Assembly (NCBI GenBank): GCA_965230295.1 | Contig: OZ246001.1 | Location: 3,008,001 to 3,072,000 of the forward strand | Direction: 5' to 3' | Source of the DNA: Marinicella sp. | GTDB lineage: Bacteria > Pseudomonadota > Gammaproteobacteria > Xanthomonadales > Marinicellaceae | Length of the DNA: 64,000 nt | Shown here: in pieces, positions 1-64,000 of the stretch | Layout: every line of letters begins with the position of its first letter | How positions within the stretch are numbered: position 1 is the first letter of the stretch | Made by a program: the position numbers and the translations under genes | The notes under the pieces: model-generated | Told to the model about the DNA's origin: nothing | Databases searched by the model: none | What the model saw: only the letters and a program-made list of their open reading frames with translations

Positions 1-2
1 TG

Positions 3-650
3 TTACTTAGAAATGAGGTCACAAAAAACGATAGAAAAGGGCCTAATAAAAATCGATTATTGCTGGTGTCTGGAAATATTCCTGGCTACGACTTGACTTA
101 CACAGATACAGAAATTAGCAGAATAGCAGATGCATGGAAGGGCAGCACTGACATACTAAAACAAGAACAAAACGCCTTAGATGAATTTATATCACTTGAA
201 TTAGAACAATTTGATTATCTGCATTTTGCCACTCATGGAAAAGTGGATGAAGTGGTTTCTGATGCAAATGGATTGGCATTCAATAATGGTATGAATTCAA
301 TTGAATATTTGAATTTAGCAAGAATTTATCAACTGAAATTATCCAGTAAATTAGTGACTTTAAGCGCATGTAACTCAGGACAAGGAATACATGTTTTCGG
401 AGAAGGAATTATGGGAATAGCCAGGGGTTTTATTTATGCGGGTAGTGATGCTGTCCTAGCCACCTTGTGGCAGATCTCAGACCGTTCAACTCTGATATTT
501 ATGGATAAATTTTATCAGGTTCTGAATGAAACACATGACAGTGCCTTGGCTTTAAAAGCCACGCAGCAAGCCGCCATTTCTGGTGAATTGGGGATGGATT
601 TAAGAGACTTTAAGAGTTGGGCAGCATTTGTTCTGATTGGCAGTGATTAG
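3..650 (+). CDS. CHAT-domain (caspase-like) protease, C-terminal part; 5' end lies before the window
   Basis: Frame is open from base 3. CHAT motifs HFATHG (His) and LVTLSACNSG (Cys), LWQISD, and terminal WAAFVLIG. Confidence 0.9.
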   Translation, partial: LLRNEVTKNDRKGPNKNRLLLVSGNIPGYDLTYTDTEISRIADAWKGSTDILKQEQNALDEFISLELEQFDYLHFATHGKVDEVVSDANGLAFNNGMNSIEYLNLARIYQLKLSSKLVTLSACNSGQGIHVFGEGIMGIARGFIYAGSDAVLATLWQISDRSTLIFMDKFYQVLNETHDSALALKATQQAAISGELGMDLRDFKSWAAFVLIGSD

Positions 651-827
651 TTATTTTTACATTTTAATTTCTATTTTGTGGTGAGAGGTAATTCGATTAA
701 ATGCCACTATAAAAAAACTGCACATGTCATTGAGGTTAATTTTACTTGATTTAGTAAGTTATTGAGTTAATTGGTTAAATAACATGAATAAACTAACTTA
801 AACCTTTAAAAATTTTTGGGAGGAATT

Positions 828-1421
828 ATGAATAAGAAGTTCGTTGTCAGAGGCGCTGTTTCCATTGCTTCGATTGGATTGGCCGGTGCCATATATTATT
901 TTTTAATAATACCACCTCCACGTTGCTCTATAGACGGCAATTATAGTGAAGTTAATCCTGGTGATGCTGAAGTGACATGTGTTTGTAACCCAACTCAAAT
1001 GAGCCCTCATATAATTAGTACAGATAAATTCAAATTAACTCTGAAACAAGACTCAACGGGTTCTGAATTAATACCTTCTACAGATATGATAGATAACAGG
1101 AAATGGCCAGCATCTGTTGTATTAAACTACAAAGGTGAGTCAAATGATGGCCAGGCCTACAAGGAGATACAAAGAGGGCAATATCTTAATTGTGGCACAA
1201 CGCCTCCAGTTGATGCGATATTGTGGGAAAGTGGTCCTTTAGAATTGGTAGAAGAAGATGATTGTGAAGAGCATTACGTTACTGTTTATAGAATGAGGAA
1301 AGATAATAGACCCCCACCTCGCGACAGTTCAGGAGGTCAAAAAAATGATTTGGCGATTATAAGTTTGAGTTGTTTCACTGGTGGACATAGCCATGGAGGT
1401 GTGGCGCATGCGGAACATTAA
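828..1421 (+). CDS. Hypothetical membrane-anchored protein with His-rich C-terminus
   Basis: ATG 828 follows GGAGGA. N-terminal hydrophobic segment, several Cys, ends GGHSHGGVAHAEH. Overlaps the next gene. Confidence 0.7.
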   Translation: MNKKFVVRGAVSIASIGLAGAIYYFLIIPPPRCSIDGNYSEVNPGDAEVTCVCNPTQMSPHIISTDKFKLTLKQDSTGSELIPSTDMIDNRKWPASVVLNYKGESNDGQAYKEIQRGQYLNCGTTPPVDAILWESGPLELVEEDDCEEHYVTVYRMRKDNRPPPRDSSGGQKNDLAIISLSCFTGGHSHGGVAHAEH

Positions 1422-3168
1422 AATACCGCATAAACTCCAGACATTAGTAACATTGGCGTTTTTATTGCTTTTACAAAGCTGTTCAAAAAAAAAAGAACAG
1501 GTGATTGTTGACTATTCAGAGTGCTATAAAGAACAATCTTGTGACTATTATTTTGATAAGTTGCTGAATTCAAATTATTTTATTGATGCTATTCCCAAAC
1601 AGCACATAATGTTGATGACAGATTACCCATATGAACTGTTAGACGGTTTAAATCAAAACAGTCATTTTGAAATGGCTTCAAGCAATCAGCCAAAGCTGTT
1701 TTTTAACTTCAATGCAGTAGAAGTTTATAAAGATGAAAAAGATTTTCAAATTGACGACCCTGTAGAGAATAATATGCAACCATGTTTGAGAAATGACATG
1801 TATTATGGATGTGATGAGAAGTGGGGTCTTGAATTTATTCATGCGCTTGAAGTGATGAATTATGTAATTCCTAAGAAGGCAAGCAAGCCACTTTTGGCAG
1901 TATTGGATTCAGGTGTGGATATACAGCATCCTTATTTAAGAGGTCAGCTATATCAAAATACTATTGATGTGGTTGGGGGATATAAGGATGATGAGTCACC
2001 AGGGCAGTATGAAGTAGATGATGACAATGATGGTTACCAAGATTTTCAAGATCCGGAAATAAAGAGTTTGATCCGTTATCTTGAAGTCAATAAAGGCTTT
2101 AGTCACTCAAAGGCAAGATCAGTGGCTATTTATGATGATGATGAAAATGGCTATCCAGATGATTATTTAGGGTGGGATTTTAAGGATAATGACAACCTCC
2201 CTTTCCCACTCGAAAATAATGATCATGGCATGGAAATGGCAGGTATTATCTCAGCAAAAAATGAAACTGAAAATGGAGAATTGAACTCCCCTATAGGATT
2301 AGCTGCAGAGCAAAAGTTACTTCCAATAAGGTTAACTTCAGAGCCACATGGGTATCCATCTGTTTGGAGTTTTTTAAAAGCCGTCGATTATGGCCTTCAA
2401 CATGGTGTCAAAATATTTAATTATTCTGGAGATTTTAGATTAGCCTGCCGAGGTACAGCTTGTGTTGAAAAGTTAGAAATTTCACAACGTCAATTTTGTT
2501 ATCATTTAATTCATTTGCTAATGAAGAATGAAGCAGTCTTAGTAGCAGCTAACCCTGAGAATAGCAGATTAGGTGATGAAATTGACACTGATTCATTGGA
2601 TGAAGTTAATAACAAAACTGAATGGAGATTGCTGCCATCTGCATGTAATCGTTTTGATATTATAATTGATCATGTCAAAGTCAATGTCAATGATCACATG
2701 ATTTTGGTCAGTGGTATAAAAAGACCATCAAGGATTTCAATGGGTGAGGATTTTTCATTTAAGCCAATACCAGGTTTAAAAAGTAATAAATCAATTCATA
2801 TTGCAGCGCCTGGTGAAACTATTTTATCTATATCGACAAAGACCCGCATTCATCCACATTTAGAAAAGTGGTCATATAAATCAAGTGCAGCTACAGCAAT
2901 TATGACTGGCAGTATAGCCTTATTAATGTCTACTGAGAAGTTTGAGAAATGTACCGCTCCTCAAGTTGCCAAGGTTATTTTAGATAATGCAACTATTTGT
3001 TCTTGTTTTGTGGATTTCTGGGAAAATGGCAGGGTACTTAATTTGCTGAATGCTTATGAAATACCAGCTGATAATGAACCATGTGAGGCTGTTCTAAAGA
3101 CGGCAAATGTGAAACCGGGCATATGCCCTTTCCCAAATGACAGGAAATGTGTCTTTAATCAACAATAG
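1408..3168 (+). CDS. S8 (subtilase) family serine peptidase, lipoprotein
   Basis: ATG 1408 follows GGAGGTG. Lipobox LLQSC, AVLDSG (Asp), DHG (His), DDDENGYPDDYLGWDF, IAAPG; divergent Ser region KSSAA. Confidence 0.85.
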   Translation: MRNIKIPHKLQTLVTLAFLLLLQSCSKKKEQVIVDYSECYKEQSCDYYFDKLLNSNYFIDAIPKQHIMLMTDYPYELLDGLNQNSHFEMASSNQPKLFFNFNAVEVYKDEKDFQIDDPVENNMQPCLRNDMYYGCDEKWGLEFIHALEVMNYVIPKKASKPLLAVLDSGVDIQHPYLRGQLYQNTIDVVGGYKDDESPGQYEVDDDNDGYQDFQDPEIKSLIRYLEVNKGFSHSKARSVAIYDDDENGYPDDYLGWDFKDNDNLPFPLENNDHGMEMAGIISAKNETENGELNSPIGLAAEQKLLPIRLTSEPHGYPSVWSFLKAVDYGLQHGVKIFNYSGDFRLACRGTACVEKLEISQRQFCYHLIHLLMKNEAVLVAANPENSRLGDEIDTDSLDEVNNKTEWRLLPSACNRFDIIIDHVKVNVNDHMILVSGIKRPSRISMGEDFSFKPIPGLKSNKSIHIAAPGETILSISTKTRIHPHLEKWSYKSSAATAIMTGSIALLMSTEKFEKCTAPQVAKVILDNATICSCFVDFWENGRVLNLLNAYEIPADNEPCEAVLKTANVKPGICPFPNDRKCVFNQQ

Positions 3169-3637
3169 GGGTTGAAGTAACATTTAAATTAAAAGAGGAC
3201 AGCTGATGGTTTAGATTGAATCATCTAGCCTATTTGCTGACAACTACCTTTAATTTTTAAATGGTTCCAATTACAGTTCTTCAGATGAAGGTGGTGATAT
3301 TGGTTAACTCGCCAAGACAAGAATAATGGGTGTGCCTACCATTCGAAGTTGCTTATCACCACCTAAGCACAGACATCAAGATAAAACAACTTAGTGAGAT
3401 AATTTTAGAATCCTAATATCACTTTTCACGGTGTACAACTATTTTCATGTACTATTTTTAGAAAAAACCAGTAGGTAACATGGGATTATAGGTTTTTTGT
3501 TTACATTTACAAAATGATATCAAGAAGGGAGGTAAATAATAATGCTGGGTTGTTATCTAAGCAGAAGATAAGTAAAACCTAGTCCTTTTCATGATTCTAT
3601 TTTTGGAAATAGGTCACTTGTATTAGGCCCTGTCATA

Positions 3638-3665
3638 ATCAGTAAAAAGTAAGGTATAAATCAGT
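3638..3665 (+). promoter_or_regulatory. 11-bp-period direct-repeat box upstream of GT4 gene
   Basis: ATCAGT 3638, GTAAGG 3649, ATCAGT 3660. Confidence 0.65.
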
Positions 3666-3733
3666 AATAGAACAGTTAAAAAAATCCAATTATTGATTTA
3701 ATTGATCCTATTGTTTTATATATAGATTATCTG

Positions 3734-5065
3734 ATGAAAAAGTTAAAAATACTGGTTGATGGGTTCAACTTACAATTATCAAAAGGTACCGGAATCAAGA
3801 CTTATGGTTCTACATTATTGGATGCATATCAAAAAATGGGTTGTGAAATTGGCATACTTACTGACAAGGTAATCCCAAAAAGCAGAAAGGTTGTTCTTGA
3901 TGAAATCAATTTTTTTGACAATCAACCGATTCGAAAGAACAAAATTCAAATATTTAATGAATTTATTAATAGCGCCAGAAATATTGCGGGTATAGGGACA
4001 AGTCTTTATATCAAGCCCCAGTTTACAGAAATCAATAAAAAAAACTACTTATCGAAAAAAAGAGGTAAGTACAATCATATTGAAAACATCCCCAACATCT
4101 TCAGTGATGCCTATAAAGCATTCAAAATCTTTGGCACCTTTCCTAATATTAATGCATCAGAACAACCAGATGTTCTTCATCTTACAGCGCCTTGGCCAAT
4201 TAGGATGTCAAAAGCAAAAACTGTACTGACCATACATGATTTGATTCCTTTAAAACTCCCATTTACAACTTTAGATGATAAGTCCTATTTTTATAATTTA
4301 GTAAAAAAGTCTATCAACAATGCTGACGTAATTTTATCAGTTTCAAATTTTACCAAGAATTGCATTATAGATACTTTTGATGTTGATGATGAAAAAATAC
4401 ATGTAACATATCAAAGTATCGACACGAGCAGTTCTTTTAAAAAGTCCAAAAAATCAATGAAAAAATTTCTTAAATCAGTACAGCTGGAGCAGGAAAATTA
4501 TGTATTGTTTGTCGGCAATATTGAACCCAAAAAGAACCTGCCAACTCTAGTTAAAGCATTTTCTACTCTAAAACTAAAGTCTAAAGGCATGAAACTTGCG
4601 ATTGTTGGCTCAAAAGCTTGGATGTCTGAAGGTGAATTAGCAGTCTTGACTAAGTACCTCAAACCTGATCAGTATGAAATATTAGAATATGTTTCTGAAT
4701 CTAATCTGATTACTTTGTATAAACATGCGAGTTGCCTAGTCTTCCCATCAATTTATGAAGGATTTGGATTGCCTGTCTTAGAAGCCATGTACTATAAATG
4801 CCCAGTGATTTGTTCTAATGCTTCTTCAATTCCGGAAGTTGCTGGGGGAGCTGCTCTATATTTTTCCCCTTTAAATGAGCAGGATTTGAGGAAGAAAATG
4901 CAAGACCTAATTAATAATCCTTATAAGAGGTATGAGTTGATTCAAAAAGGGATCAATCAAGCTGAAAAATTCAGTCCTAGTAATTATGCAGAAAGATTAA
5001 TGACTGCATACGGAAGCTTGCATTTTTCTAATGCATCATTGTCAAGAAAGTATTTTTTGTGGTAG
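3734..5065 (+). CDS. GT4 family (GT-B) glycosyltransferase
   Basis: TIHDLIP, VGNIEPKKN, FPSIYEGFGLPVLEAM motifs. Confidence 0.92.
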   Translation: MKKLKILVDGFNLQLSKGTGIKTYGSTLLDAYQKMGCEIGILTDKVIPKSRKVVLDEINFFDNQPIRKNKIQIFNEFINSARNIAGIGTSLYIKPQFTEINKKNYLSKKRGKYNHIENIPNIFSDAYKAFKIFGTFPNINASEQPDVLHLTAPWPIRMSKAKTVLTIHDLIPLKLPFTTLDDKSYFYNLVKKSINNADVILSVSNFTKNCIIDTFDVDDEKIHVTYQSIDTSSSFKKSKKSMKKFLKSVQLEQENYVLFVGNIEPKKNLPTLVKAFSTLKLKSKGMKLAIVGSKAWMSEGELAVLTKYLKPDQYEILEYVSESNLITLYKHASCLVFPSIYEGFGLPVLEAMYYKCPVICSNASSIPEVAGGAALYFSPLNEQDLRKKMQDLINNPYKRYELIQKGINQAEKFSPSNYAERLMTAYGSLHFSNASLSRKYFLW

Positions 5066-5736
5066 GGAGAGGTCAGTGCAATGAACCCAATAGATGTGTT
5101 TGAATTTTAAGTTTATAGCTTGTTTTTATCAATAAAATTAATATGTTATCAGATTTTGATTAAATCTAAAGTACTTCAGACTAACGGCTTCTTCCTAAAA
5201 AGTACATTGAAACAACCTATAGCATAATTATTAATTTTCTTTAATTAATGTTGAATATGAATATCAACAGTTATTCGTTAGCATGAAATAGAATTAATAC
5301 ATGCTTTCTAAAAAATAATTAGCTAGACGATATTTGCAACTAGATTTAATGGTTACTTTTTAATTCAAATTTCGTTAAATATTCTCTTTCATTACCCTTT
5401 TTAGTAGTTCATTTTCCCGCTTGAACACAAACCATAAATTGAAACCTCTTAATTTTGAAAAACTGATGGTCAGTTAGATCAGCCGCACTGGGTTGGCGGA
5501 GCTATGCTGAGTCAGAGAGTTTATGCCCAAGGTGGTGAGTCATGTTGACAGTGATCGTATTCTATTCATTATTGTCTGGAACAAAAATGAATGAAGATCC
5601 AAGAATATTCCTTTAATATAATGTCTCAGCTTAAATTTCTAAATATGTTCTGCGATGATTAATATATTCAATATAATATACCTATTAAATGGTTAAATTA
5701 TCAGTAGAATATAAACTTATTTAAATATATTTTATT

Positions 5737-5850
5737 ATAAAAAAGCAGACCACAACTGTTTAGAAAGGGGGAAAAACATGTGTTGTGATCTGCTTAAATG
5801 GGCTTAACATTGATTCGAGGTGAGTTTAAATTAATGTAAGCTCGATTCAA
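5737..5850 (-). ncRNA. Candidate sRNA A (two hairpins, UUCCCCC loop, intrinsic terminator)
   Basis: Minus strand: hairpin TTGAATCGAG..CTCGAATCAA, then AAGCAGATCACAAC..TGTTT-TTCCCCCTTTCT-AAACA..GTTGTGGTCTGCTT-TTTT. No ORF; lies directly downstream of a 4-unit repeat box. Confidence 0.6.
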
Positions 5851-5875
5851 TTATTGAATTTATTGGAAATTTTAA

Positions 5876-5914
5876 CCTGATCTTTGACTGATTTTTACTT
5901 AATTAAAACCTGAC
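5876..5914 (-). promoter_or_regulatory. 11-bp-period box (4 units) driving candidate sRNA A
   Basis: + strand CCTGAT 5876, ACTGAT 5887, CTTAAT 5898, CCTGAC 5909. Confidence 0.7.
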
Positions 5915-5928
5915 TAGATATACGACTG

Positions 5929-5959
5929 AAAAAAGCTTGTTGCTAAGAACAAGCTTTTT
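5929..5959 (-). terminator. Intrinsic terminator of the Ig-like gene
   Basis: AAAAAAGCTTGTT-gctaag-AACAAGCTTTTT inverted repeat 30 nt past the stop. Confidence 0.75.
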
Positions 5960-5988
5960 CTTGGTTGATATGTGACAGAATTAACATA

Positions 5989-7755
5989 TTAAAATGATAA
6001 ACAGTCAAAGCCACTCTGTGAAATGAAGGGGTATTTTTCATCCTCATCAAATGAATTGTTATCTTGTGGATTTATGTCATTTATGCCACTTAATAATTCA
6101 ACAGCACCTTCAATTCTAATGAGCTCATTCAAAGGAGCATCGACGATTGCATTAATTTTGTATCTAAATGCAGCCCCTACAGGCAGATCTACTATTTCAT
6201 CAATATTACCTGTACCTGAATCAAAAGGGCAAACTGAACCACCATATGAATCACAAGTCCAAGAAAGATCTAAATATTCATTAAATGATTCGTATTCGCC
6301 TGGAAAAGAAGTCACTCGGACATTGCTGACATCCATATTACCAACATTAGTGACATCCAGGAAATATGTGGTTTCTTCATTCACACCATTCTGACAATTA
6401 GAAATGGTGACTTTGAGGTCAGGTAACTCGTCATCAAAATTCACGGCATTGATCTGTGGAATGACCAAAGGAAAGTTCTGATCAAGCGTATCGAGCGAAA
6501 ATCCTATTGTATATTCTTGATCTCCATCAGTATCCTCATCATCTTGGCCTTGAACACTGACCTCAATCGGTTGATTCCAGTTAGACTGGTCTAAGACAAT
6601 ATTTTGTTGAACCACTGTGCCTTCAGACATATCAGTTGAAAAAATTGCGATGTTGACATCATAAGCAGGTGCTTGCGTTAAACGGATAGTAAATTCATCC
6701 TCACCGCCCATTTCTGTTGTGTACAGTTCAGATCCATCATAAGTAATAATAAAATCATAAATTGCTAAATCATCCACCTGAAAATCAACTGGAACAGTAT
6801 TGGATTGATTTTGACCTGAATCTTCAGAATAAGCAAAAGCTCTGGCCGGCCCATTTGCGTATTCAATTTGAGACCTACATTCCCAAGAACCATCTGATTG
6901 AACAATTGTTCGGCAAATATCCTCACCAAGTTCACCAGTAACATACAAAGTATCATTTGGAGTTGCTGTGCCTATAAACTTTGGAAGTTTGGTATTAACT
7001 GTTCCATTAGCAGCAGGCCAGATAAACACAGGGTCAACTGTTGGGTAATAGTCTACATCGAATCTGGTCACAACAACATCAGATCGATTATCAGCAACAT
7101 CAAATGCATATGTAGAAAGTGTATGAGCGCCTTCGCCAAAGCCAGCAGGAAAATTACAGCTCCATAATCCATCTGTTCCAACTGTATTACTTAAACAATG
7201 ACGACCTCCGGAGTACATGAAAACTTGGCTTCCTTCGTCACCAGTCCCACTACCTGCTGAAAAGATTTGGTTGTAAAGAAATCCTTCAATTGGTGCCACA
7301 ATGTTTGGAGCCGCAGGTGCCACTGTATCTATAGTAACTTGAAGGGCCTCTGAATGATCAGACTCAACACCACCCACAGCAATTGGAGTTTCAGTATAAG
7401 TGATCATATAAGTGCCGTCTAATAATGGATCTGTTGGATGTATGCTAAATATTGGCGATCCAGAACAAGAACTATCCCCAATCAGAGTATTGGATGCTGG
7501 GGAATCAGAATACAAGTTAACTCGATTACCCACAGTGCATTCAACCCTAAAAGTAGGTTGATTGTGGTTGGTAATGCCATCTCCATTTACACCTGAGTCT
7601 TGCATTAAAATAGGTGGTGGATTCTGAGTCATTTGTTTTAAGCAACTTGAATCTTTTTCACATTGACCAGGTGTTGCAGAAGAACTGAGAGCCCAATGAT
7701 CAGACCACACGGGCCCGCTAATTAAAATCAAAAATAAAAATATACATTTATACAT
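5989..7755 (-). CDS. Secreted Ig-like repeat protein with Calx-beta/DUF11-like C-terminal domains
   Basis: Signal peptide MYKCIFLFLILISGPVWS (ATG 7755, GGAG 6 nt upstream). Bacterial Ig repeats (TNHNQPTF, DTVAPAAP, DGSWEC). Tail FISQSGFD. Confidence 0.8.
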   Translation of the reverse strand: MYKCIFLFLILISGPVWSDHWALSSSATPGQCEKDSSCLKQMTQNPPPILMQDSGVNGDGITNHNQPTFRVECTVGNRVNLYSDSPASNTLIGDSSCSGSPIFSIHPTDPLLDGTYMITYTETPIAVGGVESDHSEALQVTIDTVAPAAPNIVAPIEGFLYNQIFSAGSGTGDEGSQVFMYSGGRHCLSNTVGTDGLWSCNFPAGFGEGAHTLSTYAFDVADNRSDVVVTRFDVDYYPTVDPVFIWPAANGTVNTKLPKFIGTATPNDTLYVTGELGEDICRTIVQSDGSWECRSQIEYANGPARAFAYSEDSGQNQSNTVPVDFQVDDLAIYDFIITYDGSELYTTEMGGEDEFTIRLTQAPAYDVNIAIFSTDMSEGTVVQQNIVLDQSNWNQPIEVSVQGQDDEDTDGDQEYTIGFSLDTLDQNFPLVIPQINAVNFDDELPDLKVTISNCQNGVNEETTYFLDVTNVGNMDVSNVRVTSFPGEYESFNEYLDLSWTCDSYGGSVCPFDSGTGNIDEIVDLPVGAAFRYKINAIVDAPLNELIRIEGAVELLSGINDINPQDNNSFDEDEKYPFISQSGFDCLSF

Positions 7756-7817
7756 AGTCACACTCCATACACACGTTAATTAAGAGTCTCTATGTTAGGC
7801 CTAAACCAAAAGAAAAA

Positions 7818-7845
7818 CTTGACTATAGCCTGATCAATGTCTGAT
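7818..7845 (-). promoter_or_regulatory. 11-bp-period box
   Basis: CTTGAC 7818, CCTGAT 7829, TCTGAT 7840; TAACAT -10 lies 20 nt downstream (7792-7797). Confidence 0.7.
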
Positions 7846-7980
7846 TTCTGAAACTAAAAATAACATAAAAAGAGAGTTGCTATTCATCCATGTGGTTGTG
7901 ATTAAATGAATAATTTATTTATATTTCATGATTGTGAAATTCGCCGATTATGCTCGTTGAGACGTTTGGAACATAAGTGG

Positions 7981-8012
7981 GGATGGTTTGAAGTCTAAAT
8001 TTCAAACCATCC
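7981..8012 (-). terminator. Terminator-like hairpin after FG-GAP gene
   Basis: GGATGGTTTGAA...TTCAAACCATCC perfect 12-bp stem. Confidence 0.6.
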
Positions 8013-8022
8013 ATGTTAATAA

Positions 8023-9522
8023 TTAGAAAGATCCATCCTCAAAAATTACATCATGCCCATGTATGATATATGCGCCTCCTGAGTTAGTACCATTAGTATT
8101 CATAGCACTGGCTCCAATAATATAGTCATTAAAGCCATCGCCATTGAAGTCATTAATCCCACTGACTGACTCACCGCCTGAATACCCCTGTTCAGCCCCC
8201 TCGATTTTCATCACATCACTCGTCCCCAGCTGGGCAACATGCATAGTGGCATCATAGGTTTGTTTGCCATAAATCAGATATGTTGTTGTTGTGCCATCGG
8301 CATTGATCAAAATATCATTGATGCGATCACCATTGACATCACCGACCCCGCTGACCGATCTGCCAAAATCGTTTCTTGTAGCAGCTCCATGAATCGAGAA
8401 ACCATTGGTGCCATCCAAACCTGACAAATAAAATTCACCAGAGGAATACTGGCTGTTGCCAAAAATCACATAGGCAGATCCGGAATGTTCTCCATTAACA
8501 TCTGCACTGGGAGCTCCAATAACAAAATCATCAATGTCATCGCCGTTGATGTCTCCCAGACCATTCAGTGAAAACCCTGAAATATCATATGCAGCCACAC
8601 CAAACAACTTCAATCCATTGGTACCATCCAGAGTGGCAAGATTAAACTGATCACCAAAACCATTTTCATTTCCGAATACAACAAAGGTGACGCCTGTATT
8701 CAGGGCACCGCCGTCTCCACCGGGAGCTCCAATTAACACATCATCAAGACCGTCATTATTGACATCACCTGCTGATGCAACCACGCCGCCCATTCCACCT
8801 GATTCGAAAAACCTTGAATTGTAGATTCTGAACCCGTTACTTCCATCCAGTGAAGAGACGTTAAATGATGCAGGAAAAGCATTCGCATTTGAACTGCCAT
8901 AAACAACGTAACAGCTATCTGCCCCCGGGGCACAAGTAATAAGATCATCAACCCCATCTTCATTGATATCACCAGCATTTGAAACTGAAGTACCAAAAAA
9001 GCCGTCCTTGGTTTCACTTAACAACTCGAATCCGTTGGTGCCATCCAGGTCTGAAATTTGAAGCAATGGATTGGACTGGGCGCCTCCAAAAACAACATAT
9101 ACGGCCCCTGAATCCCTGTCATGACTTTCGTCATTATTTGCACCAATCACGATGTCGTCATAACCGTCTGCGTTTAGATCACCTGCACTGGAAATTGAAA
9201 AACCAAAAGCCGTATATCCTGGGTTGTCTTTAATCGTAAAGCCATTTTGACCATCCAGATCTGACAATTCAAGTACACCCGAGTTTGGAATGGTCGTTCC
9301 GAAGATGACATGAACCTCGTCTTTGCCGTAAGAGCCAATGAGGAGGTCATCCAATCCGTCACCATTAAAGTCGCCTGCATGACTGACACTCATCCCTGTT
9401 TTGTAACCGTTTGATATTCCTTCTACTTTAAACCCATTAACACCATTAATTGACGAGAGGTCTAAATCAGCCCATGCAACAGGGATAAATGTCAACAAAA
9501 AGAAATTAATTAAAACACGCAC
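8023..9522 (-). CDS. Secreted FG-GAP (integrin-alpha beta-propeller) protein
   Basis: Seven AGDxNxDGxDDxxIGA repeats, signal peptide, tail DVIFEDGSF. Confidence 0.92.
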   Translation of the reverse strand: MRVLINFFLLTFIPVAWADLDLSSINGVNGFKVEGISNGYKTGMSVSHAGDFNGDGLDDLLIGSYGKDEVHVIFGTTIPNSGVLELSDLDGQNGFTIKDNPGYTAFGFSISSAGDLNADGYDDIVIGANNDESHDRDSGAVYVVFGGAQSNPLLQISDLDGTNGFELLSETKDGFFGTSVSNAGDINEDGVDDLITCAPGADSCYVVYGSSNANAFPASFNVSSLDGSNGFRIYNSRFFESGGMGGVVASAGDVNNDGLDDVLIGAPGGDGGALNTGVTFVVFGNENGFGDQFNLATLDGTNGLKLFGVAAYDISGFSLNGLGDINGDDIDDFVIGAPSADVNGEHSGSAYVIFGNSQYSSGEFYLSGLDGTNGFSIHGAATRNDFGRSVSGVGDVNGDRINDILINADGTTTTYLIYGKQTYDATMHVAQLGTSDVMKIEGAEQGYSGGESVSGINDFNGDGFNDYIIGASAMNTNGTNSGGAYIIHGHDVIFEDGSF

Positions 9523-9576
9523 ATTTTTTCTCCAAATTAATTAGTGAAAAATATATTCTATGCAGTGTTATATTGT

Positions 9577-9593
9577 CCTGAGCAATTTCTGAG
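9577..9593 (-). promoter_or_regulatory. 11-bp-period box (2 units)
   Basis: CCTGAG 9577, TCTGAG 9588. Confidence 0.5.
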
Positions 9594-10070
9594 TTTTCAC
9601 TTGTTTTTTCCTTACGTTTAATAGAATTGAGTCATTACGGTTATTGATTGTTTATTTATTAAACAAACAAAAAAATGACGACACGACCCAAAAATTATGT
9701 TCTGATCAATATGCTGTTAATCACTATTTTCCAATTGACATACTTTTGCACTTAGTGAGTTTGAATTAATAATATTAGTCTTGACTTCAAGTATTTTTTG
9801 GCTATTTGCCCAGAATTGCATGCTCGAAATTTATAGTACCTGATACGGCAATGATCGAATCAACCCCATAATTTATTCACATTACTTACTGAATTATGAG
9901 AAAAAAGTACTTACTAAAACTGATTCTGTACTTGAATTTTCTTTTAACAATTAAACTTAATATAGGCTGAATGAGAGCTGCTTAGGAATGCGAAGCGCAT
10001 CTAAATTTTGAGAATGTGTACTTTTGACATACTACCAATCTTTAAAGGTTATGATACAATTTAATTGTGT

Positions 10071-10104
10071 TGTGTAGATAAAATAAGTGTGTAGATAAAA
10101 TAAG
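10071..10104 (+). repeat. 17-bp tandem duplication immediately before the regulator start codon
   Basis: TGTGTAGATAAAATAAG twice (10071-10087, 10088-10104). Confidence 0.85.
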
Positions 10105-10106
10105 GG

Positions 10107-12401
10107 ATGCAAACTTCTCAAGTTAATATAATTAATACTCCTTTTAAAGTTGGTGATTTTATAGTCAACCCTTCCTTAAGGACTATTACTAACAATAAAA
10201 AAGAAGTAGAAACCGTTCAGCCGAAGGTTATGGAACTGTTGTGCTTTTTAGCCAGTCATCAAGGCGAAGTTGTTAAAAGGGACACCATATTTGACTATGT
10301 ATGGAAAGATACTTATGTCAGTGAAGATGCGATGCACAGAACGGTATCATTGGTACGAGTGGCGCTGAATGACAATCCAAAGAAACCTGAGTACATAGTT
10401 ACAATTCCCAAAGCAGGGTATCAACTGATTGCCCCAGTTGAAATTGAAGGGAAGGAAACTGCACAACAAGATGATATTCATTATAAAAGGGCGTTTCTGG
10501 TTTTATTACCAGCATTTGTACTGTTATGGTTTTTGGTTCAATATTACACCCAACCCTCATATGCAGAAGACACAAGGGTCAGTTTTATTCCAATTAATTT
10601 GACTAAAAATGTTACATCTGAAAATTCAGATGAGTGGTTGTTTGAAGCAGGCCTTGTTTATTTAACTGAAATGATTGGGAAAAACAGCGATATCAATGCC
10701 AGAGCCCCGGTTCGTGAGTGGCGTCACAGTGAAAACAGTTCAAATTTGGCTATCAGCTTAATCGATAATGATAAAGCAGATTTGGTTGTTTTGGCAGATG
10801 TTGGAAAAGAAGAAGAGTTTTTTATATCTACGGTGCAAATCAGAGGAAGTAACGGAATTGTTGGCGAGCATCAATTCAAATCAAACTCAATCAACAGATT
10901 GATGGGTGACATCAATAACTGGGTAGGAGAGAGAGTCAGTGAGGATCAAATAGTGGTTGGCAACGATTTGATTGAGGAACAATTCCCCGAGCTCAGTGAT
11001 GATGATTATGCGGTAGAAAGTTTTTTAAGAGGGCTGTCAGCACAGCTACAAGGAGACGCAGGAAAAGCCATCAATTTTTTTGAGACGTCCATAGAACAAG
11101 ATCCTGATTTTCAATTGGCATGGTATCAGTTATCATTGGCAGAGAGGTTACAAGGTAATTATCAGAGGTCGATGGGAATATTAAATTCTCTAGAGAATTT
11201 GAAGAATGGTACATTTACTCATAGAGTTGCCAATGCAAAGGGAAATCTACTTTGGAGAACTGGAGAATATGATAAAGCTTTGGCTTCTCACGAAGTAGCG
11301 TTAACACATGCAAAAGAAGCAAAAAATCTTGATCATATAAGAAAATCTCTAGCAAACATAGCTTTGGTGAATTTAGAGTTGGGTGATACTCAAGCAGCAA
11401 GAAAAGCGCTTGATGAAGTGTTAACAATATTTAATGAAGAAAAACACGTAAAGATTCTGGGATATACTTACAATACATATGCTCGTTTGGAATATGAGGA
11501 ATATAATATAGCCGAAGCCATCGAAATGTCAAAAAAGGCCATAAATGCATTCTCATTGGAAGGAAATAGACGGGCGGAAACGAATGCAAGAGCCAGGCTT
11601 GGTGGTTATTTAATAGATATGAATCAATTTTCTGAAGCGGAAACCATTGTAACTGAAACGCTTTTTTTCAGAGAAGAATCTGATGACCGGTCTGGAATGA
11701 TTTCAAGTTATAATAAATTAGGCAAAATCTCTTTGGCTACAGGAAAGTTTGATGACGCTGAAAAACATTATATGAAAGTAACTTCACTCAGCAAGGCTTT
11801 GAAAGATAAAAATGATGAAGCTGAAAGCTACCTGAATTTAAGTCGTGTGTTTCTGATTAGCCAAGATTTACAGAAAGCCAGACTATACATTCAATTATTT
11901 AAAGATAATTCAGGTTCTGATGATGTGTCAAACATATATGCCAAAATACTTGATTTGCGTCTTGCAATTGGTGAAAAGAACTTTGAAAGCGCCCAAAAGA
12001 TTGTTGATGAGTTTGATGAACAAGATTTTCACTTGTACTACCTTTACAGTGGTGATTTTTATTATGAAACAGAAGACTATGAGTCCGCAGAGATTCAATA
12101 TCGAAAATTTCTAAATGAAATGCAGGCTAGAGGTAGAAATATTGAAATTGTTACAGGGTTTAACAGGTTGACGAGGATGTATTTGAAAACTGATATGAAA
12201 AAAGCGGCCTCAATCATAGACCAAACAAAATCATTGAATCCATTTTCATATCCTTACCTTAAATACAAGGCCATGGTAGCAAAAGAGAACAACATAGTTG
12301 ATGCTCAATCTTTGCTAAACGAACTTAAGTTATCGTCCAATGATTTTTGGTCGCCAGATGATCAAATTCTTCTGGAGCAGTACACAAAACTAATGGATTA
12401 A
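10107..12401 (+). CDS. CadC/ToxR-like membrane transcriptional regulator: OmpR/PhoB-type wHTH + TM helix + periplasmic TPR sensor
   Basis: QPKVMELLCFLASHQGEVV..VW..VSEDAMHRTVSLVRVALND..YIVTIPKAGYQL, then TM FLVLLPAFVLLWFLV, then long TPR array. Confidence 0.9.
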   Translation: MQTSQVNIINTPFKVGDFIVNPSLRTITNNKKEVETVQPKVMELLCFLASHQGEVVKRDTIFDYVWKDTYVSEDAMHRTVSLVRVALNDNPKKPEYIVTIPKAGYQLIAPVEIEGKETAQQDDIHYKRAFLVLLPAFVLLWFLVQYYTQPSYAEDTRVSFIPINLTKNVTSENSDEWLFEAGLVYLTEMIGKNSDINARAPVREWRHSENSSNLAISLIDNDKADLVVLADVGKEEEFFISTVQIRGSNGIVGEHQFKSNSINRLMGDINNWVGERVSEDQIVVGNDLIEEQFPELSDDDYAVESFLRGLSAQLQGDAGKAINFFETSIEQDPDFQLAWYQLSLAERLQGNYQRSMGILNSLENLKNGTFTHRVANAKGNLLWRTGEYDKALASHEVALTHAKEAKNLDHIRKSLANIALVNLELGDTQAARKALDEVLTIFNEEKHVKILGYTYNTYARLEYEEYNIAEAIEMSKKAINAFSLEGNRRAETNARARLGGYLIDMNQFSEAETIVTETLFFREESDDRSGMISSYNKLGKISLATGKFDDAEKHYMKVTSLSKALKDKNDEAESYLNLSRVFLISQDLQKARLYIQLFKDNSGSDDVSNIYAKILDLRLAIGEKNFESAQKIVDEFDEQDFHLYYLYSGDFYYETEDYESAEIQYRKFLNEMQARGRNIEIVTGFNRLTRMYLKTDMKKAASIIDQTKSLNPFSYPYLKYKAMVAKENNIVDAQSLLNELKLSSNDFWSPDDQILLEQYTKLMD

Positions 12402-12616
12402 CAGGCTCTTTTACCAAAAAGACTGAAACTTGATTCTGTTTGTTTGCGTGTTGTCGCAGTAAGGATATGGTTATTGAACTGATTTCACTCCAAATGCACC
12501 CCAGGTACAACTATTCTCAAATCACCTCTTCAGGCAGTGCTCCAAATCTCTTTCAACTGATCAGAATCTTACTTTTGCGGAATTAATTAATGTTTCAAAT
12601 TTCAGGTTTGATCAAT

Positions 12617-12644
12617 ATCAGATAATAATCAGGACTTAGTAAGG
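12617..12644 (+). promoter_or_regulatory. 11-bp-period box
   Basis: ATCAGA 12617, ATCAGG 12628, GTAAGG 12639; TAATCT -10 at 12665-12670. Confidence 0.75.
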
Positions 12645-12680
12645 TGTTGTTCTGGTTGAGGTCGTAATCTATCAACTTTC

Positions 12681-12726
12681 GGAAACATGAGTTTTATTCG
12701 TTATCTGAATGTAACCTCATGCTTTG
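12681..12726 (+). promoter_or_regulatory. Conserved 5'-UTR hairpin (copy 1 of 3)
   Basis: AAACATGAG-TTTTATTCG-ttatc-TGAATGTAAC-CTCATGCTT; related hairpins at 19463 and 32014. Confidence 0.5.
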
Positions 12727-12787
12727 CAGTTGGTACTTTGTCAAACATTGCAAAAAGTACATTGATTAATTAAGAGAAGGAAAAGTT

Positions 12788-13789
12788 ATGAATAGTTCAA
12801 GAGGTTTTAAGAAATTAAAAGGTTTGGCGTCTGCCGGCGCATTGGGATTTGCGGGCATGTTGGGAGCAGGCACCAACCGGGGAGGAGGGAACACAGTTGG
12901 TACTTCATTTTCATTGACTGGTGACAATGTTGTATGGAATGGTTTCTATAATGGGAGATCGTTCCCCTCATCTCATGCAGTCACAACCACCAATGGAGCC
13001 GAATACACCACCGAAACTACCCCTGCCTATTGCATCACTGATGCAGTGATGTTCGAAAACTCAAGTACTTACAGTAATGCTTTTGATTGTGCGATGATTT
13101 TAGCTGTAGATGGAATTCTGTTTATGAACCCTGATTCAAGTGTGACATTAGATGGGAATACGGTAACATCAGATGTGGTTACAGACATCACTCCAGGTAT
13201 TGATGCCCAGATCCAATACCGTATATACACAGATCGAAAAGTGGTCAGAGGTTTGTACTCATTGACCAACACTACATCAAGCAGTATCGATCTCAGTGCA
13301 GCCATTTTGGGTGATTATGGTTCTGATCTCGACACCAATATTGAAACATCCAGCAATAACAATGAAACAATAGAAAATTCTGATTTGTGGTTCATCACCA
13401 GCGATCTGTTTGATTCACGCATTGCAGACAAAAACACAACCCAAGGAAGTGGAAGTAGTTATGGCCCAGTCGTGACTACTACAAGATATGGGGTTGGTGC
13501 TGAAGTCATTCCCACCAACGCCTTAACCCCGATTAATGATGGTGCTGTCTATGGTCTACGATATCAGCTTAATATTCCAGCTGGGACAACGGTTCGAATT
13601 ATGGTGTTTCATGAATTGGGTCTACCTGTACTTGCTAGTATTCCAAATCAAGTTGCAGACGCTGCTGATTTTGAATCAATGACATCATTAGATGTGGCTG
13701 GGTTGATAGATGATTTGGATGATGGCATAAGGGATACTGTTGTGAATTATGGTGACAGTGACGTCATTTTCAATAGTGGTTTTGAATGA
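12788..13789 (+). CDS. Exported protein with atypical Gly-rich leader; paralogue of 19587..20567
   Basis: Leader KGLASAGALGFAGMLGAGTNRGG, beta-rich body, tail DVIFNSGFE. Confidence 0.8.
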   Translation: MNSSRGFKKLKGLASAGALGFAGMLGAGTNRGGGNTVGTSFSLTGDNVVWNGFYNGRSFPSSHAVTTTNGAEYTTETTPAYCITDAVMFENSSTYSNAFDCAMILAVDGILFMNPDSSVTLDGNTVTSDVVTDITPGIDAQIQYRIYTDRKVVRGLYSLTNTTSSSIDLSAAILGDYGSDLDTNIETSSNNNETIENSDLWFITSDLFDSRIADKNTTQGSGSSYGPVVTTTRYGVGAEVIPTNALTPINDGAVYGLRYQLNIPAGTTVRIMVFHELGLPVLASIPNQVADAADFESMTSLDVAGLIDDLDDGIRDTVVNYGDSDVIFNSGFE

Positions 13790-13819
13790 TGAAGCAGCAA
13801 ACCAACCGTTCATTCAATA

Positions 13820-13848
13820 AGGGCACCACCTGATGTGGTGGTGCCTTC
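13820..13848. terminator. Hairpin between convergent genes
   Basis: AGGGCACCACC-tgatgt-GGTGGTGCCTT. Confidence 0.65.
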
Positions 13849-13873
13849 TCTCTATCTATTATATTCAAAAAGT

Positions 13874-14914
13874 TTAACCAAAAGGCAAAGACAAAACACG
13901 CCTGATTTCATCATTCATAAAGCCAATAGCCATCGGTCGTTTGACCCCAGGTAATACACAAACATCGTACAATTCCTTAACCACACCTTCAATTCTTAAT
14001 TCATGCACAACATCACCAGATATCAAGTTGACCACTTGTAAGGCACAACGGGCCTGAACTTTTTTAGCCTCCAATTTATTTTGCAAACTCAATCCCTCAA
14101 AAGTCTTGTTTTCTCTTGGTTTAGATAAGCCCAATACCGCATAATCACCATGAAAGCTCATGCCACGCAAATAACCTGGACAAAAGGTTAGGGCTACAAA
14201 TTCGCCTGTTTTCAAGTCAATATACCCAAATTCACCTTCACCGGAGTTGAGTACCCATAATTTACCTTGGTACCAACGGGGTGAATGTGGCATGGATAAA
14301 CCATCAGCCACAACCACATCATTTTGTACGTCTATCACCACGCCTCCAGATCGACGGTGTTCACGCCAACCTTCATTAACATCAGTCTGACTGACACTGG
14401 TAACAAAAGCAGCTTTGCCATCTTTAATGGCCAAACCATTTAAATGACAGCGGTCCTCAGCAGCCAGTTTAGTGATGTACGGTGGCTGCCATACGTGTTC
14501 AAAACTGTGCGTATCACTGGGCCGTGACAAACAACTGAACAAAGTATTGACAAAAATAACGCCCTCATCATCAATCGCCACATCATGAGCATCAACATCA
14601 CCGGTGGTATAACCAACTTGTGGAAGGTATACCCGGTCAAAACCTTGATGGTATTGACCGGGTTTTAACGCATTCTCAAAACGCCAAAGTTGAAATAAAT
14701 TAGCCACCCAAAGGCTTTGGCTTTCAGGGTCCAAGCCAATACCCATACAGCGAGCGAATGTGCGTTCAAACACCGACAGTTGTTCATCGGCTTGCATGCC
14801 GATAAAAAACAGCTTTCCGGCTTGATAGGTTGAAAAACTGAGACTGATGTTTTGTTCTTGTAACCAACTGCAAAATTGTCTGGAACCATTGAATTCGAGT
14901 TTAGGAGTTTTCAT
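13874..14914 (-). CDS. TIGR03032 (DUF4915) family protein
   Basis: SRQF..WL..STYQAGK, TGDVDAHD, FVNTLFSCL, WQPP.ITKLAAEDRCHLNGLA, GLSMPHSPRW, FCPGYLRG. Confidence 0.9.
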   Translation of the reverse strand: MKTPKLEFNGSRQFCSWLQEQNISLSFSTYQAGKLFFIGMQADEQLSVFERTFARCMGIGLDPESQSLWVANLFQLWRFENALKPGQYHQGFDRVYLPQVGYTTGDVDAHDVAIDDEGVIFVNTLFSCLSRPSDTHSFEHVWQPPYITKLAAEDRCHLNGLAIKDGKAAFVTSVSQTDVNEGWREHRRSGGVVIDVQNDVVVADGLSMPHSPRWYQGKLWVLNSGEGEFGYIDLKTGEFVALTFCPGYLRGMSFHGDYAVLGLSKPRENKTFEGLSLQNKLEAKKVQARCALQVVNLISGDVVHELRIEGVVKELYDVCVLPGVKRPMAIGFMNDEIRRVLSLPFG

Positions 14915-14942
14915 CGGGTTTAATTTATATTAAGTTTGACCG

Positions 14943-16553
14943 TTATTCAAAACCATTGTTAAATATGCCATCATAACCAAACACCACATAACTGGTACCC
15001 GCTGAGGTGATACCATTAGATTCTGCTAAAGGGGCGCCAATGATCAAGTCGTCGACACCATCGCCATTGACATCTCCTGCTGCATTGACAGAACCCCCAA
15101 TGGCATTGCCAGTTGTGCCGCCAATCAAGGTTATGCCACTGTCAGGCCCAATGTCAGACAGATCTACAGGACTGTTAAAACCACTGGTGGTTCCAAACAC
15201 CACATAACAGCTACCTGCTGTGTTGATTCCATTTGGGGTTGCATAAGGGGCGCCAATGATCAAGTCGTCGATACCATCACCATTGACATCACCTGCGGTA
15301 CTGACAGACTGACCACTGATTTCACCAGCTGTGCCACCATTCAGGATGAAACCATTGACCCCATCAAGATTAGCTAGATTTATAGAGCCCGTAAGACCAA
15401 GATTGATGGCTCCAAACACCACATAGCTGTTACCCGCTGAACTGATACCATTTGGTTCTGCAAAAGGAGCACCAATGATCAAGTCATCGATACCATCACC
15501 ATTGACATCACCAGCAGTGCTGACAGACTGACCACTGTTTTCACCAGTTATGCCACCGCTGCCATATAGGGTGAAGCCATTGGTCCCATCGAGGCTAGCT
15601 AGATCTATAGAGCCCGTAAGACCAAGATTGCTGGCTCCAAACACCACATAACTGCTACCTGCACCGCTGTTGCCATTGGGGTCTGCATTAGGAGCACCAA
15701 TAATCAAATCATCGATCTCATCACCATTAACATCACCTGCGGAACTGACAGACTGACCGCTGCTTTCACCAGCAGCGTCTCCATTCAGGATGAAACCATT
15801 GGTCCCATCCAGGCTAGCTAGATCTATAGAACCCGTAAGACCAAGACCACTGGCTCCAAATACCACATGGCTAATACCAGCTGCACTGGTAGCATTTGGG
15901 CTGCCAATAATCAAGTCATCGATCCCATCACCATTGACATCACCTGCTTTGTTGACAGAAGTGCCACTGAAGTCATCAGCTGTACCACCATTCAGGGTGA
16001 AGCCATTGGTCCCATCAAGGCTAGCTAGATCTATAGAGCCCGTAAGACCAAGATTGCTGGCTCCAAACACAACATAGCTTTTACCAGCTCTGCTATGACC
16101 ATTTGGGCTTGCACGAAGAGCCCCAATGATCAGGTCATCGATATGATCGTCATTGACATCACCTGCGGTGCTGACAGACCAACCACTGCGATCATTGTCA
16201 GCATCACCATTCAGTGTAAAACCACTGGATCCAAGGTCAGACAGATCTATGGTGCTGGGAAAACTGCCAGTGGTTCCAAACACCACATAGCTTTCACCAG
16301 CTGAGCTTCTCCCACTTGGGTCTGCGAAAGGAGCGCCAATGATCAAATCATCGATACCATCGCCATTGACATCTCCTGCTGTGCTGACAGAGTATCCACT
16401 GTGATCACTTGCTGCACCACCATGCAGGGAAAACCCATTGCCGCTGGATCCCAGATTAGATACATCTACGGTTGGGTTAGATTGTGCAAGGCTTGATTGA
16501 TGTACTAAAGCTAATACCATCGAAAAGGTCAGCTTGTTACGTTTTATGTTCAT
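14943..16553 (-). CDS. Secreted FG-GAP repeat protein
   Basis: Eight AGDVNGDGIDDLIIGAP-type repeats; start MNIKRNK (ATG 16553); tail DGIFNNGFE. Confidence 0.92.
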   Translation of the reverse strand: MNIKRNKLTFSMVLALVHQSSLAQSNPTVDVSNLGSSGNGFSLHGGAASDHSGYSVSTAGDVNGDGIDDLIIGAPFADPSGRSSAGESYVVFGTTGSFPSTIDLSDLGSSGFTLNGDADNDRSGWSVSTAGDVNDDHIDDLIIGALRASPNGHSRAGKSYVVFGASNLGLTGSIDLASLDGTNGFTLNGGTADDFSGTSVNKAGDVNGDGIDDLIIGSPNATSAAGISHVVFGASGLGLTGSIDLASLDGTNGFILNGDAAGESSGQSVSSAGDVNGDEIDDLIIGAPNADPNGNSGAGSSYVVFGASNLGLTGSIDLASLDGTNGFTLYGSGGITGENSGQSVSTAGDVNGDGIDDLIIGAPFAEPNGISSAGNSYVVFGAINLGLTGSINLANLDGVNGFILNGGTAGEISGQSVSTAGDVNGDGIDDLIIGAPYATPNGINTAGSCYVVFGTTSGFNSPVDLSDIGPDSGITLIGGTTGNAIGGSVNAAGDVNGDGVDDLIIGAPLAESNGITSAGTSYVVFGYDGIFNNGFE

Positions 16554-16708
16554 ATTTCTCTCACCAAAAATTAACATATTTAATTAAAGTTTGAATGACT
16601 GAGTACACCACGTATCAACTAAAGGAAAGTGATATAGGCGTCAATAACAAATTCATTCAATATAATTAGAAATTGTCTTTTTATTATGCAAACCACAGCA
16701 AGAAAACA

Positions 16709-16736
16709 CCTGATTAAAGTCAACGTTTTTCCTGAT
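16709..16736 (-). promoter_or_regulatory. 11-bp-period box
   Basis: CCTGAT 16709 and 16731 (22 bp apart); CATAAT -10 at 16683-16688. Confidence 0.7.
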
Positions 16737-16849
16737 TTCTGTGAACATGTCTATAAAATCAGTGGAGAAAGTCAATGTCAAACTAAAGAGGTTTTTGATT
16801 CATTTTGTTTAAATGAGAAGTTGTTCCCCCATGTCTGTATGCTTTATGA

Positions 16850-16998
16850 ACAAATACCATCAGTGCTTTATAATCTTACATACCGATAAAATAATTTAAT
16901 GGTTTGACGAATTGAGAAACTGAGGCTGATGTCTTGTTCTAACTATTACCAGCAAACATGTCTGGAGTCATTGAGCTTGAGTTTAGTCTTTTTATTTG
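16850..16998 (-). pseudogene. Decayed copy of the 5' end of the TIGR03032 gene
   Basis: 16917 AACTGAGGCTGATGTCTTGTTC..TGTCTGGAGTCATTGAGCTTGAGTTTAG resembles 14837 AACTGAGACTGATGTTTTGTTC..TGTCTGGAACCATTGAATTCGAGTTTAG. Start codon lost. Confidence 0.7.
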
Positions 16999-17021
16999 GA
17001 ATCGAATTTCACAATGCTTGA

Positions 17022-18614
17022 CTATTGATTAAAGCCATTAGCAAATATGCGATCATTACCAAACACCACATAGCTACTACCTGCATTGTTATTACCATTT
17101 GGGTCAGCATAAGGAGCCCCAATAATTAAGTCATCGATACCATCACCATTCACATCTCCAGCTGTGTTGACTGAATGGCCACTTTTATCACGGCCTCCAA
17201 CACCATTAAGCGTAAGACCAGTACCGCTGACCTCCAATGTTGAAAGATTGATTGGGCCCATAATATCAGTGGCTCCAAAAACGACATAGCTGCTACCAGC
17301 ATCAGTATTTCCATATGCGTCAGCGTAAGGAGCGCCAATAACCAAGTCATCAATTCCATCACCATTCACATCACCAGCTGTAGCGACAGATTGGCCGCTC
17401 AAATCTGTTGGTGCACCACCATATAGGGTAAAACCAGTACCGCTGGTCTCAAGGGTTGACAGATTGATTGGGCCAGCAATGTCATTAGCTCCAAAAACCA
17501 CGTAGCTGCTACCAGAATCAGTAACGCCGTTTGGGTCAGCATAAGGAGCCCCAATAATTAAGTCATCGATACCATCACCATTGACATCTCCAGCTGTGTT
17601 GACTGAATGGCCACTTTTATCACCGCCTCCAACACCATTAAGCGTAAGACCAGTACCACTGGCCTCCAGGATTGACAGATTGATTGGGCCCATAATATCA
17701 GTGGCTCCAAAAACGACATAGCTCCTACCTGCATCAGTATTTCCATATGCGTCAGCGTAAGAAGCGCCAATAACCAAGTCATCAATTCCATCACCATTCA
17801 CATCACCAGCTGTACTAACAGAATTACCAGTGAAATCAAGAAAAGCGCCGCCATTTAAAGTAATACCTCTACCATAGGTCTCTAGGGCTGACAGATCTAT
17901 GGGACCAGCAATATCACTGGCACCGAAAATCACATAGCATTCACCAGCTATGCCATCACCATTAGGTGCCCCAATAATCAAGTCATCGATGCCATCATTA
18001 TTCACATCTCCAGCTGAGCTGACAGAGTAGCCACTGTTAATGTAACTTCCAACTCCATTCAAGGCAAAACCTCTACTGCTGGCCTCAAGGTTTGATAAAT
18101 CTATGGTACCTGCAATATCACTGGCTCCAAAAATCACGTAGCTACTACCAGCATTTGTGATGCCATTTGGGCCTGCACTAGGTACCCCAATAATTAAATC
18201 ATCGATGCCATCATCATTGACATCACCTGCTGTGCTGACAGAATAACCACTCTCATCACCAGCTGTATCACCATTAAGAATAAAACCACTACCATTGGCT
18301 ATAAGGGTTGAAAGGTCAATAGTATTTGCAATACCACTGGTTCCAAAAATAACATAACTGCTACCAGCTGAGGGAATATCATTTGGGTCTGCACGATAAG
18401 CGCCAACAATCAGGTCATCAATGCCATCTCCATTGACATCTCCTGCCGAGCTGACAGAAAAACCACTGCGATCACCAGAATTACCACCATTCATGATGAT
18501 ACCTCTGTTGGGGATTAAGTTTGATAGGTCTATATTTGTGTCTAATTGTGCCACAGTTGTTTGTTGAAAGGCCAAAGCCACCAATGCAACCAGTTTTTTA
18601 TGTTTAATGTTCAT
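17022..18614 (-). CDS. Secreted FG-GAP repeat protein with internal two-blade duplication
   Basis: Eight FG-GAP repeats; near-identical DNA blocks at ~17100-17380 and ~17530-17810; tail DRIFANGFNQ. Confidence 0.92.
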   Translation of the reverse strand: MNIKHKKLVALVALAFQQTTVAQLDTNIDLSNLIPNRGIIMNGGNSGDRSGFSVSSAGDVNGDGIDDLIVGAYRADPNDIPSAGSSYVIFGTSGIANTIDLSTLIANGSGFILNGDTAGDESGYSVSTAGDVNDDGIDDLIIGVPSAGPNGITNAGSSYVIFGASDIAGTIDLSNLEASSRGFALNGVGSYINSGYSVSSAGDVNNDGIDDLIIGAPNGDGIAGECYVIFGASDIAGPIDLSALETYGRGITLNGGAFLDFTGNSVSTAGDVNGDGIDDLVIGASYADAYGNTDAGRSYVVFGATDIMGPINLSILEASGTGLTLNGVGGGDKSGHSVNTAGDVNGDGIDDLIIGAPYADPNGVTDSGSSYVVFGANDIAGPINLSTLETSGTGFTLYGGAPTDLSGQSVATAGDVNGDGIDDLVIGAPYADAYGNTDAGSSYVVFGATDIMGPINLSTLEVSGTGLTLNGVGGRDKSGHSVNTAGDVNGDGIDDLIIGAPYADPNGNNNAGSSYVVFGNDRIFANGFNQ

Positions 18615-18768
18615 ATGCCTTTTCCAGGATTGCAGTTACTTACTGAAATGGTTTGTTTACTAAACCTGAATTCTGTATTGACTAATGAAAAGTGATGTAT
18701 GCATCCATAACAAAAGTATTCTATACAAAATTTGATTGATTTAATTTTCTTAAACAAATCAGAAAATT

Positions 18769-18807
18769 CCTGATGAAAATCGACTTATTTTCTGATATTA
18801 ATCTGAT
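18769..18807 (-). promoter_or_regulatory. 11-bp-period box
   Basis: CCTGAT 18769, TCTGAT 18791, TCTGAT 18802. Confidence 0.65.
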
Positions 18808-19398
18808 TGACGTTAAAAGCTAATGGGCCGGTAGCCGAAAAATTTAAGAGATGATTTAGGAGATGCATTTTGGGATGTTATTCTGAACCATTGCGACGGT
18901 GAATACCTTAAACTAAGGAATAGTCAGGAATCTAAAATCAATTATTCAGCAACTCAAGATGTCAATTTACATTATTTGAATTTTCATAAATTAAGATTTG
19001 ATGTTCATCCAATCGGATAGTCAATATCTTGAAGTGAATGATCAAGAAAGCTACATTCTATTCATTCAAAAAAACACACCCAACAAAAAATATCATTAAA
19101 TGATCTCTTAATTATCAAAATCCTCGTTCATATTCAGCTTCTAGCCAATTATTTAGGACAAGTTCTGATGTCTTTTCAAAAAAACTCAAATTATGGGTCC
19201 AGAAAATTAACAAGTACAATTCAATGTAATAGCTAAACCGATTGAAATCGGTAAACCTTCAAAATCTCTAGTGGCAGAAGCCAACACATGATCAGATGAC
19301 CTAACAGCTTAATGTTAGTTGATTCGATGTTTTTTTCAATTCAGAAACTTGTTTCAAGCACACATGATCTGAATTCTGTATTTTTCAGCTTTGGCAAC

Positions 19399-19426
19399 AT
19401 CAGATAATAATCAGGAGTTCATAAGG
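19399..19426 (+). promoter_or_regulatory. 11-bp-period box
   Basis: ATCAGA 19399, ATCAGG 19410, ATAAGG 19421; TATTAT -10 at 19447-19452. Confidence 0.75.
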
Positions 19427-19586
19427 TCTTATTCTAGTTGGGGCGGTATTATTTCATTCGATGAAAACATGATTCTTGTTCGAAAATTGAACCAAACCAC
19501 ATGGTTATCATCGGTGCTGTCAGAACTGGAAGTAAATAGTTTTTTTCGACTTAAAGAATTTGGTGAAATGTATACGGGGAAATTCA

Positions 19587-20567
19587 ATGATTAAATCAAT
19601 TGGATTTAATAAATTAAAAGGGCTGGCATCTGCCGGTGCTTTGGGAATAGCGGGTATGCTGGGAGTAGGGGGCAATCGGGGAGGATCCAGCATTTCTGGA
19701 ACCCTCTCATTGACTGCTGACAATGTGGTCTGGAGATTCAATAATGAAGATTCATTTCCTACTTCAGGCACAGTCATCACCACCGGTGGAGCCATATATT
19801 CAGTCAGTCAATCAGCATATTGTGTCGTCGAAGCCATAGTCTTCGACAGCTTAGCAGCTTACTCAAATGCATTTGCCTTTGACAGTGCATTGATCTTAGG
19901 AGTTGATGGTAACTTATTTTTTAATCCAGATTCAACTGTGATTTTGGACGGAAATACAGTGACCTCTGATGTGGTTACAGACATCATTCCAGGGGTTGAT
20001 GCTCAAATTCAATACCGCATATTCACTGATCGAAAAGTAGTTAGGGGTTTATTTACTATGACCAATACTACACCAAATAGTATCAGTCTGAATGCTGCCA
20101 TTTTGGGCGGTTTTGGTGCGAATGAATCAGACATCAACATTGTGGCAACCAGTGATGCCGATACCAGCATAGATAATTCTGATTTGTGGTTTGTCACTGA
20201 CGAAGACACAGCCCAAGGTGGTGACGACCCAGTCATAACCACTACCAGGCATGGTGTTGATGCCGAAGTCGTTCCCACCAATGCCTTGACCCCGATCAAT
20301 GACGGTGCGGTTTATGGCCTCAGATACCAACTTAATATTGCAACAGGAGAAACGGTTCGGGTCATGGTGTTTCATGAACTGGGTTTGCCTAATTTGGTTG
20401 ACATCACAAATCAAGTTGCTAAAGCAGCTGATTTTGAATCGATGACATCATTAGATGCGGCTGGTTTGATCAATGATTTGAATGATTCTGTCAGAGACAC
20501 CATTGTGAACTATGGCGACAGTAACTTCATTGACGACATCTTCAAAGATGGATTTGAAAGCAATTGA
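19587..20567 (+). CDS. Exported protein with atypical Gly-rich leader; paralogue of 12788..13789
   Basis: MIKSIGFNKLKGLASAGALGIAGMLGVGGNRGG (ATG 19587 after GGGA); tail DDIFKDGFESN. Confidence 0.8.
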   Translation: MIKSIGFNKLKGLASAGALGIAGMLGVGGNRGGSSISGTLSLTADNVVWRFNNEDSFPTSGTVITTGGAIYSVSQSAYCVVEAIVFDSLAAYSNAFAFDSALILGVDGNLFFNPDSTVILDGNTVTSDVVTDIIPGVDAQIQYRIFTDRKVVRGLFTMTNTTPNSISLNAAILGGFGANESDINIVATSDADTSIDNSDLWFVTDEDTAQGGDDPVITTTRHGVDAEVVPTNALTPINDGAVYGLRYQLNIATGETVRVMVFHELGLPNLVDITNQVAKAADFESMTSLDAAGLINDLNDSVRDTIVNYGDSNFIDDIFKDGFESN

Positions 20568-20622
20568 AAAACAATCGATCAACACAGCTACCAGATAGGG
20601 TGCTCTTAATACTGGTAAAGAT

Positions 20623-22812
20623 ATGACTATTAAAGATTTACAACTCATCCACTTGGTTAATCAGTGTCTTGCAATGAATGATCGAAATCGTGTCGGACAA
20701 TTGATTCAGCAGGCCCCTAAACAAGCCGTACAATCTATCGGTTTTCAATACGCCCAGGGTATGTTAGCACTCTCAAGAAGTGATCATCATCAAGCGATTC
20801 AAAGCCTTAAGTCCATCAAACAATACTTTTTAGAAGATCACCAATTCCTTAATAACCTCGGACATGCCTTATTACAAGTAAAACAGTCAAATGATGCGTT
20901 GCTGTGTTTTGAAGAAGCTTTAGTTGTTCGACCTGATCATCAACAGATTCAGTACAACAGGGTTGCTGCGCTGATCGCCCTTGGTGAAGTGGAGAGTTCG
21001 GCTGATGCACTTAAACAGTTGCTTGAAAAAGATTCTCAAAATGCTCTATACCATTGTGCGCTGGCCGATGTCAACAGACTGTTGATGCGATACCAATCAG
21101 CCATCACTGGGTACCATAAAGCCATTGGTATTGATCCCAAAATGATTGCAGCACACAGTAACTTAAGTGTTTTATTGGTGGAGTTCGGGCAATATGATAA
21201 GGCTTTGAAGCATGCTGATAGGGCCCTCTTGTTAGCTCCTGAATTGATGTTAACCCATTTGAACAAAGGGAGGGTGTTGACGCGACTTGAGCGATTTGAA
21301 GAAGCCATGGTGTGTTTTGCAGATGGTTATGAAATTGAACAAAATTCGAGTACTTTGTGTGTTGAAATTGCCCACATGTGGCGGCTCAGCGGTGATTTGT
21401 TTGAAGCTGCTGATTGGTACCACAAAGCCTTGTCCCTGAATTCGGAATCTATTTCTGCCCAACTGGGTTTGGTTAAAATTCATCTGCACTCAGGTGAAAG
21501 TGAAAAAGCTTTACGAATGACAGCAGAATTGATGGCTAATAACCCAGACCATCATGAAATCATGCAAGCTCATGCCGATGCATTGTGGGATGAAGGTGAT
21601 GTTGAAACGGCACTATCTATCATCAACAATCTGACCGACCACTATCAACAAAATCCCAATGCCTTGAGTAAAGCAGCACAAATGATGGCCTCGTCTGGGT
21701 CGGTTGAAGAAAGTTATGAGTTGTATGAAAAGGCATTAGAATTGAATCCCAGATGCATTGCTGCATTGAATGGTTTAGCAGTCAAACAGGGCGGCCACTT
21801 CAATCATGATTTGGCAATGCGCATGAATGTCATGATCAACAACACACACATCAGACCTAATGGGCTGTCTTTATTACACAATGGTTTGGCCTATTATTTC
21901 CATGGAAACCAAGCCTATGAACAAGCGGCTTTTCACATGGCTGAAGCCAATGCCAATCAATGGAACAACATGAGTCGGCGCAATTGGGATTATGATTTGC
22001 ATCAACACCAAGCTCATATTCAAAACATCAAAAGCATATTCAGCCAAGAGTGGTTTGAGTCAGGGCTCTCTAGTGAAGTTGATAGTGAAGAACCCGTGTT
22101 TGTGGTATCTATGCCTCGATCTGGAACCACACTGACTGAGCAAATCTTATCCAGACACCCATTGGTGTTGGGCATAGGTGAGAGGAATTTTGTTAATAAA
22201 GCCATTCTCCAAATCAGCACAGGTTTTAATAATTGGCAGCAAGCCATACCTCACCTAAATCAAAAACAGCTGAATGAAGAGGCACAATCCTATCTGACTA
22301 AGTTGCATGCCATCAAGGCCCGTGATAACAAAGCTGAAGCCATCCGAGTAATTGATAAACTGCCTGACAATTACAGTAATTTAGGCTGGATTTTGGCCCT
22401 GTTTCCCAAAGCCAAAATCATTCATGTTAAACGCGACCCAAGAGATGTGGCACTGTCATGTTGGATGACGCAATTTGGCAAAATTCAATGGGCCAGTCGT
22501 TGGCCAGACTTATTAGATCGAATCCATCAATACCAATCCTTGATGCAGCATTGGCAAAGTGTAATTCCAGATCGTTTTATGGAAATCAACTATGAAGATT
22601 TAGTTCATGACCAAGAAAATATATCTAAACAAATGATCGAGTTTTTAGGATTGAAGTGGGATCCGGCTTGCCTCAGTTTTTATGATTCTGATCGCATTGT
22701 CAGAACTGCCAGCATCACGCAAGTTCGCAAGCCCATTTATCGGAAATCAGTCAACAAATGGAAGCATTATGAACCCTATATCAGTGAACTCAAAGACATC
22801 ATCTGCATCTAG
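20623..22812 (+). CDS. TPR-repeat PAPS-dependent sulfotransferase
   Basis: N-terminal TPR array; 5'-PSB VSMPRSGTTLTEQIL; IDKLPDN; 3'-PB HVKRDPRDVALSCW; TASITQVRKPIY. Confidence 0.92.
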   Translation: MTIKDLQLIHLVNQCLAMNDRNRVGQLIQQAPKQAVQSIGFQYAQGMLALSRSDHHQAIQSLKSIKQYFLEDHQFLNNLGHALLQVKQSNDALLCFEEALVVRPDHQQIQYNRVAALIALGEVESSADALKQLLEKDSQNALYHCALADVNRLLMRYQSAITGYHKAIGIDPKMIAAHSNLSVLLVEFGQYDKALKHADRALLLAPELMLTHLNKGRVLTRLERFEEAMVCFADGYEIEQNSSTLCVEIAHMWRLSGDLFEAADWYHKALSLNSESISAQLGLVKIHLHSGESEKALRMTAELMANNPDHHEIMQAHADALWDEGDVETALSIINNLTDHYQQNPNALSKAAQMMASSGSVEESYELYEKALELNPRCIAALNGLAVKQGGHFNHDLAMRMNVMINNTHIRPNGLSLLHNGLAYYFHGNQAYEQAAFHMAEANANQWNNMSRRNWDYDLHQHQAHIQNIKSIFSQEWFESGLSSEVDSEEPVFVVSMPRSGTTLTEQILSRHPLVLGIGERNFVNKAILQISTGFNNWQQAIPHLNQKQLNEEAQSYLTKLHAIKARDNKAEAIRVIDKLPDNYSNLGWILALFPKAKIIHVKRDPRDVALSCWMTQFGKIQWASRWPDLLDRIHQYQSLMQHWQSVIPDRFMEINYEDLVHDQENISKQMIEFLGLKWDPACLSFYDSDRIVRTASITQVRKPIYRKSVNKWKHYEPYISELKDIICI

Positions 22813-23347
22813 AAATTTTAATATTCATGTTATTTTATTTGATAGTCAATAGAAAGCCCTTGGCTCTTCATTCATTTTCGTTTCCGAAAAAAATGAAAGC
22901 GAACTCGGTGAAAACACCTCTCTATTTCGGATGAGCTACGGAATTCAAGTAAGGCTAATTGCCTTTCAGGTAACTACCACGCTTTCATTACCTGCGTTGA
23001 TCCAACTGATCACCGGTTCTCCAACGAGCTGACACGTATTGAATCTTATTTACTTAATTCGCTTAATTAGAAATAGGGCAACTCACAAACACAGCTTTGG
23101 CCATATGCAAGATGTAGTTTTATTTACTTCCTTCTTACATGAGTCGAACAATCTTGTCGGTAATTCACAATTGATTAATTTCTACATGAGTACAATATCT
23201 TGTGTTTAATTCATTAGAACAGTATGTTTCCCACTAGATTTTTGAATTCAGGACAAATCACCTTGATTCAACAATGACTAAACTCTATGAATTCTTAAAA
23301 TTTGAATAAAGGTTCAAACACAATCTCTTTTTTTTTCGGATAAAACA

Positions 23348-23375
23348 GTTAGGTATAAATCAGGGTTATGTCAGG
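23348..23375 (+). promoter_or_regulatory. 11-bp-period box
   Basis: GTTAGG 23348, ATCAGG 23359, GTCAGG 23370; TTTAAT at 23396-23401. Confidence 0.75.
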
Positions 23376-23428
23376 TTTTTTTCGTTCATTAGTCATTTAA
23401 TTAACCTGTTCAAAACCAAGGATTAATT

Positions 23429-25363
23429 ATGGCTAAATTTCATTATTTTTTAATACTTTTGTTCTCATGTTTCTCTTCATACGGGTCTTCCCTTTCTGGT
23501 ACGGTGACTGGAGATGGATTGCCGTTACAGGGTGCAACCGTTCATGCTCAAGACACGAATACATCGATTGAAGTAACTACTCAGACTGACATTAATGGTG
23601 ATTACACCATTCAATTATCACCAGGTACTTATGAAGTATGGGCTGATGCTCCTTCAAACGCCAATTACGGATCTTCTCCAACAGCAAACATTGTTCTTGG
23701 AACAGATCCAATTTTTTACGACATTTCTTTCATATCGCCTCCAAACCCGACTTACAACGTGAGTGGTTATGTTTTGGATCAACATGGTTTGCCTGTAACC
23801 ACAAGTCAATATCATCAAGTTACATTAGAGAATTCGGCCAATAGGTACACAATTGATGTCAACCCAGATGGGAGTTATTCAGGCGATGTCGAATCAGGCA
23901 CTTATGATGTAGAGATTTATTTCTCAGAAGACAATTCATCCTCCATGTCATACAGAGGCAGCCATGGTCAAATTACCATCTCCAACCACGATGTGATACA
24001 AGACTATATGCTAGAAATGTACACATTGGATGTCAGTGTGGTTGATACGAATGGACTTGCTGTACCAAACGCAGAAGTGTTTATTAATACATCACCATAC
24101 ATATTTGGAAATGATGACCATACTGATACAAATGGCCATTTGAGTTTGCATGCTTTGGCCCACAATAATTATAGTGTAATGGTATTTCCTCCAGTCAATT
24201 CTGGGCTGGCAAATGGAGGGGTGAGTTCTGTTGATGTGACCAATGATCAAACAGTTCAAGTAACTTTACAACCACTGCCTCAAAGATTTAATGTCAGTGG
24301 TTATGTTTTGGATCAACATGGTTTGCCTGTAACCACAAGTCAATATCATCAAGTTACATTAGAGAATTCGGCCAATAGGTACACAATCGATGTCAACCCA
24401 GATGGGAGTTATTCAGGCGATGTCGAATCAGGCACTTATGATGTAGAGATTTATTTCTCAGAAGACAATTCATCCTCCATGTCATACAGAGGCAGCCATG
24501 GTCAAATTACCATCTCCAACCACGATGTGATACAAGACTATATGCTAGAAATGTACACATTGGATGTCAGTGTGGTTGATACGAATGGACTTGCTGTACC
24601 AAACGCAGAAGTGTTTATTAATACATCACCATACATATTTGGAAATGATGACCATACTGATACAAATGGCCATTTGAGTTTGCATGCTTTGGCCCACAAT
24701 AATTATAGTGTAATGGTATTTCCTCCAGTCAATTCTGGGCTGGCAAATGGAGGGGTGAGTTCTGTTGATGTGACCAATGATCAAACAGTTCAAGTAACTT
24801 TACAACCACAGCCTCAAAGATTTAATGTCAGTGGTTATGTTTTGGATCAAGATGGTTTGCCAGTATCCAATGTAGTGGAATTATGGTTTGAGAATGTAAA
24901 TAGTAGCTACTTTATTAATACCAATCCAGATGGAAGTTACTCAGGAGATGTCGAACCAGGTACTTATGATGTAGAGATTTATTTCTCAGAAGACAATTCA
25001 TCCTCCATGTCATACAGAGGCAGCCATGGTCAAATTACCATCTCCAACCACGATGTGATACAAGACTATATGCTAGAAATGTACACATTGGATGTCAGTG
25101 TGGTTGATACGAATGGACTTGCTGTACCAAACGCAGAAGTGTTTATTAATACATCACCATACATATTTGGAAATGATGACCATACTGATACAAATGGCCA
25201 TTTGAGTTTGCGTGCTTTGGCCCACAATAATTATAGTGTAATGGTATTTCCTCCAGTCAATTCTGGGCTGGTTATTGGAGAATTGAATTCAGTTGATGTA
25301 ACCGGTGATCGAACTGTTCAGGTTATTTTGCAGCGAGTAATTATATTCAGTAGTGGGTTTTAA
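23429..25363 (+). CDS. Secreted carboxypeptidase-regulatory-like (beta-sandwich) repeat protein
   Basis: Signal peptide; GTVTGDG.PLQGATV..TDINGDYTIQLSPGTYEV; three 178-aa repeats; tail IIFSSGF. Confidence 0.85.
   Translation: MAKFHYFLILLFSCFSSYGSSLSGTVTGDGLPLQGATVHAQDTNTSIEVTTQTDINGDYTIQLSPGTYEVWADAPSNANYGSSPTANIVLGTDPIFYDISFISPPNPTYNVSGYVLDQHGLPVTTSQYHQVTLENSANRYTIDVNPDGSYSGDVESGTYDVEIYFSEDNSSSMSYRGSHGQITISNHDVIQDYMLEMYTLDVSVVDTNGLAVPNAEVFINTSPYIFGNDDHTDTNGHLSLHALAHNNYSVMVFPPVNSGLANGGVSSVDVTNDQTVQVTLQPLPQRFNVSGYVLDQHGLPVTTSQYHQVTLENSANRYTIDVNPDGSYSGDVESGTYDVEIYFSEDNSSSMSYRGSHGQITISNHDVIQDYMLEMYTLDVSVVDTNGLAVPNAEVFINTSPYIFGNDDHTDTNGHLSLHALAHNNYSVMVFPPVNSGLANGGVSSVDVTNDQTVQVTLQPQPQRFNVSGYVLDQDGLPVSNVVELWFENVNSSYFINTNPDGSYSGDVEPGTYDVEIYFSEDNSSSMSYRGSHGQITISNHDVIQDYMLEMYTLDVSVVDTNGLAVPNAEVFINTSPYIFGNDDHTDTNGHLSLRALAHNNYSVMVFPPVNSGLVIGELNSVDVTGDRTVQVILQRVIIFSSGF
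23762..25268 (+). repeat. Three ~534-bp near-identical intragenic tandem repeats
   Basis: Units start at 23762, 24296, 24830 (AGTGGTTATGTTTTGGATCAA). Confidence 0.9.
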
Positions 25364-25384
25364 TAACTATACATACAAACCTTT

Positions 25385-25419
25385 AATCAGTGCTGCTATA
25401 GACAGCGGCACTGATTTTT
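25385..25419 (+). terminator. Intrinsic terminator
   Basis: AATCAGTGCTGCT-atagac-AGCGGCACTGATT-TTT. Confidence 0.8.
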
Positions 25420-25832
25420 ACTTTTACATTATCGAGAAACTACTTCAAAAGAAGAATGAATGAGTGGTTTACTCAGATTTCGCTTTAAAAACTGTAGATA
25501 ATTCTTCTAATCCTTTGCATACCTTTTTTGATAATTGAAGTTTTTCAGGAAATCTCTTTGCTACCAATTATGCATGTGCTTATTTGTGACACTAAATTCG
25601 CCAATAATCATTAATATAGCATTTGCAATCAGAGTATCATGTTTGTGCAACAGATTAAATATTATTGAAGGTTTTTCAGAACTCATTTAAAAACTCTTGG
25701 TCTCTGGCTTAAAATGACAATGTATCATTTTCTTTACTGATTTTTTCTGTTCTTAGTATAATTTTTAAAGATCATTTAACCCTATTTATTTTTAAACACT
25801 AATTCACAATCACTTCTTTTTCGAATAAAACA

Positions 25833-25860
25833 GTTAGGTATAAATCAGGGGTATGTCAGG
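25833..25860 (+). promoter_or_regulatory. 11-bp-period box (duplicate of the 23348 promoter)
   Basis: GTTAGG 25833, ATCAGG 25844, GTCAGG 25855. Confidence 0.75.
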
Positions 25861-25913
25861 TTTTTTTCGTTCATTAGTCATTTAATTAACCTGTTGAAAA
25901 CCTGAGATTAATT

Positions 25914-28900
25914 ATGACTAAATTAAATTTTTTTCTATTACTGTTCCTTTTATCTTTTTCCGCAAATGGATCTACCATCTCTGGAACGGTGACTGGAGAT
26001 GGTTCGCCTTTGCAGGGTGCAACCATTCATGCTCAAGACACGAATACATCGATTGAAGTAACTACTCAGACTGACATAAATGGTGATTACACCATTCAAT
26101 TATCAGCTGGGACTTATGAAGTATGGGCTGATGCACCTACAAACACGAACTATGGCACGTCTCCAATTGACAGCATTGTCCTTGGAACAAACCCAGTTGC
26201 TTACAACATTGCATTTATTTCACCTCCAAATCCAACTTACAATGTCAGTGGCAATGTATTGGATCAAAATGGATCACCAATATCCAATGATGGAGGGTGG
26301 ATGAGGTTAGAGGGTTCAAATTCTAATAATAATTATAACATTGCTATAAATCCTGACGGGAGTTACTCAGGCGATGTAGAGCCAGATACTTATGGTGTGG
26401 GAATCCTTTTTCAAGAACCTATTCCATATTTTTCCTATCATAATGAAGAGCAGGGACAAATAACTGTTCCTAGTCAAAATGTGGTTCAAGATTATGTCAT
26501 CCCAATGAACACATTGGTAGTCAATGTGGTTGATTCAAATGGATTCCATATAGCAAATTCAAGTGTTGATATAGAAACTGAATCCCATATTTTTGTTAAC
26601 GAAGGTACCACTGATGCCAGTGGCCAAGTGAGCTTGCGTACTTTTGCTGATAACAACTACAAGGTTACCGTGAGTCCACCAATCAATTCGGGCCTGGTTT
26701 TTGCACATGTTAATTCTGTTGATGTAACCAGTGATCAATCGATTCAAGTTGTTTTGCAGCCACAAGCTCCAAGATTTAATGTCAGTGGCAATGTACTGGA
26801 TCAAAATGGATCACCAATATCCAATGATGGAGGGTGGATGAGGTTAGAGGGTTCAAATTCTAATAATAATTATAACATTGCTATAAATCCTGACGGGAGT
26901 TACTCAGGCGATGTAGAGCCAGATACTTATGGTGTGGGAATCCTTTTTCAAGAACCTATTCCATATTTTTCCTATCATAATGAAGAGCAGGGACAAATAA
27001 CTGTTCCTAGTCAAAATGTGGTTCAAGATTATGTCATCCCAATGAACACATTGGTAGTCAATGTGGTTGATTCAAATGGATTCCATATAGCAAATTCAAG
27101 CGTTGATATAGAAACTGAATCCCATATTTTTGTTAACGAAGGTACCACTGATGCCAGTGGCCAAGTGAGCTTGCGTGCTTTTGCTGATAATAACTACAGG
27201 GTTACGGTGAGTCCACCAATCAATTCGGGCCTGGTTTTTGCACATGTTAATTCTGTTGATGTAACCAGTGATCAATCGATTCAAGTTGTTTTGCAGCCAC
27301 AAGCTCCAAGATTTAATGTCAGTGGCAATGTACTGGATCAAAATGGATCACCAATATCCAATGATGGAGGGTGGATGAGGTTAGAGGGTTCAAATTCTAA
27401 TAATAATTATAACATTGCTATAAATCCTGACGGGAGTTACTCAGGCGATGTAGAGCCAGATACTTATGGTGTGGGAATCCTTTTTCAAGAACCTATTCCA
27501 TATTTTTCCTATCATAATGAAGAGCAGGGACAAATAACTGTTCCTAGTCAAAATGTGGTTCAAGATTATGTCATCCCAATGAACACATTGGTAGTCAATG
27601 TGGTTGATTCAAATGGATTCCATATAGCAAATTCAAGCGTTGATATAGAAACTGAATCCCATATTTTTGTTAACGAAGGTACCACTGATGCCAGTGGCCA
27701 AGTGAGCTTGCGTACTTTTGCTGATAACAACTACAAGGTTACCGTGAGTCCACCAATCAATTCGGGATTTGATTCTCAGTCAACAAATGGCAATGATTTC
27801 TCAAACGATTCTTTTTTTACCGCTGTATTGGTTTTGCCAGATATTTCAGCACCAACACTGTTGTCAGGCCCACATATAACTGATGTTTCACAATCCAGTG
27901 CAACTGTAGAATGGCAAACAGATGAACCGGCAGCAAGTATAGTAAACATCAATGGTACGACGTATTCAAATGGAAGTAATGATTACAGTACTTTGCACAA
28001 CATACTTGTTGATAATTTGCAGATCAACACTGAATATTCATTTGTTGTTGAATCTGAAGATCAATCAGGAAATACATTGGTCAGTAACACCGACAATTTC
28101 AGAACCAATGATGTTCAGGATATCCATTCACCTGTATTGACTTTTGGACCACAGGCCCATTCAATCAATCATGATCAGGTCATCATTGATTGGGAAACCA
28201 ATGAAGCAACTCATGGCATTGTCATGTATCGAGAAGAAGGAACCAATACTTGGCTGACAATCAATGATAACTCACTTGAATCCAATCATGAGGTGGTAGT
28301 TCCTGGCTTGTCATCGTCTACTCGCTATGAGTTTCAAGTATCTTCGAGTGATGCCCACCTTAACAGCCAAACCCTTTCTCAAGTTAAGACGTTTGAGACA
28401 ACTCAAAACCCTGAGTCAAATCCACCAGTCATTGTATCAGGTCCAGTACTTGTGAATTTAACCCATGATTCTGTTGCCATTGAATGGAAGACCAATGAAC
28501 CTGCCACTTCAGGGGTCTCATACAATGATGGTGTGTCTCATGGGGTTTATCAAAGCGATCATTTGGTCACCAACCATTTGGTTACTTTAAAAGGTCTTGA
28601 AGCAAGCACCCTTTACAATTTTGGTGTTTCGAGCACAGATGGCAATGGCAATGGACCTGTGTTGAGTCAAATGGATTCATTCACAACCCAAAGTCAATCA
28701 AACCCAGGTGTTCTTGATTTTGTCGGCTTACCCAAGGTGATCGGTGTGACAACAGATTCTGTGATTATCCAGGTCAGAACAACATTGCCTGCAGATTCAC
28801 TGTTAACCTTTGGTAGCAATGCCAACAGTTTGAATGACGGGGTACCGAAAACAGATCTACAAACCAGTCAATTGATACATTTGAACTCATTGAACCCAGG

Positions 28901-29843
28901 TGAAACATATTATTATCAAGTTCAATCAAGCAGTCCATCTGGTGATCAAATACAAACCAGCATTCTATCATTTGAAACACTCAGACAACCCAAGGTTCAA
29001 CCTCCATTGTTTACAGATGAGCCAAAGGTTGTTGGTCAAGACCAAGATAAATCAGTAATCAGCTGGAAAACAGATGTACCAACACGTTATGTGATCAACA
29101 GTCAATCCAATGGACAGGTCCAAAGGGTGGATCATGGTCATTTTGATAGAGAGCATACCTTTGTGTTGTCAGACCCGGGATTGAATGCGGTCGTTGACGT
29201 TGAAGTTGATGATGTCAATGGAAATCATTCGACCTATAACTTGAGTACAGCTGCTGGACTGTCGACTCCACAAACTCAGGCCACCATCCCGATTGTCGAT
29301 TACTTGAGCTCGGATAAAGCGGTGTTCAGTTGGGCTACAGCAAGTCCAGGTGACAGTCGTTTAGTCTTGAAACCGTGTGAGGCATGTGCTGAGAATCATT
29401 ATGGAAGTGTAGATATCACCAAAGACCACCAGGCCATGGTTTCAGGGTTATCTCCAGGGACAGCGTATGACGTTTATATCCGATCTAATGATGTGAATGG
29501 TGCAGAACTGGTGAATCAACAAATCCAGTTCACCACCGAACTTCAGGCAGATAAAACTAAACCAGTTATAACAGCTGTGCTGATTGAAGAGGTGCTTGGG
29601 TATGGTTCAAAGGTTTCTTGGTCAACTGATGAATTATCGACAGGTGAAGTCAGAATTCATACTGCTGATGGGGTTATTCAGCTGGGTCATATGGATGTGT
29701 CTCGCGAGCATGAAGTATATGTTTGGGTTGATTCGAATCTGATTAGTTTCATCGAAATTACTTCGATTGACTTAAGTGGTAATAAGCAAGATACATATAT
29801 AGGAGAAGATGCACCCATATTCAGGGATGGGTTTGATAATTAA
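25914..29843 (+). CDS. Large secreted protein: CarboxypepD_reg-like repeats plus fibronectin-III-like repeats
   Basis: Signal peptide; three 179-aa repeats; several W.T(D/N)EPA..H.V.L.GL...T.Y FN3-like units; tail PIFRDGFDN. Confidence 0.85.
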   Translation: MTKLNFFLLLFLLSFSANGSTISGTVTGDGSPLQGATIHAQDTNTSIEVTTQTDINGDYTIQLSAGTYEVWADAPTNTNYGTSPIDSIVLGTNPVAYNIAFISPPNPTYNVSGNVLDQNGSPISNDGGWMRLEGSNSNNNYNIAINPDGSYSGDVEPDTYGVGILFQEPIPYFSYHNEEQGQITVPSQNVVQDYVIPMNTLVVNVVDSNGFHIANSSVDIETESHIFVNEGTTDASGQVSLRTFADNNYKVTVSPPINSGLVFAHVNSVDVTSDQSIQVVLQPQAPRFNVSGNVLDQNGSPISNDGGWMRLEGSNSNNNYNIAINPDGSYSGDVEPDTYGVGILFQEPIPYFSYHNEEQGQITVPSQNVVQDYVIPMNTLVVNVVDSNGFHIANSSVDIETESHIFVNEGTTDASGQVSLRAFADNNYRVTVSPPINSGLVFAHVNSVDVTSDQSIQVVLQPQAPRFNVSGNVLDQNGSPISNDGGWMRLEGSNSNNNYNIAINPDGSYSGDVEPDTYGVGILFQEPIPYFSYHNEEQGQITVPSQNVVQDYVIPMNTLVVNVVDSNGFHIANSSVDIETESHIFVNEGTTDASGQVSLRTFADNNYKVTVSPPINSGFDSQSTNGNDFSNDSFFTAVLVLPDISAPTLLSGPHITDVSQSSATVEWQTDEPAASIVNINGTTYSNGSNDYSTLHNILVDNLQINTEYSFVVESEDQSGNTLVSNTDNFRTNDVQDIHSPVLTFGPQAHSINHDQVIIDWETNEATHGIVMYREEGTNTWLTINDNSLESNHEVVVPGLSSSTRYEFQVSSSDAHLNSQTLSQVKTFETTQNPESNPPVIVSGPVLVNLTHDSVAIEWKTNEPATSGVSYNDGVSHGVYQSDHLVTNHLVTLKGLEASTLYNFGVSSTDGNGNGPVLSQMDSFTTQSQSNPGVLDFVGLPKVIGVTTDSVIIQVRTTLPADSLLTFGSNANSLNDGVPKTDLQTSQLIHLNSLNPGETYYYQVQSSSPSGDQIQTSILSFETLRQPKVQPPLFTDEPKVVGQDQDKSVISWKTDVPTRYVINSQSNGQVQRVDHGHFDREHTFVLSDPGLNAVVDVEVDDVNGNHSTYNLSTAAGLSTPQTQATIPIVDYLSSDKAVFSWATASPGDSRLVLKPCEACAENHYGSVDITKDHQAMVSGLSPGTAYDVYIRSNDVNGAELVNQQIQFTTELQADKTKPVITAVLIEEVLGYGSKVSWSTDELSTGEVRIHTADGVIQLGHMDVSREHEVYVWVDSNLISFIEITSIDLSGNKQDTYIGEDAPIFRDGFDN
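26241..27766 (+). repeat. Three ~537-bp near-identical intragenic tandem repeats
   Basis: Units start at 26241, 26778, 27315 (AATGTCAGTGGCAATGTA). Confidence 0.9.
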
Positions 29844-29859
29844 TCTTAATATACATTTA

Positions 29860-29893
29860 ATCAGTGCTACTATGGACGGCAGCACTGATCTTC
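29860..29893 (+). terminator. Intrinsic terminator (paralogue of 25385)
   Basis: ATCAGTGCTACT-atggac-GGCAGCACTGAT. Confidence 0.65.
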
Positions 29894-30101
29894 TCATTAT
29901 TGAGCTAAATCTTCATATGATGATTTGTAGTAGTCCCGGCTTGATTAGACAGATCACCTGATTTAGTTCAAGATTTTGTCAGGGTCATATATTTGAGACG
30001 TTATCTGTCAAAATTCTTGCCAACACCAACCTTTTGATGAATTTAATTTAATAGCGTAATTTAAATTCAGGAAATGAACTGTTCTGCAAGATTGACCACA
30101 T

Positions 30102-30545
30102 TTAATAGATTGGATGAAGTCTTTCCTCTTCATTCTTTATGCGAACAATCAAAGCACTTTTTGCTAATTTGAGGTCATTGATGAATTCAATTTTAAGGAA
30201 ATTATTTTCATCGTATTCAGTGTCTAAATACTTACTCATTAATTTTCGAATGATTGTGTTTAACCTGAGTGTTTTTCTTTGTATGTCACAAACAGTATTT
30301 CTTTCTTTTGATCCCATTTTGAATTTATTTTTTAAGAAAGCATAAAGCTGTATATTTTCCTTGATAAAGTGTTTATATATCAAACTTCTTAAGTCCGAAA
30401 GGTGTGAAAGTGCTTTGGGCCAATTGTTAAATTGAGAAATTTCAACTTCTATGATGTCGAATAAATCGATCATTAAATCATGCTCATTATTTAGCTCTTT
30501 AAGTAAATTTGATTTATTATGGTTTTTTTTGTTCTTTTTTTTCAT
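30102..30545 (-). CDS. Hemerythrin-like (HHE) domain protein
   Basis: EH..MI, HFIKEN..LY, RIKNEEERLHPIY. ATG 30545 is consistent with the box/-10 spacing. Confidence 0.7.
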   Translation of the reverse strand: MKKKNKKNHNKSNLLKELNNEHDLMIDLFDIIEVEISQFNNWPKALSHLSDLRSLIYKHFIKENIQLYAFLKNKFKMGSKERNTVCDIQRKTLRLNTIIRKLMSKYLDTEYDENNFLKIEFINDLKLAKSALIVRIKNEEERLHPIY

Positions 30546-30599
30546 GTTCTTCAAAATTTTTAAATGTGGCAATATTTTGAAAAAATAATCAAATAGAGT

Positions 30600-30638
30600 A
30601 CTGACCGAACTCTGTTTTTTTGCTTATTTTGTTCTGAT
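30600..30638 (-). promoter_or_regulatory. 11-bp-period box (4 units)
   Basis: ACTGAC 30600, TCTGTT 30611, GCTTAT 30622, TCTGAT 30633; CAAAAT -10 at 30574-30579. Confidence 0.65.
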
Positions 30639-30710
30639 TTTATTGCTGGCTGAGTGAACCAATGTACATAGTGAACAATTTAAATATTCAGAAAAGATGA
30701 ATATTACATT

Positions 30711-30908
30711 TTAACTCACACAAATGGTTTTAATGACTTCTAATGTATCATCCATAGTATTGTCAAAGGGGTAGTCATCGTTTGAATTTAGGAAAAAGTC
30801 ATCATCGATTAAACTGTCATCAGGAAAAACATCTAAAGCATCGACCTCATCTGCTGGAGCCATTTGATCAAAGGAATAAACCATCTCATCGTTGGTATTA
30901 AGTTTCAT
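30711..30908 (-). CDS. Small highly acidic protein
   Basis: 65 aa, Asp-rich, no basic residues in the core; strong RBS GAGGTGA; directly downstream of an Hfq-like ORF. Confidence 0.65.
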   Translation of the reverse strand: MKLNTNDEMVYSFDQMAPADEVDALDVFPDDSLIDDDFFLNSNDDYPFDNTMDDTLEVIKTICVS

Positions 30909-30935
30909 ATATCACCTCATAAATATTTTGTTAGT

Positions 30936-31124
30936 TCAAAATTCAATTGTTTCAAAGCCTTTTATTTCACTGAGTAATAAAATAGATCTAAATGAAGATT
31001 CAGAATCCACAATCAATAAGTGATACATTACTTTTTTTAATTTGCAAATCGCTTGATCGCCATTTTTGAGAAACAACCTGATGGTTGCACCTTTATAAAA
31101 TTGGTTTAATAGTTGGGTTCTCAT
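30936..31124 (-). CDS. Small Hfq/Sm-like fold protein (paralogue 1)
   Basis: LLNQF..ATIRLFLKNGDQAICKL..HLLIV..SILLLSEIKGF parallels Hfq FLNAL..VSIYLVNGIKLQGQI..FVILL..MVYKHAISTV. GAGG RBS. 43/60 identical to 52267..52449. Confidence 0.6.
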   Translation of the reverse strand: MRTQLLNQFYKGATIRLFLKNGDQAICKLKKVMYHLLIVDSESSFRSILLLSEIKGFETIEF

Positions 31125-31185
31125 GTCATACCTCTACTTGGTTATTAAAACATGATCCCAGTTTATGTAGAAAGATGAAATTTGC

Positions 31186-31213
31186 CCTGATCAGAATCAA
31201 ATTAATTTCTGTT
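31186..31213 (-). promoter_or_regulatory. 11-bp-period box
   Basis: CCTGAT 31186, TCTGTT 31208; TAAACT -10 at 31160-31165 (same layout as 52510). Confidence 0.6.
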
Positions 31214-31331
31214 TTTTTTATTAAAAAACTAAAAAAAATATGAAAAAAACATGAAAAACCACTAAATTCCAACGCTATGAACATAATGTCTAAATTTAAC
31301 GTGCAATTCAATCAACAAACTACAAATTGCT

Positions 31332-31460
31332 CATAGCTTTTCCTGAAGAATTGATACCACCTGAGTTTGTAATAGGTGTGCCAATAATCAGATCATCAAT
31401 AACATCACCATTGACATCACAGGCATGGCTAGCAAATCTACCAATATAGTCCTCTGCTTT
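31332..31460 (-). pseudogene. Isolated FG-GAP repeat remnant
   Basis: Translates as ..IGRFASHACDVNGDVIDDLIIGTPITNSGGINSSGKAM.. with no intact gene around it. Confidence 0.65.
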
Positions 31461-31949
31461 GTACCGATCTAATTTTGACAGATATATGATTGTGCTAAAT
31501 TAAACAAAAACTAATTGGTAACCTAAGGTTAAAGTCGCAAAACGACCTGTTTTTTTAATATTCATTTGTATTTTTTGGCGAATCACCTATCGATATTAAT
31601 TGTAGATAAGAGAATTTATTGTTTCCTTACTTAAATATCAGTTGAGCTTTAATTATGCTCAACACTGCAAAATATACATGATGAAATTATGATTTATTCC
31701 TGACATTACCTGTATTTCGTCAAAACCTTATGGGCCAATAACCGTTTGCTTTATAGTGTGCTTCATTATGTTTAAATTGGAGGGTGGCTACTGATACCTG
31801 TTTTCGGTGAACCACATACTAATTTAAGGAAAAATATAGTTATTAGACATAGAGCCTGATAACTTAGATTGTTTGGTTGTATATTTAAAAATCCAAAGAT
31901 TCAAGCATACGAATATGATCCCATTACGAAAGTCTTCGATTTTATCAAT

Positions 31950-31977
31950 ATCAGATAATAATCAGGGCAAAATAAGG
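31950..31977 (+). promoter_or_regulatory. 11-bp-period box followed by the conserved leader hairpin (32014-32060)
   Basis: ATCAGA 31950, ATCAGG 31961, ATAAGG 31972; TAATAT -10 at 31998-32003. Confidence 0.75.
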
Positions 31978-32113
31978 TTTTATATTGGTAGGGATCATAA
32001 TATTTCACCTAATGAAAACATGGGTGTTATTACGAATTCTGAATGATTCCTCATGTATTTCTTTAGTGCTGTTTATGCATACAGTTAATTAATATATCGT
32101 ATAGAGGTGAATA

Positions 32114-32620
32114 ATGTTAAAACTTTTTAAGAAAACCAAACCAGTCGAAATTCAAGAAAACCAAAAGGATTTTACTGCTCCAGGAACAAGCATCAAATTT
32201 TCTCCAAGTTTAATCAATAAACTTGAAGATGATCATAAAACGCTCTTAAGTATTTTTACTCAAATTCAAGACGCATACAAAGCGAGAAAATACAAATTGG
32301 TCCAAGTAAAACTTAAGCATTTTAAGATGAACTTGATGGATCATTTATTGGTTGAAAATTTGAAGCTTTATGTATATTTAAGTCATTGTTTGGTTAATGA
32401 CGATGTCAATTCTCAATTGGTCAGAGAGTTTCGTACTGAAATGGATGGGATTGCTAAAGCTGTAATGACGTTTGTAAAAAAATATGAAACCATCGGCGTT
32501 AATAAAGAATTGGCACATTATTTTGAAAGAGACTTAGAAAAAATAGGAATTGCATTGGTTGAAAGAATCATGAGAGAAGAGAAAACACTCTATCCGTTAT
32601 ACATTCCTGGTAATTACTGA
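32114..32620 (+). CDS. Hemerythrin-like (HHE) domain protein
   Basis: LEDDHKTLL, DHLLVENLKLYVYL, RIMREEKTLYPLY; RBS GAGGTGA. Confidence 0.8.
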   Translation: MLKLFKKTKPVEIQENQKDFTAPGTSIKFSPSLINKLEDDHKTLLSIFTQIQDAYKARKYKLVQVKLKHFKMNLMDHLLVENLKLYVYLSHCLVNDDVNSQLVREFRTEMDGIAKAVMTFVKKYETIGVNKELAHYFERDLEKIGIALVERIMREEKTLYPLYIPGNY

Positions 32621-32698
32621 TCCTTTATTTATGAAAATCAAGTAACAAGTGGTAGGTCTGTAGTAAAGAAGTGATTAATAAAATTTCAACAAGCAGGC

Positions 32699-33196
32699 TT
32701 ACCCCACTTTTTCCCTGTTGTTTAGTAATGCTATTAGTTGGTTTGCAAACTCTTCTCCTTTATCAATTTTAATTGACTCAAGTTCAAGAAACTTGTCATT
32801 ACCCAATTGTAATGTTAATCGATCTGCAAATTTTCCAGGTAAGAAAGTTACCCCATTAATATCAAGCAATCGGATTTGACCAATTATTCTTTTTGTCCTT
32901 CCAGTGAATGCAGACCTTGCCCATACTAATATTCTCTTGTTACATAATCCAAAAACCATTTGTTGAGCAAGCACAATTTGATTGCTGTCTTCTTTTGTTT
33001 GTTCACTTTTGAGGTTATCTGCTCCAATTAATAAACCTGAAAGATCATTAGTTTTTTTGTGTGTTGACAAACCAACCCGTAATGCTGGTTTTTTAAGGTT
33101 TACCCTTAGACCAATTAATAGTTCTTCATCTGTTAACAGGTATTCATCAATTAATCTATTTAGTTTAATAGTGATCTCATTCATTACAATTTTCAT
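32699..33196 (-). CDS. Hypothetical protein
   Basis: 165-aa ORF, protein-like alpha/beta pattern, no SD; start abuts the terminator of candidate sRNA B. Confidence 0.6.
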   Translation of the reverse strand: MKIVMNEITIKLNRLIDEYLLTDEELLIGLRVNLKKPALRVGLSTHKKTNDLSGLLIGADNLKSEQTKEDSNQIVLAQQMVFGLCNKRILVWARSAFTGRTKRIIGQIRLLDINGVTFLPGKFADRLTLQLGNDKFLELESIKIDKGEEFANQLIALLNNREKVG

Positions 33197-33202
33197 GAAA
33201 AG

Positions 33203-33298
33203 AGGAAAAGGCTCGTTAGGAAAACAACAAAGTTGAACTAGGGGGAACGAGCCTCTTCATTTTGAACTCACATTTAGTGTGTGATAATTGAGTTCATT
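33203..33298 (-). ncRNA. Candidate sRNA B or attenuating leader (two hairpins, UUCCCCC)
   Basis: Minus strand: TGAACTCA-loop-TGAGTTCA, then AGGCTCGTT-CCCCCTAG..TTCCT-AACGAGCCT-TTT. Confidence 0.55.
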
Positions 33299-33328
33299 TC
33301 CAACAATACTCTAATTATGAAGTTTTTC

Positions 33329-33356
33329 CCTTATATAAATCTGATGAATTTCTGAT
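33329..33356 (-). promoter_or_regulatory. 11-bp-period box embedded in a 19-bp-arm palindrome (33323-33372)
   Basis: CCTTAT 33329, TCTGAT 33340, TCTGAT 33351. Confidence 0.7.
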
Positions 33357-33741
33357 TTGTATAAGGGAAAAAATATTAAGTGAAACGTTCGAGTTTACCT
33401 AAGGTGCAGAAACTCAAAGGCATATAATTATTTATTTTGAAATTAAAGTTTTCTAATGAGTGCAATTTATAGAATTAAGTAAATAATACCTAAACTTAAC
33501 TCCAAATATTATCATTACTTAAAAGAGGCTAATATAAAAATGAATACTTAACATAAATAAAAGCAATTTAACCGATAAATATCTGCTATGGATCACTATA
33601 TTAATAATAATTTTTAATTAGAACCAACTTTGATTTTCATACCTGACGTTCCTAATATTATTCTGATTATTTAGTATATGATTATAGAAATTAACATTAT
33701 TAAGTGGCTAGATCGAAATCATTAATCTTTCAGTTTTAGTA

Positions 33742-34011
33742 TTACTGGTTGTTAATTTTAGAATTTATGTATTCAATCAATGCAGAAACTTTTAAGTTTG
33801 CTTCAGTCAGCATTATTTTCAATTGTTTATTTTCCTTGTCATAATCTAATTGGTTATTATGCTCATTATTTAGATGGTCTTTAAACTTATACTTCCATTT
33901 TAAAAATGTGCTTTGTGCAATGTCATTTTTCTGACATATGTCATATACAGATTTTCCATTTTGATTTAACTTTAACAATTTAATTCTGTCTTCATCAGTA
34001 AATCTTTTCAT
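33742..34011 (-). CDS. Stand-alone IS3 OrfA-like HTH/coiled-coil protein
   Basis: KRFTDEDRIKLL..GKSVYDICQK.DIAQSTFLKWK.K..ENKQLKIML resembles IS3 OrfA. No OrfB or terminal IRs seen. Confidence 0.7.
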   Translation of the reverse strand: MKRFTDEDRIKLLKLNQNGKSVYDICQKNDIAQSTFLKWKYKFKDHLNNEHNNQLDYDKENKQLKIMLTEANLKVSALIEYINSKINNQ

Positions 34012-34019
34012 AATGCAAA

Positions 34020-34232
34020 CTACCTTATAACATTTAGTTCAATTGGTTTGAAACCAATGGCTTTGAGTTTATTTATTGGTATGATTATTGATATGGTTGG
34101 GTAATTTAGAACTAAGGTTCCACCAGATACCCGAAATTTAACACTCTCTATCATTTCTCCCGATTTCAAATATGCAACCAAATGTTTATTGGAATCAGAT
34201 TTAAACATATTGAGTAAAACAGCACTCACCAT
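34020..34232 (-). CDS. Small Hfq/Sm-like fold protein (paralogue 2)
   Basis: LLNMF..HLVAYLKSGEMI..TLVL..IIIPINKLKAIG; Sm1/Sm2-like pattern. Confidence 0.5.
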   Translation of the reverse strand: MVSAVLLNMFKSDSNKHLVAYLKSGEMIESVKFRVSGGTLVLNYPTISIIIPINKLKAIGFKPIELNVIR

Positions 34233-34288
34233 TTACATTTCTTCTATATCTTGAGTCGCTTTATTATGAGAACATGGTATAAAAAAAA

Positions 34289-34316
34289 CCTGATCAAAAC
34301 CCAATATTAGCCGGAT
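34289..34316 (-). promoter_or_regulatory. 11-bp-period box
   Basis: CCTGAT 34289, CCCAAT 34300, CCGGAT 34311; CATAAT -10 at 34263-34268. Confidence 0.7.
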
Positions 34317-34352
34317 TATTTTCTATTCATGAAAATTACTTTTTTTAAAGTG

Positions 34353-34391
34353 ATCAGGAAATAATCAAAATTAAATCAAACATTAATCAGG
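34353..34391 (+). promoter_or_regulatory. 11-bp-period box (4 units), divergent from the 34289 box
   Basis: ATCAGG 34353, ATCAAA 34364, ATCAAA 34375, ATCAGG 34386; GAAAAT at 34412-34417. Confidence 0.7.
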
Positions 34392-34444
34392 TAAAAGAAA
34401 TGTACAAATATGAAAATTCAATTTTAAAAATAATATTTACGTCA

Positions 34445-34630
34445 ATGAGTAACTTAATTTTCAAATATGTAACAGGTAGAGATGGGGTTAAACTTTATTT
34501 GTCCAACGGTAGCGTCTTAAAATGCTACATCAGTAGTGTATCAAAACACTACATTTCTGTCAGTTCTTCATCTGGGAATTCTGATGTGATGTTGTCAAAC
34601 ATCAGTGCCATTGGTTTGGAGCCTAGATAA
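34445..34630 (+). CDS. Small Hfq/Sm-like fold protein (paralogue 3)
   Basis: DGVKLYLSNGSVLKCYISSVSKHYISV..SDVMLSNISAIG is the closest of the four to Hfq [35 protein letters not shown]. ATG 34445 chosen from promoter spacing. Confidence 0.6.
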   Translation: MSNLIFKYVTGRDGVKLYLSNGSVLKCYISSVSKHYISVSSSSGNSDVMLSNISAIGLEPR

Positions 34631-34733
34631 ATATATATTTACACTTTTGGGCCCTCTATTCAATTTTGATCAGCTATTTACCCTAGTGAGGGCTCAGGGG
34701 TGTTTTTAAAGATTTTTTTACAGGTCATAAATA

Positions 34734-34793
34734 ATCAGAGTTTAGTCAGAAAAGACACAGCATTAAATCATGATTTGATCAGGCTTAATCAGA
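34734..34793 (+). promoter_or_regulatory. Extended 11-bp-period box
   Basis: ATCAGA 34734, GTCAGA 34745, CACAGC 34756, ATCATG 34767, ATCAGG 34778; TAGACT -10 at 34804-34809. Confidence 0.7.
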
Positions 34794-34847
34794 CTGAACA
34801 TCATAGACTGGAATTAAATTATATACACAATAAATTAGAGGTGAATT

Positions 34848-35531
34848 ATGAATACCAGGTCTAAATCAGATAATTATGCAGATATGCAATTAGAGTTTTA
34901 CCATCAACCTATTGTTGACGAAATAGGATCCAAACATGATTGGGTTGAGCTACTGGCCCGACCCAAAGTTAATCAGATGCCTATAGGGTTAGATGTGTTC
35001 TTTGGTGCCATGTCTGACAATGAGAAAGTTGATTTTGATATCATGGTTATTAATCGACTTCCACATGTCCAAAAAGAAACTCAATACAAAAGAATCAGTG
35101 TTAATATTTCTCCCTTGAGCATAACAGATCCTTTTTTTATTGAAGTCATTAATCGGCACTTCAACAATCGAACCATAGATTTTTCACGTATTTGTCTAGA
35201 GATTGTAGAAACTGATAAGTTACAAAAGTTAAACAAAAAGAGTATTCAACTGATCAAGCAACTTCGAAAATCAGGTGCTTGGATTGCCCTAGATGATTTT
35301 GGTACATGACACGCCCACTGGGAGCTTTTGCACCATGATTTAGTGGATGTGATTAAAGTAGTTAATGTAAATGTAAATAAATCTGTCAGTTCAATTGATT
35401 TGATTGCATCATTTTCATCATTTGCTCAATCAAATGGTTTTATAACCGTCTTAGAAGGGATTGAAACTGACCAGGATTTAAATCAGGGTATAGAGCAGGG
35501 GTTTAACCATTTTCAAGGCCATTTATTTTGA
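34848..35531 (+). pseudogene. EAL-domain protein interrupted by an in-frame TGA
   Basis: HQPIVD, ELLAR, ISVNISP, LEIVE, ALDDFGT*(35307-35309)HAHW..DVIK..VLEGIET..FQGHLF, all in one frame. Confidence 0.85.
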
Positions 35532-36524
35532 AATTTTGAAAAAGAATATCTATTTACCGTGTTTGGGTATAAAAACTTTAATACTGATTAGCCGAGACCT
35601 GTTTCAAGGTTTTTATAGCTATTAACAATACAAAGTAGAATGTCCAAAAATCGGGCTTTTTCCTCAGTACATGTTCAATGTACTGATTCTACTTAGAACA
35701 TTCCCCGAATCCTATTTCTATATCAGACATATTCCCACTGAATTCATGGCCAGAATTGGCGGGTTAAATTCATCAAAATACCATTTGTATAAAACTATTT
35801 TGCTGAAAAGATTTGTTATCTCATAGCCAATTAAAGAATAATTTATGGATATATTTGTTTATATACTTTTTATTTAAAACATTAATTGAGAAAGGATTGA
35901 TTGAAAAGAACACTTGGTGTGTATCTAATTAATAAAATTATGATTTCATCGGTTAATACCCCAAATATTCAAGGGCTAATACTAGTAAAAGTACGGCAAT
36001 CCAAGTTGCCTGGAGCGTAAAGAACTGAATCGTTGTTTCTAGTCACAAATATTATTGTTTATTATTTTTGAACTCCAGTGGTTCAAGAAGTGATCTCGAC
36101 AGCATAAATACTGGCTCCGTTCATCATATTGGCAATGACCCGTATATTATCGTCTTTCATACCTGCAAATAGCATGGCTTCTTGGAATGTTATCAGCTAA
36201 TATATGAAGTAATTTCAATTTATTTGAGTTTAACTGAACCCATACTATGCCATTGAAAGGTCATAAATATTGCAATCCTTGCCACAAAGCTATTGACTAT
36301 CCATGCGAATGATTAAATCTTGTTAACATATTTCTCTTTCACAATATTTTTTACTAGAGTCAAATAGAACAATCGGTGAAAGACTCAAAATTATTTTTAA
36401 TTTAAAACAAGGTTTCTGGTTGATAGGGTTCCCTCATTGAGCATACCTGAGAGGTGGAAAATAGGCAGGTAATTTGGTAAGGGCTCAAATCAGACTTGGT
36501 TTCTCATTAGTTCTTTGATTAAAT

Positions 36525-36628
36525 TGAAAAGGCTCGGATGGGTAACGAGGGTGAAAAAGGGGGGAACCACCCGAGCCAGTCCAAAATTGAACCCATAAGT
36601 AGAGAGAGAAAAAACTTATTGGGAACAT
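36525..36628 (-). ncRNA. Candidate sRNA C (two hairpins, CU-rich and UUCCCCCC loops, terminator)
   Basis: Minus strand: CCCA-ATAAGT-TTTTTCTCTCTCT-ACTTAT-GGG, then GGCTCGGGTGG-TTCCCCCCTTTTTCACCCTCGTTAC-CCATCCGAGCC-TTTT. Has its own box and CATAAT promoter. Confidence 0.65.
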
Positions 36629-36659
36629 GATGTATTATGTTGAAGCAGCAAATAATATT

Positions 36660-36687
36660 CCTTATAACCAGCTGATTATTTTCTGAT
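36660..36687 (-). promoter_or_regulatory. 11-bp-period box driving candidate sRNA C
   Basis: CCTTAT 36660, GCTGAT 36671, TCTGAT 36682; CATAAT -10 at 36634-36639. Confidence 0.75.
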
Positions 36688-36695
36688 TTAATTAT

Positions 36696-37103
36696 TTATT
36701 GAATGAATCTAACAAGCATTGTGATACTTAAACCAAAAAGAATGAGACCAAAGACACCTTGATATACCGCCAGTTTATTTCTGATCAGTTCTCCTTTGAT
36801 TAAAGCCTCTTTTGATTTAGAAAATAAGACTGAACCTAATAATAAATTCAAACTCAGTAAAAAACCAACATTCACCATCACTACCACCGTTAATATAGAT
36901 ATCAGGTCAAAAAAACCTTGTGACAGTGCCTTTGCTAACATGATGGCGTTATAAATACCCCAGCATAGTAGAGTCAAGCCAATAAGACCTTGATAAGGAA
37001 CCAGTTTCTCAAAAAACTTTTGACTTGCAGGTTTGATTTTAAGAACCAATGACGCTGCAGCAGTCAATCCACCCAAAATGGAAATTAATATACTAAACAT
37101 CAT
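36696..37103 (-). CDS. Small integral membrane protein (about 4 TM)
   Basis: Hydrophobic segments; internal repeat KLVPYQGLIG / KLAVYQGVFG. Confidence 0.75.
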   Translation of the reverse strand: MMFSILISILGGLTAAASLVLKIKPASQKFFEKLVPYQGLIGLTLLCWGIYNAIMLAKALSQGFFDLISILTVVVMVNVGFLLSLNLLLGSVLFSKSKEALIKGELIRNKLAVYQGVFGLILFGLSITMLVRFIQ

Positions 37104-37110
37104 TTAATTC

Positions 37111-37365
37111 CTATTTGATTGATAGCTTTCCATTTTCAATGACAACCTTGTCAGACCCGCTGGCTTCTATACTCCCTACGCCCTCAACAATGATTTCACA
37201 TGAACTACAGATTTTGCCTTTAACTGTCCCGCCACTGATTGAGGTTGACATAGTAGATGATTCTCCTTTGACCTTAATGTCATATGATTGACTGTCTTTG
37301 TTATGTAAGCTAACTGCTTGTGAACAAGAACTAAAGAATGCCAATGTTAAAACTAAATATTTCAT
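37111..37365 (-). CDS. Small secreted protein
   Basis: MKYLVLTLAFFSSCSQA signal (ATG 37365 after GGAG); CxxC. Confidence 0.75.
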   Translation of the reverse strand: MKYLVLTLAFFSSCSQAVSLHNKDSQSYDIKVKGESSTMSTSISGGTVKGKICSSCEIIVEGVGSIEASGSDKVVIENGKLSIK

Positions 37366-37450
37366 AATATACTCCAAAAAATAAGACAAGATTCGTCCAT
37401 ACGTTGATGGACGTGTTGGGTTTTAGGATACGAACTAAGAAAGTGGTTTA

Positions 37451-37499
37451 CCTTAACAAAACCTACTTTTTTCTGATTTTTTGTTGATCAATGGCTGAA
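37451..37499 (-). promoter_or_regulatory. 11-bp-period box
   Basis: CCTTAA 37451, TCTGAT 37472, GTTGAT 37483, GCTGAA 37494; TATCCT at 37425-37430. Confidence 0.6.
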
Positions 37500-37604
37500 A
37501 CCATAATTTTAGTTTAGAATTGATCAGTTTCTATTGTTCAAGTTTGAACAGAATTACAAAAAAAGATCAATACAGCATTGTATTGGGTTGTCTATTAAAG
37601 TATT

Positions 37605-37732
37605 AAATTTGGATCTACTGGTAAATCAATGGTTAAGTCAGTTGTTGTGTCCTCCCTTGTAGTGATGAATTCAGCTGTGCAGAAGACGGCATCTATACTA
37701 AGCACATCAGGGATAGGGTGGTATATTTCATG
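37605..37732 (-). pseudogene. Remnant 5' end of another DUF285/BspA-like gene
   Basis: MKYTTLSLM.. signal like 39448/42572, joined to DLTIDLPVDPN like 40942; stop and frameshift; decayed box at 37788-37804. Confidence 0.75.
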
Positions 37733-37807
37733 GTTTTCCCTACTGAATTAAAATTAAATAAATGATGGGTCAGGTTTTCGAATAACAACTGGTCTAAACC
37801 TAATTTT

Positions 37808-39448
37808 TTATTGAGTGGATATCAACCCATCAAAACTGTTTTCAAATATTGATTTGATGATGCGAATATTTTTGTCAAACATATTATCCGCAGGATAACC
37901 GTCTACAAGTCCAATTTCTGGAGTAACACTGCCTGAAACGTTGTTCTCATCGCCATCATCGGCCGAAGTTTCGAAATATATGGTGTAAGTCACAACTTCG
38001 CCTGGACCCATCGATGAAATGGTGTCAGTGACATCTCCAGATCCTCCGCCAACTCCTAAACATAAAGGACCGGCATCACAACTCCAAAGTATGTTAGAAG
38101 CAGTGGTGTCTAACATGATTTGAACTTCAATGTTATTTGAAAAGGCAAATCCTGAATTTTGTACCAACACCGTAAGCTGCGCATCATTTCCATCAATTAC
38201 TTGATTACTTGGTAAATGAATTGAAACATCTGGAATACCACAATTCAATCCTCCATGTGTGACAGTCCATCCATATTGATTAATTAAAGTGCTTAGCCCC
38301 GAACCTTGGCAATAAGGTGTGGAAGCAGCACTGAAATTTACATTGTTCATCACATTTTGAGTAGCAAAGTTATTCAGCAAGCTGTCAAAGTTCCTGGTTG
38401 ATAGCCCGGAATTATTGAACATACCAGTCATGTCTTCTACTAAAGGTATTTGCCAACTTGCAAGGTCTGGATTGGCATTTGCTGCCCCATTAAACATGTA
38501 TATCATAGTAGTTACAGATGATACATTCCAATTGCTGACATCAGGGTTGGCAATACCAGCGTTATTAAACATGTAAAACATAACATTTACAGATGACACA
38601 TCCCAATTGCTGACATCGGGGTTGGCAATACTAGCATTATTAAACATGTAGGCCAAATTGGTTACAGATGATACGTCCCAATTGCTGACATCTGGATCAG
38701 CTATAGGAGTACTGTTAAACATATAAGTCATACTGGTCACAGATGACACGTCCCAATTACTTACATCAGGATTGGCAACAACAGCACCTGCAAACATACT
38801 GCTCATATTAGATACTGATGACACATCCCAATCACTCACATTTGGATTGGCAACCATTGCGTTGTTGAACATGGATCTCATATCAGTAACAGATGACACA
38901 TCCCAACTGCTCACATCGGGGTTGGCAACGGCTGCGCCAGCAAACATATGCGACATATTTTTTACAGCTGACACGTCCCACCCACTTACATCGAGGTTAT
39001 TGATTGCACTGTCAGCAAACATATGTGACATATCAGTGACTTGAGATAGATCCGGCACATCTGTGGCAATAAAATCTGTGTTTACCCCACTAAAGGCGCT
39101 ATTCATTGACTTCCATTCAATAGCGCCCCATTGATTTACGCTGGTCAACTGTTCGTTTTGAGCGGCGGCTGAATCAATAAGGTATGTGCTGGGGTAATCG
39201 CCAATGATTCTGATGGTGTGTGTGCCTGCACTTGGAAATGTATACTGAAAAGGTCCTGTTATTCCAGTGAAGTCATACACGCCATCATCATCAATATCCA
39301 CGTCATAATTGTATTGACCTGAATAGTTTGGATCTATGGGTAAATCGATGGTTGGGTATGGAATTGTATTCCATGTGGTGATGAATTCAGCTTGTGCTGA
39401 AGACATCATCCATACAGAAAACATCAGGGATAGGATGGTATATTTCAT
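37808..39448 (-). CDS. DUF285/BspA-like surface repeat protein with DUF11-like C-domain
   Basis: FITTW, QWGAIEWKSM, many PDVSNWDVSSVTNM..MF 25-aa repeats; start MKYT (ATG 39448); tail SIFENSFD. Confidence 0.9.
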   Translation of the reverse strand: MKYTILSLMFSVWMMSSAQAEFITTWNTIPYPTIDLPIDPNYSGQYNYDVDIDDDGVYDFTGITGPFQYTFPSAGTHTIRIIGDYPSTYLIDSAAAQNEQLTSVNQWGAIEWKSMNSAFSGVNTDFIATDVPDLSQVTDMSHMFADSAINNLDVSGWDVSAVKNMSHMFAGAAVANPDVSSWDVSSVTDMRSMFNNAMVANPNVSDWDVSSVSNMSSMFAGAVVANPDVSNWDVSSVTSMTYMFNSTPIADPDVSNWDVSSVTNLAYMFNNASIANPDVSNWDVSSVNVMFYMFNNAGIANPDVSNWNVSSVTTMIYMFNGAANANPDLASWQIPLVEDMTGMFNNSGLSTRNFDSLLNNFATQNVMNNVNFSAASTPYCQGSGLSTLINQYGWTVTHGGLNCGIPDVSIHLPSNQVIDGNDAQLTVLVQNSGFAFSNNIEVQIMLDTTASNILWSCDAGPLCLGVGGGSGDVTDTISSMGPGEVVTYTIYFETSADDGDENNVSGSVTPEIGLVDGYPADNMFDKNIRIIKSIFENSFDGLISTQ

Positions 39449-39502
39449 GGCTTTACCTTCTGTATTAATGGACTTAATTATGGAATCAGTCACAAAAATA
39501 AA

Positions 39503-39530
39503 ACTGATTGAACCCTTATTTTTTGCTGAT
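39503..39530 (-). promoter_or_regulatory. 11-bp-period box
   Basis: ACTGAT 39503, CCTTAT 39514, GCTGAT 39525; CATAAT 39477-39482. Confidence 0.75.
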
Positions 39531-39547
39531 TTTTTATTGGGTGTGGT

Positions 39548-40942
39548 TCATTCAAAATTGCTTTTAAATATTGACTTGATGATACGAATGTTTTCATCAA
39601 ACAAATTATCTGCAGGGGTAGGATCTACAATTCCTGGTTGCGGTGAGACAGAGCCTATAGCATTGACCTCTTGGCCATCACCGGTCGAAGTGTCGAAATT
39701 AATGGTATACGTCACAACTGCACCTGGGACCATCGATGAAATGGTATCAAAGATTGGGCCAGATGTTCCGCCACATGAATATCCACTATGGTCACAAGTC
39801 CAGAATGCATTAGAAGTGCTGGTGTCTAAAACCAAACTAACGGCAACGTTGTTTGCAGTCAGATATCCTTGATTTTTTACCAATACCATCAGTTGTGGGT
39901 TGTTTCCATCAAGCACCTGAACATTTGATAATTCAATTGCAACATCAGTGATAAGGCAATTAAAGCCTCCATCTGTGATGTTCCAATTATAATTATTAGT
40001 TAGAATCGTTCGAGACGTCGTTTCACAATAAGGTGTGTTGCCGGCACTGAAGTTTACGTTGTTCATTACATTTTGATTGGCAAAATTACTCAGCATGTAG
40101 TCATAGTTCCTGGTTGATAGCCCAGAATTGTCGAACATTTCAGACATGTCGACTACATCAGTTATCTGCCAGTTTGAAAGATCAGGATTGGCAGAGGTCG
40201 CTTCTAAGAACATTCCAGACATATCAGTTACAGATGATACAACCCAATTGTTTACATCGGGATTGGCCCTAGTTGTGTAATAAAACATATAGCTCATGTC
40301 AGTAACAGAAGATACGTCCCATCGACTTACATCAGGATTGGCAACAGTAGTACCGCCAAACATAAAACCCATGTCGGCTACTGAAGACACATCCCAATTA
40401 CTTACGCCGGGATCTGAAACATCAACGCCAAAGAACATGGCATACATATTGGAAACAAGTGACACATCCCATCTACTTACATCGAGGTTATTGATTTCAC
40501 TGAAAGAAAACATATATGACATATCAGTGACTTGAGATAGATCCGGCACATCTGTGGTCAAAAAGTTTGTAGTCACACTAGAAAAGGCAAATTTCATTGA
40601 CTTCCATTCAATATCGCCCCATTGATCTAAGCTGATCAACTGGTCGTTTAGGGCAGCGGTTGAACCAATAAAATAAGGGTTGGGGTAATCTCCCTTGATT
40701 CTGATGGTGTATATACCAGCACTTGGAAATGTATGCTGAAAAGATCCTGTAATTCCAGTGAAGTCATACACGCCATCATCATCAGTATCTATGTCATAAT
40801 CGTATTGAGTTGAATAGTTCGGATCTACTGGTAAATCAATGGTTAAGTCGGTTGTTGAGGCCTCCCATGTAGTTATGAACGGCCGAGCATCTGCATAAAA
40901 AGTCACCAGCAAAAAACATATAGTAGTTATTGTCAATCTCAT
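39548..40942 (-). CDS. DUF285/BspA-like surface repeat protein
   Basis: Signal peptide, WDVSxVxDM repeats, tail SIFKSNFE. Confidence 0.9.
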   Translation of the reverse strand: MRLTITTICFLLVTFYADARPFITTWEASTTDLTIDLPVDPNYSTQYDYDIDTDDDGVYDFTGITGSFQHTFPSAGIYTIRIKGDYPNPYFIGSTAALNDQLISLDQWGDIEWKSMKFAFSSVTTNFLTTDVPDLSQVTDMSYMFSFSEINNLDVSRWDVSLVSNMYAMFFGVDVSDPGVSNWDVSSVADMGFMFGGTTVANPDVSRWDVSSVTDMSYMFYYTTRANPDVNNWVVSSVTDMSGMFLEATSANPDLSNWQITDVVDMSEMFDNSGLSTRNYDYMLSNFANQNVMNNVNFSAGNTPYCETTSRTILTNNYNWNITDGGFNCLITDVAIELSNVQVLDGNNPQLMVLVKNQGYLTANNVAVSLVLDTSTSNAFWTCDHSGYSCGGTSGPIFDTISSMVPGAVVTYTINFDTSTGDGQEVNAIGSVSPQPGIVDPTPADNLFDENIRIIKSIFKSNFE

Positions 40943-40997
40943 GGAATTCTACCTCTGAATTAAGAGATTTAATTATGGAACCAGTCACAAAAGAATT

Positions 40998-41025
40998 ACT
41001 GATCGAATCCTTATGTTTGACTGAT
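40998..41025 (-). promoter_or_regulatory. 11-bp-period box
   Basis: ACTGAT 40998, CCTTAT 41009, ACTGAT 41020; CATAAT 40972-40977. Confidence 0.75.
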
Positions 41026-41027
41026 TT

Positions 41028-42572
41028 TTATTCAAAACCATTGGCGAATATGGGCGGATAGATGATCTGAATGTATTTGTCAAACGTGTTATCCGCAGGA
41101 AAATCTTCGCTGGCTGATAGCAGCACAGCACTGCCTGAAATATTGAGGTATTCTCCATCACCGATCAACGCATCAAAATTCACCGTGTAGGTCACAGCTG
41201 TATTAGGGGGTATTGATGGAATGGTATCTAGAACGGACCCGGATGTTCCGCCACATGAAGAACCGCCATGATCACAAGTCCAAGATATATTGGTTGCTGC
41301 ATTCATGTCTAGATCAACCATAACCTCAACGTCATTTAAGACCAGAATGCTATTGTTTTTCACTAGTATCGTTACCTGTGGATTATCACCATCAATGACT
41401 TGGTTTGACACTTCAATTGAAACATCATGATAAATACATTCAACACCTCCATCTGTGATGATCCAATTCTTACCATTGATTAAAGTGTCTTTACTTGGAC
41501 CTCCAGAGCAATAAGGTGTTGTTCCGGCACTGAAGGTTACGTTCTCCATAACGGTTTGGCCAGCAAAGTTATCCAGCATATCATCATAATGCCGGGTTGA
41601 TAATCCGGAATTGTCGAACATTTGGTCCATATCAGTTACTGATGATACATCCCAATTGCTCAAATCGGGGTTAGCATTAGCAGCAGCATTAAACATGTAT
41701 CTCATGTTATTTACAGATGACACATTCCAATTGCTCACATCAGGATTGGCAACATTTGTGCCGTTAAACATAAAGCCCATATTGGCTACAGATGACACAT
41801 CCCAATTACTCACATTTGGATTGGCAACATTAGCGGTATTAAACATGGAACTCATATTAGTAACAGATGACACATCCCAATTACTCACATCAGGATTGGC
41901 AAGAAAAGCTGCAGCAAACATGCTGCCCATACTGATAACAGATGATACATCCCAATTACTCACATCTGGATTGGCAAGAAAAGCTGCAGCAAACATGCTA
42001 TCCATATTGGTAACAGATGACACATCCCAATTACTCACATCTGGATCGGCAAAATCAGCACCGCTAAACATGCTTCTCATATTAGTTACAGATGACACAT
42101 CCCACCTGCTTACATCGAGGTTATTGATTGCACTGTTAGCAAACATATATGACATATCAGTGACTTGAGATAGATCCGGCACATCTGTGGCAATAAAATC
42201 TGTGTTTACCCCACTAAAGGCGCCATTCATTGACTTCCATTCAATAGCGCCCCATTGATTTACGCTGGTCAACTGTTCGTTTTGAGCGGCGGCTGAATCA
42301 ATAAGGTATGTGTTGGGGTAATCGCCAATGATTCTGATGGTGTGTGTGCCTGCACTTGGAAATGTATGCTGAAAAGGTCCTGTTATTCCAGTGAAGTCAT
42401 ACACGCCATCATCATCAATATCCACGTCATAATTGTATTGACCTGAATAGTTTGGATCTATGGGTAAATCGATGGTTGGGTATGAAGTTGTATCCCACGT
42501 GGTGATGAATTCAGCTTGTGCTGAAGACATCATCCATACAGAAAACATCAGGGATAGGATGGTATATTTCAT
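41028..42572 (-). CDS. DUF285/BspA-like surface repeat protein
   Basis: Repeats as above; tail PPIFANGFE. Confidence 0.9.
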   Translation of the reverse strand: MKYTILSLMFSVWMMSSAQAEFITTWDTTSYPTIDLPIDPNYSGQYNYDVDIDDDGVYDFTGITGPFQHTFPSAGTHTIRIIGDYPNTYLIDSAAAQNEQLTSVNQWGAIEWKSMNGAFSGVNTDFIATDVPDLSQVTDMSYMFANSAINNLDVSRWDVSSVTNMRSMFSGADFADPDVSNWDVSSVTNMDSMFAAAFLANPDVSNWDVSSVISMGSMFAAAFLANPDVSNWDVSSVTNMSSMFNTANVANPNVSNWDVSSVANMGFMFNGTNVANPDVSNWNVSSVNNMRYMFNAAANANPDLSNWDVSSVTDMDQMFDNSGLSTRHYDDMLDNFAGQTVMENVTFSAGTTPYCSGGPSKDTLINGKNWIITDGGVECIYHDVSIEVSNQVIDGDNPQVTILVKNNSILVLNDVEVMVDLDMNAATNISWTCDHGGSSCGGTSGSVLDTIPSIPPNTAVTYTVNFDALIGDGEYLNISGSAVLLSASEDFPADNTFDKYIQIIYPPIFANGFE

Positions 42573-42624
42573 GGCTTTACCTTCTGTATTAATAGATAAT
42601 TATGGAATCAGTCACAAAAGAATT

Positions 42625-42652
42625 ACTGACCGAATCCTTATGTTTGACTGAT
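42625..42652 (-). promoter_or_regulatory. 11-bp-period box
   Basis: ACTGAC 42625, CCTTAT 42636, ACTGAT 42647; CATAAT 42599-42604. Confidence 0.75.
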
Positions 42653-42654
42653 TT

Positions 42655-44136
42655 TTATTCAAAACCATTGGCGAATATGGGCGGATAGATGATCTGAATG
42701 TTCTTGTCAAACACGTTATCCGCAGGAAAATCTTCGCTGGCTGATAGCAGCACAGCACTGCCTGAAATATTGAGGTATTCTCCATCACTGATCAACGCAT
42801 CAAAATTCACCGTGTAGGTCACAGCTGTATTAGGGGGTATTGATATGGTTTCTAGAACGGACCCGGATGTTCCGCCACATGAAGAACCGCCATGATCACA
42901 AGTCCAAGATATATTGGTTGCTGCATTCATGTCTAGATCAACCATAACCTCAACGTCATTTAAGACCAGAATGCTATTGTTTTTCACCAATATCGTTACC
43001 TGTGGATTATCACCATCAATGACTTGGTTTGACACTTCAATTGAAACATCATGATAAATACATTCAACACCTCCATCTGTGATGATCCAATTCTTACCAT
43101 TGATTAAAGCGTCTTTACTTGGACCTCCAGAGCAATAAGGTGTTGTTCCGGCACTGAAGGTTACGTTCTCCATAACGGTTTGGCCAGCAAAGTTATCCAG
43201 CATATCATCATAATGCTGGGTTGATAATCCGGAATTTGTGAACATGTCATCCATATATAAAACATTAGGTATTTGCCAATGCTGTAGATCAGGGTTTGCT
43301 GATGTGGCGCCCTCGAACATTCGTGACATTTCGATCACTGAACTTACATCCCACCGGCTCACATCGGGATTGGCGACACTGGTATCAAAAAACATAGCAG
43401 TCATATTAGTAACAGCTGACACATCCCACCGGCTTACATCGGGATTGGCAGCTGAAGCACCAATAAACAAACCGCCCATATCGGTCACAGCTGACACATC
43501 CCAGCCACGCACATCAAGATTAGCAACATCAGTAGACAGGAACATAGATGCCATATTCATTACAGATGATACATCCCACCTGCTCACATCGATATTGGGA
43601 AATTGAGTATCTCCAAACAGAGATACCATATTGGTAACAGCTGACACATCCCAGTCGCGCACATCAATGGTAGGAATATCACTTGAATAAAACATTTCGT
43701 ACATGCTAGTTACTTGTGACAAGTTCGGCACATCGGGTGCTAAAATTTCTGTTTTAACATAGCTAAATGCATTACTCATTGACTTCCACTCGATATCGCC
43801 CCATTGGTCTATACTTATTAATTGTTCACCTGTATATCTTCTAGCGGATCCTGAAGAACCAAAATTAGGGTTAGGGAAATCCCTGCTGATTTTGAGAGTA
43901 TAAAGGCCTGGATTATCAAAAATGTAAATAAAATCTCCAGTGATTTCAAATTCTTCATACACCAAAAAAAAATTGGCATCTAAAATTTCCACATCATAAT
44001 CGTATGAGAGGTTTGTGGCTGCAATGATGTCTATTTCTAAATCGTTTGATGTGGCCTCCCATGTGGTTATGAAAGGTCGAGCATCCGCAAAAAAAGTCAT
44101 CAGCAATAAACATAGCGTTGGATTTGTCAATCTCAT
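42655..44136 (-). CDS. DUF285/BspA-like surface repeat protein
   Basis: Repeats as above; tail PPIFANGFE. Confidence 0.9.
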   Translation of the reverse strand: MRLTNPTLCLLLMTFFADARPFITTWEATSNDLEIDIIAATNLSYDYDVEILDANFFLVYEEFEITGDFIYIFDNPGLYTLKISRDFPNPNFGSSGSARRYTGEQLISIDQWGDIEWKSMSNAFSYVKTEILAPDVPNLSQVTSMYEMFYSSDIPTIDVRDWDVSAVTNMVSLFGDTQFPNIDVSRWDVSSVMNMASMFLSTDVANLDVRGWDVSAVTDMGGLFIGASAANPDVSRWDVSAVTNMTAMFFDTSVANPDVSRWDVSSVIEMSRMFEGATSANPDLQHWQIPNVLYMDDMFTNSGLSTQHYDDMLDNFAGQTVMENVTFSAGTTPYCSGGPSKDALINGKNWIITDGGVECIYHDVSIEVSNQVIDGDNPQVTILVKNNSILVLNDVEVMVDLDMNAATNISWTCDHGGSSCGGTSGSVLETISIPPNTAVTYTVNFDALISDGEYLNISGSAVLLSASEDFPADNVFDKNIQIIYPPIFANGFE

Positions 44137-44189
44137 TGAATTAACCTGTGGGAAAAAAACTTGATTATGGGTTCGGTCATGAAAAAATA

Positions 44190-44217
44190 ACTGATCGAAT
44201 CCTTATCTTTAGCTGAT
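44190..44217 (-). promoter_or_regulatory. 11-bp-period box
   Basis: ACTGAT 44190, CCTTAT 44201, GCTGAT 44212; CATAAT 44164-44169. Confidence 0.75.
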
Positions 44218-44457
44218 TTATTATTTAGTCATATGGCCAAGTCATATAAATGCCTGAAAGAATATGGTCCGCCTGACTGCCTTGGCATACGATTTCTGCA
44301 ACTGGACTACAAACCCGGGCATAGAAAATCCGTATCAGGGTCTGAATAATATAGCTGACAAAGGTTTTTCAAGAATAGACGTTCCATTCACACAACAATT
44401 CTTAGACCGTTCAAATTTAAAAGCATATTCAAGACTGAGCTTTTCCTTTTCTTTTAT

Positions 44458-47136
44458 TTATTCAAAATCACTTTTAAACAATGCCATGATGATCGGAATA
44501 TTTTTGTTGAACGTGTTATTTGCTTGAAAACCATCATCAATGCTTGGTTGTGTTGATACACTGCCTGAAATATCCAGTTCATCGCCATCATTACTCACAA
44601 TGTCGAAATTCACTGCGTATGTCACAACTGAATCTGGGGGCATAGCCGAAATAGTGTCATATACAGTTCCAGATGTTCCGTTACATGACAAACCGGCATG
44701 GTCACATGTCCAAAAGATGTTAGATGTATTGCTGTTGTCTAATGTGACTTCGACAGCAACATTATTTACATACTGATTTCCTGAGTTCTTTACCCATATG
44801 ATCAACTGCGGATTATTTCCATCAAGAACTTGACCACTTGGTAAGTCAATTGATACATCTGTAATAAAACAATCCAAGCCGCCGTCAGCGATTGTCCACC
44901 CTTTGTCATTGATTAAGATTTCTCTGGCAAAACCTGCTGTACAATAAGGTGTATTGCTGGCACTGAAGTTAATGTTGTGCACAACATCTTGACCTGCAAA
45001 GTTCACCAGCAAGCTGTCATAGTTATTTGTTGATAGCCCAGAATAGGCAAGCATATTTTCCATGTCATTTACATTTTCAATTTCCCAGCTTCCAACTTCA
45101 GGATTAAACAAAGTGGCGTTTAAGAACATACGAGACATATCAGTCACAGATGAGACGTCCCATCTACTCAAATCGGAATTGGCAAAAGTAGCGTTACTGA
45201 ACATGTTTTTCATATCGATTACGGATGAAACATTCCAACTGCTCAGATCGAGATTGGCGGCAACTGCTCCATCAAACATGTAACTCATATCGGTTACATT
45301 TGACACATCCCAACCACTCAAGTCAGGTTCAGCACCTCTTGCTTCACTAAACATGTTACCCATATCAGTTACTTTCGTTACATCCCAATCACCCAAATTG
45401 GGGTTGGCAATACGTGTTTGGCTAAACATGCTGTTCATGTTGTTAACTGATGACACATCCCAAGTGCGCAGTTCTGGGCTGGCATCATCGGCACCCCAAA
45501 ACATGCCGGCCATGTTGGTTACATTTGACACATCCCACCCATCAACAACTGGATTGCCAATGGCGTTCCAAAACATATAGCTCATATTGTTTATTGATGA
45601 CATGTCCCAATTGCTCAAAACTGCGAGGTTTCCGACATTACTATTAGCAAACATATATGAAGCATCAGTTACTCGAGTTAGATCAGGCACATCTGAGGTT
45701 GAGAGGTCTGTTGTTATTCCAAAAAAAGCGCGATTCATTGACTTCCACTCGATATCGCCCCATTGATCTACGCTGATCAACTGGCCATTTAATGCGGCGT
45801 TTGAACCAAAAAAATATGGGTTAGGGTATTTCTCACCGTTTATCCTGATGGTGTAAATGCCTGGGTTTGGAACTGTATACAAAAAAGCCCCATTTATTCC
45901 AGTGTAGTCACCCACAATGTTATTATTATTATCTAGGATTTGTATGTTAAAGTTATAATCACTTGAATAGTTCGGGTCAACCCCTAAATCAATACTTAAG
46001 TTGGTGGTTGTGTCCCAAGTCGTGACGAAATCTTTACCTGTAACACGTGTTTTTGATAATCTCAAATTGTCGAAGTTGACTTGAGGACCAGAGCCTGTGG
46101 CTGTAGGAGATAGTGAGTTCAAGCGAATAGATAATGGTTGTCCAATGTGTGTTGGCTGAGCTGTATAAGAAATACTTACTGAATTAAACCTTCCATCTGG
46201 CACAGGTTCATTACTTATACTTGCTAATACTTCACCATTTGACTCTAATGCAATGCTGTAATCAGAAAAATCAACATTTAATCGATTCCCAACATCGACT
46301 ATTAAACAATATGTAGAACCTTCCTCAATAATTTCGCTGGTAGCTTGAATTAATGAGTTTGGACCAAGATTGATATAAGCGACATTTGAACCTTCTGGAA
46401 CAGGATCAATAAAGTCAGTATTTCTGGGGTTATAAGTCCCTTTGCCCAAATTCGGAAACTCGACCCAACCAGGTACATTACTGTTCCAACTACCATCATT
46501 AACTGAAACCTCTTCAAAACCTGGGTTCTGTAAAATGATGCCTTGTATTTTCGACAATCTCACATTATCAAAGTTGACTTGAGGTCCAGAGCCTGTGATA
46601 GAAGGTGAGAGTGAATCCAGGCGAATAGATAATGGTTGTCCAATGTGTGTTGGCTGAGCTGTATAAGAAATACTTACTGAAATAAACCTTCCATCTGGCA
46701 CAGGTTCATTACTTAAACTTGCTAACACTTCACCATTTGACTCTAATGCAATGATGTAATCAGAAAAATCAACATTTAATCGATTTCCTACATCTATAGT
46801 TAAACTATAAGTCGCCCCTTCCTCGATAGTTTCACCCGTTGTTTGTAGCAGAGAGTTTGGACCAATATTGATATAAGCAACATTAGAGCCCTCTGGAACA
46901 GGATCAAGGAAATCAGCATTTGTCGGATTATAAGTACCTTTGCCTAAATTTGTAGACTCGATCCAACCAGGTGCATTACTGTTCCAACTACCATCATTAA
47001 CTGAAACCTCTTCAAAACCAGGATTCTGCAAAATGATGTTTTCTGCACTTGTTTCATGACAGATATTTTGTGCATTCGTTTTACTGCACAAAAGCAAAGT
47101 GAGCAAAAGAGTTTGTATTAAAGCAATCGTTCTCAT
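44458..47136 (-). CDS. DUF285/BspA-like protein with two N-terminal carbohydrate-binding-like jelly-roll domains
   Basis: Duplicated IILQNPGFEE..QVNFDNVRL units, then FVTTW and WDVS repeats; tail ALFKSDFE. Confidence 0.88.
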   Translation of the reverse strand: MRTIALIQTLLLTLLLCSKTNAQNICHETSAENIILQNPGFEEVSVNDGSWNSNAPGWIESTNLGKGTYNPTNADFLDPVPEGSNVAYINIGPNSLLQTTGETIEEGATYSLTIDVGNRLNVDFSDYIIALESNGEVLASLSNEPVPDGRFISVSISYTAQPTHIGQPLSIRLDSLSPSITGSGPQVNFDNVRLSKIQGIILQNPGFEEVSVNDGSWNSNVPGWVEFPNLGKGTYNPRNTDFIDPVPEGSNVAYINLGPNSLIQATSEIIEEGSTYCLIVDVGNRLNVDFSDYSIALESNGEVLASISNEPVPDGRFNSVSISYTAQPTHIGQPLSIRLNSLSPTATGSGPQVNFDNLRLSKTRVTGKDFVTTWDTTTNLSIDLGVDPNYSSDYNFNIQILDNNNNIVGDYTGINGAFLYTVPNPGIYTIRINGEKYPNPYFFGSNAALNGQLISVDQWGDIEWKSMNRAFFGITTDLSTSDVPDLTRVTDASYMFANSNVGNLAVLSNWDMSSINNMSYMFWNAIGNPVVDGWDVSNVTNMAGMFWGADDASPELRTWDVSSVNNMNSMFSQTRIANPNLGDWDVTKVTDMGNMFSEARGAEPDLSGWDVSNVTDMSYMFDGAVAANLDLSSWNVSSVIDMKNMFSNATFANSDLSRWDVSSVTDMSRMFLNATLFNPEVGSWEIENVNDMENMLAYSGLSTNNYDSLLVNFAGQDVVHNINFSASNTPYCTAGFAREILINDKGWTIADGGLDCFITDVSIDLPSGQVLDGNNPQLIIWVKNSGNQYVNNVAVEVTLDNSNTSNIFWTCDHAGLSCNGTSGTVYDTISAMPPDSVVTYAVNFDIVSNDGDELDISGSVSTQPSIDDGFQANNTFNKNIPIIMALFKSDFE

Positions 47137-47190
47137 TGGGATATTCCTAAATTTAGCAATTATTATTTTCTATAGTTCCCTGGATTAATA

Positions 47191-47228
47191 ACTGATCAAA
47201 AACTGATTTAGTGATGATTTTTTCTGAT
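47191..47228 (-). promoter_or_regulatory. 11-bp-period box
   Basis: ACTGAT 47191, ACTGAT 47202, GATGAT 47213, TCTGAT 47223. Confidence 0.7.
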
Positions 47229-47340
47229 TAATTTATCTCTGTAATTTATTCAAAATCACTTTTTTGTATTGATTTGATGTTTGAATGCTTCTATCAAACA
47301 TATTTGTCGAAGGTTTCCCTTTAATTAGATACAGAATTAA

Positions 47341-47368
47341 ATCAGGTAAAAACAAGGGTTTAATCAGG
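47341..47368 (+). promoter_or_regulatory. 11-bp-period box driving candidate sRNA D
   Basis: ATCAGG 47341, ACAAGG 47352, ATCAGG 47363; GATAAT -10 at 47389-47394. Confidence 0.75.
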
Positions 47369-47400
47369 ACATTATCCTGATGTTTCTCGATAATGACCGT

Positions 47401-47540
47401 TAAGGAGCAATGCTTTGGTACACACACTCTCTCTATTGCGTCGCTCTTTATTTGTTCCGCAAGGGTGTCGAGGCTTTTACATTCACCCCCTTATGTACCT
47501 CGTCACTCTTGTGACTCTATCCATACGAGCATTTATTTTT
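47401..47540 (+). ncRNA. Candidate sRNA D (CU-rich first loop, UCACCCCCUU apical loop)
   Basis: GCAAT..ACACACACTCTCTCT-ATTGC; long stem GCAAGGGTG/CACTCTTGT, CGAGG/CCTCG, TACAT/ATGTA with loop TCACCCCCTT; U-rich end. Confidence 0.55.
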
Positions 47541-48879
47541 AGACAAACCCTTATCTTGCTTTGTACCCCAACAGGACATGCCATTACTTTGTTAAAAGAA
47601 TTTTCAAAACCATATACAGGGTGTTGTCATTAGTTGTTAATTATTTCTGTTATTTTCTTCATATCTGGCCATTTGAATTAAAGGGTTCAATTTAATTTTG
47701 TTATTTGTTTTGAATACTGTAAAGGTTGTTAGTAGCCCAGTGAGAAATGGTACTTTTCTACATCGTAGGCTATCACAATGGATTAATTTCTTGGCTGTAT
47801 CAGTTAAGTCTCTTTAACAATGCTGATTCATTACGGCCGTTCTGAATTTGCCATTAAAGCTGTTATTAAATGTGATTTATGTTGGAGTGCCAGGTTGAAT
47901 AAATGGTTATCTAACACTCTGTTATATAACCCTGAAGAACATAGCTTCGTAAGTATATTCAGTCCTGTAGAAAAATTCGATTGTATTTGGGCCTGTTTCT
48001 TGGTATTCAATCTCTAGATCAAGGGAGCGTTCAGCCACAGCGCTATTAATCAATGAGGCCAAAAATTTGCCAAAATAATTGTGGGGGCAAGTGATTAACT
48101 AGACTTAACACTTCGAAGTGCCTTCAACCTGATTCTATATTTGAAATAAAACCTATTGCCTTCCCTTTGATGACTAAGCTCATTGGGTGTTTTCAACTTC
48201 TCTTTTAGTAAAATGTTAACCTGCATCTTTTCCTCCATGTACATGCAGTACATTTACCTTGCATTATCAATCAAGATTTTTATGCATTGCATGCTACAGC
48301 AAATCCGAATGATGCTCTGTTTCATTTTAGGAGAAAATATACTTTGCCATGGTTAAGTTCTTTGGTGGAAAGGACATTCCCTCTTCAAGGAATTTGTTTA
48401 TGGGTAATCTTGGATGTCCTATTAATAAGCATCTTAGAGAGGTTGTTAACCGTTCAGTTAACGATTGCACTAAGTGAACATTGGAATAAAGCTAATTTAG
48501 AATGATTTAATGTGCTGAAGTTAATTTTGAATTAATGACTAGATTAATTTTTTACATAGGTAAAATTTGTCTGATGAATCCTTTTCAAGTAGCTTTTCTG
48601 CAAGTGTATCTAATTGGTTTTTCTGAAAGATTGTTTCTTAACACAACGAAAATAAAGTCCATTATAAATGAAGTTTTTCTAAGCACATTAATGGTATCAA
48701 GACCCTTGAAGTCTTTTTCAATACTTTGGTACCTCAAGGGTCTTACATAGAATCTAAAATTTTCCATTGCTTATTTTGAAAAGTTCTGATTAGATTTTTC
48801 AACATTAAAAATCAAGTTACTTACATTTATTTAGATTAATTGTTAAAAAATAATACAAGATATTTTTTAACAAACAAGC

Positions 48880-50160
48880 TCATTCATCAAAACCGTTTTT
48901 AAATATTACAGATTCTGCATAATTGACAGTTATAAGTCTATCAATTACATTGTCAGCAGGAAAATTCTCAGAAGCTATTGTGGCATTGCCAGTAACTAAA
49001 ATATAATGATCATTACTACTGGAACCCGAAAAGTCGAAATTCACGTTGTACGTCACAACTGAGCCCCCATTGAGTGTTGGTATGTAAGATATAATCGCGT
49101 CAGTGCCTGAACCACATGAAACACCATCATTATCACATGTCCAAGTAATATTAGAAACTTCGGCTGAGGCTATAAAAAAACTTACATCAATGCCATCTAA
49201 TATAGGTATAATCCCAGAAGAGTTTCTTACAATAACCGTCAGATTAGGATCGTTAGCATCAATAGAATCTACACCAGTTGGTAAATAAATTGAAACATCT
49301 CGTGCAACACAATTACTACCATCATCAATGATCGACCAACCCTTATTAGTAATTAAATCATCTCTTGGGACGGAAGCGCAGTGTGGAGTATCTCCTGCAT
49401 TCAAGTTAACGTTTTGCATTACGTCTTGTTCTGAAAAGCTATGCAACATTTGGCTGTAGTTAAGCCTTGATAGACCGGAAGTAGGGTAGAACATTTCACC
49501 CATTGTGGTTACATTTGTCACATCCCAATTTTCGATATTAGGGTTGGCATCCGTTGCATTACCAAATAGATAACTCATATTAGTAACTTGAGATGTATTC
49601 CAGAGATCTACTATTGGATTGAAACCGTGTGAACTTACAAACATACCCTCTAATGTGATTGCAGCAGATGTATCCAAATGAGTCAATTCAAGATACGGTA
49701 ATGTAGAGTAAGCAAACGCATACTCGAAACTTGATACTTGAGAGGTATTAGGCACATCTGTGGCAGAAAAAAATGTACCATTTAAGATCGAAAATGCATT
49801 TTCCCATGATTTCCATTCAATATCTCCCCACTGTTTTAATTCGGTAAATTTGTTATGCGCACCTGGGGAGTTGCCCATGTTGGGGTTTGCAAATGCACCA
49901 TAGATTTTGACTTCATAAGTACCCGGATTTTGATAAATGTGGTTAACGTCCCCGGTTTGATTTAGAAGTTCTGGGGTTCCGTCACCGAAATCTATTCTGT
50001 AGTTGTATTCGGATAGATGATTTTGATCTCTAGGAATCACAAGATTCAAATCAGATGGATCTACAGTCCATTCGAATATGAAAGGCTCTGCCTGTGCATG
50101 TGCAGAAGTTGTCATGAGAATTGAAAATAAAATAAAAATCGTAAAGTATATAAGTTTCAT
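48880..50160 (-). CDS. DUF285/BspA-like surface protein with PKD-like N-domain
   Basis: IDFGDG..HIYQNPGTYEVKI, QWGDIEWKS, WNTSQVTNM repeats; tail VIFKNGFDE. Confidence 0.9.
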   Translation of the reverse strand: MKLIYFTIFILFSILMTTSAHAQAEPFIFEWTVDPSDLNLVIPRDQNHLSEYNYRIDFGDGTPELLNQTGDVNHIYQNPGTYEVKIYGAFANPNMGNSPGAHNKFTELKQWGDIEWKSWENAFSILNGTFFSATDVPNTSQVSSFEYAFAYSTLPYLELTHLDTSAAITLEGMFVSSHGFNPIVDLWNTSQVTNMSYLFGNATDANPNIENWDVTNVTTMGEMFYPTSGLSRLNYSQMLHSFSEQDVMQNVNLNAGDTPHCASVPRDDLITNKGWSIIDDGSNCVARDVSIYLPTGVDSIDANDPNLTVIVRNSSGIIPILDGIDVSFFIASAEVSNITWTCDNDGVSCGSGTDAIISYIPTLNGGSVVTYNVNFDFSGSSSNDHYILVTGNATIASENFPADNVIDRLITVNYAESVIFKNGFDE

Positions 50161-50212
50161 AATGTTACTACCTAGTAAAAAAAATTATTATGGGTGGTGT
50201 GTGAATAAATAA

Positions 50213-50240
50213 ACTGACTCAAACCTGATTTTTTACTGAT
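50213..50240 (-). promoter_or_regulatory. 11-bp-period box
   Basis: ACTGAC 50213, CCTGAT 50224, ACTGAT 50235; CATAAT 50187-50192. Confidence 0.75.
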
Positions 50241-50255
50241 GATTGATTCAACGTT

Positions 50256-52217
50256 TTATTCAAAGCCGTTTTGGAATATAAGTTCATAAGTAACAGGAAT
50301 GTTCTTGTTAAACATGTTGTCAGCAGGATAACCATCAGCACCTGTAAGCATTGAGACGCTACCCAAAATATTCACTTCTTCGCTTTCAGCTGCCGATGTG
50401 TCAAAATGGATGGTAAAAGTTGTCCCTGTATCAGGCGGCATGTTCATAAGCGAATATGAAATCTCACCAGATGTTCCACCAACTCCAACACATGCAGGGT
50501 CGAAATCACATGTCCAGGAAATATTTGATGTATTGATAGGGTCTAGTGTAATGAGAACTTCTATGTCCTCTGTTTGGTAGCCTGAATTTTCAACATATAC
50601 GATCAACTCAGGAGCATATCCATTCAGAGTTTGAATGTTTTGTAACACAGCTCTGGCATCAGGAGTATAGCAACCAATCGGACCTGCATCGATGATGGTC
50701 CATCCTTTTAGATTGATTAAATCGTCTCGTGCAGAACTCGACTCGCAGTAAGGTGTACCATCAGCATTGAAAGTGACATTACTCATTACATTTTGTGAAG
50801 CGAGGTTAGACAGCCAGCGGTCATAGTTTCTTGTTGAAAACCCTGGTATCAATGACGTGTCGAAGTAACCAAACATGTTAGTCATGTCACTGACATTTTG
50901 CACATCCCAGAACTGAAGGTCCGGGTTAGCTTTTGGAGTGTGTAAAAACATGTGGAACATGTCAGTCACATTAGAAACGTCCCAATTGGTCACATCAGGA
51001 TTGGCTTCGTCAGCTCCAGCAAACATGGCATTCATAGTGGTGACTGATGATGTATCCCAATTTTCAACTTCGGGATCGGCAACATTCGCGTCAATGAACA
51101 TTCTACTCATATCGACCACATTGGAAGTATCCCATTTTGATACGTTGGGGTTAGCAATTTCAGCACTTGCAAACATAACACTCGTGGTGGTGACAGATGA
51201 TGTATCCCAATTTTCAACATCAGGGTTGGCGCAACAAGTTCCACTGAACATGCCGCCAATGGATTCTACATTTGAAATATCCCATCCACTGACATCTGGA
51301 TCGGCATCAGAAAGACTGAACATTGAAGACATGTTAGTTACATTTGATACAACCCAACTACTCACATTCGGAGTGAAATTGACCCCAAAAAACATACCTG
51401 ACATGTCGGTTATGTTTGAAACATCCCAACTTCCTACATCATAAGTGCCAGTGGAGTAATAAAACATGCTCGACATATTTGTTACACTTGACAAATTCCA
51501 GTCTCCTACATCTGCTTCTCCAGATGCGCCAGCAAACATAAAGCTCATATTTTCAACACTACTTGTAATCCAATCGCCAGTATCAGGTACAAATGACTGA
51601 ACCCCATCGTCATTAATTCCTCCTGTTTCTCTGAATGTACCGCGCATATTTGTTACATTACTAACGTCCCATGAACCAAAGCCCCGAATATTGCCAGCTG
51701 CTTTCCAGAAAGCATGATCCAAATTTCTTGCAGATGACATGTCCCAATCACTTAGATCGACATCAACTTCACAATTTCCACACATATATGTAAAGTCAGT
51801 TACTTGAGATAGGTCAGGTGGGTTTTGTAGTGCAAATGTAATGCCTTTCGCTTCTCTGAAAGCGGATTTCATAGACAACCAGGGCATGTCCATTTCAAGT
51901 ATGCGGATTATTTGGCGGTTCCGAGCAGAGCGAGAGCCAAATAGATAAGGATTTGGAAAATTTCCAGTGATCCTAACAGTATAGATTCTAGGGCTAAAAT
52001 ATGTGTACTGAACATTTCCAGTTTGCCCAGTGAGTTCAGGATTACCATCATTATCGAGATCTACATTAAAATTGTATGGAAGGCTAGGATCAGTCCTTAT
52101 ATCGAGAGTTAATCCGTCGGGTAATTGGTCATTCGCTTCGAATTCAAAGACGAAATCAGCATTTGCCGAGAACGATACAAGAATAAGAAATAAAATGGAA
52201 GAAATTGTATATTTCAT
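50256..52217 (-). CDS. DUF285/BspA-like surface repeat protein
   Basis: About 12 WDxSxVxxMxxMF repeats; RBS GAGGTGA; tail LIFQNGFE. Confidence 0.9.
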   Translation of the reverse strand: MKYTISSILFLILVSFSANADFVFEFEANDQLPDGLTLDIRTDPSLPYNFNVDLDNDGNPELTGQTGNVQYTYFSPRIYTVRITGNFPNPYLFGSRSARNRQIIRILEMDMPWLSMKSAFREAKGITFALQNPPDLSQVTDFTYMCGNCEVDVDLSDWDMSSARNLDHAFWKAAGNIRGFGSWDVSNVTNMRGTFRETGGINDDGVQSFVPDTGDWITSSVENMSFMFAGASGEADVGDWNLSSVTNMSSMFYYSTGTYDVGSWDVSNITDMSGMFFGVNFTPNVSSWVVSNVTNMSSMFSLSDADPDVSGWDISNVESIGGMFSGTCCANPDVENWDTSSVTTTSVMFASAEIANPNVSKWDTSNVVDMSRMFIDANVADPEVENWDTSSVTTMNAMFAGADEANPDVTNWDVSNVTDMFHMFLHTPKANPDLQFWDVQNVSDMTNMFGYFDTSLIPGFSTRNYDRWLSNLASQNVMSNVTFNADGTPYCESSSARDDLINLKGWTIIDAGPIGCYTPDARAVLQNIQTLNGYAPELIVYVENSGYQTEDIEVLITLDPINTSNISWTCDFDPACVGVGGTSGEISYSLMNMPPDTGTTFTIHFDTSAAESEEVNILGSVSMLTGADGYPADNMFNKNIPVTYELIFQNGFE

Positions 52218-52266
52218 GGTTCACCTCGTTTTACTTAATTTAAAGTTCATTGATAATGAAATGCTT

Positions 52267-52449
52267 TTAAAGAGATTCAAAACATTTGATTTCACTGAGT
52301 AATAGGATTGACCGAAGAGAAGACTCAGAGTCGACAATCACAAAATAATGCATGACATTTTTGAGGGTGCAAATGGCCTGATCACCATTTTTTAAGAAGA
52401 TTCTGATGTTGGCATTGTGTTTAAATTGTTCTAGTAATTGATTTCTCAT
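52267..52449 (-). CDS. Small Hfq/Sm-like fold protein (paralogue 4)
   Basis: 43/60 identical to 30936..31124; IRIFLKNG motif; first gene of a probable operon with the DUF285 gene. Confidence 0.6.
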   Translation of the reverse strand: MRNQLLEQFKHNANIRIFLKNGDQAICTLKNVMHYFVIVDSESSLRSILLLSEIKCFESL

Positions 52450-52509
52450 GGCACACCCTTAATTGGTCGTTAAACTTGAAACCAGTTTAAGATGCATGGT
52501 TTATATTGA

Positions 52510-52537
52510 CCTTACCGAAACCGGATTAATATCTGTT
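52510..52537 (-). promoter_or_regulatory. 11-bp-period box
   Basis: CCTTAC 52510, CCGGAT 52521, TCTGTT 52532; TAAACT -10 at 52484-52489. Confidence 0.7.
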
Positions 52538-52732
52538 TTTATCTTTAAAAACTTGAAAAAAACCTAAAAAAAATAAAAATGACAGTTTTAGACTGGATAT
52601 ATAAAAACCTGGCTAAGTTGTAGCTGACTTAAAGGAAATTTGTTAATCAGTAACAGAGGCTTTATCTAAATTTTGAATGAAAATGGTTACTACATAAATA
52701 ATTAAGAAGTTATTAGGAGGTATGTTTAATAA

Positions 52733-52771
52733 ATCAGGTATTAATTAAGTAAAGGTCAGCAATAGATCAGG
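52733..52771 (+). promoter_or_regulatory. 11-bp-period box
   Basis: ATCAGG 52733, GTCAGC 52755, ATCAGG 52766; AATAAT at 52792-52797. Confidence 0.7.
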
Positions 52772-52845
52772 ATTATGATTTAAATATATTCAATAATTAA
52801 ATTGATGCAATGGATGTGTCTTATTAATTTAGTGAATTACAAATC

Positions 52846-53952
52846 ATGAGTGTGTATATGTTGAAATCATCAAGTCGTATCGAAAAGAAGGTTTTGCCTC
52901 CATATTTTTTAAACCTCCCAGTTTATATGCTGATATATTTTGGTTTATTAACTATCCCTAGATCAGCCTTTCCAGAAACACCTTCTTCTGAATATAAATC
53001 AGATCCAGATTACTCTGTTGTTATAGATGGGATACCTAATCAATACGATGATGTGTTGAACACACCAGAAATAGATAAAGTGGATTTGGAAGCATTGATA
53101 TGGGAACCAGAAGTGGCCGGTATCTATCCGGCAATCATTATGCTACATGGGGCAGGTGGCTTGTATTACCAAAGTGATGACTCATGTGATGATGCTGACA
53201 GGAGTTGTTGGGGGTTATCTGGCAAATTTCGATACTGGGCTCATTTATTAAGTAAAGGTCACCCATACGATTATTCGGATAAATTTATCATCATTGCAGT
53301 TGATTCCCACACCCCACGAGGTTATGACCATCATGGAGTGTCTCAAATAGCCAGTGGATCCAGACCTGCAAATGTCACAGCTCATCTTGGTAGGCCTTGG
53401 GATTTTTATGCAGCACTGAATTATTTAAAGTCACGAGATGATGTGATTCAAAATGAAATTTTTGCTCTGGGGTTTTCTGATGGCGGTGGGGGGGTGTTGA
53501 GTGCAATCGCTGCATCAGATCAAGCCGTTATGGTTAATGAATCTGATTATTTTCATGGAATTGATAACAACTCTGAAGAGGGGCGTGCAGTAATGGCCGA
53601 TGATTCAGTCAGCGGCGCTGTAGTTTTTTATCCAAGTTGTGGTCTTCAAGGTTATTTTAATGGTGCATACACTCATTTTGGACAACTATTGGTCCAAGTT
53701 GGCAGTGATGATGACATCACTGTGCCGTCAAGATGTATTGAACGCCAATCTGAATCCATTGGTTTAGGAATAAGCCCGACTGATTTTGTTATTGATATTT
53801 ACGAAGGGGCTGATCATGGTTTCGATTATTTTGAATCTGAAACTCAAAATGCCTGTATTGCAACAGAAAAGGCTATTTCATTTTTTTCAGCAAAAGTAGG
53901 TGACAGCATTTTTTCATCTCACTTTAACTCTAATGTTTGTGCAGAAAATTAA
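52846..53952 (+). CDS. Dienelactone-hydrolase-family alpha/beta hydrolase, exported
   Basis: PAIIMLHGAGG, nucleophile GFSDGG, VGSDDDIT (Asp), YEGADHGFD (His); tail DSIFSSHFN. Start position uncertain. Confidence 0.85.
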   Translation: MSVYMLKSSSRIEKKVLPPYFLNLPVYMLIYFGLLTIPRSAFPETPSSEYKSDPDYSVVIDGIPNQYDDVLNTPEIDKVDLEALIWEPEVAGIYPAIIMLHGAGGLYYQSDDSCDDADRSCWGLSGKFRYWAHLLSKGHPYDYSDKFIIIAVDSHTPRGYDHHGVSQIASGSRPANVTAHLGRPWDFYAALNYLKSRDDVIQNEIFALGFSDGGGGVLSAIAASDQAVMVNESDYFHGIDNNSEEGRAVMADDSVSGAVVFYPSCGLQGYFNGAYTHFGQLLVQVGSDDDITVPSRCIERQSESIGLGISPTDFVIDIYEGADHGFDYFESETQNACIATEKAISFFSAKVGDSIFSSHFNSNVCAEN

Positions 53953-54166
53953 TCGCCAGCTTTGAAATGATCCGTTTTGTGCTGAGAATTAAGATAGGTT
54001 GAGAGTGAAGTAACCGAGAATGTAAACTAACTTGAGTACGCCTTGGTTGATTATATTTTGAAGACAACGTAACGTGATACATTTATAAATCAAGGGTCAA
54101 CTAAAATCGGGTGTGTGCGCTGAAGGGCTCCCTATCCATTGAAGCCCCAGAAGCTTGCTTATTTGG

Positions 54167-54697
54167 TCATTCCAGTACAGCCAGTAAGTGATCAAACCCT
54201 TTACTGCTGGCGATTTCTGCTGCCGATAAACCCTCGGTGGTTTTAATGGAAGCATCTGCGCCATGGTCAACCAGGCTTCTGGCAACCTCTGCATGGTTAT
54301 AAAATACGGCGTACATCAAAGCAGTCCACCCATCTGATGTCGTTATATTCATATCAGCACTCATGTCGATCAACAACTTGGCTGTATCGTGATGGCCATT
54401 CGAAGCGGCAAAATGCAAAGCTGTCCAATCGCTGCTGTCGATTTTGTCGATTTCCGCACCATGCATTAGCAACATTGAAACAGTGTCAGTATGACCTGCC
54501 CCGGCAGCATATGACAACAAAGAAACATTTTCCTTTTCAGACACCGTGTTTACATCAGCACCATCGATGATGGCTTTTTCTAAAAATTCAGTTTTGCCAT
54601 TATAAGCGGCACTGATCAGCTGTTTGTCAGTGGTTCCCCCACAAGCTTGAAGGATGATTAAAGTAAAGCATACAATGCTTAAATATATAAATTTCAT
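54167..54697 (-). CDS. Ankyrin-repeat lipoprotein
   Basis: Lipobox ILQAC; TALHFAASNGH, TALMYAVFYNH repeats. Confidence 0.9.
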   Translation of the reverse strand: MKFIYLSIVCFTLIILQACGGTTDKQLISAAYNGKTEFLEKAIIDGADVNTVSEKENVSLLSYAAGAGHTDTVSMLLMHGAEIDKIDSSDWTALHFAASNGHHDTAKLLIDMSADMNITTSDGWTALMYAVFYNHAEVARSLVDHGADASIKTTEGLSAAEIASSKGFDHLLAVLE

Positions 54698-54755
54698 TTG
54701 ATTCTCTCCTGTAACTATTTACAGCTGCCAGCTTAATACAGAGCTATGGTATTAC

Positions 54756-54783
54756 CCTGACTTAAACCTGATGAATTCCTGAT
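54756..54783 (-). promoter_or_regulatory. 11-bp-period box (near-perfect)
   Basis: CCTGAC 54756, CCTGAT 54767, CCTGAT 54778; TAAGCT -10 at 54730-54735. Confidence 0.8.
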
Positions 54784-55128
54784 TTATGGCAGGTAGTCAT
54801 TTTTTTTTTTGATTTTTACTGATTTTAGTATTGGAAGCCTCTATAAGTAATCACCTTCATTTTCAGATATTGCTGAAAACCTTTCGCACATTTAATTGCA
54901 GCGGTCTCAAGCAGTGTTCTGATAGTCAATTACAAATTGCATGTCAGGCTGTTGGCTTTTTTGTCTGCATCATCAGATTACTGGAAAAGAATGGTTTCAG
55001 GCAATCAATTGACTGCTTGTTCGGTTTTGAGATCAAACCCTGCCACAGGCTGCTTCTCAGTTGAGAAATTTCATCTCTGGATCTTTAATGACATGTACAA
55101 TAGACAAGAGTTCAATAATCGATTTTGC

Positions 55129-55836
55129 ATGTTACACCCTGTTATGAATCAAGCCGTGGTTGCTGCTTTAAGAGAAAATGTCTTATTTTCGGGCATGGAT
55201 GATGAGCAGTTTAATCAAGTCCTCAGCCATGCCGATTTATTAAATAAACAACCGGATCAAATGTTGTTCCAACAAGGCATGGATTTGAGTCACTTTTATT
55301 ACGTTTATGACGGTGCGATCAAATTAAGCAGAAGCACCATACGCGGCGATGAAAAAATCATTGAAGTGGTGTTCGCGGGTCGTACATTTGCTGAAGGAGT
55401 CTTGTTTTCTGGTGCACCGAAATATCCGGTCACTGCCACAGCACTCAAACCATCGGTGGTGGTTGGTATCCAAGCCAAACCGTTTTTAAAATTACTGCAA
55501 AGTTCTGCTGATTTATGCATCAATATGTTGGGACACCTGTCAGTCAAGCTGCATTGGATGGTCAAAGAACTGGACAACCAAACTTTACACAATGCTTCAT
55601 TCAGGGTGATTGATTATTTCTTGGCTCAGGTAGAGCAGGGGTCCAGTGAACAATACACATTGAAACTGTCGGTTCCAAAGCGGGACATTGCTTCCAGGTT
55701 GTCTATCAAACCTGAAACCTTTTCACGGGCTTTAAAGTCCCTGGAAAAAAAATCGCTGATAGAGGTCAAAGAAAAGAAAATCATCCTCAACAATGTCGAT
55801 GAACTCCGTTCAATGTTAGAAACCGAAGCTCTGTGA
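55129..55836 (+). CDS. dnr: Crp/Fnr family regulator, DNR-type (NO/haem-sensing)
   Basis: cNMP-like domain (LFQQG, GDEKII, FAEGVLF, YPVTA), HTH IASRLSIKPETFSR, no FNR Cys cluster, next to nirS. Start is 55129 or 55144. Confidence 0.8.
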   Translation: MLHPVMNQAVVAALRENVLFSGMDDEQFNQVLSHADLLNKQPDQMLFQQGMDLSHFYYVYDGAIKLSRSTIRGDEKIIEVVFAGRTFAEGVLFSGAPKYPVTATALKPSVVVGIQAKPFLKLLQSSADLCINMLGHLSVKLHWMVKELDNQTLHNASFRVIDYFLAQVEQGSSEQYTLKLSVPKRDIASRLSIKPETFSRALKSLEKKSLIEVKEKKIILNNVDELRSMLETEAL

Positions 55837-55920
55837 GGTTGGTTGTAGTTTAATTCAACAAAAAAAAGCGCTGCCCTCGGAGGAAGCCAGCGCCAAAGTA
55901 AAAAAATGTTTATTTGGTCA

Positions 55921-55954
55921 GACCTGAACCCTCCCATCCCTGGGTTTTCAGGTC
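55921..55954 (-). terminator. Hairpin downstream of nirS
   Basis: GACCTGAA-CCC..GGG-TT-TTCAGGTC. Confidence 0.5.
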
Positions 55955-55965
55955 CAGCCAATTAA

Positions 55966-58104
<2,139 letters not shown>

Positions 58105-58211
58105 CTACTGCTTAGTAATGTGATGCTGAGAAGATCTGTGTTTACCCACGCAAAATGATCCCAGCTAATAACTCTTGTCAGTTAATTTATAAGTTTTGCT
58201 TCGGAATGTAA

Positions 58212-58225
58212 TTGACATACATCAA
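58212..58225. promoter_or_regulatory. FNR/DNR box upstream of nirS
   Basis: TTGAC-ATAC-ATCAA. Confidence 0.8.
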
Positions 58226-58258
58226 TTATGACCAATCAATTTGCCACACCCACTGTGT

Positions 58259-60439
58259 TCACCACTCTATGGTATAAGCCAGTTTGACATGTCTGGATGC
58301 CTGGGTCATGGCTTCGATGATTGGGTCAAAGTTGTCGAAATTTCTGACTTGTTGCCACAACCAATATTTCTTGTCTGTCAGGTTATAAATGCCCAGACGC
58401 AGCTGGCTGTTGTGACTGATTTGATAACCCAGCATCAAGTCGAATGTGGCGTAACCTGGTGTTTTGAATAACTCATCGTCTTCATCATCCACTCGATTTT
58501 GTGCTTGGCTGAAGATGCCATATAGACCAGCGTCCCAATTCCCATCGGGCGATTGCCATTTCACATGACCTGTGGCTTTTGGAGGTGAAATGTGATTCAG
58601 TGGTTGGCTGGTGTTGTCATTTTCACCACGGGTGTAAGCCAGTTGCCAACCCGATGACCAGTGATCGGTGATTTGCCACTGGAAATCCAGTTCAGCACCA
58701 TATATAGTGGCATCTTCTACATTTCTTGACTGGAAAATCAAAGCCCCACTGTCAGGATCGGCTCCAACCAAGTCACGACTGACAATTAAATTTTGATAAT
58801 CGTTATGGAATACATTGAAATTGATTTGATGGGCATCGCCACTGTACCTGAATCCAATTTCCAAGCCATTGGAAGTTTCAGATTTGAGGTCGGGGTTTGG
58901 AATGGCTTGGTAATTGAACAAGGCCAGGTTAAAACCAATGTTCACATCATCATAGGGTGGGGCTCTGAAGCCTCTTACATACTGCGCATAGACATTGATT
59001 TCATCGTTCAGATCATACATGACACCTAATTTTGGTGAGAAATCAGACTCAATGATGGAGACAACTTCTGCATCACCAGAGCCATTGTCAAACAACTGAT
59101 CCCGATTGGGGGACAAATCATAATGATCAAACCGGAGGGCAGGGACCAAGGTCCAGGCAGAATCACCGAAGGTGATTTCATCATGGATGAATAATCCCAA
59201 CTCTTTGACATCTGTGATGGGGAAATCCCGCAACGGGAAATTTTCTCCCAGCACCACATTTGTCGTGATGTTGGTGTCCAAGTTGGTTTCTCGCGCATCT
59301 CTGGATTCTGTGACTTCAGTTGAAACATATTCCAAACCATAAATCAGCTGATGTTGGGTGCGGTCAGTCGAAAAAGTCTTGGTGAAGTTCAGTTCCAAGC
59401 CGGTTCGGTTGCTGTCAAAATTGAATTGTCGAAATTGAAACAAGGGTGTCCCACGCCGAGAGAAGCGGTTTTCAAAAGTGTCCTGGGTCAATTCTGTCCC
59501 GGCGTGATAGACCAGGGCAGTGCCTTGATCTGCCCACCCGGAAGACAGGTTGAAATCATAACTCAGACTGAATTGATGGTCTTTTGATTCGTCCTTGCCA
59601 CTGAGTGCGGTGGTGCGGATAAACCGGCCCTCGCCTATGAATGAGTTGATCTGGGTGAACTGATCTTTTTGTTGGGCCCGAAAACCCAAAGACCAAGTGT
59701 TGCCATTGGCCGTGTCAATGTTCCACTTGCCAAAAATGGATTGTGAATCCCAATCGGCTGTGTCTTTGGGTAGGTTTGAATTTTCATTGACCACACCTTT
59801 GCCATCGCGCTGTGTGACAGACAGCAGCAACCCATGGTTTTCATGGTCCCAAGCCGAACTCAGGGTGACAAAACGACCGTGACGTTTGCCATCGTATCCC
59901 AAACGCAAGCGGGTCCAGTTATCATCCGGATGGTTGGCCAACAACACATCCGGATCCCAGGTGTTGATGGCAACAATGCCACCCAAGGCGTTACTGCCAT
60001 ACAGGGTTGAAGCCGGTCCTTTGAGGATTTCAATGTTTTGAATCAAATCAATTTCCGGGAAACTGGATGTGGCAAAGGAATAGGAACCTAAATCAAAGGT
60101 TTTGGCGTTGGGTGCACCATCAATTTCAATCGCCACACGGTTACCACCGATGCCGCGGATGTTGATTCCTGAGGTGCCGAATCGAGTGCCCCCATCCTCA
60201 ATATGGATGTTGCCCTCATATTTGATTGCATTGGCAATGTCCTGACTGAGGGTGGTTTCAATCTGCCCGGCTGAAATCACTGAAACATCACCAACCACCT
60301 CTTGCACCGGTCGGGCTTGTTTATAGGCGACAACCACCATGTCATCCAGTACAGTGGTGTCTTCCGGTGGCGGACTGGTTTGTGCGTGAGCACCCATCGA
60401 CAGTGCCAGTAAGGCACCCATACATGCTTTAACTTTCAT
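58259..60439 (-). CDS. TonB-dependent haem/haemoglobin-family receptor
   Basis: Plug INIRGIGGNRV..IEILKGPASTLYGSNALGG; FRAP and NPDL motifs (GFRAPP, PNPDLKSE); terminal W. Confidence 0.9.
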   Translation of the reverse strand: MKVKACMGALLALSMGAHAQTSPPPEDTTVLDDMVVVAYKQARPVQEVVGDVSVISAGQIETTLSQDIANAIKYEGNIHIEDGGTRFGTSGINIRGIGGNRVAIEIDGAPNAKTFDLGSYSFATSSFPEIDLIQNIEILKGPASTLYGSNALGGIVAINTWDPDVLLANHPDDNWTRLRLGYDGKRHGRFVTLSSAWDHENHGLLLSVTQRDGKGVVNENSNLPKDTADWDSQSIFGKWNIDTANGNTWSLGFRAQQKDQFTQINSFIGEGRFIRTTALSGKDESKDHQFSLSYDFNLSSGWADQGTALVYHAGTELTQDTFENRFSRRGTPLFQFRQFNFDSNRTGLELNFTKTFSTDRTQHQLIYGLEYVSTEVTESRDARETNLDTNITTNVVLGENFPLRDFPITDVKELGLFIHDEITFGDSAWTLVPALRFDHYDLSPNRDQLFDNGSGDAEVVSIIESDFSPKLGVMYDLNDEINVYAQYVRGFRAPPYDDVNIGFNLALFNYQAIPNPDLKSETSNGLEIGFRYSGDAHQINFNVFHNDYQNLIVSRDLVGADPDSGALIFQSRNVEDATIYGAELDFQWQITDHWSSGWQLAYTRGENDNTSQPLNHISPPKATGHVKWQSPDGNWDAGLYGIFSQAQNRVDDEDDELFKTPGYATFDLMLGYQISHNSQLRLGIYNLTDKKYWLWQQVRNFDNFDPIIEAMTQASRHVKLAYTIEW

Positions 60440-60510
60440 ACTTTAATTCCAAAAAGATATTGCTTTTAAAAAGAACGTATTCAGTTTAGAAAGGTGGAAA
60501 TGATTTGTAT

Positions 60511-60524
60511 TTGACTTGAGTCAA
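60511..60524. promoter_or_regulatory. FNR/DNR box upstream of the TonB receptor
   Basis: TTGAC-TTGA-GTCAA. Confidence 0.7.
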
Positions 60525-60558
60525 GTGTGTGATTATGGTGCCTATAAATGCCAATTGT

Positions 60559-60572
60559 TTGATTTGAATCAA
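60559..60572. promoter_or_regulatory. Consensus FNR/DNR box
   Basis: TTGAT-TTGA-ATCAA. Confidence 0.8.
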
Positions 60573-60696
60573 GCATTTGAACGTAAGGTATCTTGTCGTT
60601 GCTATTGAGTTTTTTGAGTTAGTTAGCGTGAATTCGGACAATTTTTTACTCAATTCTTATGTCAAATAATTGGCTTGAAACATATATAATTGCCAG

Positions 60697-60843
60697 ATGA
60701 ATGAAAACCAAGCAAAACAAGAAAATGGCAAACAAAGCCCTGCCAAGTTGACTTTCCTTTTTATCTTACTGCCCATCTTAGTGGTGGCATTGATGGTGAT
60801 TTTCTGGGTCATTTTCAAGGAAACCAGAAAGCAAACCTTGTGA
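60697..60843 (+). CDS. Putative 48-aa single-TM protein (below the ORF-track cutoff)
   Basis: MNENQAKQENGKQSPAKLTFLFILLPILVVALMVIFWVIFKETRKQTL; TATAAT ends 6 nt before the ATG. Confidence 0.4.
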   Translation: MNENQAKQENGKQSPAKLTFLFILLPILVVALMVIFWVIFKETRKQTL

Positions 60844-61220
60844 CCACAATGGTGGCCCCTATTTCGACAAACCTGGTTGTACAGGAAAACGTTAACAAGA
60901 GGTTGTACCCGATCAGAACAATGGTCTGATATGACTTCTGTATTCTTGAATCCATTCAAAAAGGAAGTACCAAGGGCATTCCTTAATAACGAACTCATGC
61001 TTTTCATTGATAAGAGGGTGTAATTGTCTGGATTCAACTTTTTGCAGAAGAAATGAGCATCGGAGGATGAAGAATCAAAGGTTAAATTTCTGAAGCTAAA
61101 GTATGAAGAAAACTTCAGAAAAATAAACCCAGAGACATGTATGTACCGATGCTCATTGTCGGTTAAAGGTAACAAAGGCCAATTGCTTCCTTGCAACCAG
61201 CCCTTATTCCTTGATTAAAG

Positions 61221-62648
61221 TTAAACTTCTATCTGATCACGGGTTTCACGTTTACCCAGTACGGCCAAATCCCATACCAGTAAAACGACACCCAGGGCAG
61301 TCACATAGCCAAAGATTTGACGCCAGTACATACCTTGAACAAACCATTCAGATATTTGGGCTTTGAAGTAACCAGCCCATGAAGCACCTTCAAGCGCACG
61401 TTCAATAAACGCTTGGTCATAACCAGAAACCAGCATCCCAATGGTCATACCCATGACGCCGATGTTCAATAAGGCCAGAGACCACTTCCATCGCCAAGCA
61501 CCCTGGATGCCACCACTCATGTAAACTCCGCCTCGCCATTTCTGGATGGCCATGTAAAAGACCGCGATGTTGATGGTTGCATAAGCGCCGAAAAAGGCCA
61601 GATGGCCATGTGAAGCAGACCATTGGGTACCATGTGTGTACAAGTTAATTTGGGGCAGGGTGTGCATGAAGCCCCAAACACCAGCACCAAAAAAGTTCCC
61701 AAACGCATGGGCAATCAACCATGCCATGGCTGGGTGGTTGTTATTTCTGAAGCCATGTTTACCAGAGTCATAGACCGCATGGACAACCATGGCAACAAGC
61801 GGTATCGGCTCGAGTGCTGAGAAAAAGCCGCCTATGGACAGCCAGTATTCCGGCGTTCCAATCCAAAAATAATGGTGTCCGAGTCCCAATATGCCGGAAC
61901 CAAACATCAAGGCCACTTCAATGTATAACCAAGTGGTCACAATCTTACGTCTGGCGCCCAGAACCTTGATCAGGCCCCATGCCATGATACACCCAACCAG
62001 GACTTCCCAAGTGGCTTCTACCCACATGTGGATCACCCACCACCACCAGTATTGATCAACTGAAATATTAGGGGTGTAAAACATCCCGCATAAATACAGA
62101 CCGGCCAGTGCCACCAAATCGAGAACCAAAACACCAGAAATACCACTCCATTGACCTTTCATAAAGGTACCAGCAATGTTATAGAAGAAGATCAATACAC
62201 AGATCACAATGCCGATGTCAGCCCATCTGGGCGCTTCGATGTATTCACGTCCTTCATTAATCAGCCAAAGGGTCTCGTGTGTACCAGGTCCAATTTGAAC
62301 AAACAAATAGACCAGAACCACGATGGCCACTGCGATGACAAATAGCCAATAGGCCAGGTTGGCCAGGAATGCGCCCACCAAAGTGGTGCCCGATTCATCT
62401 TCTACCAACCAATAACAAGCACCCATGAAGCCAAACAGCATCCAGATGATCATGGCATTGATGTGAACCATCCTTACCACATTGAAATCAAGTTGATTGT
62501 AAAAGAGTTCAGGCATCAGGTATTGTGCGCCTGCAATCAAACCGAACAGGATTTGTGCCACAAACAACAGTACAGCAGCCACAAAGTATTTAATGGCCAA
62601 CTTTTGCCCGGGATTCAGATGGGCTGAATTGAATTTTCTAATAGTCAT
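61221..62648 (-). CDS. norB: Nitric oxide reductase large subunit (cNOR)
   Basis: VRMVHIN, GREYIEAP, WWWVIHMWVEATWE, GLGHHYFW, YTHGTQW.ASHGHLAFFGAY; ATG 62648 overlaps norC. Confidence 0.95.
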   Translation of the reverse strand: MTIRKFNSAHLNPGQKLAIKYFVAAVLLFVAQILFGLIAGAQYLMPELFYNQLDFNVVRMVHINAMIIWMLFGFMGACYWLVEDESGTTLVGAFLANLAYWLFVIAVAIVVLVYLFVQIGPGTHETLWLINEGREYIEAPRWADIGIVICVLIFFYNIAGTFMKGQWSGISGVLVLDLVALAGLYLCGMFYTPNISVDQYWWWWVIHMWVEATWEVLVGCIMAWGLIKVLGARRKIVTTWLYIEVALMFGSGILGLGHHYFWIGTPEYWLSIGGFFSALEPIPLVAMVVHAVYDSGKHGFRNNNHPAMAWLIAHAFGNFFGAGVWGFMHTLPQINLYTHGTQWSASHGHLAFFGAYATINIAVFYMAIQKWRGGVYMSGGIQGAWRWKWSLALLNIGVMGMTIGMLVSGYDQAFIERALEGASWAGYFKAQISEWFVQGMYWRQIFGYVTALGVVLLVWDLAVLGKRETRDQIEV

Positions 62649-63246
62649 TGTCACCCTCCTGAGGAATGGTTGGGAAGCTGTTAGGGAAGCCGTTGGTGTT
62701 GATCGAAGACATCCACTTGAGGAAGGCCACAATGCCCCGAGCCTCTTCCTCTGTGATGTTTAAGTTTGGCATCCGGCGGGAAGAACCGTAGCCCCTACCA
62801 TAAGTTTCTGGGTCCATCAAAAAGTTGATCATCAGCTCTTCACGGACCGCCTCAGAACCCCATCCCTGATCCAGCCAGGCTTTGGTCAGGTCAGGCGCGT
62901 AGTAAGCACCATTGCCCAACAAAGTATGACAGTTCATGCAGTTCTTGGCTTGGGTGGTCAGTTTGCCTAAACTGACCAAGGCTTCGGCTTCTTCTTCCGT
63001 TAATTTTTTGCCAAACAGCGGTGCTTCAGCACCTATCACAGGCATCATATGACCTTCTTCCCGGTCATATTTGTAGTAAATTCTGTTGTTGATGACGCTG
63101 TAAGCTGGCACACGCTCAGACCCAGCGGTTATTTGTCTCATGGTGTCAAACGTAAGCACCATCAAGACCAACAACATAAAGGCTGTGACCCATATGGCAG
63201 TTTTTCGCCAAAATGATTCACTTGCCCACCATTCTGTTTCACTCAT
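62638..63246 (-). CDS. norC: Nitric oxide reductase cytochrome c subunit
   Basis: N-terminal TM; KNCMNCHTLLGNGAYYAPDLTK; RRMPNL; TNGFP. Confidence 0.92.
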   Translation of the reverse strand: MSETEWWASESFWRKTAIWVTAFMLLVLMVLTFDTMRQITAGSERVPAYSVINNRIYYKYDREEGHMMPVIGAEAPLFGKKLTEEEAEALVSLGKLTTQAKNCMNCHTLLGNGAYYAPDLTKAWLDQGWGSEAVREELMINFLMDPETYGRGYGSSRRMPNLNITEEEARGIVAFLKWMSSINTNGFPNSFPTIPQEGDNDY

Positions 63247-63247
63247 A

Positions 63248-63577
63248 TTATTTTCCTCCTAGCTCGGCTTGATGCTCTGCTTCAGATTGGTGTGTTCCCT
63301 CACACAAGTACCAAATTCCATGTGGAGCCAATAAATAGCCTATCAACATAACCACCACAATCGAGAACCAAAAACCAGTCAGGTTTAAGGTAAAAGCCAT
63401 GACGGCTGTCGAAATTGCAAAGAGCAGGTATGACACATAGGCGCCTATCATCAGGCGGGGATAGTTTTTGAGCTTTGACCAAGCAAAAAAGAATGCATAA
63501 AAAGCGCCAAACAATATAACCATAGCGCCTGCCATGGTGGCCAACATGATGTGTTGTGCCGAAACTGGATCTGTCAT
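63248..63577 (-). CDS. Small 3-TM membrane protein leading the norCB operon
   Basis: Three hydrophobic helices; stop abuts the norC start; preceded by an FNR box. Confidence 0.8.
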   Translation of the reverse strand: MTDPVSAQHIMLATMAGAMVILFGAFYAFFFAWSKLKNYPRLMIGAYVSYLLFAISTAVMAFTLNLTGFWFSIVVVMLIGYLLAPHGIWYLCEGTHQSEAEHQAELGGK

Positions 63578-63634
63578 GATTATCCCCTGGACTTGATTTA
63601 TTCACCAGTCTAGCTAACAGTGGAAAAAAACTAA

Positions 63635-63648
63635 TTGACCTAAATCAA
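63635..63648. promoter_or_regulatory. FNR/DNR box upstream of the nor operon
   Basis: TTGAC-CTAA-ATCAA. Confidence 0.8.
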
Positions 63649-63670
63649 TTGGGTTAATTTTTTGTTTTTT

Positions 63671-63910
63671 GTTGGATTTTCGTTGTCTGTGGCGCTTTAA
63701 TACATAAAAAAAAGCATTGGATGTCGTAACCATGCCTTATTGCACAAATATTTTATTTGGCATGACCACAGAATCCAGGCAATATGAATTATCAAACTTT
63801 TTTTAATCTAACTATACTGTTATTTCTACTACCTGGATCCTACGGTCAAGCCGTAGGATGACGGTTTTTTTTGGATTTTCGTTGTCTGTGGGGCGTTAAT
63901 ACATAAAAAA
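63671..63910. repeat. REP/RPE-like palindromic element flanked by ~40-bp direct repeats
   Basis: TTGGATTTTCGTTGTCTGTGG..TAATACATAAAAAA at ~63672 and ~63871; CTGGATCCTACGGTCAAGCCGTAGGATGAC at 63833-63862. Confidence 0.6.
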
Positions 63911-64000
63911 GGCCGCGGTTGCATCAACCACGGCCCCAGGGCACAAGCTATAAGGCTTGTTTAAAAGTTGGCACTGAGCATGATCCAGTATTTGTTGGTA

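Follow-up and report, generated by a model that had tools for sequence, protein, structure and literature searches.

What joins the genes of a long AT-rich stretch of Marinicella DNA in which nearly every transcription unit carries the same upstream element, and which protein would read that element? We examined these questions in a window of 64,000 nucleotides (the whole stretch of DNA that was analysed). The reading that we favour, and consider likely, is that the segment from 3.6 to 54.8 kb is an AT-rich gene island wired as one regulon and activated by a wHTH protein. Its surface proteins would probably be induced jointly with four tiny proteins of Hfq shape and some likely small RNAs. None of the island genes that were searched for in relatives had a close orthologue, and the island therefore appears strain-specific.

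A shared array at the island promoters

Between positions 3633 and 54788, an array was present in 30 of the 31 promoter regions, as delimited by us (Table 1). This agrees with the sequence-only reading, which had claimed a shared element at nearly every unit over ~51 kb. Each array consists of 2-4 head-to-tail units with the core (A)AATCAG(G), repeated at an exact 11-bp period and pointing toward the gene. These AAATCAGG arrays are the shared promoter element and a putative wHTH target. Four of the 30 are weak (9576, 31185, 37450) or variant (16710, with 22-nt spacing). The sole exception is the regulator gene at 10107, which has no array upstream (PWM -4.4). Genes 13874 and 20623 have no array of their own; they lie 28 and 55 nt behind upstream genes.

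The pattern RTCAG-N6-RTCAG occurred 18 times in the window, compared to a mean of 0.52 (sd 0.69, maximum 3) in 100 dinucleotide shuffles. The 18 matches comprised 15 distinct intergenic arrays and one match (54615) within the ankyrin ORF. The genome total was 91, for which 1.45 matches would be expected in the window by length. At periods of 10, 12, 13 and 14, the window held 1/76, 2/96, 0/87 and 0/71 of the genome matches, respectively. A composite model (three units at 11 bp plus a -10 hexamer, threshold score at least 20) gave 48 hits in the genome, 30 of them in the window, where they represent 26 separate arrays by our count; a Markov-1 control matched to the window's composition gave 0.16 hits per 64 kb. 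Thus the element withstood the comparison with shuffled AT-rich DNA that had been named as its check. We take the regulon to be real. Elsewhere in the genome there are about ten more such promoters, and outside the window (PWM at least 16) the element had the same orientation as the gene in 13 cases and the reverse in five. By the 70 nt downstream of the array, the 30 promoters can be sorted into 23 groups that share no detectable similarity; hence the sharing does not come from gene duplication.

Table 1. Arrays and other features of the window (window coordinates; scores of arrays are from the composite model).
Feature	Position	Strand	Details
Array, GT4 gene 3734-5065	3633..3666	+	27.7
Hairpin unit 1	5735..5835	-	long terminator-like hairpin, C5 loop, T6 tail; MFE -22.0
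Array, hairpin unit 1 (ORF-less)	5875..5908	-	26.3; -10-like hexamer at 21 nt
Array, Big_13/DUF11 tailed protein 5989-7761	7817..7850	-	28.0
Weak array (CTCAG cores), FG-GAP protein 8023-9522	9576..9609	-	17.9; PWM 16.0
Candidate island regulator	10107..12401	+	N-terminal wHTH, one hydrophobic segment after DBD, TPR region (Pfam)
Array, tailed 333-aa protein 12788-13789	12612..12645	+	32.2; long, conserved leader (leader alignment)
Variant array, FG-GAP 14943-16577 (+13874-14914 TIGR03032/DUF4915)	16710..16741	-	two perfect cores 22 nt apart; -10-like hexamer at 21 nt
Array, FG-GAP protein 17022-18614	18768..18801	-	20.9
Array, tailed 335-aa protein 19560-20567 + TPR-sulfotransferase 20623-22812	19394..19427	+	33.7; Pfam
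Array, CarboxypepD_reg repeat protein 23429-25363	23343..23376	+	28.7
Array, 1309-aa repeat protein 25914-29843	25828..25861	+	28.7
Array, hemerythrin-HHE protein 30102-30572	30610..30643	-	25.3; Pfam
Sm-like ORF 1 (62 aa)	30936..31124	-	AF2 pLDDT 85.8; Foldseek top hits all Hfq, TM 0.77
Weak array, Sm-like ORF 1	31185..31218	-	19.6
Array, degraded FG-GAP remnant (about 31339-31450)	31676..31709	-	24.7; remnant from repeat family D5/D9 copy at 31339-31450
Array, hemerythrin/Rsd-like protein 32114-32620	31945..31978	+	35.3; Pfam
Hairpin unit 2	33197..33300	-	two hairpins, 3' one with C5 loop and U-rich tail; MFE -27.4; directly precedes ORF 32699-33196
Array, hairpin unit 2 + ORF 32699-33196	33328..33361	-	28.6
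Sm-like ORF 3 (70 aa)	34020..34232	-	alignable with the other three
Array, Sm-like ORF 3	34288..34321	-	21.4; cores 22 nt apart
Array, Sm-like ORF 4	34359..34392	+	26.9
Sm-like ORF 4 (61 aa from second ATG)	34445..34630	+	AF2 pLDDT 83.2
Second array ahead of EAL gene	34718-34751	+	18.9
Array, EAL gene 34848-35531	34761..34794	+	29.5; EAL Pfam; in-frame TGA in gene
Hairpin unit 3	36515..36632	-	5' CU-rich loop; 3' C6 loop and U-rich tail; MFE -33.3
Array, hairpin unit 3	36659..36692	-	28.5
Weak array, small proteins 37111-37389, 36696-37103	37450..37483	-	17.4
Array, DUF285 protein 37808-39493	39502..39535	-	29.7; Pfam DUF285
Array, DUF285 protein 39548-40942	40997..41030	-	25.5
Array, DUF285 protein 41028-42572	42624..42657	-	23.9
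Array, DUF285 protein 42655-44136	44189..44222	-	28.3
Array, HpiC1-like/DUF285 protein 44458-47136	47190..47223	-	29.1; Pfam
Array, hairpin unit 4	47336..47369	+	30.8
Hairpin unit 4	47400..47550	+	hairpins with CU-rich and C5 loops; MFE -43.7
Array, PKD/DUF285 protein 48880-50160	50212..50245	-	33.0
Sm-like ORF 2 (60 aa)	52267..52449	-	72% identical to ORF 1
Array, Sm-like ORF 2 + DUF285 protein 50256-52217	52509..52542	-	21.0
Array, dienelactone-hydrolase-like protein 52846-53952	52728..52772	+	23.4 and 23.2
Array (three perfect units), ankyrin lipoprotein 54167-54697	54755..54788	-	38.6; right edge of regulon
FNR/Dnr-type box upstream of nirS	58212..58225	+	others at 60511, 60559, 63635

Promoter geometry and proposed mode of action

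A -10-like hexamer starts 21 nt past the end of the proximal core. For 29 window anchors set without use of the -10, the score from an approximate -10 matrix peaked at this offset (at least 3 in 10/29 anchors; mean -0.63 vs about -4.5 elsewhere). Another 6/29 anchors formed a smaller peak at offset 32; in promoters with a degenerate proximal unit (TAAGG-like), 32 nt separate the end of the last perfect core from the -10. The array mostly starts 72-94 nt ahead of the start codon. A normal -35 element is absent from these promoters, and array units occupy its place. Judged by sequence, a spacing of 21 nt corresponds to the geometry of a class-II activator. The period, orientation and position are all as expected for an activator of the OmpR/PhoB/ToxR class, which supports the earlier assignment of the element as a wHTH-type direct repeat. 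Equally, a repressor could make use of an array that overlaps the -35 region.

In the mechanism that we propose, a winged-helix activator of the OmpR/PhoB/ToxR class would bind the units head to tail, oligomerising along one face of the helix, and, once bound, would recruit sigma-70 RNA polymerase in a class-II, Pho-box-like manner. An envelope or external signal would reach a membrane-anchored one-component reader, which would turn the island on directly.

Candidate readers of the arrays

The reader is most likely a one-component protein of the membrane-anchored, N-terminal-wHTH (ToxR/CadC/HilA-like) family, and there are two candidates for it: the island protein 10107 and its paralogue G000:1436200. 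In Pfam, 10107 matched Trans_reg_C (1.2e-15) and TPR_12 (2.3e-25), and had no receiver domain. G000:1436200 (Trans_reg_C + PD40) is a conserved, off-island membrane wHTH protein with a TolB-like propeller. At 10/10 of its orthologue loci, among them a genome from a different genus within the same family and a genome from a different family, the divergent promoter carried an array of 2-4 units with the 11-bp period; in G000 itself the -10-like hexamer lies at the identical 21 nt. This conserved operator supports a ToxR/OmpR-class reader. The recognition helices of the two proteins differ at many positions.

It is possible, though doubtful, that the resident G000:1436200 reads the arrays, with esterase operons as its core regulon and 10107 doing something else; the island promoters would then have been captured by it or have evolved toward it. 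Besides the shared core, period and 21-nt geometry at its own promoter, a second site of the conserved type lies at 3694366, ahead of another esterase, and the two sets have similar unit flanks (AA ahead of the core, G/C behind it). However, an orthologue was found in only 7/23 other genomes of the genus, the island spacers are AT-rich but those of the conserved operator CCAGAA-like, and the island has its own regulator of the same class. Moreover, genome G015 has arrays of the same geometry, one with four units, yet no G000:1436200 homologue at E<=1e-20. Against the DNA-binding domain of 10107, its best match reached 38% identity; since these arrays occur without a close homologue of either regulator, a third reader is possible. 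The closest full-length relative of 10107 (genome G004, 33% identity) had no array within 1.5 kb.

Returning to activation by a wHTH protein, we also considered the opposite sign of control, namely that the arrays are repressor or silencer operators at which a wHTH protein bound over the -35 region would hold the AT-rich island silent, to be released by a signal. AT-rich foreign islands are commonly silenced; H-NS is mentioned in PMC7232297. The proximal unit, moreover, does overlap the -35 position. Nevertheless, we regard this as improbable: no -35 hexamers are recognisable, and a generic sigma-70 scan gave 58 promoter-like sites vs 81.9 in shuffles, i.e. fewer, both of which fit activator dependence. 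Head-to-tail arrays at a fixed -10 distance are the pattern of Pho-box activation.

That the element is an inherited promoter of duplicated genes or an AT-rich chance product, with no common regulator, is highly improbable and already contradicted by the controls: there are many paralogues (DUF285 x8, FG-GAP x4, several pairs) and near-identical promoters (e.g. 23343 and 25828, and four DUF285 promoters), but the unrelated promoter contexts, the composition control, the lack of enrichment at other periods and the element's presence before unrelated genes elsewhere in this genome and in others all stand against it.

Comparison with known systems

Activation by a wHTH protein has parallels in several described systems. 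ToxR of Vibrio cholerae is, like the candidate readers, a one-component activator anchored in the membrane, with an N-terminal wHTH of OmpR type; its direct repeats also lie just upstream of the -35, and its targets are envelope and surface genes. The ToxR box is the direct repeat TNAAA-N5-TNAAT at -51 to -37 of ompU (PMC7496328). The island differs in its period of 11 bp (5+6) rather than 10, its ATCAG core, its arrays of 2-4 units and its about 30 targets in one island; the candidate sensors carry TPR or a TolB-like propeller, not the ToxR/ToxS periplasmic module.

HilA is described in PMC7232297 as an OmpR/ToxR-family master activator of the promoters of Salmonella pathogenicity island 1. 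As in 10107, TPR-like repeats come after an island-encoded OmpR/ToxR-family DBD. The HilA box, around -54 to -37, is made of directly repeated hexamers with a 5-nt spacer and would thus share the 11-bp period of the island. However, 10107 carries a hydrophobic segment behind its DBD, and HilA is cytoplasmic. The 10107 DBD scored 49 bits (2.7e-13) with the NCBIfam HilA/EilA model, far under the cut-off of 589, and the island cargo consists of secreted repeat proteins, Sm-like proteins and hairpin units, with no T3SS.

CadC of E. coli, a transmembrane one-component receptor (PMC5430869), shares that design with the candidate readers. It was the best NCBIfam match of both DBDs (6.7e-25 for 10107 and 2.9e-17), but at 88 and 63 bits vs a cut-off of 400, and the sensor domains differ. 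CadC controls one operon through quasi-palindromic sites.

The Pho box has head-to-tail units with an 11-bp period in place of the -35, as do the island arrays. The proximal island core, however, lies about one helical turn further from the -10, and the candidate readers lack the receiver domain of PhoB. The genome has a PhoB-like gene with its own TGTCAT-N5-TGTCAT box; given the ATCAG core, the island element was ruled out as a Pho box.

Output of the island

The island encodes about 16 signal-peptide proteins (DUF285/PARCEL, FG-GAP, CarboxypepD_reg, Big_13 and a 333-aa family), a GT4 glycosyltransferase, a TPR-sulfotransferase, two hemerythrin-HHE proteins, a broken EAL gene, a hydrolase and an ankyrin lipoprotein. 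The remaining output is four mini-proteins of predicted Sm fold and four ORF-less hairpin units.

For both types of small ORF, the predicted fold is that of an Hfq-like Sm domain (pLDDT 83-86, TM 0.77-0.83). They share with Hfq a predicted one helix and five strands, and the top Foldseek matches were all Hfq; for ORF 4 the first was the M. jannaschii Hfq-like 5dy9_C (E 4.6e-4), with other Hfq chains to TM 0.83. The Sm half of the earlier designation of four Hfq/Sm-like ORFs is thus upheld at the level of predicted fold. Membership of Hfq by sequence is not: ORF 2 matched Pfam Hfq at E 0.059 and 13.4 bits, under the cut-off of 27. The YKH-type Sm2 motif, a feature of Hfq, is not visible in the island sequences. 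The ORF 1 family is very rare, with three further small homologues among 1.84e9 representatives. A canonical hfq is present elsewhere in the genome (1836363-1836548), so the island proteins would be additional Sm proteins.

From their sequences, the four C-loop hairpin units are plausible candidate sRNAs. Comparison of the C-rich loops with island mRNAs gave no sign of targeting.

The IFxxGFE tail, which had been tied to the regulon, was found in 76 ORFs genome-wide, and only 3/62 tagged genes outside the window had the element (PWM at least 16). Tag and regulon are therefore separable, and the IFxxGF tail is a C-terminal signal that occurs across the whole genome rather than in this region in particular. 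The denitrification genes had been cited as a contrast, lacking the element and using FNR boxes instead, and this holds: their PWM scores ranged from -4.8 to 4.1, and 4/5 of the TTGAY-N4-RTCAA boxes in the window are at these genes.

Direct repeats with an 11-bp period upstream of the island genes

By reading the intergenic DNA of the window, a unit with the core ATCAG or GTCAG was found to be repeated head-to-tail every 11 bp. When the shuffle control proposed with the sequence-only reading was run, the motif stood clearly above background: RTCAG-N6-RTCAG occurred 18 times in the window, compared with a mean of 0.52 and a maximum of 3 in 100 dinucleotide shuffles. Genome-wide there were 91 matches, so that 1.45 would be expected in the window by length. 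For the control periods of 10, 12, 13 and 14 the window held 1 of 76, 2 of 96, 0 of 87 and 0 of 71 genome matches, respectively. The excess at period 11 over the other periods, concentrated as it is in the window, shows that the enrichment is specific to phase and place. The 18 matches represent 15 intergenic arrays and one match within the ankyrin ORF.

From 3.6 to 54.8 kb, 31 promoter regions were marked out by eye, and an array was present in 30 of them (four of these being weak or having cores 22 nt apart), which bears out the earlier claim that nearly every transcription unit of the island has the same upstream element. The sole promoter region lacking an array was that of the regulator gene 10107 (PWM score −4.4). 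A tandem duplication was seen directly before the start codon of this gene. The 30 promoters fell into 23 groups, between which the 70 nt that follow the array showed no similarity; duplication of paralogues therefore explains only a minority of the element sharing. An alternative sigma-factor promoter was considered but rejected, as three to four phased identical units are unlike a −35/−10 pair.

The spacing to the −10 region was examined with 29 window anchors; within a phased pair the final perfect core served as anchor, and −10 information played no part in the choice. The mean −10 score was −0.63 at an offset of 21 nt, where 10 of the 29 anchors scored at least 3, as against about −4.5 at most offsets. 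There was another peak at offset 32 (6 of 29 anchors), which came from arrays with a degenerate, TAAGG-like proximal unit. A composite model, in which a −10 hexamer was placed 21 nt beyond the proximal core of three units, gave 48 genome matches at a score of at least 20; 30 of these, counted as 26 distinct arrays, were in the window, compared with 0.16 per 64 kb in a Markov-1 control of window composition. Generic scans of 30–49 kb were uninformative, with 58 promoter-like sites where shuffles had 81.9 and, for terminator-like sites, 13 where shuffles had 10.7.

The array mostly starts 72–94 nt before the start codon. In three cases the distance is 164–174 nt, and these promoters, which belong to the two 333-aa paralogues and a hemerythrin/Rsd-like gene, have a long conserved leader in common. 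Its invariant blocks, GAAAACATG and CATG, could form a hairpin, and the leader may be a cis-regulatory RNA.

Outside the window, strong sites were found with a PWM trained on 15 window sites (and circular inside the window), including a small cluster at 2.680–2.689 Mb. The outside sites precede genes for signal-peptide proteins, among them, in those scanned, a DUF285 protein and a beta-helix protein. At PWM scores of at least 16, 13 outside sites were oriented along the downstream gene and 5 in reverse. One promoter occurs twice, about 1.05 Mb apart, each time with the same three-unit array and followed by its tailed beta-helix gene.

Features of the island and related sites (window coordinates, or positions on contig C1 of the genome studied where marked C1)
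Feature	Coordinates	Remark
Regulator candidate 10107	10107–12401	
Tandem duplication before 10107	10064–10103	~17 bp
Sm-like ORF 1	30936–31124 (−)	
Sm-like ORF 2	52267–52449 (−)	
Sm-like ORF 3	34020–34232 (−)	
Sm-like ORF 4	34445–34630 (+)	
Hairpin unit 1	5735–5835 (−)	
Hairpin unit 2	33197–33300 (−)	adjoins ORF 32699–33196
Hairpin unit 3	36515–36632 (−)	
Hairpin unit 4	47400–47550 (+)	
Common long leader	12646–12787; 19428–19586; 31979–32113	
DUF285/PARCEL proteins, 8		one with two HpiC1-like domains, one with a PKD domain
FG-GAP proteins, 3 and a remnant	31339–31450 (remnant)	array at 31676–31709 still upstream of remnant
CarboxypepD_reg repeat proteins, 2		
Unnamed 333-aa family, 2 members		
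Big_13/DUF11 protein, 1		
GT4, TPR-sulfotransferase, TIGR03032/DUF4915, one each		
Hemerythrin-HHE proteins, 2	32114–32620; 30102–30572	
EAL gene	34848–35531	in-frame TGA at 35307–35309
Dienelactone-hydrolase-like protein, ankyrin lipoprotein, some small proteins		
Tail, window examples	13769–13789; 14943–14963; 48880–48900	
Transposase ORF	33742–34011	HTH_Tnp_1, 89 aa, E 1.1e-11
Left flank	3–3168	end of CHAT-domain protein, small ORF, S8 subtilase; all without element
FNR-type boxes	58212; 60511; 60559; 63635	upstream of denitrification genes
Conserved regulator–operator locus	C1 1433192–1438320	contains regulator 1436200 and operator 1436098
Second conserved-type site	C1 3694366	before another esterase
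Strong PWM sites outside window	C1 1629130; 2683826; 3699322/333; 3851881; 1236625	
Promoter with identical array and beta-helix gene, two copies	C1 1629100–1630682; 2683800–2685382	
Canonical hfq	C1 1836363–1836548	

The adjacent denitrification genes

The genes rightward from 54937 (dnr-like, nirS, TonB-dependent receptor and norCB) lack the ATCAG element. Five TTGAT-N4-ATCAA-type boxes occurred in the window, compared with a mean of 1.09 in shuffles, and four of the five were upstream of denitrification genes. These genes therefore carry the box that marks members of an FNR/Dnr regulon, and their proposed use as an internal control was upheld.

Candidate regulators and a conserved operator

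The N-terminal wHTH domain of 10107 matched Trans_reg_C (PF00486) at residues 37–107 with an E-value of 1.2e-15 (57.8 bits, cut-off 26.2). Trans_reg_C and TPR were the Pfam domains listed for this protein, with no receiver domain among them, and a hydrophobic stretch of about 20 residues was read by eye in the translation after the DNA-binding domain (DBD). As a ToxR-like regulator, 10107 would bind direct repeats near −35 and activate transcription; on the DNA side, the arrays lie at a fixed distance of 21 nt from the −10. Against NCBIfam, 10107 scored 87.9 bits with CadC (cut-off 400) and 49.2 bits with HilA/EilA (cut-off 589), only the DBD being matched, so that it belongs to neither equivalog.

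The second candidate, at genome position 1436200, is a membrane wHTH regulator (Trans_reg_C plus PD40/TolB-like). For the DBDs of both candidates the best matches were the CadC and HilA/EilA models, far below their cut-offs. Orthologues of 1436200 were first noticed during a pattern scan of relatives, and were found in 9 of 40 other genomes (7 of the genus, one of another genus of the family and one of another family). At the locus in the genome studied and at the nine in relatives (L015–L023), the regulator is divergent from an operon for an esterase (PF00756) and a beta-lactamase-PD40 protein. In all 10 loci the divergent promoter holds 2–4 units with an 11-bp period that point to the esterase operon, and in the genome studied the distance to a −10-like hexamer is again 21 nt. 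This phylogenetic footprint ties the ATCAG arrays to the membrane wHTH regulator family and makes 1436200 a second candidate reader beside 10107. The conserved regulator–operator pair offers a testable DNA-recognition code. A CAATTGTAAC-like box is also conserved beside the start of the 1436200-type regulator in most of the 10 loci.

Either of the two, 10107 or 1436200, may read the island arrays. Their recognition helices differ. 10107 shares 33% identity with its best relative, and no arrays were found within 1.5 kb of its paralogues in relatives. Arrays of this geometry also occur in one relative (G015), where the DBD of 10107 has a best match of 38% identity and no homologue of 1436200 was found at E ≤ 1e-20. 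The genome studied contains 23 Trans_reg_C matches.

The regulon logic of the island arrays is like that of the Pho box. The island units have the core ATCAG and not the TGTCA core of Pho-regulon units, and the PhoB-like gene is preceded by its own TGTCAT-N5-TGTCAT box.

Hairpin units

Four array-driven units had no real-looking ORF of at least 60 aa. In each, an array with a −10-like hexamer stands at one end and a hairpin with a U-rich tail at the other. In the predicted folds a 5′ hairpin with a pyrimidine-rich loop is accompanied by a 3′ hairpin with a C5–C6 run in its large loop; the four ORF-less units with C-rich loops described earlier were thus recovered. From their sequence they are candidate sRNAs, although unit 2 may instead be the leader of the ORF that it adjoins. 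Rfam gave no matches in the window, which has no tRNA genes either, and a blastn search for further copies returned only the units themselves.

Duplex energies of the loops were calculated against positions −45 to +21 of all called genes. For none of the loops did the top 50 include an island gene (0.41 expected), and nothing among the called genes points to targets of the C-rich loops inside the island. The best predicted partners were G-rich Shine-Dalgarno regions outside the island, which is weak evidence.

Sm-like small proteins

The four Sm-like ORFs align only weakly with each other. The best of them reached 13.4 bits with Pfam Hfq (PF17209; gathering cut-off 27) at an E-value of 0.059, or 0.69 in a genome search. 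AlphaFold2 models of one member per subtype, each from a four-row alignment, had pLDDT values of 85.8 and 83.2 and showed one helix and five strands. In Foldseek searches of the PDB, the top matches of both were all Hfq or Hfq-like: ORF 1 matched 4nl3_A best (TM 0.77, E 4.1e-3), while ORF 4 matched 5dy9_C best (E 4.6e-4) and further Hfq chains at TM values of up to 0.83. The models thus predict an Sm/Hfq fold, with a helix and a five-stranded bent sheet superposable on Hfq. Of the claim that these are Hfq-like paralogues, the fold stood as a prediction and membership of the Hfq family by sequence did not.

An exhaustive profile search of 1.84e9 representatives gave 13 proteins at E ≤ 0.001. 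Three were further small proteins (61–73 aa) and clearly alike, most of the rest being long matches in several stretches. The three alike proteins show the Sm-like ORFs to be genuine members of a very rare family. A word-based protein search returned only the query and a paralogue, and a protein atlas search only unnamed small-protein clusters. The same genome has a canonical hfq gene.

The C-terminal tail

The tail, (D)(L/V)IFxxGF(E/D)-COOH, ends 76 ORFs genome-wide. In the called proteome [ILVM]F..[GSN]F occurred 234 times, and in 73 cases it fell within the final 9 residues. Judged by a crude pattern for signal peptides, 51 of the 72 proteins with the tag looked exported, compared with 718 of 2750 others. 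The closest homologues of the 333-aa protein from other sources end in the same tail; in more distant ones it is replaced by a hydrophobic (TM) helix and an RRRKK-type sorting domain. The tail looks like a sorting or secretion signal, and no Pfam or NCBIfam model covered it.

The sequence-only reading had linked the tail to the regulon. This link was not borne out: only 3 of 62 tagged genes outside the window have the element (PWM score at least 16), so the tail is a separate, genome-wide feature, from which the regulon is now set apart.

Relation to known regulons

We know of no described operator for wHTH-TPR or wHTH-propeller regulators; the literature searches behind this statement covered ToxR-like regulators and HilA. 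For a class of membrane one-component wHTH regulators that is greatly expanded in the genus, the island thus supplies a defined operator, geometry and set of targets. With about 30 promoters of one architecture in 51 kb, beside an FNR-type regulon as internal control, the regulon is unusually clean and readable from sequence alone.

In its logic the island regulon resembles those of ToxR, with direct repeats at −51 to −37 (PMC7496328), of HilA on SPI-1 (PMC7232297) and of CadC (PMC5430869). The unusual parts of the cargo are the orphan proteins of predicted Sm fold and the candidate sRNAs; being under the same switch, these would, if functional, form an island-borne RNA-chaperone layer. It seems rather unlikely that the whole is a self-contained two-layer module. 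In such a module a ToxR-like envelope sensor would control adhesin-like surface proteins and a private post-transcriptional layer, made up of the four orphan mini-proteins of Sm fold, in two subtypes, and of four sRNAs whose C-rich terminator loops would base-pair with G-rich ribosome-binding sites at other loci of the genome, and acquisition of the island would also reprogramme host translation.

Island setting and cargo

The genome is a single contig of 4.008 Mb with 44% G+C; the window (C1 3008001–3072000) is mostly at 29–43% between 2 and 54 kb. Co-occurrence of the components in relatives had been proposed as a check: a search of 40 relatives gave no Sm-like ORF 1, and no island-like array cluster was present among the matches listed. 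Genomes of the genus had 6–22 matches to AATCAG-N6-RTCAG, compared with 3–14 for the period-10 control, a modest excess only (20 against 7 in G002 and 11 against 3 in G005). The sole relative of the 333-aa protein in the genome contigs searched (L052, 36% identity) has no array. For the S8 subtilase of the left flank, 23 genomes of the genus gave no orthologue at E ≤ 1e-40; as it also lacks the element, the apparently strain-specific region is wider than the regulon.

The lone transposase ORF is flanked by hairpin unit 2 and Sm-like ORF 3. The FG-GAP remnant has no intact ORF, and its DNA shares 71% identity with the repeat DNA in the intact genes.

Rsd/AlgQ is a regulator of sigma-70. The two hemerythrin-HHE proteins resemble it; one of them is at 34.0 bits (Pfam cut-off 35) and also matches the NCBIfam 'sigma D regulator' model at 1e-7. 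A possible anti-sigma-70-like activity of these proteins would be of interest in a regulon that depends on an activator. In the EAL gene, the single in-frame TGA is positioned after DDFGT and the frame is open through the rest of the domain; the gene is either a pseudogene or subject to read-through.

Follow-up and report, generated by a model that had tools for sequence, protein, structure and literature searches.

The pho box of Escherichia coli consists of 11-nt direct repeats that stand where the -35 element is missing, 10 bp from the -10 element. The predicted promoters described here share the direct repeats of 11 nt in place of a -35 element, but differ from the pho box in their core (ATCAG rather than CTGTCAT), in the number of units (two to three, with up to five positions, rather than two), and in the proximal hexamer, which ends 20 nt instead of 10 bp before the -10 element, that is, one turn further upstream. 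The 11-nt direct-repeat units of PhoB comprise a conserved core and approximately four less conserved bases, and its winged-helix protomers are arranged head-to-tail and contact the C-terminal part of sigma-70 (PMC4415409). Unlike PhoB, the two candidate regulators considered here, P0001 and R1436, are membrane-anchored and without a receiver domain, and the genome that carries the analyzed DNA (G000) has a separate PhoB-like protein.

ToxR/TcpP/CadC-type proteins have the same layout as these candidates: a CadC-type winged helix at the cytoplasmic N-terminus, a single hydrophobic segment, and a sensor part in the periplasm; ToxR, as Goss et al. are said to have found in 2013, recognizes a direct-repeat element. 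Proteins of this type activate transcription through contact with RNA polymerase (PMC6733452). In contrast, our candidates use TPR repeats or a TolB-like beta-propeller as sensor parts, the boxes have another sequence, and the predicted regulon is far denser, with about 30 promoters in 51 kb. [quoted passage not shown] SARPs such as AfsR of Streptomyces thus share with our system the 11/22 spacing, the fixed -10 distance, and the poor -35 element, and TPR repeats also occur in P0001; however, the gap here is 20 nt rather than 8 bp, a domain scan detected no BTAD domain in P0001 or R1436, a membrane segment is present, and the phylum is another.

PmrA and CpxR regulate numerous type IV effectors (PMC3814349). 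The PmrA regulon of Legionella and Coxiella likewise joins one winged-helix regulator to many exported-protein genes, but PmrA is a classical response regulator with another box sequence and with targets scattered over the genome, whereas the predicted targets here form one packed region. PmrA acts from a tandem repeat that keeps a constant distance to the -10 element. In Vibrio parahaemolyticus, the T3SS2 island is controlled by the membrane-anchored regulators VtrA/VtrB, which unlike the present system form a cascade that targets a secretion machine; an 11-nt box design is not known to us for them. That island encodes membrane and secretion proteins and is expressed at the membrane (PMC9977878).

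The Box Motif and Its Phase to the -10 Element

We analyzed a 64,000-nt stretch of DNA (the window), in which the boxes are spread over 51 kb. The initial annotation had described RT(C/A)AGN repeats with an 11-bp period and a fixed 20-nt gap to a -10 hexamer; a PWM scan combined with spacing statistics recovers both features, and all 18 of the -10 coordinates named there coincide with scan sites. Same-strand pairs of [AG]T[CA]AG in the window are spaced by 11 nt in 36 cases, by 22 nt in 18, and by 33 nt in 10, with each remaining spacing from 5 to 44 nt represented by 0–11 pairs. The pattern RTMAGN6RTMAG has 36 matches in the window compared with 1.89 ± 1.43 expected, and none of 100 dinucleotide shuffles reached 36. 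The 22-nt spacing in some arrays corresponds to one skipped unit.

Counted from the proximal box, a -10-like hexamer (NAnWWT with at least 4/6 matches to TATAAT) lies exactly 20 nt 3' in 14 of the 26 box chains in the window, and every other distance between 8 and 35 nt has such a hexamer after at most 4 of the 26. The consensus of the box promoters is aaATCAGnnAAAAATCAGGnTTnnATCAGGTnTTT-N-cATAAT, in which information is concentrated in TCAG and ATAAT, and the -10 element agrees with TATAAT at 4/6 or more positions in 26 of 30 candidates. A -35 element was not found at the box promoters, where the best TTGACA match averages 1.93/6, compared with 2.57 in shuffled controls.

Census, Position, and Independence of the Predicted Promoters

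The candidate promoters number 30 (table 1). Three strict boxes are present in 17, two in 7, one in 4, and none in 2; the four one-box candidates also hold 4-of-5 box matches, and the two candidates devoid of a strict box, at 37456 and 37793, are weak or decayed. The earlier count of "about 30" promoters is slightly generous: 24 of 30 carry at least two strict boxes, and six carry one or none. The PWM finds 42 sites in G000, 29 of which lie here in a low-GC accessory region, hereafter the island (30–42% GC, compared with 44% for the genome), to which the motif is almost private; this PWM was trained on the same sites that it counts, and its only independent control, a shuffle, gave 0 sites above 16 bits.

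Although ORFs of at least 150 aa cover 72% of the region, 27 of the 29 PWM sites lie entirely outside them, and the single site "inside" falls in an over-extended GTG ORF. A co-oriented ORF start is located within 130 nt of the -10 element at 25 of 29 sites, often 26–35 nt after it, in agreement with the earlier statement that the boxes are oriented with the downstream gene. No ORF of at least 50 aa follows 2 of the 29 sites and only a distant ORF follows 2 more, so that four sites are without a plausible nearby ORF. When 100 nt were compared for each of the 30 promoters, the median ungapped identity of non-box positions was 31%, and the flanks formed 25 groups at 50% identity or more. It therefore holds that the boxes precede unrelated genes, with some targets being paralogous (DUF285, seven; FG-GAP, three).

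Table 1. Predicted box promoters and the candidate activator gene (window positions).
Position	Strand	Predicted feature	Downstream gene or context	Scores and remarks
3638..3702	+	box promoter	GT4 glycosyltransferase gene 3734-5065	boxes 3638, 3649, 3660; PWM 31.4; Pfam
5850..5903	-	box promoter	no ORF of at least 50 aa behind	PWM 36.4; resembles promoter 52744-52797
7792..7845	-	box promoter	Big_13/DUF11 secreted protein gene 5989-7761	PWM 39.0; ORF start 30 nt after -10; Pfam
10107..12401	+	P0001, candidate activator	764 aa, wHTH-TM-TPR	Pfam Trans_reg_C and TPR
12617..12670	+	box promoter and conserved leader of ~90 nt	333-aa secreted protein gene 12788-13789	
16683..16736	-	box promoter	FG-GAP gene 14943-16577	boxes 22 nt apart; top match of relatives-only model R2, 16.6 bits
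18743..18807	-	box promoter	FG-GAP gene 17022-18614	
19399..19452	+	box promoter and conserved leader	335-aa gene 19560-20567, paralogue of the 333-aa protein	
23348..23401	+	box promoter	CarboxypepD_reg/Ig-like gene 23429-25363	
25833..25886	+	box promoter	1309-aa CarboxypepD_reg/fn3 gene 25914-29843	
30574..30638	-	box promoter	hemerythrin-like gene 30102-30572	
31160..31213	-	weak box promoter	62-aa ORF 30936-31124	1 strict box; PWM 22.9
31651..31704	-	promoter-like box site	no convincing ORF; nearest (61 aa) starts 339 nt off	PWM 36.8
31950..32003	+	box promoter and conserved leader	168-aa four-helix-bundle (hemerythrin/Rsd-like) gene 32114-32620	
33303..33356	-	box promoter	165-aa ORF 32699-33196	
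34263..34316	-	box promoter	70-aa ORF 34020-34232	1 strict box
34364..34417	+	box promoter	small ORF 34445-34630	
34734..34809	+	five-position array (34734, 34745, 34767, 34778; 34756 degenerate), TAGACT at 34804	split EAL gene 34848-35309	read from the sequence; missed by the PWM
36634..36687	-	box promoter with CATAAT	no ORF of at least 50 aa downstream	
37425..37478	-	very weak site	92-aa lipoprotein-like ORF 37111-37389	no strict box; PWM 18.6
37762..37815	-	degenerate site	probably a decayed copy of a DUF285-type promoter	no strict box; PWM 33.4
39477..39530	-	box promoter	DUF285 gene 37808-39448	top-scoring site; PWM 57.7; R1 43.3 bits
40972..41025	-	box promoter	DUF285 gene 39548-40942	
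42599..42652	-	box promoter	DUF285 gene 41028-42572	
44164..44217	-	box promoter	DUF285 gene 42655-44136	
47165..47218	-	box promoter	HpiC1-like/DUF285 gene 44458-47136	
47341..47394	+	box promoter	ORF-free stretch	
50187..50240	-	box promoter	PKD/DUF285 gene 48880-50160	
52484..52537	-	weak box promoter	60-aa ORF 52267-52449; transcription probably reads on into DUF285 gene 50256-52217	1 strict box; PWM 31.8
52744..52797	+	box promoter	DLH-type hydrolase gene 52846-53952	
54730..54783	-	box promoter	ankyrin-repeat lipoprotein gene 54167-54697	

Candidate Activators and Conservation in Related Genomes

P0001 is encoded by the only Trans_reg_C gene of the window. The protein is composed of an N-terminal CadC-type winged helix (residues 37–107), one hydrophobic segment (~129–147), and C-terminal TPR repeats, and its match to the NCBIfam CadC N-terminus (E = 6.7e-25) falls below the family cut-off. 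R1436 (G000:C1:1436200-1438317) belongs to the core genome and combines a wHTH with one TM segment and a TolB-like beta-propeller. Both have CadC-like N-termini, their wHTH cores are mutually closest among the 13 G000 domains compared (37%), and they are the 2 of 23 Trans_reg_C genes in G000 with an adjoining box site; the adjacency of P0001 to boxes means little, because the region has one box array per ~1.7 kb. The recognition helix SPNTLQRSIAQLRKALGDDG is near-invariant across seven aligned R1436-type sequences (G000 and six orthologues, with two substitutions in G020), and that of P0001, EDAMHRTVSLVRVAL, is unlike it. No significant box site was found in nine loci of ~5 kb and one of 16 kb around the closest full-length P0001 relatives (33% identity or less; best E = 0.09).

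R1436 orthologues (57–67% identity) occur in 9 of 40 relatives. In seven of the nine (G005, G012, G017, G018, G020, G024, and G033), as in G000 itself, an array of three to four boxes lies in the divergent intergenic region beside the R1436 gene, and in G006 the array is located on another contig ahead of the same esterase gene. Counted by hand over the nine arrays (G000, G006, and the seven relatives with R1436-adjacent arrays), the distance from the proximal box to a TAAGAT/TACAAT/TAATAT-type hexamer is 20 nt in eight and 19 nt in G020, with variation in the sequence of the spacer. Model R2, which was built solely from the arrays of eight relatives, gives 24 window matches at E <= 1, and 19 of these fall on box promoters. 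The R1436-adjacent array of G000 scores 10.7 bits with the island model and the island sites score 6–17 bits with the R1436-type model; given these low cross-scores, the two sets of sites are related but not identical. Good sites are also present in genomes that lack an R1436 orthologue, such as G015, where a 27.7-bit site lies beside a different wHTH-TPR gene; more than one paralogue may therefore read such boxes.

We tentatively regard P0001, with or without R1436, as the activator of the box promoters, at odds somewhat short of even. It is rather unlikely that a regulator other than these two acts on them. We also consider it doubtful that R1436 is the sole activator of all ~40 box promoters, with P0001 regulating something else. 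The tie of boxes to R1436-type genes in seven relatives and G000 would fit such an assignment, as would G006, where an R1436 orthologue but no close relative of P0001 is present and where box sites nevertheless precede the esterase gene and a homologue of the G000 gene at 1236711, and the promoter adjacent to R1436 in G012 and G017, which corresponds to the site at 3694363 of G000 that falls among the island-type sites. Against it, the cross-scores between the two sets of sites are weak, and the rise from 0–3 strict box triples per relative to 17 in G000 coincides with the sole P0001-bearing genome.

Proposed Mechanism and Alternatives

We propose, with a probability of roughly 0.65, that the box promoters are -35-less sigma-70 promoters under an activator that binds DNA through a winged helix of the OmpR/PhoB type (Trans_reg_C) and for which the boxes would be the operator units. 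The activator would be P0001 and/or R1436, acting as membrane-anchored one-component regulators of the ToxR/CadC type. Two to four protomers would sit head-to-tail along one helix face, each on an 11-nt unit that reads approximately aaATCAGg and ends in an A/T-rich tail of lower conservation, with the proximal hexamer at about -38 to -33. In this position the activator would stand in for the absent -35 contact and recruit sigma-70 RNA polymerase, which would use the good -10 element (cATAAT) exactly 20 nt downstream. The initial annotation had likened the repeats in place of the -35 element to PhoB-type activation, and the motif without a -35 element, its 20-nt phase, its intergenic position, and its conservation and linkage beside a CadC/ToxR-type regulator gene support this view. 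"Promoter" and "activator" denote roles that we infer for the box sites from sequence, and binding, activation, and the identity of the acting protein are likewise predicted.

It appears improbable that the boxes are bound by an OmpR-family response regulator of the classical two-component type. The classical hallmark of that family is direct repeats of 11 nt (PMC4415409), and of the 23 Trans_reg_C genes of G000, G000:C1:3075710 among them, approximately a dozen encode proteins of 220–265 aa in which the Trans_reg_C domain is C-terminal; one such gene lies to the right of the box promoters, ~12 kb beyond the last. However, none of these genes adjoins a box site, conserved linkage of the R1436 kind is absent, and the PhoB-like protein retains the PhoB helix. 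A Pho regulon was rejected on this retained recognition helix and on the difference of the boxes from CTGTCAT.

We give still less credence to a repressor or silencer that occludes the promoter and has the boxes as its operators, or to an anti-silencing function of the boxes in foreign DNA of high AT content. The region is AT-rich and ToxR-type proteins counter H-NS (PMC6733452), but a usable -35 element is absent and the boxes keep an exact phase to the -10 element across genomes, and both observations favor direct polymerase contact. Least probable is an arrangement with no dedicated protein: the A-rich unit tails are in helical phase, as curved UP-element-like DNA from phased A-tracts would have them, but information sits in T-C-A-G rather than in A-tracts, and an alternative sigma factor reading ATCAGG as a -35 element over a 20-nt spacer, which is outside the usual -35/-10 range, would leave the two to four tandem copies unexplained and has no counterpart among those window ORFs (part of the total) that were scanned against Pfam.

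The Predicted Regulon

The one common design of the box promoters, as at activator-dependent promoters of the PhoB/ToxR type, argues for a real regulon of a familiar kind. Its predicted targets are mainly signal-peptide proteins (DUF285/PARCEL, FG-GAP, Ig-like, CarboxypepD_reg, and hydrolases), and for this reason the regulon looks like a surface and secretome program under sensor control. A TPR-sulfotransferase gene (20623-22812) comes after the 335-aa paralogue gene. The first ~190 nt after the promoter at 47341..47394 are similar to the leaders that follow three box promoters in other parts of the genome.

Architecture of the Predicted Box Promoters

The promoters of the island, a low-GC accessory stretch of the window, are built from RTMAG/ATCAG-type units (boxes) placed 11 nt apart and followed by a 20-nt gap and a -10 element. 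The 11-nt period claimed in the initial annotation is supported by spacing statistics: 36 RTMAG pairs occur at this distance against 1.89 +/- 1.43 expected, a count reached in 0 of 100 dinucleotide shuffles, and in the RTMAG spacing histogram of the window no distances but 11, 22, and 33 nt stand out as peaks. The consensus and the per-column information divide each unit into a conserved core and an A/T-rich tail of lower conservation. The proposed 20-nt gap also held, with a -10-like hexamer exactly there in 14 of 26 chains and in at most 4 at any other distance, and our scans recovered all of the coordinates reported for individual promoters. The figure of approximately 30 promoters stands as a count of candidates (30), of which 24 are solid and the other 6 weak or decayed. 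Three strict boxes are present in 17 candidates, two in 7, one in 4, and none in 2.

Nearly all of the sites found with a position weight matrix (PWM) trained on the island sites (27 of 29) lie outside ORFs of at least 150 aa, which make up 72% of the region, and at 25 of 29 sites a co-oriented ORF starts no more than 130 nt from the -10 element, in many cases 26–35 nt away. The promoters had been said to precede unrelated genes; their non-box positions have a median identity of 31% and form 25 groups, so gene duplication does not explain the boxes.

With the -10 hexamer set at -12 to -7, the box hexamers occupy -38 to -33, -49 to -44, and -60 to -55. The -10 hexamers are good (at least four of six matches to TATAAT in 26 of 30, with CATAAT the most frequent); for the -35 element, the best match at 16–18 nt averages 1.93 of 6, lower than the 2.57 of shuffled controls. 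Judged from sequence, a good -10 and a poor -35 element are the profile of promoters predicted to be unable to fire without an activator. Tandem 11-nt repeats of core and tail, a fixed -10 phase, and a -35 element that is weak or missing, the features by which OmpR/PhoB-type-activator-dependent promoters are recognized, are all present. For a Trans_reg_C protein that would bind the repeats and activate transcription, P0001, a protein encoded in the island, and R1436, encoded elsewhere in the same genome, are candidates only.

Coordinates of features discussed in the text (positions in the window unless a genome or locus is named; G000 is the source genome)
Feature	Location	Strand	Remarks
S8 peptidase gene	1381-3168		left edge
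17-nt direct duplication	10071-10106		abuts P0001 start codon
P0001	10107-12401		764 aa
Tailed ORFs, examples	12788-13789, 14943-16577, 25914-29843, 41028-42572, 48880-50160
Shared leader	12671-12787, 19453-19559, 32004-32113		after -10 elements
Four-helix-bundle paralogues	30102-30572; 32114-32620	-; +	second is 168 aa
Small ORFs of two pairs	30936-31124, 52267-52449, 34020-34232; 34445-34630	-, -, -; +	60–76 aa
IS3-type transposase orfA fragment	33742-34011		HTH_Tnp_1
EAL-domain gene	34848-35531		split, 153 aa + 67 aa
Box promoter before stretch without long ORFs	47341-47394
Stretch without ORF of at least 80 aa	47395-48850		1.4 kb
R1436	G000:C1:1436200-1438317		706 aa
Esterase gene	G000:C1:1435174-1436034
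PhoB-like protein	G000:C1:458153
FG-GAP cluster	G000:C1:3.79-3.85 Mb		sole box site at 3851906
Second conserved element	L054 2100-2199		matching places in L015, L017, L021, L036, L062, L063
G015 box site	L059 (G015:C16:54001-72000)		27.7 bits; GTCAGT + 20 nt + TAAGCT

Genomic Setting and Distribution of the Boxes

The source genome is a single contig of 4.008 Mb with 44% GC; GC content is 30–42% over approximately 3.6–55 kb of the window. Most of the island products are signal-peptide proteins. They include seven DUF285/PARCEL-repeat and three FG-GAP proteins, proteins with Ig-like, CarboxypepD_reg, and PKD domains, two hemerythrin-like proteins, several very small ORFs, and one each of a GT4 glycosyltransferase, a TPR-sulfotransferase, a DLH-type hydrolase, and an ankyrin lipoprotein. 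Denitrification and respiration genes form the right flank. The S8 peptidase gene at the left edge has no counterpart in the 23 genus genomes searched, so the accessory DNA continues past the window, and the left border was not found. The window contains no Rfam match at gathering thresholds and no tRNA. The gene for an EAL-domain protein is broken into two ORFs, and a transposase fragment lies 0.8 kb to its left.

The 11-nt peak was not seen in a genome-wide spacing scan of G000, 12 of whose 19 strict triples fall in the 100-kb bin containing the window. The PWM finds 42 sites above 18 bits in G000, 29 of them in the window. A Markov shuffle gave no site scoring more than 16 bits; this control is the only independent test because the matrix was trained on these very sites. 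Outside the window, sites occur singly or in small clusters (at 2.68 and 3.69 Mb), and here too they lie upstream of secreted proteins. The strict triple occurs 0–3 times per genome in 40 relatives versus 17 times in G000. A sequence profile from 25 window sites has 39 matches in G000, 1–6 per genome in 24 same-family genomes, and 1 in total in 16 other-family genomes, a contrast to which base composition contributes. G000 is the genome where the box grammar spread to approximately 40 promoters.

The boxes were hardly found at relatives' FG-GAP loci, and so were not inherited with that family: 13 homologue loci yielded two matches with E <= 0.011, the stronger of which (L069) is not 5' of an FG-GAP gene, the other being at L074. 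A G000 cluster with at least 15 FG-GAP paralogue matches is likewise nearly box-free, which argues that boxes follow loci rather than the gene family.

A Conserved Regulator with Adjacent Box Arrays

The placement of relatives' box sites is not random, several adjoining genes for winged-helix proteins. R1436, which is composed of an N-terminal Trans_reg_C domain, a hydrophobic segment, and PD40/TolB-like repeats, has orthologues of 57–67% identity in 9 of the 40 relatives. An array of three or four boxes occupies the divergent intergenic region in G000 and in seven of the nine orthologue genomes (G010 left out), and the R1436-adjacent arrays face either a secreted esterase gene or a gene for a secreted protein of 380–390 aa; in the relative G006 the array is 5' of the esterase gene but on a different contig. 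The distance from the proximal box ([ATG]TCA[GAT]G) to the -10 element is exactly 20 nt in eight of nine arrays from nine genomes and 19 nt in G020. The -10 hexamers of eight R1436-type arrays are TAAGAT, TACAAT, TAATAT, CATACT, or TAAACT, and the spacer sequences differ. The recognition helix is near-invariant among seven aligned R1436-type sequences (G000 and six orthologues), with two substitutions in G020. A profile built from eight relatives' arrays, without G000 sequence, has 24 window matches at E <= 1, 19 of them on box promoters, and the island boxes therefore represent an operator class that travels with R1436-type genes. The Trans_reg_C + PD40 family is unnamed and widespread (Atlas clusters of 50–119 members), and our analysis offers a conserved putative regulator-operator pair for it.

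In seven genomes, the intergenic region between R1436 orthologue and array contains another conserved element on its regulator side, ATTGTAACTAAAT, in many cases with TTTTTAACCAATTGATA after it. This element may serve the regulator gene itself as promoter or operator.

Candidate Regulators of the Island

The window has a single Trans_reg_C gene, that of P0001, a protein that combines a CadC-type winged helix with one hydrophobic segment and TPR repeats. The Trans_reg_C domains are N-terminal in both candidates (residues 37-107 in P0001 and 26-98 in R1436), neither protein has a Pfam match to Response_reg, and the best NCBIfam match is the CadC N-terminus, under the family cut-off. Hydrophobic stretches were read by eye (AFLVLLPAFVLLWFLVQYY and LKLAVILAGIILLGILGF, respectively), with the TPR and PD40 matches C-terminal of them. 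P0001 and R1436 are candidate members of the ToxR/CadC type: they have its N-terminal winged helix and no receiver domain, and the hydrophobic stretches would correspond to its single membrane-spanning segment ahead of an extracytoplasmic sensor domain. We found no close relatives of P0001, matches being 27–28% identical in genome_contigs and metagenome_contigs and at most 33% in the 40 related genomes. The start codon of the P0001 gene is abutted by a 17-nt direct duplication (GTGTAGATAAAATAAG, twice).

We hypothesize, with a probability of roughly 0.3, that one membrane-tethered one-component activator (P0001 or R1436) fires approximately 30 promoters lacking a -35 element in 51 kb, nearly all of which would drive signal-peptide proteins, half with an undescribed C-terminal ...IFxDGFE tag, as a self-contained "secretome cassette." Reading of the island boxes by P0001, with or without R1436, has somewhat less than even odds: P0001 is encoded in the accessory region and, among 13 G000 winged-helix domains compared, its wHTH core and that of R1436 are mutually nearest (37%). 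G000 alone has P0001 and alone has the box expansion, which is a single observation. However, adjoining a box array is weak evidence in this region, the recognition helix of P0001 is unlike that of R1436, and cross-scores between island and R1436-type sites are modest. The P0001-like genes of relatives also have no boxes near them at the loci examined, where none was found with E < 0.09 (nine loci of approximately 5 kb and one of 16 kb near TPR regulators).

Reading of the island boxes by R1436 alone is somewhat less likely than by P0001, and another regulator is about as likely as R1436 alone. The relative G015 is without an R1436 orthologue, yet a different wHTH-TPR gene of this genome adjoins a strong site: the site is 5' of the gene for a 922-aa secreted PD40/Flg_new_2 protein, and the gene for a 759-aa wHTH-TPR regulator is convergent on that operon. 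Membership in the Pho regulon was rejected, as the core is ATCAG and the PhoB-like protein of G000 has a helix (DRTVDVHVLRLRKAL) that is not adapted to the boxes.

Relation to Known Systems

PhoB is described as binding head-to-tail on 11-nt direct-repeat units and contacting the C-terminal part of sigma-70, with a core of the CTGTCAT type (PMC4415409). The island arrays share the 11-nt direct-repeat units with PhoB but have the core ATCAG. According to one account, the repeats bound by SARPs have a spacing of 11 or 22 bp, their 3' repeat lies a constant 8 bp from the -10 element, the -35 element is poor, and the proteins are defined by a BTAD domain after the winged helix (PMC10936776). In contrast to the 8 bp of SARPs, the island distance is 20 nt; the Pfam matches of P0001 and of R1436 do not include BTAD, and the lack of this domain sets P0001 apart from the SARPs. 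ToxR-type proteins are described as activating likewise from the membrane (PMC6733452). The island design matches established winged-helix activator behavior; it differs from known systems in core sequence, 20-nt distance, unit number, sensor domains, and target density. A word-based literature search found no paper naming the box motif, and earlier work on these proteins may exist.

If the hypothesis of a single membrane-tethered activator is true, sensing, membrane transcription, and export would be spatially coupled in a transertion-like manner, and the island would be the densest known regulon of a transmembrane transcription regulator. To our knowledge, membrane-anchored regulators studied so far have few targets. 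The island would be a test case in which one or two transmembrane regulators serve approximately 40 promoters, with a predicted operator grammar in which ATCAG units repeat every 11 nt at a distance of 20 nt from the -10 element. Approximately 30 predicted promoters are annotated, and a predicted co-regulated secretome is defined in an otherwise uncharacterized accessory region. Target finding and activation by membrane-anchored transcription regulators have been called poorly understood (PMC10269533).

Features of the Encoded Proteins and Transcripts

The tail ...[ILV]F-x-x-[GD]-F-[ED] (e.g., ...DLIFADDFE and ...VIFANGFE) ends 109 of 3113 G000 ORFs of at least 150 aa; with an internal segment as control, the count is 0 of 3113. 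Of such ORFs, 32 have a box promoter, and 17 of these 32 carry the tail. Its carriers belong to unrelated families. Of 41 genomes of the order, 38 contain the corresponding DNA pattern with a stop codon (0–2 matches for the reversed control). The tail is not covered by any Pfam or NCBIfam model, and a word-based search of the literature for its strings returned 0 papers. It has the appearance of a sorting or secretion tag, one not described before.

Each of two paralogous proteins of the four-helix-bundle type has a box promoter, and Hemerythrin is matched above its Pfam cut-off; the Rsd_AlgQ match of the 168-aa paralogue, at 34.0 bits, is just under the cut-off of 35. The model predicted for the 168-aa paralogue, for which only three homologues were found, is a plain four-helix bundle (pLDDT 81.7), and Foldseek matched designed bundles and the hemerythrin-like DcrH at E >= 0.09, with no Rsd among the matches listed. 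An Rsd-like anti-sigma reading of the 168-aa protein was rejected on the basis of the sub-threshold Rsd_AlgQ match and these generic bundle and DcrH fold matches.

Three box promoters have in common a conserved leader of approximately 90 nt, GAAAACATGAGT...CTGAA...CCTCATG...GGTGCTGT, with a CATGAG/CTCATG inverted repeat; the ORFs behind it belong to two unrelated families. Another box promoter is followed by 1.4 kb without an ORF of at least 80 aa, the first approximately 190 nt of which resemble the leaders at the G000:C1:1629144 and 2683840 box promoters (identical copies) and, more weakly, at 3699347. The stretch might be what remains of a pseudogene, or it might specify a non-coding transcript. 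Four small ORFs without a Pfam family, forming two similar pairs, each lie behind a box promoter, and their alternating hydrophobic residues suggest a small beta-barrel, perhaps Sm-like.

Follow-up and report, generated by a model that had tools for sequence, protein, structure and literature searches.

A small RNA of about 105 nt is predicted on the minus strand at 5739-5843 of the window, i.e. the 64,000-nucleotide stretch of a Marinicella genome analysed here, and this sRNA A probably corresponds to a genuine, so far undescribed sRNA gene whose functional kind is well known. In our preferred reading, to which we assign a probability of roughly 0.55, A acts in trans by pairing with G-rich ribosome-binding sites and is switched on together with the genomic island that surrounds it, probably by a ToxR-like regulator. 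Newly found is that the loop motif of A is shared with two covariation-supported sRNAs, E and F, which are encoded outside the window. As predicted from sequence, A most likely represents a familiar type of regulator in a new context, and the by-products of the analysis, a regulon covering the island and two conserved core sRNAs of the same seed, are more interesting. A first-pass annotation had described A as a candidate sRNA and as the founding example of a four-member family; what it observed is confirmed, and its interpretation is partly supported.

The orphan transcription unit A

Upstream of A lies a minus-strand Big_13 gene (5989-7761; Pfam), the terminator of which is located at 5929-5960 on the same strand (13-bp stem, -13.5 kcal/mol, z -4.56, with none of 200 shuffles equalling its fold). 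As had been proposed, this terminator insulates the promoter of the predicted sRNA from the Big_13 gene. The promoter carries a repeat box at 5877-5914 (minus strand) with the units GTCAG (5914-5910), TTAAG (5902-5898), ATCAG (5892-5888) and ATCAG (5881-5877), spaced by about 11 bp, and the TCAG starts at 5913, 5891 and 5880 correspond to offsets of 33, 11 and 0. Considering that three TCAG units are exact and one, TTAAG, is degenerate, the earlier description of a four-unit box is fair. A further TCAG at 5929 is out of phase with the box and resides inside the tail of the upstream terminator. The -10 box, AATAAT (5850-5855, minus strand), is placed 25 nt past the proximal TCAG, and there is no usable -35 box, the AT(C/A)AG repeats being found in its place. 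Phased direct repeats replacing the -35 represent the layout of OmpR/PhoB/ToxR-type winged-helix activators. The promoter is 81% identical to a paralogous promoter at 52734-52805, ahead of the gene at 52846, and the likeness ends at the predicted transcription start.

The ends of A were placed using the -10 box for the start and the U-run for the end. As the first-pass annotation had noted, the box points into ORF-free DNA: the minus strand of 5065-5943 holds no ORF of at least 30 aa, and about 670 bp downstream of A are free of ORFs. The corresponding 109-nt RNA (5843-5735) folds at -28.7 kcal/mol (z -6.34, none of 200 shuffles as good) into the two hairpins that had been described. Hairpin 1 (5800-5843, minus strand) exposes the apical loop AAACUCACCUC at 5827-5817, in which UCACCUC represents a 7-nt identity with the 3' tail of the organism's own 16S rRNA, GAUCACCUCCU; as claimed before, it is complementary to the GAGGTGA ahead of the ATGs at 30908 (minus strand), 32114, 34848 and 52217 (minus strand). 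The terminator hairpin (5743-5795, minus strand) displays the C-rich apical loop UUCCCCCUUUCU at 5773-5762 and is followed by six U (5744-5739). Both apical loops are G-free. Among 45 sites recovered by a crude scan of the window for a hairpin plus T-run, a scan that overlooks the units B and C treated below, A is the only one with a C5 terminator loop. The G+C-rich patch at 5445-5575 showed no significant structure on either strand. With a promoter and a terminator of its own and no ORF, A is thus an orphan promoter-RNA-terminator unit, and from this anatomy we infer that it is transcribed.

Units B, C and D

The layout of A had been reported to recur at three further places in the window, and this is indeed observed, with the reservation that in the third, unit D, the C-loop hairpin is not immediately followed by a U-run and that the paralogues of D lack the C-run. 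Unit B (33200-33356, minus strand) has its box at 33356-33341 and a CATAAT -10 at 33319-33314, giving an RNA of about 108 nt with a CACACAC-type, G-free loop 1 (AUCACACAC) and the terminator loop UUCCCCCUAG (z -2.6, 3 of 200 shuffles as good). It ends 4-9 nt short of a 165-aa ORF (32699-33196), into which it runs, and could also function as a leader. Unit C (36522-36687, minus strand; box 36687-36672, -10 CATAAT at 36639-36634 with an offset of 36) yields an RNA of about 106 nt with a CU-rich, G-free loop 1 (UUUUUCUCUCUCU), the terminator loop UUCCCCCCUUUUU and a fold z of -4.7. The terminator loops of B and C both begin UUCCCCC(C), and the alignment of the two units covers the promoter, a GGUUCAA linker and GGCUCG...CGAGCCUUUUC. 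B and C are paralogues, as they align and keep both helices through two-sided changes, U-A being replaced by C-G in hairpin 1 and by G-C in the terminator. The alignment of A with B and C is confined to the box and the C-run. Downstream of A and C, no same-strand ORF of at least 30-40 aa is present for several hundred bases, and each of the two converges on plus-strand genes.

In unit D (47341-47542, plus strand), two box units lie 22 nt apart, at 47342 and 47364, and the -10, GATAAT, is at 47389-47394. The loop of its hairpin 1 is ACACACACUCUCUCU, and this hairpin sequesters AAGGAGC; the loop of hairpin 2 is CACCCCCUUA, and the fold reaches a z of -5.5. No gene is found within 1.4 kb downstream. 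The paralogues of D at genome positions 1629145 and 2683841 have identical promoters, and a signal-peptide (secreted-protein) gene follows about 290 nt further on. The notion of a four-member family is consequently not upheld: only B and C are recognisably homologous, A shares loop motifs with them, and D belongs to another paralogue group. What unites A, B, C and D is a common promoter type and loop vocabulary, not common descent.

We also observed a D-type family of structured leaders or sRNAs at window 47341-47542 (plus strand) and genome 1629145, 2683841 and 3699348, composed of a box promoter, a hairpin pairing UAAGGAGC with GCUCUUUA, and a long second hairpin.

Two core sRNAs with the same loop

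When the whole genome was scanned for hairpin loops that contain TCCCCC and have a T-run behind them, A and B were returned together with two units outside the window, E and F, which are undescribed sRNAs as predicted from sequence. E (plus strand, genome position about 485755-485832) lies directly after an AhpC/TSA-family gene; its TTGAAA-N18-TATAAT promoter is followed by a hairpin exposing the loop CCUUCCCCCUUUA and then by a terminator. E was recovered in 11 of 23 same-genus genomes with promoter and loop conserved, the loop being identical in 11 of 12 sequences, and 14 of its 26 predicted pairs show compensatory changes. F (minus strand, genome 1655078-1655172) is situated between groEL and a tusA-like gene and was found by BLAST in 21 of 23 same-genus genomes. 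A conserved TGTGA-N6-TCACA palindrome of the CRP type precedes it, its hairpin loop CUCACACACACCCUUUUCCCCCUUU is conserved, compensatory changes occur in 9 of 24 pairs, and in five species the terminator loop is C-rich too. With a covariance model of F, 21 of 24 genomes of the genus yield a single copy scoring 81-109 bits, and a cut copy in G012 and a weak match in G004 are recognised in addition. Neither E nor F has an Rfam match.

The motif UUCCCCCUUU is the near-invariant apical loop of E and F and is present also in A. A and F further share 14 loop nucleotides, UUUUCCCCCUUUCU, preceded by a CACA-rich stretch; the 14-mer TTTTCCCCCTTTCT occurs twice in 8 Mb (both strands), namely in A and F, with 0.034 occurrences expected. 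Since the 14-mer is identical in A and F and the stems are wholly different, the loop has been kept or copied and the rest has been free to change. Thus, the C-rich loop of A looks selected, and the first-pass proposal of selection on the loop gains support from the conservation of the same motif in the loops of E and F.

F and A are both two-hairpin RNAs, but the motif is found in hairpin 1 of F and in the terminator loop of A, and where F has the TGTGA-N6-TCACA palindrome and the groEL-tusA neighbourhood, A is preceded by the AT(C/A)AG repeat box and lies in the island. Membership of A and B in the F family was also assessed. The F model matches both at full length and on the correct strand, though with 16.9 bits (E 0.09) and 17.2 bits, compared with 16.4-21.4 bits for plain terminators, and a search of the whole genome with the model listed neither A nor B at an E-value of at most 1. 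With an F profile (nhmmer), the loop of A is the best match of the window at a marginal E of 0.13; 14 nucleotides of the conserved F loop CACACACCCUUUUCCCCCUUU are exact in A. As the scores of model and profile are at background, we did not place A in the F family.

When 40 relatives, 23 of them from the same genus, were searched by BLAST with A, B and C, no homologue was recovered, only stretches of 19-45 nt from promoter parts; without a homologue of A in the 40 relatives, its structure has no covariation support. Lack of structural conservation in relatives, named by the first-pass annotation as grounds for giving up its proposal, applies by half, homologues of A, B and C having been found in none of these 40 relatives.

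Comparison with known C-rich-loop sRNAs

RsaE/RoxS, RNAIII and 6C RNA are C-rich-loop sRNAs of Gram-positive bacteria; the C-rich loop seed is alike, but A matches none of these families. The RsaE model reaches 18.3 bits, its gathering score being 79, and does so on the neighbouring terminator rather than on A. In Rfam 15, no family reached its gathering score within the 64-kb window, and scans with permissive E-values of 5000-6100, 33100-36750 and 47150-48900 yielded nothing on A-D, so that the Rfam check suggested earlier leaves all four without a family match. For Gram-positive sRNAs, C-rich loops serving as seeds against G-rich sites have been described (PMC6486639, PMC2837412).

LhrC1-5 of Listeria monocytogenes are multicopy sRNAs under the LisRK two-component system, about 100 nt long and folded into two hairpins, with C-rich motifs exposed in loop A and the terminator loop; through these motifs they bind a G-rich site that precedes the start codon of a surface-protein mRNA, and induction proceeds via an envelope-sensing regulator (PMC4132741). 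The likeness to A-D is that of sibling RNAs of about 100 nt with two hairpins and C-rich loops. The differences are a Gram-positive host, a UCCC motif with U4 in place of UUCCCCCUUU, and no match in sequence or Rfam; moreover, the siblings in the island are barely alike, and their regulator is probably a membrane-bound one-component winged-helix protein. When the UCCC-U4 motif, which LhrC carries in loop A, in the linker and in the terminator loop, was looked for in A, the terminator loop read UCCCCCUUU, loop 1 read CUCACCUC with no UCCC, and the linker had none.

The csRNAs of streptococci, controlled by CiaRH, have a direct-repeat activator box that replaces the -35 and a terminator within about 100 nt; they contain anti-Shine-Dalgarno sequences, are present in several copies per genome, form one regulon with protein genes, and were discovered through the logic of box plus terminator (PMC3091779). 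Their box, given there as (N)TTAAG-N5-TTTAAG, lies 10 bp from the -10, as opposed to AT(C/A)AG in an 11-bp phase and 21 nt in A, and their anti-Shine-Dalgarno sequence is located between the hairpins (PMC3091779) as opposed to the loops here; there is no Rfam match. An assignment of A to the csRNAs was rejected, its box differing from TTTAAG-N5-TTTAAG in both sequence and distance (PMC3091779). In Xanthomonas, apical C-rich 4C loops of sX13 repress mRNAs with G-rich ribosome-binding-site motifs (PMC3771888); sX13 has three loops and is a single-copy core gene beside polA, different from the box-driven, island-borne A-D. It is similar to A in being a Gram-negative C-rich-loop sRNA and has no sequence similarity to it. 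By analogy, A would resemble LhrC, sX13 and the csRNAs in function only, the comparisons of box and sequence having placed it in none of them.

The island and its box regulon

The source genome is a single contig of 4.01 Mb with 44% G+C, of which the window makes up 1.6% at a G+C content of 38.7%. Pfam matches in the window include a TonB-dependent receptor and a cytochrome cd1 nitrite reductase, which identify the host as Gram-negative. The central 50 kb encode secreted or surface repeat proteins (FG-GAP, DUF285, Big_13, CarboxypepD_reg), small hemerythrin, EAL and ankyrin proteins, and a 764-aa protein with Trans_reg_C and TPR domains, all according to Pfam. The EAL-domain gene at 34848-35531 (plus strand) is apparently split into two frames, 34848-35309 and 35328-35531, and may therefore be a pseudogene; the region from 47.4 to 48.9 kb contains no ORF longer than 72 aa. 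These two observations suggest that parts of the island are decaying. Runs of C and of G are strongly depleted throughout the genome, with CCCCC found 1842 times (4125 expected from composition) and TTCCCCC 107 times (324 expected).

The AT(C/A)AG box represents a genuine regulatory signal. The window contains 18 copies of ATCAG-N7-TCAG, compared with a mean of 0.68 and a maximum of 3 in 100 dinucleotide shuffles, and 19 of the 99 matches in the genome are at 3.00-3.10 Mb. When a -10-like hexamer is demanded 24-26 nt past the proximal TCAG, 71 candidates are retained genome-wide, 18 of them in the window, and the 25-nt offset seen in A is common to most box promoters of the window. As the middle unit of the DUF285 promoters is ATAAG, the unit is AT(C/A)AG in an 11-bp phase. 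In total there are about 35 box promoters, some 25 in the low-GC island and about 9 elsewhere. They precede nearly every island gene, and nearly all of them head secreted or surface proteins. Inside the window the regulon extends over 3661-54783, and the -10 follows the proximal TCAG at 25 nt or, in some cases, 36 nt; outside, it comprises genome positions 1236640, 1436094, 1629145, 1936857, 2683841, 2689050, 3694362, 3699348 and 3851895, and all seven of the outside promoters inspected head signal-peptide proteins. This genome has 45 occurrences of ATCAG-N6-ATCAG, compared with 10-26 per genome in 15 others of the genus, hence a regulon this large was found only here among the genomes searched.

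The candidate regulator is the 764-aa protein encoded at 10107-12401 (plus strand). It has a ToxR/CadC-like layout, i.e. an N-terminal winged helix (Trans_reg_C, residues 37-107, Pfam E 1.2e-15), one candidate membrane span (residues of about 126-147, hydrophobic as judged by eye) and a C-terminal part with TPR repeats at about 300-680 (Pfam). Judging from its location in the same island, this membrane-anchored ToxR-like protein is probably the activator that recognises the box. Seven matches to its family are present in the genome, and the member at genome position 1436209 adjoins a box cluster. Proteins of about 770 aa with winged helix, membrane span and TPR represent an expanded, fast-diverging family in the genus, with up to 21 members in one relative (G017). 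The closest homologue of the island regulator, 33% identical, is encoded by another relative (G004), where the 24 kb of its locus contain no comparable box regulon and no C-loop unit. A search of genome contigs with the regulator as query gave a single match, 28% identical, in Marinicella sediminis.

Candidate targets

The 10-mer TTCCCCCTTT is not over-represented in the genome (6 occurrences, 7.1 expected) and is unusual in placement only. Its complement AAAGGGGGAA accordingly occurs six times: three are antisense to A, E and F, two are situated before ATGs, and one is elsewhere. The two sites before ATGs are at a distance of 2-5 nt; the two genes, at genome 2005717 and 2814559, encode a membrane protein of 244 aa and a secreted BNR/sortilin-like protein of 994 aa. 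In about eight further genes, GGGGGA(A) forms the ribosome-binding site. Orthologues of the candidate targets retain the G-rich Shine-Dalgarno site in part (3 of 5 and about 2-3 of 5), which is uninformative; such sites are in any case purine-rich.

Within the island, six loops were paired with 19 predicted leaders, and the duplex energies were no better than those of shuffled loops; the best duplex, loop 2 of C on the leader of 19411, reached -17.5, with the 5% level of the shuffles at -16.3. Energies of full-length duplexes were discarded as they ignore intramolecular structure. G-runs are few on the transcribed strands of the island and are located at 19575-19595 (plus strand), 54640 (minus strand) and 16830 (minus strand). 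The first, ACGGGGAAAUUCAAUG, is probably the true start of the 19560 gene, the second is a GGGGGAA 57 nt into the ankyrin gene, and the third is a GGGGGAA after the FG-GAP gene at 17022-18614. As candidates for pairing with the C-loops, these three sites did not exceed shuffled controls.

Proposed mechanism and alternatives

In the mechanism we propose, A would be encoded by a gene of its own and act in trans as an RNA of about 105 nt. The repeats on one face of the helix would replace the -35 in the manner of winged-helix activators, and since the same box is found on A and on the promoters of the island secretome, A would be made together with the secretome. Its two G-free loops, the anti-Shine-Dalgarno copy UCACCUC and UUCCCCCUUUCU, may then pair with G-rich ribosome-binding sites (GAGGUGA, AAAGGGGGAA), and such pairing would be expected to block initiation of translation. 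The C-loop of A equals the seed of E, which has a sigma-70-type promoter, and of F, which has a CRP-type palindrome, such that A, B and C may carry the island signal to the targets of E and F.

It is also conceivable that A is debris, with a duplicated island promoter, a copy of 52734-52805, firing into leftover DNA to give a functionless RNA. The 81% promoter likeness that breaks off at the predicted start is congruent with such an origin, as are the lack of a homologue in the relatives searched, the roughly 670 bp of ORF-free DNA past A, and the other signs of decay at 47.4-48.9 kb and in the split EAL gene. We nevertheless consider it unlikely, as the C5 loop is present in all four orphan units despite the genome-wide depletion of C-runs, as A has 14 nt in common with the conserved loop of F on completely different stems, and as loop 1 is an exact 7-nt anti-Shine-Dalgarno copy. 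Rather improbable, in turn, is a role as a sponge, where A would use its C-rich loops to sequester a G-rich RNA or an RNA-binding protein instead of pairing with mRNAs. The several C/U- or C/A-rich loops per RNA and the several copies are reminiscent of decoy RNAs, and the island offers no significant mRNA partner; however, no candidate C-binding protein was identified, and the motif complements Shine-Dalgarno-like sites at real gene starts.

A cis-acting leader or attenuator, in which read-through of a conditional terminator expresses the DNA downstream, is plausible for B, whose terminator tail overlaps the ATG of the promoterless 165-aa ORF. For the group as a whole it has a slightly lower likelihood than the sponge, considering that A and C are followed by the stretches free of same-strand ORFs described above and converge on plus-strand genes. 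Least credible, with a very small chance of being correct, is a small-peptide gene. The only ATG frame in A starts at 5810 and spans 16 codons ending in FPPF; short frames exist in B and C as well, and those covering the C-run likewise give PP. Against this, the C-run forces PP, the frames of A, B and C are unlike in length and sequence, and none has a Shine-Dalgarno sequence, though the genome uses strong ones.

A wider scenario, in which an acquired, lineage-specific secretome island brings its own membrane sensor-activator and three to four RNAs that mimic the seeds of the core sRNAs (UUCCCCCUUU; E and F), is put forward tentatively, and we think it somewhat doubtful. If the seed is shared in this way, with the second loop being anti-Shine-Dalgarno or CA/CU-rich and E and F under other promoters, three or more signals would converge on a single set of G-rich ribosome-binding sites, and the island would plug into the post-transcriptional network of its host. 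Provided that the RNAs are real, one repeat box, about 35 promoters, a probable ToxR-like sensor and seed-sharing RNAs would constitute a compact, sharply defined system in an unstudied Gram-negative genus, and a test case for how acquired genes are wired into existing RNA regulation. The families of E and F and the island siblings would then be added to the catalogued C-rich-loop sRNAs, few of which come from Gram-negative bacteria. As the mechanism is well known, the gain would lie in breadth and not in a new principle.

Further box promoters of the island

A box with a plausible -10 is located at 4695-4710 (minus strand), antisense within the glycosyltransferase gene at 3734-5065, and may be an antisense promoter or a chance site. 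Three other box promoters, at 12600-12800, 19382-19600 and 31933-32125 (plus strand), contain ATCAGATAATAATCAGG with a -10 offset of 36 and have a common leader of about 110-150 nt that is 73% identical. This leader, composed of GAAAACAUG plus a CAUG...CAUG hairpin, heads two paralogous unknown proteins and a hemerythrin/Rsd-like protein, and may be cis-regulatory.

Follow-up and report, generated by a model that had tools for sequence, protein, structure and literature searches.

A short C-terminal tail on exported proteins of Lysobacterales and its co-occurrence with Gsp-type secretion: a candidate address tag

A shared tail in the window and across the genome

Proteins of unrelated families encoded in a 64,000-nt stretch of the Marinicella sp. 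genome (GCA_965230295.1, contig OZ246001.1, positions 3,008,001-3,072,000 of the forward strand; hereafter the window) end in a similar short tail, which raises the question of what this tail is for. A first-pass annotation had described it on 16 ORFs as a putative sorting or anchoring signal. All 16 ORFs and their tails were recovered at the positions listed below, and the families assigned to the proteins (Big_13/DUF11, FG-GAP, CarboxypepD_reg/fn3, DUF285, PKD, HpiC1-like and DLH) were confirmed. The consensus is a nonapeptide, D-hydrophobic-[ILV]-F-x-[DNS]-[GD]-F-[ED]-COOH, for which we used the regular expression [ILVM]F..[GSNDH]F inside the last 14 residues. The view that all the tails represent one motif held for the 14/16 that match this expression, with two deviant tails (5989-7761 and 8023-9522) and one doubtful member (52846-53952) among the 16; the N-terminus of the doubtful member, a DLH-family protein, is not signal-peptide-like by our own heuristic rule.

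5992..6030, minus strand: PFISQSGFD plus 4 residues, on the Big_13/DUF11 protein 5989-7761; deviant, expression not matched
8026..8052, minus strand: DVIFEDGSF, on the FG-GAP protein 8023-9522; deviant, expression not matched
13760..13786, plus strand: DVIFNSGFE, on the exported 333-aa protein 12788-13789, of a family without a name and with a beta-rich body fold
14946..14972, minus strand: DGIFNNGFE, on the FG-GAP propeller protein 14943-16577
17025..17054, minus strand: DRIFANGFNQ, on the FG-GAP protein 17022-18614
20532..20564, plus strand: DDIFKDGFESN, on the 335-aa protein 19560-20567, a paralogue of 12788-13789
25337..25360, plus strand: VIIFSSGF, on the CarboxypepD_reg protein 23429-25363; the second F is the last residue
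29811..29840, plus strand: APIFRDGFDN, on the 1309-aa CarboxypepD_reg/fn3 protein 25914-29843
37811..37855, minus strand: KSIFENSFD plus 6 further residues, on the DUF285 protein 37808-39493
39551..39577, minus strand: KSIFKSNFE, on the DUF285 protein 39548-40942
41031..41057, minus strand: PPIFANGFE, on the DUF285 protein 41028-42572
42658..42684, minus strand: PPIFANGFE, on the DUF285 protein 42655-44136
44461..44487, minus strand: MALFKSDFE, on the HpiC1-like/DUF285 protein 44458-47136
48883..48912, minus strand: SVIFKNGFDE, on the PKD/DUF285 protein 48880-50160
50259..50285, minus strand: ELIFQNGFE, on the DUF285 protein 50256-52217
53902..53949, plus strand: DSIFSSHFN plus 7 residues, on the DLH-family protein 52846-53952; doubtful member

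Tagged genes number 14 in the window, compared with a genome mean of 2.0 per 64 kb; paralogue arrays within it (seven DUF285 genes and several FG-GAP genes) have common tails. In a crude gene set covering the whole 4.0-Mb genome (3266 ORFs of at least 100 aa), the motif lies in the last 14 residues of 125 ORFs, compared with 4.45 ± 2.65 expected from twenty shuffles of the last 40 residues, protein by protein, which amounts to a 28-fold excess. At 30 or more residues from an end, the motif matched only 175 times among 1,207,463 residues, and a stricter form gave 65 C-terminal matches versus 3 further inside. Exactly one residue follows the second F in 66/125 tails, the other 59 deviating from this canonical end spacing. 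In 100/125 tails that following residue is acidic (63 E, 37 D), and the tagged proteins themselves end in E in 44 cases, in D in 23 and in F in only 10.

Signal-peptide-like N-termini were found in 101/125 tagged versus 1184/3141 untagged proteins under a permissive rule, and in 71/125 versus 613/3141 under a stricter one, both rules being our own heuristics; the anticipated enrichment of the motif at the C-termini of signal-peptide proteins was thus seen proteome-wide. One tagged protein has a twin-arginine (Tat-like) signal, which fits a route for folded periplasmic proteins. The statement that lipoproteins are free of the tail applies to the window, but genome-wide 2/125 tagged proteins have lipobox-like signals.

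Conservation of the tail codons reaches 1.41 and 1.47 bits at positions 1 and 2 and 0.69 bits at position 3, with 0.10 and 0.08 bits in the flanks, and different families of the order retain the tail, whether at about 44% G+C, as in this genome, or in lineages with far G+C-richer tail codons. This pattern indicates that selection on the tail acts on the protein rather than on the DNA sequence. In an AlphaFold2 model of protein 12788-13789 the body reached a pLDDT of 83.8, while residues 328-333 scored <50 and had no secondary structure; the tail is accordingly predicted to be flexible and exposed rather than part of the fold. The first-pass idea of a docking beta-strand found no backing in this model. 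No linker-type composition was found ahead of the tail.

Position of the tail in homologues

An invariant NY closes the domain in all 35 homologues aligned with 12788-13789; beyond it, 6/35 carry the tail and 29/35 a TM helix with basic residues, one of these 29 ends being source-named MYXO-CTERM. Among the best 120 FG-GAP homologues of 14943-16577, the tail occurs in 5 and a PEP-CTERM-like end in 4, and precomputed Pfam annotation places PF07589 in 2, a T9SS CTD in 2 and dockerin in 6; after the same last strand, FG-GAP homologues bear PEP-CTERM, T9SS CTD, dockerin or RTX. Of the tagged proteins from other genomes, 29/113 match the NCBIfam choice-of-anchor families Q, J, X, B, F or D, and a tagged M36 peptidase has its top score on the T9SS-dependent M36 model. 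In two protein families the tail begins at the very point where homologues from other bacteria bear TM-type sorting signals. This genome itself has only about 5 TM-type ends (of the VPVP/LPTLS kind), versus about 120 tails.

The tail therefore behaves as the first-pass annotation supposed for a sorting or anchoring signal, occurring proteome-wide, at the extreme C-terminus, on exported proteins of unrelated families and in the slot of TM-plus-basic signals. We found no Pfam or NCBIfam model and no searchable paper that describes it, in agreement with the earlier remark that no characterised machinery is known, and for 12 window tails a search of the final 40 residues with NCBIfam models gave no match even at E up to 10.

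Co-occurrence with GspC in the order

Along the lines of the phylogenetic profiling proposed in the first-pass annotation as a way to a cognate transporter, tail and GspC were compared over 151 genomes of Lysobacterales, scored as tail-positive with at least 3 matches by either of two DNA patterns and as GspC-positive with PF11356 at E <1e-10. Both were present in 92 genomes, neither in 44, GspC only in 11 and the tail only in 4, a table that overstates the link between tail and GspC because relatives among the 151 genomes are not independent. Within family f12 (17 genomes) tail and GspC coincide exactly, both being present in the same 5 genomes; within family f2 (18 genomes) the sole tail-rich genome (22 matches) is the sole one with a strong GspC match; and one genus divides into genomes with both and genomes with neither. 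The genome studied here holds two T2SS gene sets, of which the second is Xps-like (PF10741), and since Xps-like systems are present in 149/151 genomes, they cannot discriminate the tail-positive ones.

Three genomes of family f8 have about 4-11 genuine-looking F-x-[DN]-G-F-E-stop tails each. GspC was absent by profile search in the five f8 genomes examined, and GspE searches in four recovered only the other type, at 43-45% identity versus 53-57% for orthologues. Genus g10 (9 genomes), in turn, has GspC with a PDZ domain, yet 0 broad-pattern tail matches. Tails thus do not strictly require a Gsp-type system, nor does its presence suffice for them. In Gammaproteobacteria beyond the order, where GspC with a PDZ domain is common, the tail was not found above background; among the genomes sampled it is confined to one order, and the link to Xanthomonadales made in the first-pass annotation was confirmed. 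New here, at the level of genome content, is the co-occurrence of the tail with the canonical GspC(PDZ)-GspD-GspE T2SS; to this extent the counts point to a candidate transporter, with f8 and g10 as exceptions.

A PDZ domain was present in 19/19 GspC orthologues fetched, and the GspC of this genome is of the OutC/PulC/EpsC type. In the tail-poor family f7, a 5-residue deletion lies beside the conserved G-x-R loop of this domain. According to a 2025 paper on Vibrio cholerae (PMC12369372), which states that T2SS cargo has no universal linear signal, only part of the cargo requires the GspC PDZ domain, the case in point being VesB, which bears a C-terminal sorting signal; this signal keeps VesB at the surface rather than promoting its secretion, and what depends on the PDZ domain is information in a folded Ig domain. 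With 66/125 tails at a fixed distance from the C-terminal carboxylate, we regard the GspC PDZ domain as a plausible candidate reader of the tail.

Readings of the tail and known systems

We favour, at a rough probability of 0.4, a reading in which soluble Lysobacterales proteins carry, in this tail, an ultrashort, order-specific address label that marks them at the C-terminus as T2SS cargo, with the GspC PDZ domain as the favoured candidate reader. Tagged proteins would be brought to the periplasm by Sec or Tat, as their N-terminal signals suggest, and would fold there, leaving the tail flexible and exposed as predicted; the tail would then mark them as cargo of the GspC-GspD-GspE T2SS for outer-membrane passage and display or release, as the co-occurrence across genomes suggests, and might be recognised by the GspC PDZ domain. 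The combination expected of T2SS cargo, a Sec or Tat signal in a genome with a T2SS, was found for the tagged proteins. Several points speak against this reading, beside the f8 and g10 exceptions and the Gammaproteobacteria that have GspC but no tails above background: the non-canonical end spacing of 59/125 tails is awkward for classical PDZ binding, the tail could, by analogy with VesB, act after secretion, and tail and GspC could be lost jointly in lineages with a shrinking secretome. Rather unlikely, in our view, is the far-reaching form in which the tail is the first linear, transferable T2SS signal, its free carboxylate bound by the GspC PDZ domain, recruiting >100 unrelated folded proteins per cell throughout the order.

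Nearly as likely as a T2SS address tag is a tag for surface retention, a possibility in which whichever T2SS is present exports the proteins via folded-domain signals and the acidic-aromatic tail then docks non-covalently to an outer-membrane protein, to LPS (perhaps through divalent cations) or to a surface layer. Membrane-anchoring signals replace the tail in homologues, many tagged proteins are adhesin-like or belong to choice-of-anchor families, and retention would account for the tails of f8 genomes without a Gsp-type system. The surface localisation conferred by the VesB signal (PMC12369372) also fits, as does a Wenzhouxiangella strain for which the authors report an absence of released protease activity in the medium and assume outer-membrane-anchored proteases (PMC7691419). 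Retention sits less easily with a tail that has no hydrophobic anchor and for which no candidate receptor was found; that tail and GspC were lost so closely together in f2 and f12 demands an extra assumption, and the NpdA-like family adjoining the Xps-type T2SS also occurs in a tail-free genome. The tail could also be cleaved or attached by a dedicated, Lysobacterales-specific machine, such as a periplasmic or outer-membrane transpeptidase or translocon, with an indirect link to the T2SS. The many-to-one logic of known sorting signals, the restriction to one order among the genomes sampled and the imperfect match with GspC favour such a machine, which we nevertheless judge improbable, as no transport or processing gene recurs beside tagged genes (118 + 20 loci), where the recurrent neighbours are only ECF sigma factors, Ser/Thr kinase-TPR proteins and a histidine kinase, and neither of two odd PDZ proteins tested is conserved.

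A role in quality control or processing, with the tail triggering C-terminal maturation or its acidic last residue shielding against tail-specific degradation, would put periplasmic PDZ proteases (Prc/Tsp, DegP/Q/S, tricorn-like S41) in the place of the reader. This genome encodes Tsp/Prc, two DegP/Q-like proteases, one DegS-like and one tricorn-like S41 protease, all with PDZ domains, and 66/125 tails keep a fixed spacing to the free C-terminus. Such proteases are near-universal, however, while the tail is restricted to one order, and such a role, which we think very unlikely, leaves both the equivalence with the slot of anchoring signals and the GspC link unexplained. Scarcely credible is a tail with no function of its own, arisen by chance from sequence composition or disseminated as a short module, whether through recombination or by common descent. 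The common tails of the paralogue arrays in the window would suit it, but the data argue strongly against it: the tail sits on unrelated folds in 28-fold excess over shuffles, is conserved at the protein and not the DNA level, and persists across families of differing G+C.

How T2SS chooses its cargo is a long-standing open question, and a nine-residue tag on dozens to >100 unrelated exoproteins per genome that tracks the GspC(PDZ)-type T2SS in a whole order offers a directly testable handle on it. If the tail is a retention tag, it would be a new, enzyme-free means of holding proteins on the Gram-negative surface. A short model of it would allow thousands of proteins to be annotated as exported and sorted, in Marinicella, Dokdonella, Wenzhouxiangella and Rudaea as well as in related genomes, and the tag might become a small secretion or display tool.

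Two familiar kinds of signal do not describe the tail. A type I secretion signal is at odds with the 101/125 signal-peptide-like N-termini and with the absence of RTX families among the window proteins, and an OMP beta-signal with bodies that are soluble-domain families and with F as last residue in only 10/125.

The tripartite signals PEP-CTERM/exosortase, MYXO-CTERM, IPTL-CTERM (which we take to be the label for LPTLSP-type ends) and LPXTG/sortase likewise form the very C-terminal end of proteins that have signal peptides and come from unrelated families, have dozens to >100 targets per genome, are lineage-restricted and are borne by homologues of tagged proteins at the same point. The tail is not one of them: tagged proteins end 0-8 residues past the motif without a hydrophobic stretch, and the basic end cluster is missing (the second F is followed by E in 63/125 tails and by D in 37/125). 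The targets are many here too (125), and neighbourhood analysis and the PDZ proteins tested revealed no sorting enzyme for them. The T9SS CTD (PF18962) is also a C-terminal export tag without a TM helix, found on diverse secreted or surface proteins including homologues of tagged ones, but it is a folded domain of about 70-100 residues from Bacteroidota, whereas the tail is a predicted unstructured nonapeptide from Gammaproteobacteria, and none of the 16 window proteins matches PF18962 or TIGR04183. The first-pass distinction from PEP-CTERM/GlyGly-CTERM and from the T9SS CTD was thus upheld, on the grounds that TM helix, basic end and CTD match are all missing.

NCBIfam already lists a very short sorting motif, NF050076 (sort_motif_YLP), which may serve as a precedent; this 11-position model describes another motif and gave 0 matches in this genome and likewise none in control genomes. 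C-terminal envelope peptides read by PDZ domains are known from OMP Y-x-F ends, sensed by DegS, and from the tail-specific protease Prc. These are also short aromatic C-terminal peptides of the periplasm at a fixed spacing to the free carboxylate, but they have a hydrophobic last residue and act as stress or degradation signals, whereas the tail has E/D in 100/125 and sits on folded soluble cargo. GlyGly-CTERM/rhombosortase cargo of the T2SS, exemplified by VesB, shares with tagged proteins a C-terminal signal on Sec-exported T2SS proteins of many families in Gammaproteobacteria, and M36 peptidases and choice-of-anchor families are found with either signal. GlyGly-CTERM differs in its TM helix and basic end, cut by an intramembrane protease, whereas the acidic-ended tail is only nine residues long and lacks a TM helix. 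VesB secretion relies on the GspC PDZ domain, as the V. cholerae paper has it, but there the signal serves surface retention and the PDZ domain reads the folded Ig domain (PMC12369372).

A C-terminal tag on exported proteins

All 16 window ORFs for which the first-pass annotation had claimed a shared C-terminal tail exist and end as described, and their bodies are as unrelated as it stated (Big_13/DUF11, FG-GAP, CarboxypepD_reg/fn3, DUF285, PKD, HpiC1-like, DLH and one unnamed family). The motif is common to most of them: 14 of the 16 have [ILVM]F..[GSNDH]F among their 14 C-terminal residues. The proteins at 5989-7761 and 8023-9522 deviate, and that at 52846-53952 is doubtful. No sorting-domain (CTERM) model in Pfam or NCBIfam matched the 16 proteins, and the last 40 residues of 12 of the window tails gave zero NCBIfam matches at E values up to 10. 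An array of tagged genes and three genes lying among tagged ones are:

37808-52217, seven DUF285 (PARCEL-repeat) paralogues in an array, each of them tagged; one additionally contains two HpiC1-cyclase-like domains, another a PKD domain
10107-12401, CadC-like regulator (Trans_reg_C + TPR), between tagged genes
13874-14914, DUF4915 protein, between tagged genes
20623-22812, TPR-sulfotransferase protein, between tagged genes

The window also contains a stretch of low G+C at 30000-37000 (0.305 in 32-36 kb versus 0.35-0.48 elsewhere in the window) with short hemerythrin-like ORFs and an EAL-domain fragment. A denitrification cluster at 55966-63246 encodes a cytochrome cd1 nitrite reductase, a TonB-dependent receptor, a COX1-family (nitric-oxide-reductase-like) protein and a cytochrome c, and a Crp-type regulator lies near it at 54937-55836.

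The source genome is a single contig (G000:C1) of 4,008,074 bp (G+C 44%), and the window covers its positions 3008001-3072000. When the proteome-wide regex search proposed earlier was run on 3266 gene-like ORFs called crudely across the whole genome, 125 carried the motif in their last 14 residues, against 4.45 +/- 2.65 for shuffled tails. The consensus of these 125 tails reads D (94), L/V, I (103), F, x, D/N/S, G/D, F, E/D, end, with exactly one residue beyond the second F in 66. The predicted enrichment on exported proteins was likewise recovered: signal-peptide-like N-termini were found on 101/125 tagged versus 1184/3141 untagged ORFs under a permissive rule, and on 71/125 versus 613/3141 under a stricter one. 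Genome-wide, two tagged proteins have lipobox-like signals, and there is one Tat case:

G000:C1:3398354-3399637 (G000:C1 is the whole-genome contig), tagged protein of 427 aa with a twin-arginine signal (NRRAFLQ)

The strict form of the motif occurs 65 times at the C-terminus and three times internally. Two of the internal-motif proteins and one paralogue share an extra domain of ~90 residues located after the motif site, which in two of these three large proteins comes immediately after an internal tail copy:

G000:C1:1502239-1506363, 3172793-3178705 and 1421560-1424421, three large proteins whose ~90-residue C-terminal domain ends in a D-x-D-G-D-G-type motif

Within the tail, codon positions 1 and 2 are conserved, while position 3 and the flanks are not, which rules out a DNA repeat or mobile element as its source. 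The residues preceding it are of ordinary composition. AlphaFold2 modelled the 333-aa window protein at 12788-13789 (tail DVIFNSGFE), using a 35-sequence alignment, with a mean pLDDT of 83.8 and a confident body; residues 328-333 fell below a pLDDT of 50 and lacked secondary structure. A Foldseek search with this model found no more than a weak resemblance, at TM 0.32-0.45, to beta-rich parts of GH94/GH65 phosphorylases and YidC.

A tail where homologues carry sorting signals

Homologues of tagged proteins reveal what the tail replaces. For the protein at 12788-13789, 41 homologues were found and 35 aligned; in all 35 the domain ends in an invariant N320-Y321, followed by the tail in 6 and by a proline-rich spacer, TM helix and R/K cluster in 29, one of which is named MYXO-CTERM by its source. 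Among the best 120 FG-GAP homologues listed, the last SYVVFG strand is followed by the tail in five and by a PEP-CTERM-like end in four, and precomputed Pfam annotation of these 120 places PF07589 in two, a T9SS CTD in two, dockerin in six and RTX repeats in many. We also scanned 113 of 137 tagged ORFs from other genomes (taken in order of increasing length from 150 aa upward, to a limit of total size) against NCBIfam. Choice-of-anchor families were matched by 29 of the 113 (Q 23, J 2, and X, B, F and D one each), and a tagged M36 peptidase scored 780.9 bits on a T9SS-dependent M36 model; no NCBIfam CTERM model matched any of the 113. The tail thus stands in place of classical sorting signals. 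In the source genome, about five TM-type ends exist alongside ~120 tails:

G000:C1:3056-3868, 820214-821107, 982792-983415, 2285626-2286402 and 2778439-2783760, about five proteins with a VPVP/LPTLS-like motif, TM helix and basic residues (classical TM-type sorting signal)

NCBIfam contains ultrashort motif models (e.g. NF050076), none of them for the tail. Literature searches by motif strings, by genus plus secretion and by choice-of-anchor/CTERM terms found no description of it; of the motif strings, 'ifangfe' alone appeared among the matches listed, in papers with unrelated titles.

Taxonomic spread and association with the Gsp-type T2SS

Over stretches of 1-5 kb, the source genome is 72-84% identical at the nucleotide level to loci named Marinicella, a genus of the order Lysobacterales, family Marinicellaceae. 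When one genome of each species was scanned with the pattern D-hydrophobic-I-F-x-D-G-F-E-stop, at least 118 loci were obtained. Among the 80 matches listed, 34 were named Marinicella, 10 'Lysobacterales bacterium', 8 Dokdonella, 2 Rhodanobacteraceae, 2 Pseudofulvimonas, 1 Rudaea and 1 Wenzhouxiangellaceae; 18 bore vaguer proteobacterial or Alcanivoracaceae labels, and the remaining 2 Thermoanaerobaculia and 2 Bacillota were all single or chance matches. Thermoanaerobaculia gave no evidence of a second tail clade, each genome having one match with extra residues after the motif; in one metagenome-assembled genome (MAG) DLIFADGFE is followed by W, and in the other it is found in

L078:426-1772, signal-peptide protein with delta-60 repeats, ending DLIFADGFE plus 7 residues

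The Bacillota and Christensenella matches were dismissed as chance, one being the N-terminus of a cytoplasmic-looking protein.

A common set of 151 genomes from the order was then searched with two DNA patterns, narrow and broad, which gave matches in 91 and 105 genomes, respectively, with reversed-pattern controls near zero and counts of up to 71-75 tails per genome. In families f4, f9 and f11 the I of Marinicella is mostly replaced by L or V; f2 is tail-negative but for one genome, and 5/17 genomes of f12 are positive. In single genomes representing 200 other gammaproteobacterial families, the maximum was one match per genome with the narrow pattern and two with the broad, which equals the control level; the broad-pattern sample includes an unpublished genome, G290, also at background. 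Outside the order, therefore, the tail is not above background among the genomes searched. We conclude that it is a C-terminal tag of exported proteins which is under selection, predicted to be unstructured and, among these genomes, restricted to the order.

The source genome encodes three secretins, namely PilQ and those of two T2SS gene sets, one Xps-like (855-868 kb) and one a canonical gspC-D-E-F set (654-660 kb); the pseudopilin genes of the latter lie apart at 2608-2611 kb. GspC (PF11356) was found in 106 of the 151 genomes, distributed by family as f1 17/17, f2 4/18 (one strong), f3 7/8, f4 17/17, f5 4/4, f6 2/2, f7 17/17, f8 0/17, f9 14/15, f10 1/1, f11 17/17 and f12 5/17. The GspC family matches the OutC, PulC and EpsC structures; gspC-D-E occurred together in 18/20 loci fetched around PF11356 matches, and all 19 GspC proteins of the fetched loci have a C-terminal PDZ domain. 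Counting a genome as tail-bearing at three or more matches by either DNA pattern and GspC at E < 1e-10, 92 genomes had both, 11 GspC alone, 4 the tail alone and 44 neither. Since related genomes are not independent, we relied on within-family contrasts rather than P-values. The five tail genomes of f12 are exactly the five with GspC, the sole tail-rich genome of f2 is the one with a strong GspC match, and one genus is divided into tail-positive/GspC-positive and tail-negative/GspC-negative genomes. The tail is thus statistically tied to the Gsp-type T2SS.

There are exceptions. Three GspC-less f8 genomes have ~4-11 clean F-x-[DN]-G-F-E-stop ends; a GspC profile search of five f8 genomes returned DegP-like PDZ matches only, and in four f8 genomes the best GspE is of the Xps type (43-45% identity versus 53-57% for orthologues). 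Conversely, the genus g10 (9 genomes) has GspC and zero broad-pattern matches, and in f7, tail-poor overall, five residues are deleted from the GspC PDZ domain immediately ahead of the conserved G-x-R loop (alignment A1, rows L156-L158).

Candidate readers of the tail

Gene neighbourhoods were surveyed in two sets. Around tagged genes, 118 loci of at most 8 kb (757 ORFs, 137 tagged) contained as recurring untagged families a Ser/Thr kinase-TPR (10 members, 8 loci), ECF sigma factors (7 in 7 loci), an RND pump with its fusion protein, PBP1 and housekeeping genes. In the second set, 20 loci each up to 20 kb long and drawn from genomes poor in narrow-pattern matches, the recurring families were a histidine kinase and the Ser/Thr kinase-TPR. 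No transporter was found as a recurrent neighbour in the 118 + 20 loci. ECF sigma and Ser/Thr kinase-TPR genes adjoin tagged genes in several genera (loci L001-L141) and are probably local regulators of exoprotein genes.

Several other candidates were discarded. The Xps-like T2SS marker PF10741 is present in 149/151 genomes and is therefore uninformative. An Asp-protease-PDZ protein matched in 5/151 genomes and in 0/17 other genomes of the source genome's own family, and a PDZ-alpha/beta-hydrolase was present in only 1/5 test genomes; apart from GspC, the PDZ proteins of the genome are near-universal proteases or lack conservation. A further family adjoins the Xps-like secretin:

G000:C1:855496-856917 plus 10 paralogues, 473-aa signal-peptide protein without a Pfam match

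It occurs in a tail-free genome and therefore does not discriminate. We would guess that it resembles NpdA, a surface-layer protein that PMC10765051 places next to the T2SS genes of Dokdonella, Rudaea and Wenzhouxiangella.

The association with GspC suggests that tagged proteins are cargo of the Gsp-type T2SS, and the tail would then be read at or after the outer-membrane step. Alternatively, the tail may hold proteins at the cell surface, which fits Wenzhouxiangella AB-CW3, for which the authors of PMC7691419 detected no protease activity outside the cells and presume that the proteases are anchored in the outer membrane. We hypothesize that the PDZ domain of GspC could be the reader, by analogy with V. 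cholerae, where according to PMC12369372 this domain is needed for VesB only, a GlyGly-CTERM protein. In the same source, VesB is retained at the surface through its signal, and what the PDZ domain recognizes is a folded domain; for this reason we regard retention by the tail as nearly as likely as a role in marking cargo of the Gsp-type T2SS.
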